Shown here piece by piece: positions 1-40,803 of a stretch of 40,803 nucleotides of DNA. The stretch's first letter is position 1. The number at the start of each line of letters is the position of its first letter. The notes beneath the pieces were generated by a model. That model was not told the DNA's origin. It searched no databases and saw nothing but the letters and a program-made list of their open reading frames with translations. The DNA is taken from assembly GCA_052055015.1 (NCBI GenBank), contig JBQJIT010000050.1; one strand, written 5' to 3'. This DNA is from Malassezia furfur. Its lineage: Eukaryota. A program made the position numbers and the translations under genes.

Positions 1-110
1 CGCGGCACGGCCAATCAGGCGTCCGGCGGCGCGGCGCGCGCGGCACGCGCGGAAATGACGCGCCCGCCGCCCGTTCCTTGCAGCGCGGCGCTTATGTCAT
101 CGGGTATCAT

Positions 111-3054
111 CTATGCAGAAGGGGGCGTCTCGAGGCGCGCCACGAGCGCCTGGAGGTGGCTAGGGGTCAGCGCGCCGCCGCGGCATACGTACCGGATCTT
201 GGCCTCGTCGCGCGCGCGCGCCTCGCGCGCGCCTAGGCGCTCGCGCTTGACGCGCTCGTCGGCCTCCTTGACGCGCTGCTCGAGCTCGCGCAGGCGCACG
301 GACCAACGCGTGGGCGAGTCGACGCCGGTGCTGGACGCGGCGCCGGCAGTGCGCGACGGCGCAGGGCTCGTGCGCACACGGCTCAGCTGCTGCTGTAGCG
401 TGTGATTTGTGCGCTGCAGCGTACCAAGCTCGGCCTCGGTGTCGACGATGCGCTTGCGCCACTGCGCCTGCTTCGCGGCCGCGGCCTTGATCGAGTGCTC
501 GATGCGCTCGAGTTGGCCCATGCGCGCCTCTTGCTGGCGACGCAGCGCCGCGACCTGGTCGGCCTGCGTGCGCTCGAGCGCGCGCGCACGCTGCTCGAAC
601 GTCTGTTGAATGTGCGACAGGCGGCGCACGAGCTGCATGAGCCGCTCGCTAAACTGCGGCAGCTGGTGCTGGACGAGCTTGGCATCGGACGCGACGCGCC
701 CGTCGTCATCGCCGGCATGCTTGCGCTGTGGGTTAGTAGGCCATACATACCACCACGCCTGCGGGCCCCGCGGCCCCGGACAGCGCCTTGGTGAGGCTCT
801 CATAGACGGTCGTCAACAGCTGGTTGCGCTCCGCAATTTGCGCGTGCGACGGTGCATCAGCGCGCCGCATCGCGCTCGGCGAGCGCTCGGTCTCGCTACG
901 CCGCGCGCGCAGGGTCGACAGTGTGTCGCGCGCCTCGTCCAGCGCCTTTTGCGCGACCTCGTAGCGCTCCTGCGCGCCCAGCCGCGCACGCACCTCGGCC
1001 TGCAACGTCGTGGCGAGCTCGCGCGTCTCGGCCTGCAGCCGGTGCACGTGGTCCTCGGTGTCGCCGACGCGCTCTTCGCGCAGTGCGAGCGCCTCCTGGA
1101 CACGCGCGAGCTCGGCGGTGAGGCGCTTGGCCTCGCGCTCGAAGCGCGCGCGCTCGGCCTCGAGCGTCTGCCGCTCGCTCGCCTGGTCCTCGCTGCGCCG
1201 GAGCTGCTTGGTGTCTTGCGACTGGAGCGCGCGCTGTAGCTTTTGCTGCTCACGCTCGAGCTGCTGCTTATCGGTGCGCATTTGCACAAGCTGCTGTTCG
1301 AGCGACTCGATCAGCTCGTTCTTGGCCTCGAGCGCGCGCTGCGTCTGCGCCTCCGACGAGGTGTAGCGCCGCGTCCAGGTCGTGTCCGCCTGCTCGCGCG
1401 CAGCCTCCTCGTCCTTGAGATCCTTGACGAGCTCAACGAGCTTCTCGTTCAGACGTGCATTCACCGCCTCGAGCTCGGCACGCTGCGCGCTGTGCCGGTC
1501 CAGCTGGTCGAGCAGCGTGTCACGCTCCGTGCGCAGCTCGTGGACGTCGGACGACAGCGCCGCAACGCTCTGCTGCGCGTCGTGCAGCTGCACCGCCGAC
1601 TGCGACAGCTTCTCCTTGAGCGCACTCGCCAGGCCGTCGTGGTAGGCATGCGCCTCGCTCAGCTCGCGCTCCAGACGCTGGTTCTCGGCGTCGAGCTGCT
1701 GCGCCTGCGCCAGCGCCGCGGCTTCCGACTCGCCGCGCACTACCAGCTGCTCCTCGAGCTCGGCAAGCGCTGCGTGCGAGTCCTGCTGCACCTGGTCCAT
1801 CCGGTCCAGCTCGCCGTCCTTCTCGGCAACAATCAGGCGCTCAGCTGCGAGCGCGTCCTGCAATGACGCAATTGTCTCGTGCTGCTCGTCCACCTGGCGC
1901 TGCAGCTGGTCAAGCGCCGCAGCGTCGGCCGACTCGGGGTGGTCGCGCAGGTAGGCAATCTCCTGCTCCGCGTCCTGCAGGTCTGCACGCAGGTTCTCGA
2001 TCAGCGCGTCGCGCTCGTCGTCGTCACGCTGTTCGCGCGCATGTGCGTCGCTTCGGGAAGCCAACTCACGCTCCAGCGCCTCGTTCTCAAGCTGCTGCGT
2101 GCGCAATGCCGCACGCAGCTCGTCCAGCTCTGTATCCTCTGTTCGCTCGGCACGTGCAGCGTCGGCGCGCGCCTCAGCCGTGCGCGCACGCTCCTCGGCA
2201 CGCTCCAACCGCTCTTGTAGCGCCTCGTAGTCCTGGATCTTGGACTCCCACGCCTTGACCTGCTTGTTGACCGTCTTGAGTGCCTGGTCCTGGCCCTTGA
2301 CCAGCTCATTGAGCTTCTGCAGACGGCGCACATACCCAAGTTTCTCCTGCCGCAGCGAAATCACCTCGGCGCCTACATCGTCAGGGCTCATGTTGCGCCG
2401 ATGGAAGTCAACCTCGATCTTGAGGTCATCGCGCTCGGCGGTCAGCTGGTCAATCTTCTGCTGCGTAGACTTGATCGAAATGCCGGCCGCAGTGCGCCGC
2501 CGCATTTCCTGCACACCCCAGTGCCCCGAGCTCGACTGGTCACCATTTGGGTCACCGTCCTCGTCCTCGAGCAGCTCCTCGACCGCATCGTCGTTTCGCA
2601 TCAACTGGCTTGCGCGCAGCGACGCCGACAACGACGACTCATCCAAGTCCAGGTCCGCGGTCGTGCTGCGTGGCGTTGCCAGAGCCATCCGCCGCGTCGC
2701 TGTCCGCGGTGTCGCCTGGTTGGATGAAGTTGGCTTGCGCGGCGTCGCTGCCGCATCCGGCGCGGAGGCAATCGGTGAGCTGGTCTCCGACGCGAGCGAG
2801 GGATCTTGTAACGCGGATTCCTCGGACGTATCATCTCTCGCATCCGAGTGCATCGTGCGGCTATCCTCCGTCGACGAGAAAAACGCCGCGGGGCGGCTAG
2901 GCTCCGAGGTCGGCAGGTCGAGGCTCTCCTCGGATTCGAGGCTCAACGACGGATCGTTGTGGAATGTTGCCATGCTTTGTTCCACGGACGCATCGGAAGT
3001 ATCTTGTACTCCGCTTTCATACAGCGCCTTGAGCGCCGCAATTCGGTTCGCCAT
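111..3054 (-). CDS. Coiled-coil gamma-tubulin complex receptor, Mto1/ApsB (centrosomin CM1)-like; exons 3054-751, 725-193, 159-111
   Basis: CM1-like motif SIKSTQQKIDQLTAERDDLKIEVDFHRR, long coiled coil, and C-terminal WSVRLRELEQRVKEADERVKRER resembling the Mto1/ApsB tail. The 25-nt intron 726-750 (GTATGT..TACTAAC..CAG) joins ORF 733..3054 to the frame of ORF 111..803. A probable in-frame 33-nt intron lies at 160-192 (GTACGT..CTGAC..TAG). Confidence 0.75.
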
Positions 3055-3563
3055 CGTCCCCGGCCCGGCGCCCGTGACCAGCGCGCGCGTGGATCAACAC
3101 CAAGGCGTGTCGCGCGGCGTTGCGTCACGTGAGGAAACCGCGGCGGCAAGCCGGGCGGCCCACCAGGGCTGACTGGACCACGAGAGGGTGTGTGCACGGC
3201 CAACGCACGGCGCGGATGCGCAGCGGCAGGACAGCACCATGGGCGGAACGGAAGCGCACAAGAGATTCTACGAGATCCACATCCGGCGTATCGCGCAACG
3301 ATCTGCCCCCCTGACACAGCACAACGGTTCTTCCTGACCACCCGGAGCAGGGCCCAACGCGCCCCATAACCAAGGCAGCCATAGATAGCATACAATGGCA
3401 TATGTGCATCCACGCAAAGCGTTGGCGTAGGCGCACGCACGCACACACAGAGTAAGCGGGCGCACGTAACCACTAAACCCCGTCAGCAGATCGTATCCGA
3501 CTCAGCGGTCCCAAAAGATACATGGAATTGCTTGGATCATAGGCTAATCAAAGCAGGGGGAAT

Positions 3564-3936
3564 TTACTCGTCATCGTCGCCGCCATCAGCCAGCTTGATG
3601 CACTGCAGCGGTGTTAGCATCTGCGCGCTCAAAGCAAGCCACATACCTTGTCACGGATGTCGGCCCACTGCTTCTGTATGTCGCACGCCGAAGCGAGTGT
3701 CAGTATACGTCCTCCTTCGCGCTGAATACGCACCCCCTTGTTGTGCCGGTCCCACCACATTTGCGTCGCGGTGTCGAAGCCGATGCCGAAGAGGAAGGCG
3801 CCCGTGAAGATGGTGCCGACGCTGTTTTTACGCCGCAAAAGCGGCCGTGTTAGTCGAGTCCCATCGCGCCACGCAGTACGTACTAGACCGAGTTGCGGAG
3901 TACAAACGTGTTGTAAAGCGTGTTTGCAAACGACAT
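3564..3936 (-). CDS. QCR9: Cytochrome bc1 complex subunit 9; 4 exons (introns 3822-3883, 3674-3733, 3603-3646)
   Basis: Manual splicing gives MSFANTLYNTFVLRNSVYVGTIFTGAFLFGIGFDTATQMWWDRHNKGKQWADIRDKCIKLADGGDDDE*, with the RNS and NKGKQW hallmarks of Qcr9/UQCR10. All three introns are GT-AG with CTRAC branch points. Confidence 0.93.
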
Positions 3937-4015
3937 GGTGTCCGTGGAGCGAATGAACGAAACCGGATTTGCCCATGACAAATCGCGCGGGTCTCGCCGA
4001 GCCTGGCCGATGCTA

Positions 4016-4023
4016 TCACGTGA
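4016..4023. promoter_or_regulatory. TCACGTGA E-box upstream of QCR9
   Basis: Palindromic octamer about 80 bp upstream of the QCR9 ATG, abutting the UBX gene stop codon. Confidence 0.5.
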
Positions 4024-4788
4024 CTATTTGCCGCCGGTGCCTTTGAACCACTGCGTGAGCCGTGCGCAGGCGCGTGCGTACCTTGGGGAACTTGCGCTTC
4101 TCGCGCGCCTGCTGTGCATCGGACGACGCGCCGTCCGACGCGTTCGGACGCACCGAGGGGACCTGGGTGGCGAAGGAGGGCGGGAGCGGCATGTCGCGGG
4201 CACGCGCAGCCACGTCACTCCGGAGAGGCGCAGGTGCATCCGTCGCTGCGTCAGTGCAGGCAACCTACCGTTGCGCGTGGGATCCGCCCAGCGGATGCCC
4301 AGCACCGCCGCCGGTGCAAACCCGAGCTGGACCAACGTAGTGCGTATTTGGTTGCGCGGAAAGTCGCGTTTGGGCGGTGACTGAAAGAGCATATAGTCGC
4401 CTTGGCTGCCTTCGTGCAGCGTGCTGTCCACCATGGTATAGACGTCATCGATCGTTGCAGAGTGTGGAAACGTGTGCTCGATTTGAGTCCGATCAGAAAA
4501 TCGGACGCGGATGCGCACGGTGTCGTATTGTTTTTTGATGCGCCCACTCGCGGCTTCTTGCCGCGCACGCATGGCACTGGTCATCAATGGCGCGTTGGGT
4601 CCATTGCGCTGCTGAATTACGCTCGCGAACGCTTCGCGCAGTTCCGCCGAGGTCGGTTCAAAGTTGTCGTGTTCGGGCGGGGGTGGCGCTTGGGTCAGTC
4701 AAGCTCACGTACCATAGGCACGGTTGTTCGGTGCACGATACACCGACACTGGCGTGGGCGCAGGGTCCGGGAACTCTTGTGCACTCAT
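4024..4788 (-). CDS. UBX-domain Cdc48/p97 adaptor (TUG/ASPSCR1/Ubx4-like); introns 4689-4712, 4246-4268, 4051-4081
   Basis: Spliced product MSAQEFPD...FEPTSAELR...LMTSAMRARQ...IRVRFSDRTQIEHTF...LFQSPPKR...LVQLGFAPAAVL...KFPKWFKGTGGK*. The UBX signature and terminal PKW motif are typical of the TUG family. Confidence 0.8.
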
Positions 4789-4879
4789 CGTGTGCAGGCA
4801 CGACGCGCCACCGTGGTGGTCCTGTGCGTAGGCGACACGCACGTGTGGAGGTCGCTGGGTCCCTCCACCACGTACCGCC

Positions 4880-7800
4880 ATGCAGGTCTGGCTGGCGGAG
4901 GCCACGGCGCAGCAGCGCACCCTGCTGGTGTCGCGCCACGAGCCGCAGCGCGGCGTGGAGACGTCGGATGTCGTGTTGTCTTTCAGTGCGTCGGCGGGGC
5001 GATGCACGCTGTCGGTGCTGCATGCGTCCGATTTGGTGTGGACGCACATGCAGCGGCTTTCGTCGCCGTCGGTGCCGCTGCTGGGCATCCTTGGCTTGCT
5101 CAAGATGGGGACCGATACCTACCTCGCATGCATCACGCACGCTGAGCGTGTGGGCTCTCTGCATGCGGACCAGTGGATTCGGCGCGTGCGGGGGGTGACC
5201 TTCTTCTGCATCAACCGGGCCGTGCGCGACGAGGAGTTTCAGTACGGCATCGACCCGCAAGAATACGGGCGGAGCACCACGTCGAGTGCTCCCGCCGAGA
5301 ATCCGTGTGCATCCATTCGCAAATACATGAACTCGGGCTCCTTCTTCTTTGCCGAGCGCTGTGCGTTCGACTTGACCCGCCGCTTCGCTCGCATCGAGTT
5401 GCACAGCGACATGGACCAGCAATTTTCGTCGCAGTTTGCGTGGAACACGTACATGATGGAGCCCATCCTGCAGTTCCGCACACGTCTCGACCCATCGCAG
5501 CGTGCTGAGCTCGACAGCGCGGCGCTGTTGGTGCTGGTAATCCAGGGGTACGTTGGCATGGCGTCGTTCCCCCTCGGCCCCGAGCGGCGCGACAAGGGCA
5601 CACTCGCGGTGATCAGCCGGCTGAGTGCGCGGCGGGCTGGCACGCGCTTCAATGCGCGCGGGATCGACGACCAGGGCTATGCGGCCAATTTCGCCGAGAC
5701 CGAGACGGTGCTGGCGTTTGGGGAGGACGTAATGAGTTTTGTGCAGGTGCGTGGCTCCGTGCCCCTGTTTTGGGAGCAACAGGGCCTGCAGGCGCTTAAT
5801 GCGCGTATCCAAATTACGCGCGTGGGCGCCGCGACGCAGCTGGCGTTTGAGCAGCACATGCAGCGCCTGCTGGACGAGTACGAGCGGGTATTTGCGCTCG
5901 ACCTGCTGGGCACGCGCGACGCCGAGACGATGCTGAGCCAGGGATACGTGCAGCACATTGATGCGATGCTGGCGCATCTGCCGCTGCACGGCGATGAGAA
6001 GCCGCTGCGGTACTACAACTTCGACTTTCACACCATCACCAAGGCCACGGGCGGATTGGATGGCACGCGCGCCGAGCTCGACCGGCTCAACAATGTGCAG
6101 ACGCAGCGGCAGTACAATGGGTACACGGTGGCGCAGTACCACCCCAACTACGTTGAGCACGTCATGACGCAGACGGGTGTGTTCCGCGTGAACTGCTTTG
6201 ACTGCCTCGACCGGACCAATGTGGTGCAGGGCTGCCTGTCGCACGCGGCATTGCGCGACTTTTTTCGCACGCTGGCGCGCGAGAAGTACGACGATGCCAA
6301 CCTGGCGCTGCTGCGCGACACGCCGGGGCTGCCCGAGGCGCTTTGGCCGCTGCACGGCCGCCTCTGGGCCGAGAACGGCGATACGCTCTCGCAGATCAGC
6401 ACGGGCACCGGGTCGCTCAACTCGGACTACACGCGCTCCGGCTCCAAAAAGTTTTTTGCTGGACTGCTGAGTGACGCAGCCAAGAGCGCGAGTCGGTACG
6501 TCGCCTCCCTTACCCAGCATGTACATGAACAATTTCCAGGACCAGAGCAAGCAGCAGGCCATCGACACGCTGCTCGGCACGCGCAGTGGGCAGGAGCAGG
6601 TCGTGCTGTACGACCCGGTGTACACGGCCGCCGACGAGGCGCTCGCGCGGCGCAAGGACGAGTATGCGACGCGGAAACGCGTCCGGCTCTTTGTTGGCAC
6701 CTACAACGTGTGTGCACAGCCGCCGCAGCAGCTCGAGGCGTGGTTACGGGAGGCGTCCGGCGCAGACATCGTGGCGCTCTCGTTCCAGGAGCTGGTGCCG
6801 CTCACCGCGCAGCAGATGCTTACCTCGTCAGCTGCCGAGCCGATGCGGCAGTGGGAGCGGATGGTGCTCGCAGCGCTGCACACCGGCACCGAATCGTACG
6901 TGGTACTGCGCAGCGAGCTGCTGTTTGCCACGGGTGTGCTGCTGCTCGTGCGCGAGACGATGCTGCCGCACGTGCGCAACGTCGAGGCCGCGTCCAAAAA
7001 GACGGGGATGCGCGGCATGAGCGGCAACAAGGGTGGCATTGCCGTGCGCATGGACATCTTTGACACGGACCTGTGTGTCGTCGGTGCGCACCTTGCGGCG
7101 GGCAGCACGAGTGTCGACGAGCGCAACAGCGACTATGCGAGCATCGCACGCGGCATCCAGTTCCCACGCGGGCGCACCATCGACGCCCACACCCACGTCG
7201 TTTGGGCGGGCGACCTGAACTACCGCTTCGACCAGCTGAGCAGCGCCGAGGTGCGCGGCCTGTGTGCGGAGCTGCCGCCGTCGGGCGCGTCAGACGCCGC
7301 GGCGCCCGAGGGTGTGCTGCGCAAGCTGCAGGCGCATGACCAGCTCAAGCTCGCGCAGGCGTCGCAGGCGGCGTTTGCGGGCTACCAGGAGGGGCCGATC
7401 ACCTTCCGCCCGACATACAAGTACGACATTCACACCGACACCTACGACTCCTCCGAAAAGGCACGCGCGCCCGCGTGGACGGACCGCGTGCTGTGGCGCA
7501 CCAAGATGCACGAAACAGACGCGGTTCGGCTCACTACCTACGCGTGTGCGGACCTACGGATCAGCGATCACCGCCCGGTGCATGCGCAGCTCGACGTGCT
7601 CGTATACGCCGTGGACACAGCGAAGCGTGCTGCGCTGCAGAAAGAGCTCGTGGGTGCCGCACAGCAGAGCGTGCCGAGCGCGCCGCCGAGCGACAACAGC
7701 ACCTCCCTCCCGCCGCCGTCTGACGACGCCCAGCAGTGGTGGAACCAAGGCGCGCCGCTGCGCCCCAGCACCGACGCGACGCTCGGCAACCCGTTTGTTG

Positions 7801-8006
7801 AGGCGCCACCGTCGCTCCCTGCACGGCCGCGGGGTGCCGCAGCAGCAGCGGTGCCGCCGCCGCCGCCGCCAAGACCGTCCAGTGTGATCGCCGCCGACGA
7901 CCCAACAAGCCGTGACACGCGTGAGCACGCGTCGAGCCTATCAGCGCGGGTCGACGAAAATCCCGCGGCACCGCCCCCTATTCCTCGGCGGCCCAATTTT
8001 TCGTAG
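4880..8006 (+). CDS. Synaptojanin-like phosphoinositide phosphatase (SAC1 domain plus 5-phosphatase; Inp52/Inp53/Syj1 family); intron 6496-6517
   Basis: SAC1 motifs RAGTRFNARGIDD, QVRGSVPLFW and catalytic CFDCLDRTN; 5-phosphatase motifs WAGDLNYR and PAWTDRVLW; Pro-rich tail with NPF. Removing the 22-nt intron restores AKSASR-MYMNNFQD and links ORF 4880..7063 to ORF 6471..8006. Confidence 0.92.
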
Positions 8007-8053
8007 GGAAAAAAATTTAGGTTTCCCGCACCTGCCGACTTCCGTTGTCCAAC

Positions 8054-10084
8054 ATGCTTCGCCCGCGTCTGATCGCGCCGATGCCACTGCGGCCGCTGCG
8101 CCCGGTGCCTGTGCGTGTGCCAAAACTGGCCATGGCGGGGCCGATGACCCGGTCGTTTATGTCGACGCCGCCGCAGAACTCGTTGCGTGGCTGGCTTTGG
8201 CGCAAGCGCACGGTACGATACCCGACATATGCGATTGGCTCGCTGCTCTTCTCGACGGTGACGGTGCTTGGCGGTCTGCTGATCTGGGATGCCATGACCT
8301 ACCACCACGTTGACTTGAAGAGCACGATGGTGCCGAGCCTGGTCGAGTCCCCCCACGGCGGCCCGGACAATCTCGCGATTCTGCCGCCGACTGCGGCCGA
8401 GTCGGAGCTGCCGCCGAGCAAGCGCAAGGAGCGTCTGGTGGTGATCGGCGGTGGCTGGGCGACTGTGAGCATGCTGTTCAAGCTTGACCACGACGCGTAC
8501 GACGTCGTGGTCGTGAGCCCGAACAACTACTTCCTGTTTACGCCGCTGCTTCCCGCGGTGGCCGTCGGTACGATCGGTGTGCGCTCGGTGATCGAGTCGA
8601 TGCGCAAGCTGCTTTCGTACATTGGTGGTCGTTTCGTCCAGGGTGCTGCTGTGAAGCTGTGCTTTGCCGACGAGTTGGATCAGCGCACGCTCAGCTCTAC
8701 CAACAACCCCGCGGGCTTGGTGGCCGTCGAGGTGATTTCGACCGACTGGGACGGCGATATGGATACGCCGCGCGAGCCCAATGCCGGAAATATGATCTAC
8801 CTTCCGTACGACAAGCTGATTGTTGCGCCTGGCAGTGTCACGAACAACCGCGGCGTCAAGGGCCTCGAGAACTGTGCGCGCCTCAAGACGATCCGTGACG
8901 CCCAGAACCTGCGCAAGCGTCTGATTGAGAACTTGGAAGTGGCCTCGTTGCCCACGACGCCCAAGGAGGACCGTGAGCGCCTGCTGTCGTTTGTCGTGTG
9001 CGGTGGTGGTCCGACCGGCGTAGAGATTGCCGCCGAGATCTACGATATGCTGAACGAAGACGTGCACCGACACTTCCCGCCGTCGATCCGGCAGCTGGCA
9101 TGCGTGCACCTAATCCAAAGCCGCAACCACATCCTCAACACCTACTCGGAGAAGATTTCGGAGTACGCCGAAAACCGCTTCCGCAACGAGAGCATCGATC
9201 TGATCACCAACGCCCACGTATCCGAAGTCATGCCTGATAAGGTCGTGTACAAGGTGCGCAACGAGCTCACGGGCGAGACCGAGGAGCGCGAGGTCACCTC
9301 GGGATGCACGGTGTGGTCGACGGGCATTGCGATGGCCAACTTCACCAAGGTGCTTGCAGACATGCTTCCAGACCAGGACAACCCGCACGCACTGCGCGTC
9401 GATGCGCACCTCCGTGTGCTCGGTGCGCCGCAGGGCACTATCTACGCCATGGGCGATGCGTCGACGGTTGACCGCGACCTCGAGGGGTTCATGCGCAAAA
9501 ACTTTGATCGCTTCGACGGCGACCATGACGGGTCGCTGACGGTATCCGAGTTTAGTGACTTTGTCAACAAGCTGTGCCGCAAATTCCCTCTGGCGTCGCG
9601 CCACATGACCAACATTGAGGAGCTCTTCGAGAAGTACGACACAGACCACGACCACAAGATCAAGGCGGACGAGCTCGCGGCGCTTGTGCGCGACGCGGCC
9701 AAGGAGCTGACCAGTTTCCCGCCGACTGCGCAGGTGGCCAGCCAGGAGGGCAAGTACCTCGGCCGTAAGCTGAACGCGCTCGCCAAGTTCCGCAAGGAAC
9801 ATGGTGCGAGCAACCTGAACGACCCGGATGCGTTCGACATCGACGACGAGGTGTACAAGCCTTTCCAGTTCCGCAGCCTTGGCAACGTCGCCTACCTCGG
9901 CAACGCCGCGGCATTCGACCTGCCGCTTCCGGAGCCGTTCCACACATTCTTTGGTGGCCTCGCGGTGATGTACGCGTGGCGCAGTGTGTATCTCTCGGAG
10001 CTCGTCTCGCTGCGCACGCGTGTTCTTGTGCTGGGCGACTTTATCAAGCGCAGTCTATGGGGCCGCGACCTTACTTGGACGTAG
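8054..10084 (+). CDS. Mitochondrial type II (alternative, external) NAD(P)H:ubiquinone oxidoreductase with EF-hand insertion
   Basis: Arg-rich presequence, VVIGGGW, FLFTPLLP, CGGGPTGVE, two EF-hand-like loops (DGDHDGSLTVSE, DTDHDHKIKADE), PTAQVASQEG and C-terminal WRSVYLS...WGRD. First ATG is at 8054. Confidence 0.92.
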   Translation: MLRPRLIAPMPLRPLRPVPVRVPKLAMAGPMTRSFMSTPPQNSLRGWLWRKRTVRYPTYAIGSLLFSTVTVLGGLLIWDAMTYHHVDLKSTMVPSLVESPHGGPDNLAILPPTAAESELPPSKRKERLVVIGGGWATVSMLFKLDHDAYDVVVVSPNNYFLFTPLLPAVAVGTIGVRSVIESMRKLLSYIGGRFVQGAAVKLCFADELDQRTLSSTNNPAGLVAVEVISTDWDGDMDTPREPNAGNMIYLPYDKLIVAPGSVTNNRGVKGLENCARLKTIRDAQNLRKRLIENLEVASLPTTPKEDRERLLSFVVCGGGPTGVEIAAEIYDMLNEDVHRHFPPSIRQLACVHLIQSRNHILNTYSEKISEYAENRFRNESIDLITNAHVSEVMPDKVVYKVRNELTGETEEREVTSGCTVWSTGIAMANFTKVLADMLPDQDNPHALRVDAHLRVLGAPQGTIYAMGDASTVDRDLEGFMRKNFDRFDGDHDGSLTVSEFSDFVNKLCRKFPLASRHMTNIEELFEKYDTDHDHKIKADELAALVRDAAKELTSFPPTAQVASQEGKYLGRKLNALAKFRKEHGASNLNDPDAFDIDDEVYKPFQFRSLGNVAYLGNAAAFDLPLPEPFHTFFGGLAVMYAWRSVYLSELVSLRTRVLVLGDFIKRSLWGRDLTWT

Positions 10085-10088
10085 AGAA

Positions 10089-11174
10089 CTACAATGCAAT
10101 GGTGAGTTTTTTGCCGGTCACATCGCCACGGCGCACTCGGTCCACGCCGGCCTCGACGGCACGAAGGCCGCCCGGCACCGCCTCGGCGTCGTTGGGCTTT
10201 ACCAGGCCTCGCGCCAGTAGATTCGTCAGGATGCCGCTGCGCGCAAATGCGGCCATGAAGTGGCGGTCTTCCTGGGCCTCCGCGTGAGTACACGACTTGA
10301 AAAAGAGGTCCATTGCCTCGCCTTCTGTCGTGTACAGAAGGAAAAAGGTCGCGTGCACCCGGAGGTTCACTTCACGCACATCGCCATCGTACAGGAGCGT
10401 CACAAGTCGCGAGGACTGCGTCTTGGAGAGTGCACGCGCGCACAGTGCCGACGAGCCCTTCTCAGAATAGGCATCGACCGCCATAACGAGGTCCGGGTGC
10501 GCCTGGGCAATCGCATCCGCCACATTAGGCTCACGGTAATCGTATACCTCGGACGCTCCTAGGCTCTTGAGGAAATCGGCGTGCCGCAAGGATGCCGTGG
10601 CAATCACATAGCACCCCGACGTACGCGCCAGCTGTACAAGGAACTGGCCCACAGACGACGCCCCGGACCAGACCAGTAGCTTCTTCGCGGGGTCAATGGG
10701 CGGCAAGCGATCGATATCAGCTGGCGGCGGTGTTAGCCCAAGATTTTTGCTTTGGTACAGCGCCATGTATGCGGTGAAACTTGTGATGCCCAATCCCGCT
10801 GCCAGGGAATCACTGATGTTGTCCGGGACGCGGATTACACTGTCAGGCGAGGTCTTTAGATACTCGGCAAATGCGCCGATCCCGTCATGGATCGCGCCAT
10901 GTACCCAGCCAGCCACACGTTCTCCTAGCTTGAGATCACTGTCACATTCTGCCCCTTTTTCGGCAACCGTGCCTACAAAGTCGGAGCCGAGGATCGTTCC
11001 TTGGACACCTAAAACATCCAGGTGTTTCCAGTCAGCAGGACTTAGTCCCATGCTAACCACCTTGACGAGTATCTCCTTAGAACCTGGCTTGGGCACATTG
11101 ATCCGCTCTATCTTTGCGCTGCCTTTTCCTTGGACAACCCACGCATCCATCTGAGATGGGATTTTGGCACTCAT
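10089..11174 (-). CDS. MDR-superfamily enoyl-reductase-like oxidoreductase (ToxD/YNL134C-like), copy 1
   Basis: SPADWKH, GSDFVGTV, GAFAEY, WSGASSVG, LGASEVYDY, GKKL. Start set at ATG 11174 (MSAKIPSQM) by alignment with the paralogues. Intronless. Confidence 0.88.
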   Translation of the reverse strand: MSAKIPSQMDAWVVQGKGSAKIERINVPKPGSKEILVKVVSMGLSPADWKHLDVLGVQGTILGSDFVGTVAEKGAECDSDLKLGERVAGWVHGAIHDGIGAFAEYLKTSPDSVIRVPDNISDSLAAGLGITSFTAYMALYQSKNLGLTPPPADIDRLPPIDPAKKLLVWSGASSVGQFLVQLARTSGCYVIATASLRHADFLKSLGASEVYDYREPNVADAIAQAHPDLVMAVDAYSEKGSSALCARALSKTQSSRLVTLLYDGDVREVNLRVHATFFLLYTTEGEAMDLFFKSCTHAEAQEDRHFMAAFARSGILTNLLARGLVKPNDAEAVPGGLRAVEAGVDRVRRGDVTGKKLTIAL

Positions 11175-11412
11175 GGTGGTACTTGCCAAGCTGGCAAAAA
11201 GCGGTGCTTTCAAAGCGGGATTTCTTCCGCGCACGGACCAGCACGGACCAAGCTGGAAAAACCTCATGATGCATTTCACACACAATGTTCGTTATAATGC
11301 TTGCGGAAACGCATCCCATAACACACTGTCCATACCTTCTAAGAATATACATTCATTCTAGTCTTCCAAATAAAACATTCTATCTAAATCCCACAACTTG
11401 GCGCTATATAGC

Positions 11413-12501
11413 TCACAAAGCGTACGTCAGCTTCTCGCCAGAAACCTTGTTGTACCGCAGACGGTCAAGGCCAGAGGGAATCGCCGGAAGACCACCCGAC
11501 TGCGGCTCAGTGCGATCCGGCTTGATCAAGCCGTTCGACAGCAGGTTCGTAAACACGTCGCTGTTGACAAATGATGCCATGAACTGGCGGTCCTCCTGGG
11601 CCTCCTTCTTGCTGCACGATTTGGTAAAGAGTTCAAACGCTTCACCTTCCGCAGAGTACAGCAAGAAGAAGGTTGCGCGCACTTGGTTGTTCACTGAGCT
11701 GAGATCCGAGCTGATCGGCAAAATTGTCACCAGCTTGGAAGCCTGAGACTTGGGCAGGGTGCGGCCACAAGCTTCGATCGAGCCGTGCTCGGAGTAGGTG
11801 TCAAACGCAAGCGTGAGATCGGGGTGTGCCTCAGCAATTTTCTCCGGAGTCTGTTCGTCGCGGTAATCGTACACCTCGGAAGCACCCAACGACTTCAAAA
11901 ATTCGTTGTTTTTCGGCGAGGCCGTCGCGATCACATAGTAACCCGATGCACGTGCAAACTGGATCACAAACTGTCCGACAGAGGTGGCACCCGACCAGAC
12001 CAGCAGCTTCTTCGAGTTGTTCACGGGAGGCAAGCTGTCCAGTTTCGGCGAGGGAGGCTCCAAACCGAGATGCTTGCTCTGGTACAAGCCCATGTACGCC
12101 GTGAAGCCGGGGATACCCAAGCCAGCTGCGAGTTCGTCACTCACATTTTCCGGCACTTTAATCACAGCTTCCGGGTAGGTCGCGAGATATTCGGCAAAGG
12201 CACCCGTTCCAACGCGAGTACCACCGTGCACCCAGCCAGCGACGCGCTCGCCAACTGCGATGCCGCTCTGGCAATCCTTCCCCTTCTCAACCACAGTACC
12301 CACAAAGTCGGAGCCGAGCGTGGTACCCTTGAAGCCGAAGAAGTCCAGGTGTTTCCAGTCCGTCGGGTTCAGTGCCACATTGTGCACTTTGACCAAAATG
12401 CCGGTCGGGTCGACTTTGGGCGTTTCGGTCTGTTGCAAGTCGGCAAAGCCCTTGTCCTGGACAATCCAGGCCTTCATAGTCGCAGGAATGTTAGAAGTCA
12501 T
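11413..12501 (-). CDS. MDR-superfamily enoyl-reductase-like oxidoreductase, copy 2
   Basis: LNPTDWKH, GSDFVGTV, WSGATSVG, VSGEKL; collinear with copies 1 and 3. Confidence 0.9.
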   Translation of the reverse strand: MTSNIPATMKAWIVQDKGFADLQQTETPKVDPTGILVKVHNVALNPTDWKHLDFFGFKGTTLGSDFVGTVVEKGKDCQSGIAVGERVAGWVHGGTRVGTGAFAEYLATYPEAVIKVPENVSDELAAGLGIPGFTAYMGLYQSKHLGLEPPSPKLDSLPPVNNSKKLLVWSGATSVGQFVIQFARASGYYVIATASPKNNEFLKSLGASEVYDYRDEQTPEKIAEAHPDLTLAFDTYSEHGSIEACGRTLPKSQASKLVTILPISSDLSSVNNQVRATFFLLYSAEGEAFELFTKSCSKKEAQEDRQFMASFVNSDVFTNLLSNGLIKPDRTEPQSGGLPAIPSGLDRLRYNKVSGEKLTYAL

Positions 12502-12618
12502 CGTTGTTTGTAAAGGAGTTGGAATGCGGTTGTCTTCGCGACCGCGAGCCTTTTAAGATGCACGGGCCCCCATTTGATCGCTGGAGTTCCTTGCAATTCT
12601 GCTTAGAAAAAACGCAAT

Positions 12619-12625
12619 TGACTAA
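12619..12625. promoter_or_regulatory. Possible AP-1/Yap1 response element TGACTAA upstream of MDR copy 2
   Basis: Exact TGACTAA about 118 bp upstream of ATG 12501. It is a single short motif and could be chance. Confidence 0.3.
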
Positions 12626-13213
12626 TATCCGAGCAAACCCCGACTGGGCAATGAGCTAATACGTTCAGCCAGGAAGCGCAACTCACCTGGTCGCGAAGGT
12701 GTTCGGATTTATGGGACAACTATAGAGACTTTCCAAAAGTAATCAGCATTAGAATGCACACCAAGTTCTTCGATCATCGAAAGGATTGGTCCTTTGGGAA
12801 TCTACTCTTTCATGGCACGGAGTTTATGATGATTCGATAACCTTCGGCGCCATATGTCGGCGTTAAGCTCTAGAATGCTTGAACACTGCTCATTTAAATC
12901 CATTAGATACATCATCGAAGATGATCCTATAATTTACTTCAATACAGAGACTTCATTGTAATCGAGCGCTGGTATGATCATTAGCACGGTGCTGTGTTTG
13001 CTGGGTAGATGAAATTATGGTTAAATTGTCACTTCTTCCGTCAAAAGGCAGCATATCTAGACTAGCAACCAACTGTTTTGGCATTCTTTTCTCTCTCGGA
13101 ATCGCAGATCGCTCATATATACCGCTTGGGATGAAACTCCTTGTCAATGGTAATTGTCTACTGCTTGTTGGACGAGTCCAATCCTAATAAATACACCTAA
13201 TTAGGGCATGAAT

Positions 13214-14305
13214 TTAAATCTTGTACGTGAGCTTCTCTCCGGAAATCTCGCCCTTGCGCATACGGTCGAGACCAGCGGGGATAGCTGCAAGCCCACCCGT
13301 CTGGGGTGCGGTGTTGTTCGGCTTCAGAAGGCCCTTGCTGAGAAGGTCCGTCATAACACCGCTGCTGATCACCTTGAAAAGGTACTGCTGGTCCTGCTGG
13401 CAATACTCCTTCGAAAAGTGCATACCGAAGAAGTCAAGCTCCTGTCCAGCCATGGTGTAGCCGATGAAGAACGTCTGCTCAACCTTGTCGTTCACAGACT
13501 TGACCTTGTCGTTTGGCGGGAGGATGGTGCAGAGCTTCGAACGCTGGGTCTTGGAAAGCGCATGAGCACAGCCAAGCTGCGACTGCTCCGTCGCGAACGT
13601 GTCAAGCGCGTACACCAGATCAGCATGCGCTTCCGCGATCTTTTCGGGCGTCTTCTCGTCCTTGTAGTCAAGGACCTCCGCAGCACCGAGACTCTTCATG
13701 TAGCTCTCGTGCTTAAGCGAGGCAGTGACAATGACATGGTACCCAGCCGCGCGTGCGAGCTGGATGGCGAACTGACCCACCGACGTGGCACCCGACCAGA
13801 TCAACACCTTCTTGGATTGGTCGACCGGCGGCAATTTGTCGAGCGTAGGCGACGGCGGCGAAAGACCAAGGTGCTTGTCCTGGAACAGAGAGAAGTAAGC
13901 AGTGAGGCCACCGACACCAAGACCCGCGGCCGTCTCATTCGGAATGTTGTCAGGGACGCGGATGAGCGTCTGCGGGTAGGTTGCGACGTAGTCGGCAAAG
14001 GAGCCAACGCCGACCGTGTGGCCACCGCGGGTCGTACCAGCGACACGCGTACCGATTTCAATGCCCGACTTGTCGTCATCTCCCTTGGCAACCACCGTTC
14101 CGACAAAGTCGGAGCCGGCGAAGGCGCCCTTCGCGCCAAAAATGTCGAGATGCTTCCAGTCGGTCGGGTTGAGCGCGACGTTGTCAACGTGGACAAGGAC
14201 GCCGATGGGGGCGGGCTTCGGCGTGTCCACCTGCTCGACCTTGGCCTCGCCCTTGCCCTGGACCACGAGGGCGTTCATCTTGGCTGGAATGCTCGAGGAA
14301 GACAT
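13214..14305 (-). CDS. MDR-superfamily enoyl-reductase-like oxidoreductase, copy 3
   Basis: LNPTDWKH, GSDFVGTV, WSGATSVG, ISGEKL. ATG 14305 (MSSSSIPAKM); TATA-like CATATAAG on the minus strand about 50 bp upstream. Confidence 0.9.
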   Translation of the reverse strand: MSSSSIPAKMNALVVQGKGEAKVEQVDTPKPAPIGVLVHVDNVALNPTDWKHLDIFGAKGAFAGSDFVGTVVAKGDDDKSGIEIGTRVAGTTRGGHTVGVGSFADYVATYPQTLIRVPDNIPNETAAGLGVGGLTAYFSLFQDKHLGLSPPSPTLDKLPPVDQSKKVLIWSGATSVGQFAIQLARAAGYHVIVTASLKHESYMKSLGAAEVLDYKDEKTPEKIAEAHADLVYALDTFATEQSQLGCAHALSKTQRSKLCTILPPNDKVKSVNDKVEQTFFIGYTMAGQELDFFGMHFSKEYCQQDQQYLFKVISSGVMTDLLSKGLLKPNNTAPQTGGLAAIPAGLDRMRKGEISGEKLTYKI

Positions 14306-14849
14306 ATTGATAGATGACGATCTAACGATACGTCGCCTCCTGAGCACGGGCCGCTTATATGTGCCACACGTCTCCACATGCGTTTCGCTCAGGAACTTTC
14401 GATCCAACCGATACTTCCGTAATCCCCGAATTTGCGCGCTTCTCCGCGGTGATCGGGGCAGGTCTGAAAATAGCTACGTCGAAGTATTATGTTGGAAATG
14501 CGGGGAACACCCAAGAGCTTCTAAGTTTGTCCGCAGAGAGCAGCAAGTCCGCGCTCGGTCCTATGAGCCCTACGGACCGAGACTCCGAAAGAGCTAAGAT
14601 CTGGGCAATAAGCTTGAGAGTGCGCCGGGTACGCATGCTCTGAGGTTGGCAAGTAGTAGTTTTCGTTTCTTGAAAACCATGCACACGATCCAGTCATCCT
14701 ATAGCTGTTTGTGTCACGTCTCGTAGATCTATAAGGTGTAAGGCCATCTTCGTGCAGGCTAGGCAAGGTCGATGCAACATAAGCATGCGTTCTATCTCGG
14801 CAGCCAACACCAGGCCTCCACTTGGAGATCGTGGTGGAGTGCTGCAACC

Positions 14850-15719
14850 ATGGCCGACATATCGACACTATGGACTTTCTCCGCCCAGTCCATAACGCGC
14901 GAGCGACAAAGGCGCAACCAGAGACAAAACTTGGATCCAACCGATCCCGCTGCACTCGATGCAGAATCGTCAGAAGATGCACTGGGCGAATTTGCGGACG
15001 AGGAAACCCAACCAGAAGCTCGCGCGCACGGATCGCAAGCACTGCTGCATGCCGCGGCGCTGGCTGAACAGATGGAGGACCGACGCTGGTTGAGGTCGAC
15101 CAACGTGGTTGCCCGTGCAGGTTCTACACAACAAACTGCGGAGCTTCGCACACAGCAGCGGATTGCGCAAGAAGCCAAACGTGCTGCGCGTGAACAACAT
15201 TTGCCCTGGCGGGGCGATGTTGCAGAGGACGCGAGGATCTTGCGTACGCTCAAGGGAATTCAGCCACTGGGAAGCGTGGCAGATGCAGACCAGCTTAGTG
15301 ACTGGGAAGACGCGCTTGAGAATGCCAAGATCCAGCGCATTCGGTATGGGGAGAAAGACATCGTACAAATTGGGCGCCGTCGAACCCTGGCAGAAGAAGA
15401 ACACAGTCACCACGAAGACGATCTCCAAACACAGACGGCACTTCCCGGCCCCGACCTGTCACTCCCACATGACCTCTACGGCATGACCAACGTTCTCCCC
15501 GAAGATACCTCGGGGTGGTCTGAGTCCATGTCGGCTTCGTTTGACTTGCCCCGTACTCGACCGAGGCGCTCGCTCCCGCAGCGTTGGACTCCTCAGCGCA
15601 CGGCAGGGGCTTCTGCCGCTGCTGCTGCACTCGACGCCATCGCTCGGCAATCCATGGCAATGACTTCCCCTATCGCCGAGGACGAAGATCTCGATGCAGA
15701 CATAGAGGATATGGATTAG
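14850..15719 (+). CDS. Hypothetical protein, possibly APC/C subunit Apc15/Mnd2-like
   Basis: Open frame; accATGg at 14850, with an alternative upstream ATG at 14772. RIRYGEKDIVQIGRRRTLAEEE and C-terminal DLDADIEDMD resemble fungal Apc15 motifs as I recall them; unverified. Confidence 0.5.
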   Translation: MADISTLWTFSAQSITRERQRRNQRQNLDPTDPAALDAESSEDALGEFADEETQPEARAHGSQALLHAAALAEQMEDRRWLRSTNVVARAGSTQQTAELRTQQRIAQEAKRAAREQHLPWRGDVAEDARILRTLKGIQPLGSVADADQLSDWEDALENAKIQRIRYGEKDIVQIGRRRTLAEEEHSHHEDDLQTQTALPGPDLSLPHDLYGMTNVLPEDTSGWSESMSASFDLPRTRPRRSLPQRWTPQRTAGASAAAAALDAIARQSMAMTSPIAEDEDLDADIEDMD

Positions 15720-15729
15720 ACTAGATACC

Positions 15730-16389
15730 CTAGCATGGCACCTTGAGCTGGGAGCCAAGGCGCTCAATGATGAACCTGCGCGCAATTGGGTGCATACTGG
15801 TATTGGCGCTCATTGCCTGGTCTGCAATGACAACTGCGCGGCTTTCGGGCGTTTTGGTCGCCTCGGCGCTGTGCAGGCGTTGGTCGTGGAGGGAGGCCTT
15901 GGGCAGGTACGGTGCGTAGTCACCCTTCGAAACCTGCTCCTTATGCAAGTCCTTGAGCTGCCTCAGACGGTCGCGCAGTGATGCGGTGGATGTCCCCGAG
16001 ATTTTTGCATCCGCAGGTACGGCAATCGGTGGAGCATAACGCACCGTCGGCTTTTGCGCACCACCGAGAACGGTAGGAGCGTTCGCACGGAAGTCAAGCA
16101 TCATGGCACGGTATGTCTGGCGCTGGGTCATGGTCGGCCTGCGGATCTCGGACCCCGGTGCACTGGTATCTCCCGCCGTGCTAGGCATGGCCTGATGCGG
16201 CTTGCGGTTGGCGACGCGGTACAGAGGATGGTCCCACAGGGACACGGGCACCGGCGCCTGTTCCGAGTCCTGCGACACTGCCATCGAGGCACGCGCGGGC
16301 TTGGCATTCTTACGCGCCTGACGACCTGCCTCGGCTTGCAACCGGACACTTGTGTGCACCAAGCGCTGTGCGCTAGCGGGGGCACTCAT
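15730..16389 (-). CDS. Hypothetical basic protein, possible mitochondrial presequence
   Basis: The ORF fills the gap between neighbouring genes. N-terminus MSAPASAQRLVHTSVRLQA is presequence-like. No family recognised. Confidence 0.6.
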   Translation of the reverse strand: MSAPASAQRLVHTSVRLQAEAGRQARKNAKPARASMAVSQDSEQAPVPVSLWDHPLYRVANRKPHQAMPSTAGDTSAPGSEIRRPTMTQRQTYRAMMLDFRANAPTVLGGAQKPTVRYAPPIAVPADAKISGTSTASLRDRLRQLKDLHKEQVSKGDYAPYLPKASLHDQRLHSAEATKTPESRAVVIADQAMSANTSMHPIARRFIIERLGSQLKVPC

Positions 16390-16436
16390 CGTGGAAGAAG
16401 AACGAGCCACGTGCTGCTTCCCTCCACTGCGCGACC

Positions 16437-16696
16437 ATGAGCCAGATTACTACACCACAGCAACTGGGGAACTGGGTCGACGCGCTGCTCACGCAAGTCG
16501 AGTCGCGACTCAATGAGCGCAACAAGCAGGTTGAGAACCGAAGTATGTTATACACTAATGCAGTGAACGAAATGGCGGATCGCATTGACGCGCTCGAAGC
16601 GTCCATTCAAGGTATGTATTTTGGGCTCACCCAGAACTTGTGCATGGCACCGAATCTGGCACGAGCGCTCCTTCTGCCACCCAGGAGACACAATGA
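16437..16696 (+). CDS. HSBP1: Heat shock factor binding protein 1-like; introns 16543-16563 and 16612-16634
   Basis: Spliced 71-aa product MSQITTPQQLGNWVDALLTQVESRLNERNKQVENRMNEMADRIDALEASIQELVHGTESGTSAPSATQETQ*. RMNEMADRIDALEASI matches the HSBP1 coiled-coil signature. Confidence 0.8.
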
Positions 16697-16730
16697 CCGT
16701 GCGCATTGTTTCTATGTTTTTGTATTCTAG

Positions 16731-17771
16731 CTATTTATTGCCAAAGGTAACGCCGTACCCATGCACGGGATCGCCACGTTCCAACGCCGGCCAACTCTGT
16801 CCCGGAGAACGCTTCACCAGAACGAGGTCCAGCTTCATCTTGCCGATGGTAAAAGAGGATTTATCCGGGTCCACTTCGGAATAGGGCAGCAACGTCTTCT
16901 CAAACCGGCGCGCGTGGGTGATGGAGCCCACCGGATCGAGGTGCAGGTCCAGGCGTACCTGGTCCGTCTGGATGTCGACCACCGACTTGGCAGCATCGAC
17001 GGCCTTGGCATATACGGTGATACGCACATCATCTGGTGTTTCATAGTGGTCCAAACGGCACTGCACGAGCTCGCCGCTCGCTGGGGTGGGAGGTGCAAAA
17101 AGATGTCCGTGCTCGGCTTGAGTGCACGGGGCAATCTGGAGGAAGTCGTCAAAGTCGAGGACACGGCGCTTGCAGCATGTGTAGCCTTTCGATCCTTCGT
17201 GGAAGATGGGCACACCGGGGTGATATTTGCACTCTTCTTTCGAACGGTCCCGCTGAGTAAGGTCGGTCTCGGCAACATAGTTGCAGGCGCGACGGTGGCA
17301 TTTCGTGCCCGAGGCCACAGACTGTACAGAAGCAGGGTCTTGTGCCTCTGGCTCGGGCTCTTTTGGCGCACTCGGCTTGGGGGCGGCCGAAGGCGCAATG
17401 GGAGCGCGCCCGGGCATCGCGGGCGTCTTGGCTGCGGGCTTGGGCGACGCACTTTCGTTAAGCTGGACGTCATTAAGCGCATTTGTAGTCTGCTGTACGT
17501 CCGCCGAGGTGTCTTTGACTTTTCCTCCAGGGACTTGCGTCGGTGCTGGCTCTTGTTTCTCGGTCGTATGCGAGGGCGCTGTGGCACAACCTGGCAGGGC
17601 CAAGAATTGGTCGAATTCCATCACGGGTTTGTTCGTCTCCTTGCAGCAGGACCAGGATTTCAAGCCCTCGTGGAAGACGGGTGCACCAGGGTGGTACTTA
17701 CACTCCCCGTACTGCTCCGGTTCATCTGGGTTGAAGTCTACGCCGCACCCGCGTCGCTTGCAAATGACCAT
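16731..17771 (-). CDS. CHORD-domain Hsp90 co-chaperone (two CHORD domains plus CS domain; CHORDC1/Rar1-like)
   Basis: CKRRGCG..CKYHPGAPVFHEGLKSWSCC, a second CHORD CHRRAC..CKYHPGVPIFHEGSKGYTCC, and a CS domain CRLDHYET...WPALE. Confidence 0.92.
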   Translation of the reverse strand: MVICKRRGCGVDFNPDEPEQYGECKYHPGAPVFHEGLKSWSCCKETNKPVMEFDQFLALPGCATAPSHTTEKQEPAPTQVPGGKVKDTSADVQQTTNALNDVQLNESASPKPAAKTPAMPGRAPIAPSAAPKPSAPKEPEPEAQDPASVQSVASGTKCHRRACNYVAETDLTQRDRSKEECKYHPGVPIFHEGSKGYTCCKRRVLDFDDFLQIAPCTQAEHGHLFAPPTPASGELVQCRLDHYETPDDVRITVYAKAVDAAKSVVDIQTDQVRLDLHLDPVGSITHARRFEKTLLPYSEVDPDKSSFTIGKMKLDLVLVKRSPGQSWPALERGDPVHGYGVTFGNK

Positions 17772-17853
17772 GTCGTGTGCCAAGTGTGGGACGGATTGCT
17801 GACACAATTCGCCCCGATTTGCACCGTACGCAAAATTGCGCACTCCCAATTTG

Positions 17854-18994
17854 ATGCCTGGGGAGCCGTCGCCTAGTGCGCCCTCGCCGAGCGCGCTATC
17901 GGCGACCCCGACTGCAGCCATACCGCCCAAACGCGCCCGGTCTCTGCGTCGGTCGCAGATCGAGTCGCGTCTCCTGGCTGGGGGTCAAGGGGACGTAGAG
18001 ATGCTGCTGAATCCACCCCCCCGCATGGCACAAGGTATGCATGCAACACTCACACAGACAATCCTTTTCTACCTGGCAACACAATCCTGGTTTTAGACGA
18101 TGCAGATACGTCGGATGGGTCAAGTGCACAAACTCCTGATGCCTCCGCGCGGGTCCAAGCGATTCTCGCGTACCTTTCGGACCCCGAGAAGGCCCGTGAA
18201 TGTGCCGCGATGCAAGAAGTGGAAACCCCCGAGTTCCATGCAGCGGATGCTCCCTCGAGTCTAGGCAAGACGCGTGGTGCATCTACGCCGGTGGTATGTT
18301 ATGTATATTAACACAGTATGACACATCCGACGAGGTCTATTTGGCACGTCATCTTCGGCACGAACGCGCCGAAAAGAAACTGCGCAAACAAGAAAAGGAG
18401 AACTTGATCCGCGACCGACAGAAACTAATTGCGCGCATCGAAAGCCTGGAGCAGGTGGATATTGCGCTCCTGGTGCCGATGTTGGCGTCGCTGGATACAC
18501 AGTACAATAAACCAGCGCGAAGCGAGGACGAACTCACCACCCATCTCACTACTTTGCACGCTGAGCTTCTTGCAGATGCCAAAGCCACCCTCGTTCGCTA
18601 CAACAAGCTTTTACCGTCCGAGGCAAAGCACGACCCAGATACCGACTATGCCAAGCGACCCGCCCGTGCGACCACTCCTCTCGCCCAACATACCCAAACC
18701 AGAGTACCGCGTGTCGTCAAAGAAAGCACGAAAGCGCTCGGAGAACGCGCATCCCCTTTGCGGCCCAAATCCCCCCTACATCATCGCATTGGCCCCTCAT
18801 TGGCCGAGCTCGCCGCCCAGGAAATGCCCTCCCAAGCGGATGACCCCGTATACCCCACTACCCCATCCAACCAACGCCGCAACTCTACCCGGAGGAAGGC
18901 TGCGAGCGCATTTGGTGAGCGTGTGCCCGACTATGCACTACACCCTGCCCCATTCGAGACGGCCATGGCCCAATTTTTTAGTCGCCCTCCATAA
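17854..18994 (+). CDS. SAS4/PEHE-domain protein (MYST histone acetyltransferase complex subunit-like); introns 18035-18057 and 18294-18316
   Basis: Two 23-nt introns give a continuous frame containing VETPEF and DTSDEVYLARHLRHERAEKKLRKQEKE, resembling the PEHE/Sas4 core. Confidence 0.65.
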
Positions 18995-19023
18995 TTCCTC
19001 TATTTCGAGAATCTCGCGCGACG

Positions 19024-20201
19024 ATGAGCGACGTTCGCGACGTGCCGAATGGCGCGTTGCCGCTCTCTCCCGAACTCGTGAACAGCTTCCGCCCCGCAAA
19101 GGTGTTCCACGACTTTGTCCAACATGACCGCCAAGTTACGAGTGTTGACTATGACGATCGGGGCGAGTTGTTGGTGACGGCGTCGAACGACGAGACCATC
19201 CAGTTGTACAACTGCCGCACGGGCCGGTAGGTTTCGCGCACTGACGCAGTCACATCAAGTCCTTGTATAGCAAAAAATACGGTGTGCACCTGGCGCGATT
19301 CACGCACCGTGCATCAGCGATCATTTACGCGTCGACCAAAGAGGATGGTACGTGCGAAGCTCACCCAGACACAATCCGCTACCATTCTTTGCACGACAAT
19401 AAGTACCTGCAGTATTTCCGAGGGCACAAGAGACGGTATGCAGTGGCACTGATGCAGGGTCGTCTCTCTCGAAATGTCGCCGGTCGACGACACCTTTTTG
19501 TCTGGCGCCGTGGACGATGCGGTGCGGTTTTGGGACCTGCGTAGCCCTGAGGCGCAGGGACAGTTGCGCGTGCGCGGTCATCCCGTTGTGACGTATGACC
19601 CTACCGGTGCCGTGTTTGCCATTGCACTGAACGAGCGCAATGCCGTGCTGCTGTACGACGTGCGGAAATTTGACTGCGACCCCTTTTTGACGGTTACCAT
19701 TGACGACACGGCCGCGCTATCCCAGATTTCGATGCCGCCGCGGATTCCGGTAATTACCTCGTTGAGCTTCAACCAGTCGGGCCAGTTTGTCTTGGTGGGC
19801 ACTGCAGGAGATGTGCACTATATTGTCGACTCCTTCTCTGGTAAACTGCTCTACCGGCTCGTGGGCCACGTTGGCCTGGAGCAGGCGTCTGGAAGAGGCG
19901 TTGGGATGGTGCCACAGGCAGGCATTAGCGGCCAAGAGGCGTGCTGGACACCTGACGGCCGCATGGTCCTTTCCCTCTCGTCGACAGGACAGCTATGTAT
20001 CTGGGCACTCCCCGAGACCACACCCGAGGCGACAACCACGCTTCGTCCGACCGGGCTTCTCAATGGTCATGAGGGCCCATCGCGCGTTGTTGCGTTTAAT
20101 CCTAAATGCGCTCGTACGTCGCCCTATCTGACACAGAATTTTGCACCGCGAGTGGGCAAGTCGCTTTCTGGCTACCAGACATTGAAGGTCTCACAGAGTA
20201 A
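19024..20201 (+). CDS. SWD2: COMPASS/CPF WD40 subunit Swd2 (WDR82); introns 19227-19249, 19348-19368, 19436-19457, 20114-20136
   Basis: The spliced product has [49 protein letters not shown], and ends [27 protein letters not shown]. These are Swd2/WDR82 hallmarks. Confidence 0.92.
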
Positions 20202-20296
20202 TCCATATAGTTGGCAAACACTCTTGGAGCATACGGACAATCACCGCGATTTGCCTGTATCCAAGTGAAGGAGGCGCGCGTCTTCGAGAAGTCAAT

Positions 20297-20308
20297 GGCC
20301 ACGTGGCC
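20297..20308. promoter_or_regulatory. GGCCACGTGGCC palindrome (E-box) upstream of the enoyl-CoA isomerase
   Basis: 12-bp perfect palindrome about 60 bp before ATG 20365. Confidence 0.5.
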
Positions 20309-20364
20309 CGGCCCTTTCTCCAGCCTGGCCGGCGTGAATCCGGGGTAAACCAGCTGGAGCCATC

Positions 20365-21185
20365 ATGGTTGAGTCGACGACGTTTGCTACGAAAAAGGAC
20401 AACATCCCTTTGGTTCGCCTGGACTTTGATCCGCAGACGCGTATCTTTGTGTTGTACTTACTGGGCGAGCAGACCCCCGACAACCGTCTCACGCATGAAT
20501 TCATTCGAGAGGGAATTGTGCCCGCATGCCGCCAGGTTCAGAAGATGTGGGACCAGTGGGTGAGCAATGGGGACGTCGGCGAAGGTTCTGCATTGGTGAC
20601 CACGGCGCTGCCGAAGAACAAGATTTTCTCCAACGGCCTGGATCTGATGAACGCCATTGCCGATCCCACCTTCTTTGACGACTATCTCAATGTCATGTTC
20701 AAGGAGCTGCTCTCGCTTCCCATTCCCACGGTTGCGTCGGTGGGTGGTCATGCATTTGCTGGTGGCTTTACACTGGCTGCTGCGCATGACTACCGCGTGC
20801 AGAATGGCAAGAAGGGCTATCTGTGCTTGAACGAAATTGAGTTTGGCGCTCCGGTGCCCAACGGGATGATGGCTGTTCTTCGTACCGTGACCAACGAGCC
20901 GACGGTCATCCGCAAAATTGTGCTTGAGGGCCACCGGTTTGGCGCGAAGGAGGCACTGCAGCACAAGTTGATTGACGTGATCGCCGATGGTCCTGGCTAC
21001 GAGGGGTCGGAGGGCACGCTGAAAAAGTCGATCGAACTCGCGATGGCCCTGCGCTCGCGCTCGCTCAAAAACGGCTACAAGGTGAACCGTGAGCTGATGT
21101 TCAAGGAGCAATTCACCATCCTCAACCAGCCGGACAAGTACGTGTTATCTGCTCATCCAGGTTCGATCTGCCCGCGTCTGTCTAA
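20365..21185 (+). CDS. Crotonase-superfamily enoyl-CoA delta-isomerase/hydratase; terminal intron 21138-21160
   Basis: FSNGLDL, PIPTVASVGGHAFAGG, HDYR, LCLNEIEFG. The 23-nt intron gives the ending QPDKFDLPASV* and avoids a long overlap with the opposing gene. Confidence 0.85.
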
Positions 21186-21186
21186 G

Positions 21187-22167
21187 CTATGCCTTGCCGT
21201 CCGCATCGGTCTCCGAGGGGGCGACCGATGTATCTGCTGTAGCCTCATTACTGTCGTCTGGCTCATTCGTCTCCGTAGCCGACGAGGCTGCCTTTTCCTC
21301 GGTCAGCCACGCCGGTGCGCGCCACGAGCGCCCGGCTATGTTGAGGATCTCGCGCTGGCCGTGCTGCCAATGCCGCGGCTTCAGGTCTGACTTTTGCAGT
21401 GGCGCAATGGTCGGAATGACGTTGGGTATGCGGGGAAGTGGAAGCAGCGCCGGCGCGTCTTTGAGGCTAGGCATAGGCGGATACTTGAATACGGCGTCTG
21501 CCGAGTTGGGCAAGACACGGATCGTCGCCGAGACCAGCGGGACGCTTTCGATGCTCTTGCTCGCAGACGAGCTGCTCTTGGCTTTGCGGCTGGACGAACT
21601 CGAGCCGGCAAAGGACGACGGCGTGGTGGCCTGCACCGGCATCTTGTCTGGGTCGTGGCGGACGTCGGCAGTACTCAGGTCCATGTCTGGGAGCCGGTAG
21701 ACGGGTTTCTGACCCTTGGACAGCCCTTTGCGCCACCCACGACCAGGTCCTGGTGCACCACGCGTCTTGAGGCTCTTGCGCCGCTTGGCGGAAGGCAGTG
21801 CGTCGAGCTCTTCGAGGGTCAGCGACGCTGCGACAGCCGAAATCGAGTTGGGCATGAGCGCGCGGCGTGACTTGGCCGCCTTCTTTCCTGACTTGGACTC
21901 GGGTGCGGGTGACTGAGTCTGGGGCGTGTCGCTCTGCGGCGGGTCGTTGCTCGACGCGCGCTGCATCTCCACCGCTGAGTCGACGCTCGGCTGGCGGCCG
22001 GCGTCGGCGTGGGAGGGCGTGCCAGGCTCTTGGGCCACTGGTGTGCTGCGTTCGCTTGTGGCCTCGGACGGGGGCTCCGTCGGCACGGGAACCCCCTCGG
22101 TGCTCTCCAACGGGCTCTTGGAGCCGCCGTTGGGGGGCACACGTAGGCGCACCTTAAAGGAAGACAT
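21187..22167 (-). CDS. INO80 complex subunit Ies4-like
   Basis: N-terminal KVRLRV, low-complexity middle with PGPGRGWRKG, C-terminal KPRHWQHGQREILNIAGRSWRAPAW resembling the Ies4 W-x-W motif. First in-frame ATG is 22167. Confidence 0.6.
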   Translation of the reverse strand: MSSFKVRLRVPPNGGSKSPLESTEGVPVPTEPPSEATSERSTPVAQEPGTPSHADAGRQPSVDSAVEMQRASSNDPPQSDTPQTQSPAPESKSGKKAAKSRRALMPNSISAVAASLTLEELDALPSAKRRKSLKTRGAPGPGRGWRKGLSKGQKPVYRLPDMDLSTADVRHDPDKMPVQATTPSSFAGSSSSSRKAKSSSSASKSIESVPLVSATIRVLPNSADAVFKYPPMPSLKDAPALLPLPRIPNVIPTIAPLQKSDLKPRHWQHGQREILNIAGRSWRAPAWLTEEKAASSATETNEPDDSNEATADTSVAPSETDADGKA

Positions 22168-22175
22168 GCTGGGCG

Positions 22176-24050
22176 CTACGAACGATGTGGAGGCAAAGCC
22201 CGCGGCGCAAGGCCCGTCGACCGACGCACGCGGCGGCGTTTCTGGCGCGCCAGGAAGTGCGCCCTGCGCGCGCTGCGGTGGTCGGCGCGATGGGAAAACG
22301 CAGCGGCGAGCTCTACAAGGAGAGCACCGTGGATGGCGCTTGGGGTATCCGTGAGGGTATGAAGCATCCTTCCTTCCGGAAGCATCAACTGAGCCATGCG
22401 TCGCAAAGCGCGAGAATCCAGATTTTCGCCCCACTGCACGGCCGCGCGGATCAGCAGCAAGAGGGTCGTGCGGTTGGGGCGCGCATGCAGCGCAGGGATC
22501 AGCTGCGAGATCGCGTCGACGAGTGGGTCGAGTGTCTCAGAGTGCGACGTCATGTAAGGCAGCCGCCGCGCACTGTGCACCGGCACGGGTCGTAGCACGG
22601 CACGGTATAGATACGAGAGTAGGTGGCGCCGCTGCTCGGGCGTTGATGTGCGCGTGCGCGGCGTCAGGACCAGGCCGGCGACGAGCGTGTTCAGCCACGC
22701 GGTGGCTTTTGGCGGCGGCCCATCCCGCCGGAGACACCGGCGCGCATAGCGCACCGCTAGACTCCAGCGGCCGGCGCGCATGAGTGCACGCAGTGTATAC
22801 AGGCATGCGGCTGCACGCGTCGTGGCGTCATCTTGGCACAGGTGTCGCACAAGTCGCTCGTCGCGCAGCGCATGCAGCGCGCGCGCTTTTTTGGCATGCG
22901 ACGCGAGCCGTGCGAGGTACGCTGGCGCACGGGGGGGTGCCAGGTGCGTCACCGTGCACAGCTCATGCCACAGGCGGGTATCGGGGGTTTGGAGGGGCTC
23001 ATTGACGCGTCCATGCAGGTCGAGCATCGCATGAGCATAGTGGCCGACGAGCGCAGGGTACATTCCGGGTGTGCGCCAAGCGACCGGCAAGGTCTGGACA
23101 AACGCATATGCCTCGGCATGCATGCTTTCGCGGCAGAGCTGCTGCGTGATCTCGGTAAGCGCATGGGGGTCCATGTCGGGGACATGCGTCTGTGCCAGGA
23201 CACGTGTCCATCGGAGGAGCGTCGGATGCATGTGCAGCGCAGCGAGCTGGTGCAGCATGCTAGCCGCCACGGACCCACGCAGCGCTTGCGGCGGGCGCGC
23301 CTCGATGGCTGCGCAGGCGTGTCGCAGTGCCGCCCGTGCCGATTGCTGTGGATCAACGGCGAGCGGCGGCAAGGTGCGAAGCCGCGCGGTGTGGACCAGC
23401 AGCATCGCCAACAGATGCTTAGGTTGGGCTGGGCGCAGCCGATGGTCGTGCAACACGCATGCGGCGGCATGCAGTCTTCGTGCCTCAACTTGCGCGCGAA
23501 AGAGGCGGTACAATGCAGCGCGCTGGAAGCGGCGCAGCTCGTGCGCCGCGTCGGGCGGAACGTAGTGCAATGCGGTGTCGAAGGCGTCGTTGGGGTACCA
23601 TGCTGCACTGATGCGCGACAAAGATAGGAGGCGCTGCGACACAATGCGTGCTAGGAGCATGCACTGGAGCTCCTCGCGGCGTGCAGGACCGTCTGGGCCA
23701 TCAAGCTGGGCGAATGCCGGCGCGGCTGCCTCGGTTGCGGAGCGGAGGCCCTTTCCTGCGGCCAATTGCTGCACCGCTTGGTGAACAAATAGCGTCTGAA
23801 CTGTAGGTGGCAGTGTTAAGGCCCACAGCGTGGTCGCTGGCGTGTGCAGCGCTGGCTCCGCGCGTGTCACCGGCGCGTCAGATGTCGGAAGCTGCATGCG
23901 CGGCGGCAGTGAATGATGCACTGCGCGCGCCGCGGGCGGCAGCCATGGAATCCGAGTTTGGACAACACTACGCCGCCCCCACCGCGCAAGCCCAGCGGCG
24001 TGCTGGGCCCTGCGCGAATTGTACGCGACCCACGGCGCCCACGCACGCAT
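22176..24050 (-). CDS. Hypothetical 624-aa Leu/Ala/Arg-rich helical protein, possibly mitochondrial (PPR-like?)
   Basis: Long ORF filling the interval; basic N-terminus lacking acidic residues. No clear motif. Confidence 0.6.
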   Translation of the reverse strand: MRAWAPWVAYNSRRAQHAAGLARWGRRSVVQTRIPWLPPAARAVHHSLPPRMQLPTSDAPVTRAEPALHTPATTLWALTLPPTVQTLFVHQAVQQLAAGKGLRSATEAAAPAFAQLDGPDGPARREELQCMLLARIVSQRLLSLSRISAAWYPNDAFDTALHYVPPDAAHELRRFQRAALYRLFRAQVEARRLHAAACVLHDHRLRPAQPKHLLAMLLVHTARLRTLPPLAVDPQQSARAALRHACAAIEARPPQALRGSVAASMLHQLAALHMHPTLLRWTRVLAQTHVPDMDPHALTEITQQLCRESMHAEAYAFVQTLPVAWRTPGMYPALVGHYAHAMLDLHGRVNEPLQTPDTRLWHELCTVTHLAPPRAPAYLARLASHAKKARALHALRDERLVRHLCQDDATTRAAACLYTLRALMRAGRWSLAVRYARRCLRRDGPPPKATAWLNTLVAGLVLTPRTRTSTPEQRRHLLSYLYRAVLRPVPVHSARRLPYMTSHSETLDPLVDAISQLIPALHARPNRTTLLLLIRAAVQWGENLDSRALRRMAQLMLPEGRMLHTLTDTPSAIHGALLVELAAAFSHRADHRSARRAHFLARQKRRRVRRSTGLAPRALPPHRS

Positions 24051-24084
24051 GCCCTGGCATACGATGTCGTCGTCTGTGCGTAGC

Positions 24085-24111
24085 CACGTGGCAGGAAGGA
24101 AAGGTCACGTG
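24085..24111. promoter_or_regulatory. Paired CACGTG boxes in the divergent promoter of RPP0 and the 624-aa gene
   Basis: CACGTG at 24085-24090 and 24106-24111. Confidence 0.5.
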
Positions 24112-24261
24112 TCAATTATAGTTGCGCGAAGAAAACGACCTGGCCGCGGCGGGCAGAGCATCTCTCCATCCCTTTAAATTTTCCTTTCAACCCGTGAAGC
24201 GAGGTGCTAGGAAGGGCCACATAACCACTACAAACCGTCTAACCAACCAAGAAAACTAACA

Positions 24262-25200
24262 ATGGGTGTTACTCGTGCTTCGAAGGAGGCCTGGTTCGCG
24301 AAGCTCAGTGAGCTGATTGACGCTTACTCGTCGATCTTCATCGTGAACATTGACAACGTCAGCTCGCAGCAGATGCACCAGATCCGTGCGTCGCTGCGTG
24401 GCGAGGGTGTCGTGCTCATGGGCAAGAACACCATGGTCCGCCGTGCGCTGCGCATGGTGATCGCGGAGCGCCCTGAGCTCGAGAAGCTGGTGCCGTTCAT
24501 CCGCGGCAACATTGGCTTCGTGTTCACCAACGGTGACCTGAAGGACATCCGCACCAAGATCCTGGACAACCGTGTGCGTGCTCCCGCGCGTGCCGGTGCG
24601 TACGCCCCGGGTGACATTTACGTGTCGGCCGGCAACACGGGTATGGAGCCCGGCAAGACCTCGTTCTTCCAGGCCCTTGGTGTGCCCACCAAGATTGCCC
24701 GTGGTACGATCGAGATTGTCTCGGACGTCAAGGTCGTGGAGGCCGGCAACCGTGTCGGTACCTCGGAGGCCACCCTGCTTAACTTGCTCAACATCTCGCC
24801 GTTCACCTACGGTATGACTGTTGTGCAGATCTACGACAAGGGCGAGGTCTTCGAGTCGAGCGTCCTGGACGTCAGCGAGGACGAGCTGATCGGCCGTTTC
24901 ATGACCGGTATCAAGCAGGTCGCCTCGATCTCGCTTGCGATCAACTTCCCCACGATCGTGTCGGTGCTGCACTCGCTTGTCAACTCCTACAAGAACGTGC
25001 TCGCCGTGTCGATCGCCACCGACTACACGTTCGAGGGCTCGGAGCAGATCAAGGAGCGCATTGCCAACCCCGAGGCGTTCGCTGCTGCTGCCCCTGCCGC
25101 TGCTGCCAGCAGCGCTCCGGCTGCCGAGGCCGCCAAGGAGGAGGCTCCCAAGGAGGAGGAGGAGTCCGACGAGGACATGGGCTTCGGTCTGTTCGACTAA
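24262..25200 (+). CDS. RPP0: 60S acidic ribosomal protein P0 (uL10)
   Basis: [39 protein letters not shown] and C-terminal [13 protein letters not shown]; strong codon bias. Confidence 0.98.
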
Positions 25201-25382
25201 GCGCATCCGCGTATTGTAGGTTGCTAGCCACTACGTCCCATTTGGGCCTCATTTAAGGTTTTGCCGAATGCCGCAAGGCACGCGGTCATCGCGTGCCGTA
25301 CGGCCGGGACAGCGCGTGTGGCGCATCCGTCGGCATGCGGCACACATACTGGTGCTATCGTAAACATATCCTGGTACTAGTA

Positions 25383-25939
25383 TTACAAGACCAAAGCACC
25401 ACCAACCACCGCCACGGCCACGGCAACGAAGAGGGGAGCGGCCTGGCGCATGCTGGCGCCGTTGCTGACGCCGTTGCCGCTGGAGTTCACCACAGAGGTG
25501 GTGATCTCGCGACCACCCGACTTGGTAACAGATTCGAGTACGACCGAAGTTGGGGCGGGTGCGGCGGTCGTCGAGCCTTGGAAGGGGCTCGAGGCGTACG
25601 CTTCGCTGGCGCCGGCGGCGGCGAGCGAGTTGACGTAGGAGCTGCTTGCGGCTGCACCGGTAATATCCGGCACGCTGTGCGACGAAGGGGAAACGACCGG
25701 TGAGTACTGCGTCTCTGTCTTGTAGGTATTGGCGCCCGTAGTGCTAAGGGGTCAGGAGAGCGTCCAACGTACCAGTCGCCGAATTGGACGCAAGCCGACA
25801 CGCCGTTCGAAGATGCCGTAGGTTTCGACACGGGCGCCATGGACGATGGTGCCGACGACGTCGAAGACTGTGCGTGGACAGCGCTTGCGAGTGCGACGAC
25901 CACCGCGGCGACGTACGCGGCCCACGTCGTTTGCACCAT
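25383..25939 (-). CDS. Small secreted Ser/Thr-rich, probably GPI-anchored surface protein; intron 25744-25772
   Basis: Signal peptide MVQTTWAAYVAAVVVALASAVHA-Q, CVQFGDC after splicing, Ser/Thr-rich body, and SNGA followed by a hydrophobic tail PLFVAVAVAVVGGALVL*. Confidence 0.78.
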
Positions 25940-26197
25940 GCCGTGTGGAGTCGATCGCGACGTGCGGGGGTACGCGTGAGAACGTTGGGGCAGCACCGCG
26001 CGCCACGTGATGCCTATGGATTTGCTGACACACGCTGACCCATCGGGCGCGCAAACCCGGGCGTGTTCGGCCGCGGACCGAACAGGGCAGCGTGCGAGGG
26101 AATTCCCGCGTATCTGACAGGTCCGTGGTGGTGCATGCGCACGGCCCACGGGCTTCCCGAGGGCGGGCGCGGTGGGTTTCGTTCCTGACACCCAACC

Positions 26198-27910
26198 ATG
26201 CCCCTTTCGCTGCATATTGATCCTGAGCAACTCGTCGAGGAGGCCGAAGACGATGCTGGCCGTGTATTGCGGCTCGCGCGTGGCGGCGGCGGCCCGTCGA
26301 CCGTGACGTCGGCGCACGCCGGGCGCTACGAGACGCAGCTCGTGCCCAAGTACAGCATCCCTGAGCATGGTTTGTCGGAGGAGGCGACGTACCAGCTGCT
26401 CAAGAACGAGCTGCTGCTTGACGGAAAGCCGGGATTGAACCTCGCCTCGTTTGTGCATACGTGGATGCCTGAACGTGCACACCAGCTGATGAGCGAGTCG
26501 ATTGGCATCAACATGTGTGACCAGGACGAGTATCCTGCGACGATGGCGATCCACGCGCGCTGTGTGAGCTCGATTGCGACGCTGTGGAAGGCACCCAAGG
26601 TGAAACAGCAGGATGGGCGTGCGCGCGCGGCGATGGGCACGGCAACGACCGGCTCGTCGGAGGCCATCATGCTTGGTCTGCTGGCGGCCAAGCGCCGCTG
26701 GCAGAATAAGCGAAAGGCGCAGGGCAAGTCGATCCACGAGCCGGGCCCCAACCTCGTGTTTGGTGCCAACGTGCAGGTGGCTATTGAAAAGTTTGCGCGC
26801 TACTGGGACATCGAGGAGCGCCCCGTTGATATTGACGAGTCGACGCACTACTGCCTCGACGCGAAGCGCGCGCTCGAAAAGGTCGACGAGAACACGATCG
26901 CAGTCGTGGTAATCCTCGGTTCGACGTACACGGGCCACTACGAGCCCGTCGAGGAGGTCGCGAAGGAGCTCGACGCGCTGCAGGAGCGCACGGGCATCGA
27001 TGTGCCGATCCACGTCGACGGTGCTTCCGGCGGTATGGTGGCGCCCTTCGCGACGCCCGACCTGCGCTGGTCGTTTGAGCTGGAGCGCGTCAAGTCGATC
27101 AACACGTCCGGGCACAAGTTCGGTATGGTGTACCCCGGTGTGGGGTGGATCGTGTTCCGCTCCGCGGACGAAGTGCCCGACGACCTCGTGTTTGAGCTGC
27201 ACTACCTCGGCTCGGTTGAGTACTCGTTCGGCTTGAACTTTTCGCGGCCTGCGGCGCCAATCCTTGGGCAGATGTTCAACTTTATCAGCCTTGGCCGCGA
27301 GGGCTTCCGCAAGGCGATGCAGGCCAACCTGCAGAACGCGCGCCTCCTCTCGCGTTCGCTTGAACTGAGCGGCGACTTCCTTGTGCTGTCCGACATCCAC
27401 CGCCCGGCAAGCAAGGTCGCCGAGGCCGCGCTCAAGACGCACGCCGCCAACGTGCACGACGCCAAGTACTACGTCCCCGGCCTGCCTGTCGTTGCATTCA
27501 GGTGGACGGACGAGTTCAAGCAGAAGCACCCGCAGCTGGAGCAGCGCTGGGTGCAGGTGCTGCTGCGCGCCAAGGGCTGGATCGTGCCCAACTACGAGCT
27601 GCCGCCGACGCTGCAAAACGTGCAGATCTTGCGTGTGGTTGTGCGTGACAGCATGACGGCCGACATGATCGAGCAGCTCGTGCGTGACATTCTACACATC
27701 ACGAGCCAGCTCGCGGCTGACCCGTCGTCGGTGCCCAAGCACCTTGCAGACGCCTCGCCCAACGTCGACTCGGGCGACGACAAGGCGCAAGCCTCGTCGA
27801 GCAGCGGTCGCGGGCGCCATGTTCCGGGCCTAACTCGCATGTCCGACGCGTACCACGGCCGCCCGGTGAGCAAGGGCGCCAAGGGCCACGGCTACTCGGG
27901 CCAGTGCTAA
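26198..27910 (+). CDS. GAD1: Glutamate decarboxylase (PLP-dependent)
   Basis: NLASFVHTWM, DQDEYP, TGSSEAIMLG, IHVDGASGG, PLP lysine in SINTSGHKFG, NFSRP. Confidence 0.96.
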   Translation: MPLSLHIDPEQLVEEAEDDAGRVLRLARGGGGPSTVTSAHAGRYETQLVPKYSIPEHGLSEEATYQLLKNELLLDGKPGLNLASFVHTWMPERAHQLMSESIGINMCDQDEYPATMAIHARCVSSIATLWKAPKVKQQDGRARAAMGTATTGSSEAIMLGLLAAKRRWQNKRKAQGKSIHEPGPNLVFGANVQVAIEKFARYWDIEERPVDIDESTHYCLDAKRALEKVDENTIAVVVILGSTYTGHYEPVEEVAKELDALQERTGIDVPIHVDGASGGMVAPFATPDLRWSFELERVKSINTSGHKFGMVYPGVGWIVFRSADEVPDDLVFELHYLGSVEYSFGLNFSRPAAPILGQMFNFISLGREGFRKAMQANLQNARLLSRSLELSGDFLVLSDIHRPASKVAEAALKTHAANVHDAKYYVPGLPVVAFRWTDEFKQKHPQLEQRWVQVLLRAKGWIVPNYELPPTLQNVQILRVVVRDSMTADMIEQLVRDILHITSQLAADPSSVPKHLADASPNVDSGDDKAQASSSSGRGRHVPGLTRMSDAYHGRPVSKGAKGHGYSGQC

Positions 27911-27919
27911 GTAGCTACG

Positions 27920-28973
27920 TCATAGCGGGCCGCGCACGTCGGCCACCACCGGCAAGTGATCACTCGCGCCGTAGATCGTGTGCCGGATCTCACACGCGGT
28001 GATGCGTGGCAGTGCACGCGCGTTGGCGATGAATGTGTCGATGCGCCAGCCTGCGCCGCGTACCCGGCAGTTGCCGCGCCACCCATAGTACGTGTACTCG
28101 CCAACGGCGTCGGGATGCAGCACGCGCCAGGCGTCCTGCATTTCTGTCGCACCCAGCACGCGGCGGTGAGCGTCGCACTCGGCCTCGGTGTAACCGGCCG
28201 ACTTGTTCCACTTCTTGGACGCGCCCGCGAGGTCGCGGTCGTCCCAGACGACGTTCAGGTCGCCGCACCAGATCAGGTCGCGGTCCGCGTAGGTCTGGAG
28301 GTGCTTCTCCAGCGCATCGTTCCAGCGCATCTTGTTATCGAGCGTCTTGAGCTGGTCGCCGGCATTCACCGCGTACGTGCCCACCACAACCGTGTGAGGG
28401 AACACGACGGTGATCATGCGCGCGCGCGAGCTGGGGTCGTGGAAGCCGGGCAAGCCGTAGTGAACCTCGCTCGGCTTGATCTTTGAGAGGACCGCTACGC
28501 CAGCGTACCCCTTCTTCTCGCCGATGCCCCAGTACTGGTGCGCATAGGTCGCATCAAGGCCCGCGTGCGCCGGCGGCGCGTTCACCTGCGTCAGGATGGC
28601 CACACACCTTGGTCTCGCTCAAGATCAGCACGTCGGGGTCCTCGGCCTTGACGTAGCGCATCAGGCCCTTGGCATCGGATGATTTGAGCGACGTAATGTT
28701 CCAAATCACCATGCGCACATCGCCCTCTTGTGGACGCGCAAACGACAGCGCGCCCTTGGGCAGCTCCTTGTTGCGCGGCACCCAGTCGGGCGCGACGTGG
28801 TCGACGCCCGTCGGCGCCGCAGGCGAGCGCGGCGCATCGTTCGCCGCATCTGATTTGGGTGAGGCGCGAGCACGCTTCGGCGCGCTGCTTGCATTTGTGC
28901 TCGCTGCCGTGCTGGCCGCGCGTTTCGTCATCCCCACCGAAGCACGCGAAACGAGGCGCGCGGTGCGAAGCAT
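27920..28973 (-). CDS. Exonuclease III/APE1-family AP endonuclease; intron 28586-28607
   Basis: WNI, DPDVLILSETK, GYAGVA, WCGDLNV, YTYY, GWRID, SDHLPV. The 22-nt intron links ORF 28554..28973 to ORF 27920..28603. Confidence 0.9.
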
Positions 28974-29023
28974 GCAGCGCGCGGTGCTGACTAACCCATT
29001 TACGCGACGCGTCCACCTTCACG

Positions 29024-30073
29024 ATGTTCGCGGAGCGCGCGTCGCAGCGCTCGTACGCGATGGACGACGACGCGGACGATCTTGAGGCCTTGCTTGCTGC
29101 CGAGGAGGAGATTGCGGGCGAGTGGGCGCGGCCGCGCGCGTTTGACGATGAGCCCGCGCACGATCCGCAGGACGTGCTATTCCTCGGCCTGGACGACGAC
29201 GAGGAAGAGACCAGCGCAATGGACGTTGATGACGCTGCACCGGCAGCGACAGCGGACGAGCGCAAGGACACGGGCAAGGTATCACAGCCCGAGTCGGTGC
29301 CGCATGGACGACCGGCGCCACGCACGGCGCCCTCGGCCCCCACCTTCCAACTCTACGCACCGGCCCCTCATACCCCTGCGGCGCCCCGCGCGGTGCCTGA
29401 CGCATCCCACATACCCAAGTACATTCCTGCGGAGCCAGCATATGCAACGACGCTCGATGGGCGTCCCATAACGATCCCACGCCGTCGGCGCACGCGTGGA
29501 TGGACGGTACGTTGCGTACTGACCCAGCCGCCCGCACCCATACGCACAGCAACGCACGAGCTGCTTGGCGAGCCGATCGGCCGGTTGATGGAGCGCGTGC
29601 ACAACCCTCCCCCGCCAGCCCCGCGTGTGCGGGCGCGCCGCGCATCCGACGTGATGTGGGCCGAAAAGTACCGTCCGCGCAAGTTCACCGAGTTGCTCGG
29701 CGACGACCGCGTGCATCGTGACGCGCTGCGCTGGGTCAAAGAGTGGGACGCATGTGTGTTTGGTCGTGCAGTTCCTGCGCCACGCAAGCGCGCGCTCAAT
29801 GCGGATGCTGATGAGCCCGGTCCGCCGCCTGACCCCTTCCAGCGCCCCGCCGAGCGTGTCCTGCTGATTTCCGGCCCAACAGGGCTGGGAAAGACGACGT
29901 TGGCGCATGTTGTTGCGGCACAAGCCGGCTACCGTGTCTACGAGCTAAATGCATCCGACGCACGCACCGCCGCCGACGTCGAGCAGCGCGTGCGCGTCGC
30001 GCTCGAGTCCGATAGTCTGCGTGGCGGGGGCCGTCCGACGCTCGTGGTCATCGACGAGATCGACGGTGCGACA

Positions 30074-30108
<35 letters not shown>

Positions 30109-31585
30109 TGCACTGGGCACCGCGGGCTTTGTGCGTGCGCTTGTGCGGCTCGTGGAGCGCGGCAAGGGCGACGGCAAGCGGCGCGCCTCGGACGCGCCTG
30201 GCGTGCGCCGCAAGAAGGGCCCGCCGCCTGTGCTGCGCCCGATTGTATGCGTGTGCAATGATCTGTATGCGCCTGCGCTGCGACCCCTGCGACCCTGGAG
30301 TAAGATTCTGCGCTTCCACCGCCCGCCAACGCCTGCGATTGCGCGGCGCCTGTCGCAGATCTGTGCGGCGGAGCAACTGCGTGCCGACACGCGCAGTTTG
30401 TCGCTGCTGTGTGAGTTAACGCACGGCGATTTGCGTGCATGCCTGCACGCGCTCGAGATGCTGCACACGCGCGACGCGCCCGTCACGGACGACGCCATCA
30501 CACAGTCGACGATCGGCATCAAGGACAGTGTCGTATCGCAGCAGCGACTGTTTGCGCAGCTCTTCTGCCAGGTGGATGCGACGCCGGCTGCTTTCCACGC
30601 GCGGCGCTCACGGCAGAGCAAGGCGATGCCCGCGGACCGCATGCGGGCGCTCGTGCACGAGATGACGGGATACGGCGAATACGACCGGCTGGCGCAGGGG
30701 TGCTTTGAGCACTACTTGCGTCTGCGTCTGCCTGACCAGGGGTGGCAGCGGTATGCGTCCGCGCACGACTGGCTGCACTTTGCGCAGAGCATGACTCACC
30801 GCGCGTATGGCGGCGGCGGCAATGGGCCTGCGTACGAGCTATTTGCCTTTTTGCCGTGGGCGTTTGTGCCGTGGCACCTGCTCTTTGCCAATTTGGCGAA
30901 CCCGCTGCCGGAGCAGCTGCCGCGCACGGACTACGACAACCATGTGCGTCTCACCGAGACGCACGAGCTGGTCGCGACGCTGCGTGCGCACCTTCCGTCG
31001 AGCACGCAGCCGTTCTACTCGCGTGCGGCGATCGCCACCGAGCTTGGTCCTGCGCTTGTCAAGATCCTGAGCCCCGATTTGAAGCGCGTACGTTCTTCCC
31101 CACTGACGCAGCCCGCGCCACAGACCAGCGCCGAGGCGCAGCACGCGATGCACGCGCTTGTCGACACGATGCTCTCGCTGTCGCTTACGTTTGCACCCGA
31201 CCGCACCGAAGAGGGCGCCCTCGTATGGCGCCTGCATCCCCCGCTCGATCGCTTTGGCACGTACGGTAGCGAAACGCGGTGCGACGTCGGCCCTGCGCGG
31301 CACGGCGTGCGGCAGCAGGTGCAGCGCGAGCTCGAGCGCGAGGCGGCGCGCCGGCGCCCCACGGATGCGCCCGAGCGCAGTAAGCAAGCGGCGCGTGCGG
31401 GCGCCGCCGATGCACCCGCGCGCACGTTGGTGACGTACGACTTCTTTGGGCGCCCCGTGGCGCCGGCGCCTGCGACGCAGCCTGCGGCGTCCGACGCGCG
31501 CCCCGAGCTGCGCGTCTTTTTCCGCTACCACGAGGGCTACTCGAATGCGGTGCGCAAGACGATCCGGCTGTCTGCGCTGCTATAG
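29024..31585 (+). CDS. CTF18: Chromosome transmission fidelity protein 18 (alternative RFC large subunit); probable in-frame introns 29507-29527 and 31088-31111
   Basis: WAEKYRPRKFTELLGD, Walker A GPTGLGKT, ELNASD, Walker B IDEIDG, RPIVCVCNDLYAPALRPLR, C-terminal RYHEGYSNAVRK. Alternative start at 29060. Confidence 0.95.
30074..30106 (+). repeat. (GGC)11 microsatellite encoding poly-Gly in CTF18
   Basis: Eleven perfect GGC units just after the Walker B motif DEIDGAT. Confidence 0.95.
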
Positions 31586-31589
31586 GTAT

Positions 31590-34514
31590 CTAGACGACAT
31601 CGATGCCCGCCTGCGCCAGCGCCGTGACGAGGTCCGGCTCGAGGTACGAGCTGACGGCGATCGCGTCCGAGAGCCCCTTGCGGCGGCGCATCTTCAGCAC
31701 AAAGTCGCGCGCCAGGCCGAGCGGCGGCGCGGGCTCGAGCGGGCGCAGCATGATGCTCGTGTCCATCGGGTCGCCCGGCACCACCGCCCAGTGGTCAAAG
31801 GACTGCAGCACAAACGCCTGGCCCTGCGTGAGCACGCGCAGGTCCGTCTCGAAGCCGTTGGCGTCCATGGCGGGCAGGAACGCCTTGACGGTCACGAGCT
31901 GCGTGCCGGCCTTGGGCGTGTCCTGCACGACGTGTCCGCGGCGCCGCGCCAGCAGCGTGTACACGGCACTGACCGCCTCCGCCGGCGCCTGCACCTCGGC
32001 CGAAAAGATCGGCTCCATGAGGCGCGGCGTCGCGAGCAGGAAGGCGGCGTACGCGGCGCGGCGTGCGGTGGGGATCATTTGGCCGCCGCCGCGCTGGATG
32101 GGCTCGGCGGCAATGTCCGCGTGGACGAGGCGGAACTTGACGTTGCGGATCGGCTCGTCGCACAGCGGCCCCTCGCGCGTGGCCCATTGGAAGCCTTGCT
32201 TGATGTGCTCGCGGACGAGCGCGAGGCGCTTCTTGTCGACCTCGTCGGGGAGCGTGTCGTCCACGAGCACGTTGGGTCCATCCTCCGCGGGCCCAAACGC
32301 CCAAATGTTGCGCGCCGCGAGCGCATCCCAGCCGTAGCGCTCGGCAAACACCTTGGCGAGCGCGCGCGGCGGCAGCGAAGGGTCGAGCACGCCGCGCTCG
32401 AGGTCCTCGGCGATGCCCTTCTCGAGCGGCTCGGCAATGAGCGTGAGCCGGTTCTTTTGGTTCGGCGTGGTGGCGTACGCCTGCACGGCGCTCGTCTCGA
32501 CGACCGTCTCGCAGAACTTGACGACAGGGTCGCTGATCTTGATCTCGACCTCGGCGTACAGCACGCGCAGGTCGTGCATCACGCAGTCGAGGTACAGCTC
32601 GCCCGTGCCAAGTAGCGTGTGCTCGCCGCTCTCTTCGACACGTGTCGTGGCGAGCGGGTAGGTCTTGTTGATCTTGCGCAGGCCGTCGAGCATGCGCGGT
32701 AGCTCGGGCGGGTGCAGCGGCTCGACGGCGACCTTGAGCACGCTCTCGGTCATCTGTACCACGGGACGCAGGGTATACGTCTCGCTCGCGGCGAGACTCG
32801 CGGCGCACAGCGTCGCGCTCTTGACGATCGGCGCGTCCACACCGCCGAGCAGCACCAGGTTGCCTGCGGGCACGGCGTCCGTCGGCACGGCGTAGCGCGC
32901 CTCGCCGATCCACACGTCCTCAACGGTGGCCATCGCCATGTCCTCGTCGTCGTCCGGCGTAAAGTTCTCACCCAGCACCTTGACCGAGTCGCCGCGCGCG
33001 ACCGTGCCGCTCAGCACGCGCCCCAGCGCGCGGAACTCGGAGGCATCGGTCGTTGGGAAGAGCTTGGTGATCTGCACAAGCAGCGGCCCGTCGCGCGCGC
33101 ACGCCGCGGCACCGCGCGCGAGGCTGCCGTCCGGCGCAGTGCTCGTGCGGGCGACCTTGTCGGCGGTGGCGGCCGCCGCGCTCGGGAGGTGCTCAGCAAG
33201 CATGTCGACAAGCCCCGTAGGCGGCCCAAAGAACTGTGCCAGCACCGCGCGCAGCAGCGGGCGCACGTCCATCTCGAACGCGCGCGGGCGCAGGTGGATG
33301 TGCAGGCCGTGCAGCGTCTTGCGGAGCGTGTCGGTGTCGGCCGAGAGCACCTGCGTGTAGAGCTTGTAGAGTGGCGCGAGCACAAAGTGCACAAAGCTGC
33401 GCGGCGCGTCGGCGTGCGGCGCCTTGCGCGCGAACGTGCGCGTCTTGGCGTCGTAGAAGATGTTGCCCCAGAGCCGCTGCGCCAGCGCATCGACGTCCAT
33501 GGGCGCGCCGCGGGCGTACATCGCTGCGAAGGAGCGCAGCGTGAAGCAGTAGCCCATCTCCGTGCTGGCAAACGCCACGTTGCCGCGCTCGGGGCCGAAG
33601 CGCAGCGCGGGATCGCCGCCGCTGGCGGCGCCGACCACCGCGTTCACCTCCTCGATCGTGTGCCGGATCTTGAAGTAGGCCTCCTGCGGCGGCAGGCGCA
33701 GCTCGTGAATGAGGCGGTCCAGCTTGTTTACCACGAGCGTCATCGGGATGCGCTCACGCACACAGAAGCGCACGATCGCCTCGGTGTTGCACATGACGCT
33801 CTCGACCACGTCCACGACGACCACTACGCCATCGACGAGGCGCAGCGCGGCGGCCACCTCGTCGACAAAGTTGGGGTGCCCCGGCGTGTCAATCAGGTGC
33901 AGCAGGTGCGACTTGCCGCGCGTCGTCTGCATCACGAGTGACATGGGCGTGCACCGGATCGACATGCGCCGCTGCTGCTCGAGCGTGTGCGTGTCGGTGT
34001 AGCGCAGCGGCGTGTCGACGTCGACGTCGAGCACGTGGGTCTCGTAGACGAGCATGTCCATCAGGCTCGTCTTGCCGTGCCCGAGGTGCCCGACGACGGC
34101 GACGTTGCGCACCATCTCGGGGAAGTTCATCAGACTCGTCAAAAACGAGCGGTCGAAGCGCACGTCGGGCAGGCCCTGCTCCTCGATCGCAAACGCGCGC
34201 ACTTTCTCGGGCTCGATGATCGGCTGCGTGATCGGCTGCGTGTCCTCCTCCTGGACGAGTGTCTCGACGTCCTCGCCGTACACCTCGGCCGCGCTCGGGT
34301 AGTACACCTTGTCTTCGTGCAGCACGACCGCGTTCGACGGCGCGTCGTCGACCTGCATCACCTGCAGGCCGCCATCGTCCGCCGTCGCGGCGGGCGCGGC
34401 GGGCGCGGGCTCGAGCGCCGGCAGCTCCTCGGCCACCTCCTCCTCGTCCACGACATCCTCGTCGGATTCGGAGAGGGGGCCGATGTAGTTGCCGAACTCG
34501 TCGTAGTCGTCCAT
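31590..34514 (-). CDS. SNU114: U5 snRNP 116-kDa EF-2-like GTPase
   Basis: MDDYDEFGNYIGP, VVLHEDKVYYPSA, GHLGHGKT, DTPGH, NKLD, EESGEH, GFQWATREGPLCDEPIRN. Intronless. Confidence 0.97.
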   Translation of the reverse strand: MDDYDEFGNYIGPLSESDEDVVDEEEVAEELPALEPAPAAPAATADDGGLQVMQVDDAPSNAVVLHEDKVYYPSAAEVYGEDVETLVQEEDTQPITQPIIEPEKVRAFAIEEQGLPDVRFDRSFLTSLMNFPEMVRNVAVVGHLGHGKTSLMDMLVYETHVLDVDVDTPLRYTDTHTLEQQRRMSIRCTPMSLVMQTTRGKSHLLHLIDTPGHPNFVDEVAAALRLVDGVVVVVDVVESVMCNTEAIVRFCVRERIPMTLVVNKLDRLIHELRLPPQEAYFKIRHTIEEVNAVVGAASGGDPALRFGPERGNVAFASTEMGYCFTLRSFAAMYARGAPMDVDALAQRLWGNIFYDAKTRTFARKAPHADAPRSFVHFVLAPLYKLYTQVLSADTDTLRKTLHGLHIHLRPRAFEMDVRPLLRAVLAQFFGPPTGLVDMLAEHLPSAAAATADKVARTSTAPDGSLARGAAACARDGPLLVQITKLFPTTDASEFRALGRVLSGTVARGDSVKVLGENFTPDDDEDMAMATVEDVWIGEARYAVPTDAVPAGNLVLLGGVDAPIVKSATLCAASLAASETYTLRPVVQMTESVLKVAVEPLHPPELPRMLDGLRKINKTYPLATTRVEESGEHTLLGTGELYLDCVMHDLRVLYAEVEIKISDPVVKFCETVVETSAVQAYATTPNQKNRLTLIAEPLEKGIAEDLERGVLDPSLPPRALAKVFAERYGWDALAARNIWAFGPAEDGPNVLVDDTLPDEVDKKRLALVREHIKQGFQWATREGPLCDEPIRNVKFRLVHADIAAEPIQRGGGQMIPTARRAAYAAFLLATPRLMEPIFSAEVQAPAEAVSAVYTLLARRRGHVVQDTPKAGTQLVTVKAFLPAMDANGFETDLRVLTQGQAFVLQSFDHWAVVPGDPMDTSIMLRPLEPAPPLGLARDFVLKMRRRKGLSDAIAVSSYLEPDLVTALAQAGIDVV

Positions 34515-34603
34515 GCCAGTCTCCCGCGCGTCGTCGCCGCTCGCGAAGAGAGGCGCGCACGTGACTGCTGCCCGGCGCCCTCCCCCGCCCGCCTCGCACG
34601 GCC

Positions 34604-36445
34604 ATGCGAGGGGAGCAGGCACGCGCCGCGGCGCACGCGACGTGTGTGCGCTGGTGGCGCTTCGGCACGCTCACCGCGAGTATGGCAGGCTCGCAGGTGA
34701 TCTGGAGCCTAGAAATCGCCTACGGCACACCCTACCTGCTCGCCATCGGGCTCTCGAAGCAGGCCACCAGCCTCGTGTGGATCGCCGGGCCGCTCTCGGG
34801 CCTCCTGATGCAGCCGCTCATCGGCTCGCTGTCGGACGCGTCCACGTCCAAGTACCGCCGTCGCAAGTACATGGTCGCATCTGCGCTGTTTGTCGCGCTT
34901 AGCACCTGCCTCATTGCCTTCAGCGAGCCCGTCGCCATCCTGCTCCTGGACCTGCTCGGCGTCGGGCTCGGCGACTGGGACCCGGTGCGCCGCGAACGCA
35001 CCGCGCAGCTCGTGCAGGTGCTCAGCGTGCTCGGGTTCTGGGTGCTCGACTTTGCGATCAACGGCCTCCAGGTGATCAGTCGTGCACTTATCCTCGACTC
35101 TGCCGACAGCGCCGAACAGAACGAGGCCAATGCATGGCAGGCTCGCATGCTCCACGTCGGCAACATTGTCGGCTACTGGTGCGGCTGGGTGAACCTTGGC
35201 GAGTGGCCGACGCTCCACTGGGTCGGCGGCGGCCAGTTCCGCAAGCTCTCCGTGCTTGCCCTAATTGTTATGGGCATCACCGTCGCAGTGACGTGTGTGT
35301 GCACGCCCGAGACCGAGTACCAACACACCACGCCGCCGCCCACGCGCGGGTGGCAGCGCGTGTGTGGTTCTCTGCGGCAGATCTGGCACGTTGCGTGCCA
35401 TTTGCCGCTGTCGATCCGCCGCGTGTGTGTGACACAGCTGCTGGTACGTGCATGACTTACCCAGGCAACGATGAGCTGGTTCCCGTTCTTGTTCTACAGC
35501 ACGACCTACATTGTCGATGTGGCGCGGCGTAGCGGTATCCACCGGCGCGCCGAGGACGAGGAAAAGACGGGCAGCCTCGGGATGCTGCTCTTTGCGTTCG
35601 TCTCCATTGCATCGGGCACGCTGCTCCCTCTCCTCACACACGCAGGAACACACACGCCGCAGGATACCCCCGATGCGCCGCCGCGCCCGGTGCACATGTG
35701 GCAATGCGTGCGTCTGCGCACCATGTGGACGGCTGGTGCGTTGGCTCAGGCGGTGTTGCTATTCGGCACGTTTGTGGTCACGACGCAGACGCAGGCCATT
35801 GCGCTCGTGACGCTCATGGGCATCCCGTGGAGCATCTGGACATGGGTGCCGTTCGCACTGCTTGGCGAGTTTGTGCGCGAGGCCGAGTCGATCCCTGCAC
35901 AGGACACCGCCGAGGAGCAGTGGTCCGCACAGCAGATCATGGACCGCCCCGAGCGCGGATCACGCACGAGCGCGCACGACACAGACAGCGGGAACCGCCA
36001 CTCGTACTCCCACGAGCCGTCGCAGCACTCGTCCGACTCGACGCGCATCGTTTCGGGGTCGTTTGTCTCGTCGATCGTCTCGCGCGGGCGACAGCTGCCG
36101 GGCGACGTCGCGCCGTCGGACGACAGCATCCGCGGGGGCACCATCCTCGGCATCCACAACCTCGCGGTGGTGGTACCTCAGCTGCTCGTTGCGCTAATTT
36201 CCTCGCTCATCTTCCGTGTGACGAGCACGGCACCACGCAAGCATCACCCGGCCACGGACGGCGACGTGGCGTGGGTGCTTCGCTTTGGCGCGCTGATGGC
36301 CATCGGTGCCGCATTGCTCACGCGGTGCATCCCCTTGACACAATCGGAGCGGCGCGCCTCGCGCTCAGGCTATGTGCCGCTGCTCGACGACGACGATGAT
36401 GTCGACGACGCCGAAGCCTCTGTAGGCGCCCCGCCGCATCCGTAG
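34604..36445 (+). CDS. SUT1/SLC45-like sucrose/alpha-glucoside:H+ symporter (GPH/MFS); intron 35444-35464
   Basis: WSLEIAYGTPYL, WIAGPLSGLLMQPLIGSLSD, RRRKY, WFPFLFYSTTY, ILGIHNLAVVVPQ. The 21-nt intron contains the in-frame TGA that splits the two ORFs. Confidence 0.9.
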
Positions 36446-36479
36446 CCCGATCTCCCGATCTCCGTTGTCGTCTCGAGAC

Positions 36480-37124
36480 ATGGCGAGCGCGGCAGCGCCC
36501 GGCGCGGACTTGCGGCAACAAGTGACGCTCAAGAAAAAACTCGTGGTTGTGGGCGACGGCGGGTGCGGCAAGACGTGCTTGCTGATTGTATACTCCCAAA
36601 ACCGGTTTCCGGAGGAGTATGTGCCGACTGTATTTGAAAACTACGTGCCGATCGTCGAGTTCGACGGGCAGCTCGTGGAGTTTGCGCTGTGGGACACGGC
36701 GGGCCAGGAGGAATACAACCGACTGCGGCCACTCAGCTACCCCGAAACTGATGTGATTCTCGTGTGTTTCGCGATCGACTACCCCGCGAGCCTGTTGAAT
36801 GTGCAGGACAAATGGCTCCCGGAAATTGTGCATTTCTGCGAGGGCGTGCCGTTCCTGCTCGTGGGCCTCAAGACAGACCTGCGCGAGGACAAGCAGGCAT
36901 TAGCTTTGCTCTCAGCACAAGGCATCAAGCCGACCACCGCCGAGCAGGGCGCGGCGCTCGCCAAGGAGATCGGCGCGCGGCGCTACGTCGAGTGCTCGGC
37001 GCGCACCGGCGAAAACGTCCAGGCCGTCTTCCAGGCGGCGCTTGAAGAGGCATGCGAACGCCGACGCAAGCGCGGCCTGCGCGCACGTAGGGGCAACATG
37101 CGCTCCAAGTGTATCCTTCTGTAG
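36480..37124 (+). CDS. RHO4: Rho-family small GTPase, Rho4-like
   Basis: GDGGCGKTCLLI, YVPTVFENY, WDTAGQE, KTDLR, ECSA, polybasic tail and CAAX box CILL. Subfamily inferred from the GDGGCGKT variant. Confidence 0.85.
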   Translation: MASAAAPGADLRQQVTLKKKLVVVGDGGCGKTCLLIVYSQNRFPEEYVPTVFENYVPIVEFDGQLVEFALWDTAGQEEYNRLRPLSYPETDVILVCFAIDYPASLLNVQDKWLPEIVHFCEGVPFLLVGLKTDLREDKQALALLSAQGIKPTTAEQGAALAKEIGARRYVECSARTGENVQAVFQAALEEACERRRKRGLRARRGNMRSKCILL

Positions 37125-37182
37125 TTTGTACTATGTTTTGGTGAATGTGCACGGCGTGGGAGGAACGTGGTATAGGTGCCGA

Positions 37183-37935
37183 TTACAGGCACAGGATATC
37201 TTGCTCCAGCAAGGCGGCCATATCCCATGAGGGCGGCTCATCGCCTAGCGCCCCGTGGGTGCGGCGCAGCGTGTCGATGCGCTCGGCCAGCCGTGTGCGC
37301 AGCGTCTCCATCGCCGCTTGGTCGGCGTCGAGGCGCGCAGCGTCCTTGGTCACGTCGTCGCGCGCTTTTTGCAGCAGGGCGCGCCGCTCCAGTAGCCACG
37401 CCTGCATCGCGCCCGTTGCGCTCGTTGTGCCCGTGCTCGGCGTCATGGGCCGCGGGTCCATCGACAGCAGCGCAGGCGGCGTATACGTAGGGAAGCGCGG
37501 CGTCTGAGCGCGCACGCGCGTCTGCTTTGCAGGGCGCTCAGCAGACACGGCGCGCGCCGTGCGCTTGGGCGCTTCGGGGAGGACTGGCAGCGCCAGTGGC
37601 GCTGGCGGCAGCCGCAGGTCGCTGTGCGCCCACGGCACATGATCTGCCGCCGACGGCAGCGCATGGATCTCCTTGGCACTCGGAAGCTCGTGTGCGTGCT
37701 CGCCAAACAGCGCGCCGAGATCATGCACAAGAAAGTTCCAGTCGTCGCCCGTGTGCGTCAGCGGCAGGGCGCCCAATTCGTGTGCGGCGTCGCCCACGCC
37801 GAGAAGGGCCGGCGACGCCACCGTCGTGCCCACGCTTTCGTCGTCATTCTGAGACGGAGTGCCGCTGCGTAACTCGGGTGGCGTGCACGAGCTGTTGGAC
37901 CGCGACACGGAACCCCGCTCCGGTCTCGGCGCCAT
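37183..37935 (-). CDS. Hypothetical 250-aa protein with C-terminal coiled coil
   Basis: gccATGg-like start context (gaATGG); the ORF fills the gap between the Rho and RecQ genes. No family recognised. Confidence 0.55.
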   Translation of the reverse strand: MAPRPERGSVSRSNSSCTPPELRSGTPSQNDDESVGTTVASPALLGVGDAAHELGALPLTHTGDDWNFLVHDLGALFGEHAHELPSAKEIHALPSAADHVPWAHSDLRLPPAPLALPVLPEAPKRTARAVSAERPAKQTRVRAQTPRFPTYTPPALLSMDPRPMTPSTGTTSATGAMQAWLLERRALLQKARDDVTKDAARLDADQAAMETLRTRLAERIDTLRRTHGALGDEPPSWDMAALLEQDILCL

Positions 37936-37987
37936 TCCCCGTCTGCGGTGTTGGCCAGCGAGCGCTTGGGCACAGACGAAGACGCAT

Positions 37988-38027
37988 CACGTGGATGGTC
38001 TCCACTCCACGTGGGTGCCAGACGCGT
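37988..38027. promoter_or_regulatory. Paired CACGTG boxes plus ACGCGT in the divergent promoter upstream of RecQ
   Basis: CACGTG at 37988-37993 and 38008-38013; ACGCGT at 38022-38027. Confidence 0.45.
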
Positions 38028-38069
38028 CGCGCGTCGCAACCAACAGGGCGCGTGGTGTTGGTGGCGCGC

Positions 38070-40803
38070 ATGGTGGGAGCTGCGGGCAGCCGCTTCCACT
38101 TTGTTCCCGACGCGGAGATGTGTGCGACGGGCACGGGTACGCCTGCGCCGAGCTCGAGCGGGTGCATCAGTGCGCCGCTCAAGCCGGCACGCACGCACGC
38201 GTCGCCCGTCGCCGTCGCCGCGCACGACAAGGAAAATGCGCCGGTCGGCACGCCCGTCGTGTCGACGCCGAACATGGAGCGCGTGCAACCTGCACCCTCA
38301 TCTATACCCCGCAGCGACAGCAGCGCCGCGCATAGCCCGATGCATGCACGGTGGGCCCAGAAATCCAACGACGAGCTGTATGCCAAGCATGCTCAGCTCG
38401 TCGCGCTCCGGCACACATCCATGCTGCAGCGTGCTGCGCTTGCGTGCGGCGATGACGGCGTGGATGACAGTCCCGAGTTTCTCAAGCTACAGGAGCGCAG
38501 CTGCACGACGCGCATCGCCGAGATCGAAGAGACACTGCGGTCGCGCAATGCAGCCATACCCAGTGCGTCGCCGGCGTCGGGCAGCGGCGCGGAGCGGTCC
38601 GGCAGCGTGCGCGCCACACCCCCGAGCTCATGGGATGCTGGACTGCTGAGCGGTGGCAGTACGAGCGATGCCGGTCCGGCGCAGCGCGCTGAGCGTCGCT
38701 CGTCGTCGCTTGGCGCTGGCGCCGACGACGTGCCGGTCGTGTCGGAAGGGCCGCGTGTGCCACATGCGGCACCACGCGTGCTTGTGCATGCGTCGCCTGA
38801 GCGTGTGCCACTGCGCGAGACACAGTCCATCGCCGACGCAGACGACGTCGAGATTGTCGAGACACGGTGTGTACGAGCCAAATCGGCGGCGCCTGCCGCC
38901 GCAGCGGCAGCAGCTACGGTAGCAACAGCAGCAGCAGCAGCGCCCGTGCGGCCCAATGCGTGGGATGCGCAGGTGCAGCACGCGCTCCGGCGCCTCTTCC
39001 ACCTCGCGCACTTCCGGCCGGACCAGCTCGAGGCGATCAATGCGACGCTGAGCGGCCGCGACGTCTTCTGCCTGATGCCCACCGGTGGCGGCAAGAGTCT
39101 GTGCTACCAGCTGCCGGCGACCGTGACGCAGGGGCGCACCGACGGCCTGACGGTGGTGGTGTCGCCGCTCATTGCCCTCATCCACAACCAGGTCAAGAAC
39201 CTGCTGCGGCTGGAAATTCCGACGCTGGCGATCACGGGCGACATGAGTGACGAGGACCGCCGGTTTGCGAGTGCAGAGCTGTACAAGCGCGACTTACACG
39301 TGCGCCTGCTGTACGTCACGCCTGAGTTTGTGTGCAACTCGCGGCTCGCCGCGAATTTGCTGGCGCACCTCTACGCGCACGGCCGCCTGGCGCGGTTTGT
39401 GATCGATGAGGCGCACTGCGTCGACCAGTGGGGCCACGACTTCCGGCCGGACTATGTGCGGCTCGAGATGCTGCGCCAGCAATACCCCCGCGTGCCGCTC
39501 ATGGCGCTCACGGCGACGGCGCGCATCGACACAGTGCACGACATCCAGCGGCGGCTGGGCATGCGCGATGCGGTGGTGCTGCGGCAATCGTTCAACCGCC
39601 CGAACCTGTCGTACAGCGTGCAGCCGAAGCGGCGCGGCGCCGGCACGCTCGAGAGTATAGCGGCGTTCATCAAGGAGCGGCATGCGGGCGAGTGCGGCAT
39701 CATCTACTGCCTGAGCCGGCGCGACTGCGAGAACGTGGCGAGCGACCTCAACACCAAGTACGGCATCCAGGCGCGCCACTTCCACGCGGGCCTCGACACG
39801 CAGGACAAACTGCGCATCCAGGACACGTGGGAGGCGGGGCAGTTCAAGGTGATCGTCGCCACGATCGCGTTCGGCATGGGGATCGACAAGGCGGATGTGC
39901 GCTTTGTGATCCACCACTCGATCCCCAAGAGCCTCGAGGGCTACTACCAGGAGACGGGGCGTGCCGGGCGCGACGGCAAGGCGTCCGAGTGCGTGCTGTA
40001 CTGGACGATGGACGATGCACGCAAGCTCGAGGGCATGATCCGCGAGTCGGACGACGCGTCGCCGCAGCAGAAGCAGTACCAGCTCGAGACGCTGCGCCAG
40101 GTGACCACCTTCTGCCAGGCGCTCACCGAGTGCCGGCGCACCAACATCCTCAAGTACTTTGGCGAGCAGTTTGACCCGGCCGACTGCCACGCGTCGTGCG
40201 ACAACTGCCGGCGCGGCGCCGTCCACAAGGTCGACGTCACGACGCCGGCCAAGGACTTTGTCAACATGGTGCAGCTGATCGGCGGGCGCACGACGCACCT
40301 CACGCGTGCCTACTATACCAGCGTGTTCAAGGGCAGCATGCGCAAGGACGTCAAGGACAAGGGGCACCACCGCAACCTGTACCACGGGCGCGGCGCCCAC
40401 TTTTCCGACGAGGAGCTCAAGCGCATCGTCGACCACCTGCTCAACGTGCAGTACCTGGAAGAGTACGCCAAAAAGGCTGCATACCAGCGCTTTCCGAGCC
40501 ACTATGTGCGTGTAGGACCTGCGGCGCGTGCCCTGTTGCAGGGCCATGCGCAGGTCGAGCTCGAGATGACCGACACTAGCGCACGGACGACGACGCGCGC
40601 GCCGCCTGCCGCGCGCCGCGACGTCTCGCTGTCGCCCGAGGCGGACGACGCGTTCGACCTCGCGTCCATCCCGCTGAGCCCAACCGAGCTCGCGATGCTC
40701 GATGCACCCGCCAGCCCCAAGCGCCGGCGCACGAGTCCAGTGCGCAGGAGTGCCGCGGCGCCGGCCGCAGCGCGCACGGGCCCCACCGCCCCCGCGGCCC
40801 GAG
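38070..40803 (+). CDS. SGS1: RecQ-family DNA helicase (Sgs1/Rqh1/BLM-like), truncated by the window end
   Basis: Absent from the ORF track because no stop occurs in the window. The frame contains FRPDQLEAINATLSGRDVFCLMPTGGGKSLCYQLP, VIDEAHCVDQWGHDFRPDY, ATIAFGMGIDKADVRFVIH, YYQETGRAGRDG and RQC zinc motif CRR..CHASCDNC. Start uncertain (in-frame ATGs at 37995, 38070, 38118). Confidence 0.9.
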   Translation, partial: MVGAAGSRFHFVPDAEMCATGTGTPAPSSSGCISAPLKPARTHASPVAVAAHDKENAPVGTPVVSTPNMERVQPAPSSIPRSDSSAAHSPMHARWAQKSNDELYAKHAQLVALRHTSMLQRAALACGDDGVDDSPEFLKLQERSCTTRIAEIEETLRSRNAAIPSASPASGSGAERSGSVRATPPSSWDAGLLSGGSTSDAGPAQRAERRSSSLGAGADDVPVVSEGPRVPHAAPRVLVHASPERVPLRETQSIADADDVEIVETRCVRAKSAAPAAAAAAATVATAAAAAPVRPNAWDAQVQHALRRLFHLAHFRPDQLEAINATLSGRDVFCLMPTGGGKSLCYQLPATVTQGRTDGLTVVVSPLIALIHNQVKNLLRLEIPTLAITGDMSDEDRRFASAELYKRDLHVRLLYVTPEFVCNSRLAANLLAHLYAHGRLARFVIDEAHCVDQWGHDFRPDYVRLEMLRQQYPRVPLMALTATARIDTVHDIQRRLGMRDAVVLRQSFNRPNLSYSVQPKRRGAGTLESIAAFIKERHAGECGIIYCLSRRDCENVASDLNTKYGIQARHFHAGLDTQDKLRIQDTWEAGQFKVIVATIAFGMGIDKADVRFVIHHSIPKSLEGYYQETGRAGRDGKASECVLYWTMDDARKLEGMIRESDDASPQQKQYQLETLRQVTTFCQALTECRRTNILKYFGEQFDPADCHASCDNCRRGAVHKVDVTTPAKDFVNMVQLIGGRTTHLTRAYYTSVFKGSMRKDVKDKGHHRNLYHGRGAHFSDEELKRIVDHLLNVQYLEEYAKKAAYQRFPSHYVRVGPAARALLQGHAQVELEMTDTSARTTTRAPPAARRDVSLSPEADDAFDLASIPLSPTELAMLDAPASPKRRRTSPVRRSAAAPAAARTGPTAPAAR

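Follow-up and report, generated by a model that had tools for sequence, protein, structure and literature searches.

Do the very short segments that interrupt genes in this stretch of Malassezia furfur DNA represent spliceosomal introns, and how close would they come to the smallest size that the spliceosome can handle? The window, meaning the whole stretch of 40,803 nt that was analysed, had been described as holding 23 hand-predicted GT-AG introns. Inspection of all the listed coordinate pairs confirmed GT and AG ends on the coding strand in 23/23 segments. Ten of them are on the minus strand (160-192 to 4689-4712, 25744-25772 and 28586-28607) and 13 on the plus strand, and in every case the strand is that of the host gene according to Pfam matches and gene models. 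They are as follows, "strict" marking some of the matches to the strict splice pattern defined below.

160..192, minus strand: 33-nt intron of coiled-coil gene A, close to its 3' end, GTACGT..CTGAC..TAG, in frame and stop-free
726..750, minus strand: 25-nt phase 0 intron of gene A, strict
3603..3646, minus strand: 44-nt intron 3 of QCR9 (complex III subunit 9), GTATGT..CTAAC..CAG
3674..3733, minus strand: 60-nt intron 2 of QCR9, GTGCGT..CTGAC..CAG, tail of 26 nt, in frame and stop-free
3822..3883, minus strand: 62-nt intron 1 of QCR9, GTACGT..CTAAC..CAG, tail of 28 nt
4051..4081, minus strand: 31-nt last intron of the UBX-domain gene, GTACGC..CTCAC..CAG
4246..4268, minus strand: 23-nt intron 2 of the UBX gene, strict
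4689..4712, minus strand: 24-nt intron 1 of the UBX gene, GTACGT..CTGAC..AAG
6496..6517, plus strand: 22-nt intron of a synaptojanin-like gene, separating the SacI from the 5-phosphatase domain, strict
16543..16563, plus strand: 21-nt intron 1 of HSBP1, in frame and stop-free
16612..16634, plus strand: 23-nt intron 2 of HSBP1
18035..18057, plus strand: 23-nt intron 1 of a SAS4-like gene (G10), strict
18294..18316, plus strand: 23-nt intron 2 of G10
19227..19249, plus strand: 23-nt intron 1 of SWD2
19348..19368, plus strand: 21-nt intron 2 of SWD2, in frame and stop-free
19436..19457, plus strand: 22-nt intron 3 of SWD2
20114..20136, plus strand: 23-nt intron 4 of SWD2
21138..21160, plus strand: 23-nt last intron of an enoyl-CoA hydratase-like gene, strict
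25744..25772, minus strand: 29-nt intron of a small Ser/Thr-rich secreted-type gene, GTACGT..CTGAC..TAG
28586..28607, minus strand: 22-nt intron of an APE1/ExoIII-type AP endonuclease gene, donor GTGTGT
29507..29527, plus strand: 21-nt intron 1 of CTF18, in frame and stop-free
31088..31111, plus strand: 24-nt intron 2 of CTF18, in frame and stop-free
35444..35464, plus strand: 21-nt intron of an MFS (sucrose-transporter-like) gene, strict

The lengths were 21 nt (four introns), 22 nt (three), 23 nt (seven), 24 nt (two), and 25, 29, 31, 33, 44, 60 and 62 nt (one each). This recount agrees exactly with the claim that 17 of the 23 measure 21 to 25 nt with a mode of 23; the median is also 23, the mean 28.0 and the minimum 21. 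The 21- to 25-nt introns are 56% GC. No additional introns were found in the window, with a relaxed motif scan being too noisy in GC-rich DNA for weak-signal or UTR introns. Two overlapping minus-strand ORFs at 21190-24104 belong to separate genes.

We searched both strands with a strict pattern, GTANGY-N4-13-YTNAY-N1-4-YAG, using 200 block-wise dinucleotide shuffles as a control. There were 17 matches, compared with a shuffle mean of 0.80 (sd 0.88, maximum 5), and all 17 fell within the listed introns on coding strands, one of them being a nested alternative donor of 160-192. Six listed introns lay outside the pattern for three reasons: a GTG donor (3674-3733 and 28586-28607), a spacer or branch-to-3' splice site distance over its limits (3603-3646, 3674-3733, 3822-3883 and 4051-4081), or an AAG acceptor (4689-4712). 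In the donors, G1, T2 and G5 were found in 23/23 introns, A3 in 21 and T6 in 20. A YTNAY branch motif was present in all 23, with C at -3 in 22, and the 3' end was CAG in 20, TAG in 2 and AAG in 1. With branch points assigned by motif, the distance from the putative branch A to the 3' end is exactly 5 nt in 16/23 introns. The micro-introns have a common build, GTAYGT followed by a 5- to 9-nt spacer and CTNAC-N-CAG, which leaves no room for a polypyrimidine tract.

When only one window is considered, short inserts that break the frame might conceivably reflect errors of assembly or sequencing, or mutations of decaying pseudogenes. We consider this extremely improbable, as one structured motif is common to 23/23 segments on the coding strand and inserts of the same kind occupy the same sites in independent contigs of other Malassezia. 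Independent assemblies also give 98-99% identical ORFs with the same read-through, and the hosts are essential housekeeping genes, e.g., QCR9, SWD2 and CTF18. Judging from the DNA, the 23 segments are very probably ordinary U2-type (GT-AG) spliceosomal introns, shrunk to barely more than their three recognition signals.

The spliced models are colinear with orthologues. The lengths of 15/23 introns are not multiples of 3, so that retention would shift the frame; among the other 8, an in-frame stop is present in 2 and lacking in 6. That many introns are needed to restore conserved proteins, as had been proposed, holds for SWD2, the synaptojanin-like SacI and 5-phosphatase protein, the AP endonuclease and the MFS transporter. 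In gene A, 726-750 connects two ORFs of at least 200 codons, its retention leads to a stop after 5 codons, and the segment is missing from the M. furfur protein; both introns of this gene are consistent with orthologues. The QCR9 model with three introns is a complete small ORF, from Met to stop. Its exon after 3822-3883, an intron whose retention causes an immediate stop, begins at the alignment to yeast QCR9 residue 18 (Pfam PF05365), and the exon upstream of 3674-3733 terminates at residue 46 of 66. In the AP endonuclease, the alignment of the exon upstream of 28586-28607 covers APE1 chain residues 19-56 and runs up to the end of that exon, and the 14th residue of the downstream exon starts an alignment at APE1 residue 72. 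The exon ends of both QCR9 and the AP endonuclease agree with solved homologues. An alternative donor giving a 20-nt intron at 28586-28607 would imply another frame.

All 3/3 UBX junctions agree with orthologues. The C-terminus spliced at 4051-4081 matches the conserved C-terminal motif of four full-length representatives (P0243, P0245, P0248 and P0250), the 4246-4268 junction is colinear with the representatives, where ORF-type calls drift into read-through, and that of 4689-4712 is in line with P0239 and P0243; if this intron were retained, a stop would follow after 2 codons. Retention of 18294-18316 in G10 leads to a stop after 5 codons, and that of 35444-35464 to a stop after 3; in the latter case, splicing unites two ORFs, each at least 200 codons long, into one of 606 aa, with the MFS Pfam matches located on the upstream exon. 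Comparative support is strong for 17/23 introns. Three others, 6496-6517, 21138-21160 and 25744-25772, are predicted from motif and frame, with weak or no homologue support. The first moves reading from the Syja_N frame to the Exo_endo_phos2 frame, yielding a spliced ORF of 1034 aa. With the second, the spliced protein stops 8 codons on, like its orthologues, and the unspliced one gains 84 Cys/Arg-rich codons; this agreement in C-terminal length is the one argument from orthologues, lending the predicted intron moderate support. The third joins a signal-peptide-like first exon to a Ser-rich ORF with a hydrophobic end and is the weakest candidate of the 23.

The six stop-free in-frame introns deserve separate consideration. 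For these, the unspliced sequence alone is compatible with translation. Some of them might be retained or only partly removed, constitutively or in a regulated manner, and code for short peptide insertions: retention leaves the ORF open in 6/6, the NCBI records of M. brasiliensis, M. yamatoensis and M. psittaci translate through the equivalent of 160-192, and ORF-based calls include the CTF18 segments. However, all six carry the donor, CTNAC and YAG signals (GTAYGT, or GTGCGT in 3674-3733), and orthologues lack the segments at exactly these residues. The 160-192 segment is missing from the proteins of M. furfur, M. obtusa, M. vespertilionis, M. pachydermatis, M. cuniculi and CBS 17886. Where relatives read through it, donor-encoded residues always come first and branch-encoded ones last, around a middle of variable length. 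At the 7 read-through residues of 29507-29527, the NCBI M. furfur protein and 9 further orthologues show an exact gap. The 8 residues of 31088-31111 are a gap in the M. furfur protein and 6 further Malassezia orthologues, with one residue kept by two non-Malassezia rows and one Malassezia row without sequence, and the ORF of a close relative (P0105) runs out of frame at this segment. Apart from these two sites, CTF18 differs from the NCBI M. furfur protein only in its start, in a Gly repeat and in small indels close to the N-terminus. The annotated read-throughs stem from automated pipelines. Retention seems very unlikely, and splicing remains our preferred reading for the six segments.

We used syntenic Malassezia contigs (L001 to L004) to follow the 8 introns of HSBP1, G10 and SWD2, and they show exact presence or absence of the segments. 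L003 and L004 are exactly without all 8, L001 has introns of 22 to 24 nt at 6/8 sites, and L002 has longer ones, from 28 to about 85 nt, at 4 sites. The two HSBP1 sites hold 22 nt (16543-16563) and 23 nt (16612-16634) in L001, 35 and 28 nt in L002, and nothing in L003. Each G10 site has a 24-nt intron in L001; there is none in L003 at 18035-18057, and 18294-18316 is exactly absent from L002 and L003. SWD2 intron 1 corresponds to 22 nt in L001 and 35 nt in L002, and intron 2 to 23 and about 85 nt, both being absent from L003 and L004, and introns 3 and 4 are exactly absent from all four contigs. The CHORD gene of L003 (GC 59%) contains a 24-nt intron built in the same way.

All 4/4 SWD2 junctions are gap-free against full-length orthologues (11 of them for 19227-19249), and the C-terminus spliced at 20114-20136 agrees with orthologues, where the ORF-type calls of close relatives read through. 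Outgroup SWD2 genes break at about residues 68, 100 and 123, matching introns 1, 2 and 3, so that at least three introns are at positions also split in distant relatives; the break at about residue 123 indicates that the position of intron 3 is ancestral. These coincidences, with the outgroup breaks taken as introns, also bear on removal by other means, i.e., a tRNA- or IRE1-type endonuclease and ligase, DNA excision as for ciliate IES, or translational bypass. Segment sizes overlap those of such elements, but the segments match U2-type introns in their ends and internal motif, and an Rfam scan of the window returned no structured RNA family. In addition, the M. sympodialis study describes junctions obtained with a spliced-read aligner and filtered for canonical dinucleotides (PMC5389616). 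The probability of such a mechanism is therefore close to nil. The gene for Snu114/EFTUD2, the canonical U5 snRNP GTPase, is intact at 31593-34670 on the minus strand (Pfam).

The preliminary description had warned that gene finders would mis-annotate these genes, and several public Malassezia proteins are indeed truncated at these introns or translated through them. In M. yamatoensis, the SWD2 record begins at an internal Met downstream of three micro-introns, the upstream intron of gene A is read through in the M. brasiliensis and M. obtusa records, and ORF-type calls enter intron read-through in the SWD2, CTF18 and UBX comparisons. The NCBI M. furfur models already leave out four of these segments.

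How near are these introns to a physical limit? Lariat loops of about 16 nt had been proposed, and the motif-placed branch would indeed give 16 to 19 nt in 17/23 introns. The further claim that this is near the steric limit is overstated: the ciliate Stentor coeruleus splices introns of 15 to 16 nt, whose branch A occupies position 10 or 11 (position 10 of 15), and keeps all snRNAs (PMC9505925), so a 16-nt loop is not the spliceosome floor. Nor can a floor of 21 nt be fixed from as few as 23 introns. Both systems have a narrow length class, GT-AG ends and a branch A fixed 5 nt from the 3' end, and in both it may be asked how the active site accommodates so tight a lariat loop. Whereas Stentor introns have loops of 10 to 11 nt, are AU-rich (76%) and show a weak branch consensus, the Malassezia ones are longer and more GC-rich, with a strong yeast-like 5' splice site and branch consensus. 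Strong consensus pairing, of U1/U6 with the 5' site and U2 with the branch site, may operate over this span of about 16 to 19 nt, with the acceptor being the first AG after the branch. The consensus signals of Saccharomyces cerevisiae are GUAUGU and UACUAAC, and its branch-to-3' splice site spacing is longer than in Malassezia. What the two share is a 5' splice site and branch consensus that hardly vary, in a fungus poor in introns. The average length of yeast introns is 397 bp (PMC8476143).

Introns below 30 nt are described in Paramecium and other ciliates, microsporidia, dicyemids and myxobolid myxozoans (PMC13644364, PMC5014332), with similar medians (22 to 27 nt) and splice signals filling most of the intron. 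Those lineages, parasitic or ciliate, have genomes that are reduced or unusual, whereas Malassezia is a basidiomycete yeast that grows freely and can be transformed; the accessible portion of a 2026 paper does not list it with the short-intron exceptions.

Tiny introns are a genus-wide Malassezia trait that is already published, and the observation made here is correct but not new. For M. sympodialis ATCC 42132, Zhu et al. (2017) provide a curated set of 5350 introns that average 30 bp, 5271 (99%) of them with RNA-seq support (PMC5389616, Table 2), the median in M. restricta, annotated alongside M. arunalokei, is 30 bp (PMC9241646, Table 1), and a review mentions "very short introns" in Malassezia genes (PMC7426719). 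These figures bear out the statement that short Malassezia introns are known and make the mean of the window typical of the genus. M. sympodialis shares the compact genes, about one intron per gene and canonical GT-AG ends; the window is from the GC-rich M. furfur/M. brasiliensis clade. In their available parts, the published accounts give means, medians and a cumulative plot (Fig. S8) only, and those on M. sympodialis and M. restricta describe neither a mode of 21 to 25 nt nor the branch motif, nor a tail of constant 5-nt length. The SWD2 position match suggests that old introns may have been miniaturised in this lineage and that sister Malassezia lineages would have lost them outright.

The 23 introns proposed in the preliminary description were all reproduced in coordinates, ends and length. 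Each coordinate pair starts with GT and ends with AG on the strand of its host gene, and 17 of the 23 belong to the 21-25 nt class: four are 21 nt long, three 22 nt, seven 23 nt and two 24 nt, followed by single introns of 25, 29, 31, 33, 44, 60 and 62 nt (median, 23 nt; mean, 28.0 nt). The 5' splice sites are GTAYGT-like, with A at position 3 in 21/23, G at position 5 in 23/23 and T at position 6 in 20/23. All introns contain a YTNAY branch motif, from which the branch point was predicted, 5 to 28 nt before the 3' end. The branch consensus is (A)CTNAC, in 16 introns the distance between the predicted branch A and the 3' end is exactly 5 nt, and the acceptor is CAG in 20. The typical micro-intron consists of two signal modules separated by a 5-9 nt spacer, without a polypyrimidine tract. 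The build also admits longer spacers and tails, as shown by the three introns of QCR9 (3603-3883, minus strand), which are 44-62 nt long. At 56% GC, compared with 63% for the window, the introns do not have the composition of the AU-rich tiny introns of ciliates.

The signals were formulated as a strict motif (GTANGY, 4-13 nt, YTNAY, 1-4 nt, YAG), and the two strands were scanned with it. There were 17 matches, compared with 0.80 +/- 0.88 expected (maximum 5) from 200 block-wise dinucleotide shuffles, and every one of them is an intron already listed in the preliminary description. A relaxed GT..AG scan combined with an ORF-joining test was dropped as a means of finding missed introns, because in DNA this rich in GC it returned spurious candidates by the hundred. 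Retention of the introns would cause a frameshift in 15 cases; of the eight introns whose length is a multiple of three, a small sample, two contain a stop codon and six are stop-free. A deficit of stop-free introns of this kind is the Paramecium-type signature of tiny introns.

Searches against Pfam described the window as tightly packed with eukaryotic housekeeping genes; its 40.8 kb contain about two dozen genes, of which 12 carry the introns:

10092-14473, minus strand: three zinc-ADH paralogues in tandem (Pfam ADH_N and ADH_zinc_N)
16734-17984, minus strand: CHORD protein gene, a single uninterrupted ORF
20365-21187, plus strand: enoyl-CoA hydratase-like gene (ECH), single copy
31593-34670, minus strand: Snu114/EFTUD2, the U5 snRNP GTPase (Pfam EFTUD2, GTP_EFTU, EFG_IV and EFG_C)
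within the window: SacI+5-phosphatase (synaptojanin-like) gene
within the window: NDH2
within the window: WD40 SWD2 gene
within the window: RPP0
within the window: PLP decarboxylase
within the window: ExoIII/APE1-type endonuclease (APN)
within the window: AAA+ clamp-loader subunit
within the window: MFS transporter
within the window: Rab GTPase
within the window: RecQ helicase

Rfam and tRNA scans of the whole window gave no matches. GC content ranges from 52 to 70%, and the minimum coincides with the zinc-ADH trio (52-58%, versus 62-70% in the remainder), whose members are all devoid of predicted introns. An additional intron linking the minus-strand ORFs 22179-24104 and 21190-22536 was considered and rejected, as no candidate had a proper donor or branch; the reading of the two ORFs as one gene was also rejected, because a Met of its own opens the downstream ORF right after the upstream stop. 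That stop and the next start (22150-22180) are at most about 15 nt apart, an extreme degree of packing. The best named matches in protein searches were M. yamatoensis for SWD2 (85% identity) and M. furfur for CTF18 (92%), while the C-terminal part of gene A, a minus-strand coiled-coil gene, shares 94% identity with M. brasiliensis and 86% with M. furfur. These matches, and synteny with Malassezia-like contigs, assign the window to Malassezia, as had been stated.

Orthologues or solved homologues support 21 of the 23 introns: four in SWD2, three each in the UBX gene and QCR9, two each in CTF18, gene A, HSBP1 and the SAS4-like gene G10, and one each in APN, the synaptojanin-like gene (by domain frames only) and ECH (weakly). 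For the other two, at 25744-25772 in a Ser-rich gene and at 35444-35464 in the MFS transporter gene, the support comes from the reading frame. Removal of the introns restored frame and colinearity, and in this sense they are needed to recover conserved proteins, as had been claimed; homologues show it for SWD2 and APN, and domain frames for synaptojanin.

When its four introns (19227-20136, plus strand) are removed, SWD2 aligns without gaps at the four junctions with full-length orthologues from Malassezia, Violaceomyces, Sporisorium, Acaromyces and others, and ORF-type SWD2 calls of close relatives show read-through or a frameshift at the intron sites. Compared with the NCBI M. furfur protein, a read-through translation of CTF18 has 7 and 8 extra residues at exactly the two intron sites; apart from these, the two sequences diverge in a Gly repeat, in small N-terminal indels and at the start. 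Nine further orthologues likewise lack the first segment, and six further Malassezia orthologues lack the second; the other rows at the second site are two non-Malassezia proteins that keep one residue and one row without sequence there. The ORF of a close relative is out of frame at this second site. After Walker B (about 30090-30130, plus strand), the poly-glycine run is a simple-repeat polymorphism: its length is not the same in the window, in the M. furfur protein and in an ORF of 98% identity.

In gene A, the 33-nt in-frame segment (160-192) is missing from the proteins of six species and translated in three automated annotations; in the read-through records the residues encoded by donor and branch are constant and the middle varies in length. 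All three junctions of the UBX gene (4051-4712, minus strand), including the C-terminal one, agree with full-length representatives. The three-intron model of QCR9 yields a complete small protein whose middle exon corresponds to residues 18-46 of the 66 of yeast QCR9. For APN, the 22-nt intron (28586-28607) dictates the frame of the upstream exon, in which the APE1 alignment reaches the exon end and resumes about two residues on in the downstream exon. This short upstream exon was not detected in the Pfam search and matched PDB entries weakly by phmmer (E 0.0016-0.17). Alternative donors giving introns of 20 nt at 28586-28605 and 25 nt at 25744-25768 were discarded on grounds of frame, homology and donor quality. 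HSBP1 gave only a chance coiled-coil match in the PDB, and a DNA alignment was used in its place. The weakest case is 25744-25772, argued from motif and frame. Two others are weak: the ECH intron (21138-21160), for which the motif is joined by orthologous proteins that end a few codons past that point, and 6496-6517, the sole strict-motif site connecting the SacI frame to the phosphatase frame.

Taken from the sequence, the 23 segments are very probably real spliceosomal micro-introns. A narrow length peak below 30 nt and a fixed short distance from branch to 3' splice site place them in the ultra-short (<30 nt) class. GT/AG ends, an extended 5' splice site consensus, the YTNAY branch motif, restored frame and colinearity, and positions common with distant orthologues would make them U2-type.

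One metagenome scan yielded syntenic Malassezia-like contigs with the gene order HSBP1-CHORD-G10-SWD2-ECH. In two of them (L003 and L004; GC 59%), all eight introns of HSBP1, G10 and SWD2 are missing, exactly to the base. Contig L001 (GC 69%) has introns of 22-24 nt at six of the eight sites, and four of the sites are occupied in L002 (GC 52%) by longer introns, ranging from 28 to about 85 nt. Twenty-three introns are too few to fix a length floor of 21 nt, as proposed earlier; seven further introns, in L001 and L003, measure 22-24 nt, and none there is shorter. Among the window and these four contigs, SWD2 introns 3 and 4 occur in the window only. In the outgroup SWD2 loci (L006, L026, L027 and L035), alignments break at about residues 68, 100 and 123, the positions of SWD2 introns 1-3. 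Given this coincidence, introns 1-3 appear to be old introns that were miniaturised in the window lineage and disappeared from others. The outgroup loci show no counterpart of intron 4, which may reflect either a gain or a loss.

The CHORD gene of L003 contains a 24-nt intron of the same build (1732-1755, minus strand) on a contig devoid of the eight compared introns. Since the CHORD gene of the window has none, intron presence and absence vary in both directions between lineages. At 4800-7100, L001-L004 carry two tandem enoyl-CoA hydratase-like paralogues, versus the single copy of the window. A PTS1-like tripeptide (SKL or AKI) forms the C-terminus of one of the two paralogues in each of L001-L003; the ECH protein of the window ends differently, and its gene has a terminal micro-intron.

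The expectation that gene finders mis-annotate such genes was borne out in public records of SWD2, gene A and UBX/QCR9. In the SWD2 record of M. yamatoensis, translation begins at an internal Met with three introns upstream of it, and the N-terminus is truncated. The in-frame intron of gene A is translated in the records of M. brasiliensis, M. yamatoensis and M. psittaci, and the upstream intron in those of M. brasiliensis and M. obtusa. In the cluster representative P0243, the C-terminus of the UBX protein runs on into the C-terminal part of QCR9; this gene model is evidently a chimera of the neighbouring same-strand genes. In the window, UBX and QCR9 are adjacent on the minus strand (3564-4790), with only about 90 nt between them. 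Mis-handled public protein records are P0003, P0225, P0227, P0228 and P0229. Public Malassezia proteomes thus contain translated in-frame micro-introns and truncated N-termini, and the strict motif could serve to repair annotations, because it produces almost no false positives within the window.

The existence of very short introns in Malassezia is not new. The 4493 genes annotated in M. sympodialis contain 5350 introns, which average 30 bp and of which 99% are supported by RNA-seq (PMC5389616); in M. restricta, the median intron length is 30 bp and the average 37 bp (PMC9241646); a review mentions "very short introns" (PMC7426719). The window, with a mean of 28.0 nt and about one intron per gene, resembles the published M. 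sympodialis values, and NCBI M. furfur proteins omit four of its introns, two in CTF18 and two in gene A. On these three grounds (published annotations, omitted introns and a genus-typical mean), micro-introns are a genus-wide trait that is already known. In the portions available, a fungal intron survey features M. sympodialis solely as intron-poor (PMC8476143), and a 2026 paper on introns below 30 bp names ciliates, microsporidia and dicyemids, Malassezia not being among them (PMC13644364). Nor did the accessible parts of the general intron literature that we searched name Malassezia among organisms with introns below 30 nt. We found no description of the Malassezia intron length mode, branch spacing, 5-nt tail or spliceosome in the open-access literature covered.

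Such introns would be recognised by U1/U6 and U2 through strong consensus pairing, the acceptor would be the first AG past the branch, and the lariat would be very tight. A span of 16-19 nt from G1 to the motif-predicted branch A in 17 of the 23 introns agrees with the lariat loop of about 16 nt suggested earlier. That such a loop is near the steric limit of the spliceosome does not hold: Stentor splices introns of 15-16 nt in which position 10 or 11 is the branch A, leaving a 5-nt tail, as in the window introns (PMC9505925). Snu114/EFTUD2, a core spliceosome gene, is an intact, intron-free ORF of 1026 codons among micro-intron genes, and its predicted domain content looks canonical.

GC-rich Malassezia, as represented by the window and L001, may have a discrete micro-intron class, in which the loop spans 16-19 nt, the 5-nt tail is invariant and a polypyrimidine tract is absent. 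We consider it unlikely that they need an adapted early spliceosome and could be a tractable model for tiny-intron splicing. If they did, the build of these introns would be incompatible with the textbook early spliceosome (U1 beside U2/SF3b, SF1 and U2AF), lineage-specific changes would be needed in early assembly or branching factors, and Malassezia would be an overlooked, genetically tractable fungal model. The rigid build itself is a clean statement of the minimal signals for a fungal spliceosome, namely, a 5' splice site hexamer and, beyond a short spacer, a branch fused to the 3' splice site at 5 nt. As Malassezia is transformable (PMC5654937), the limits of spacer length would be directly testable in these yeasts.
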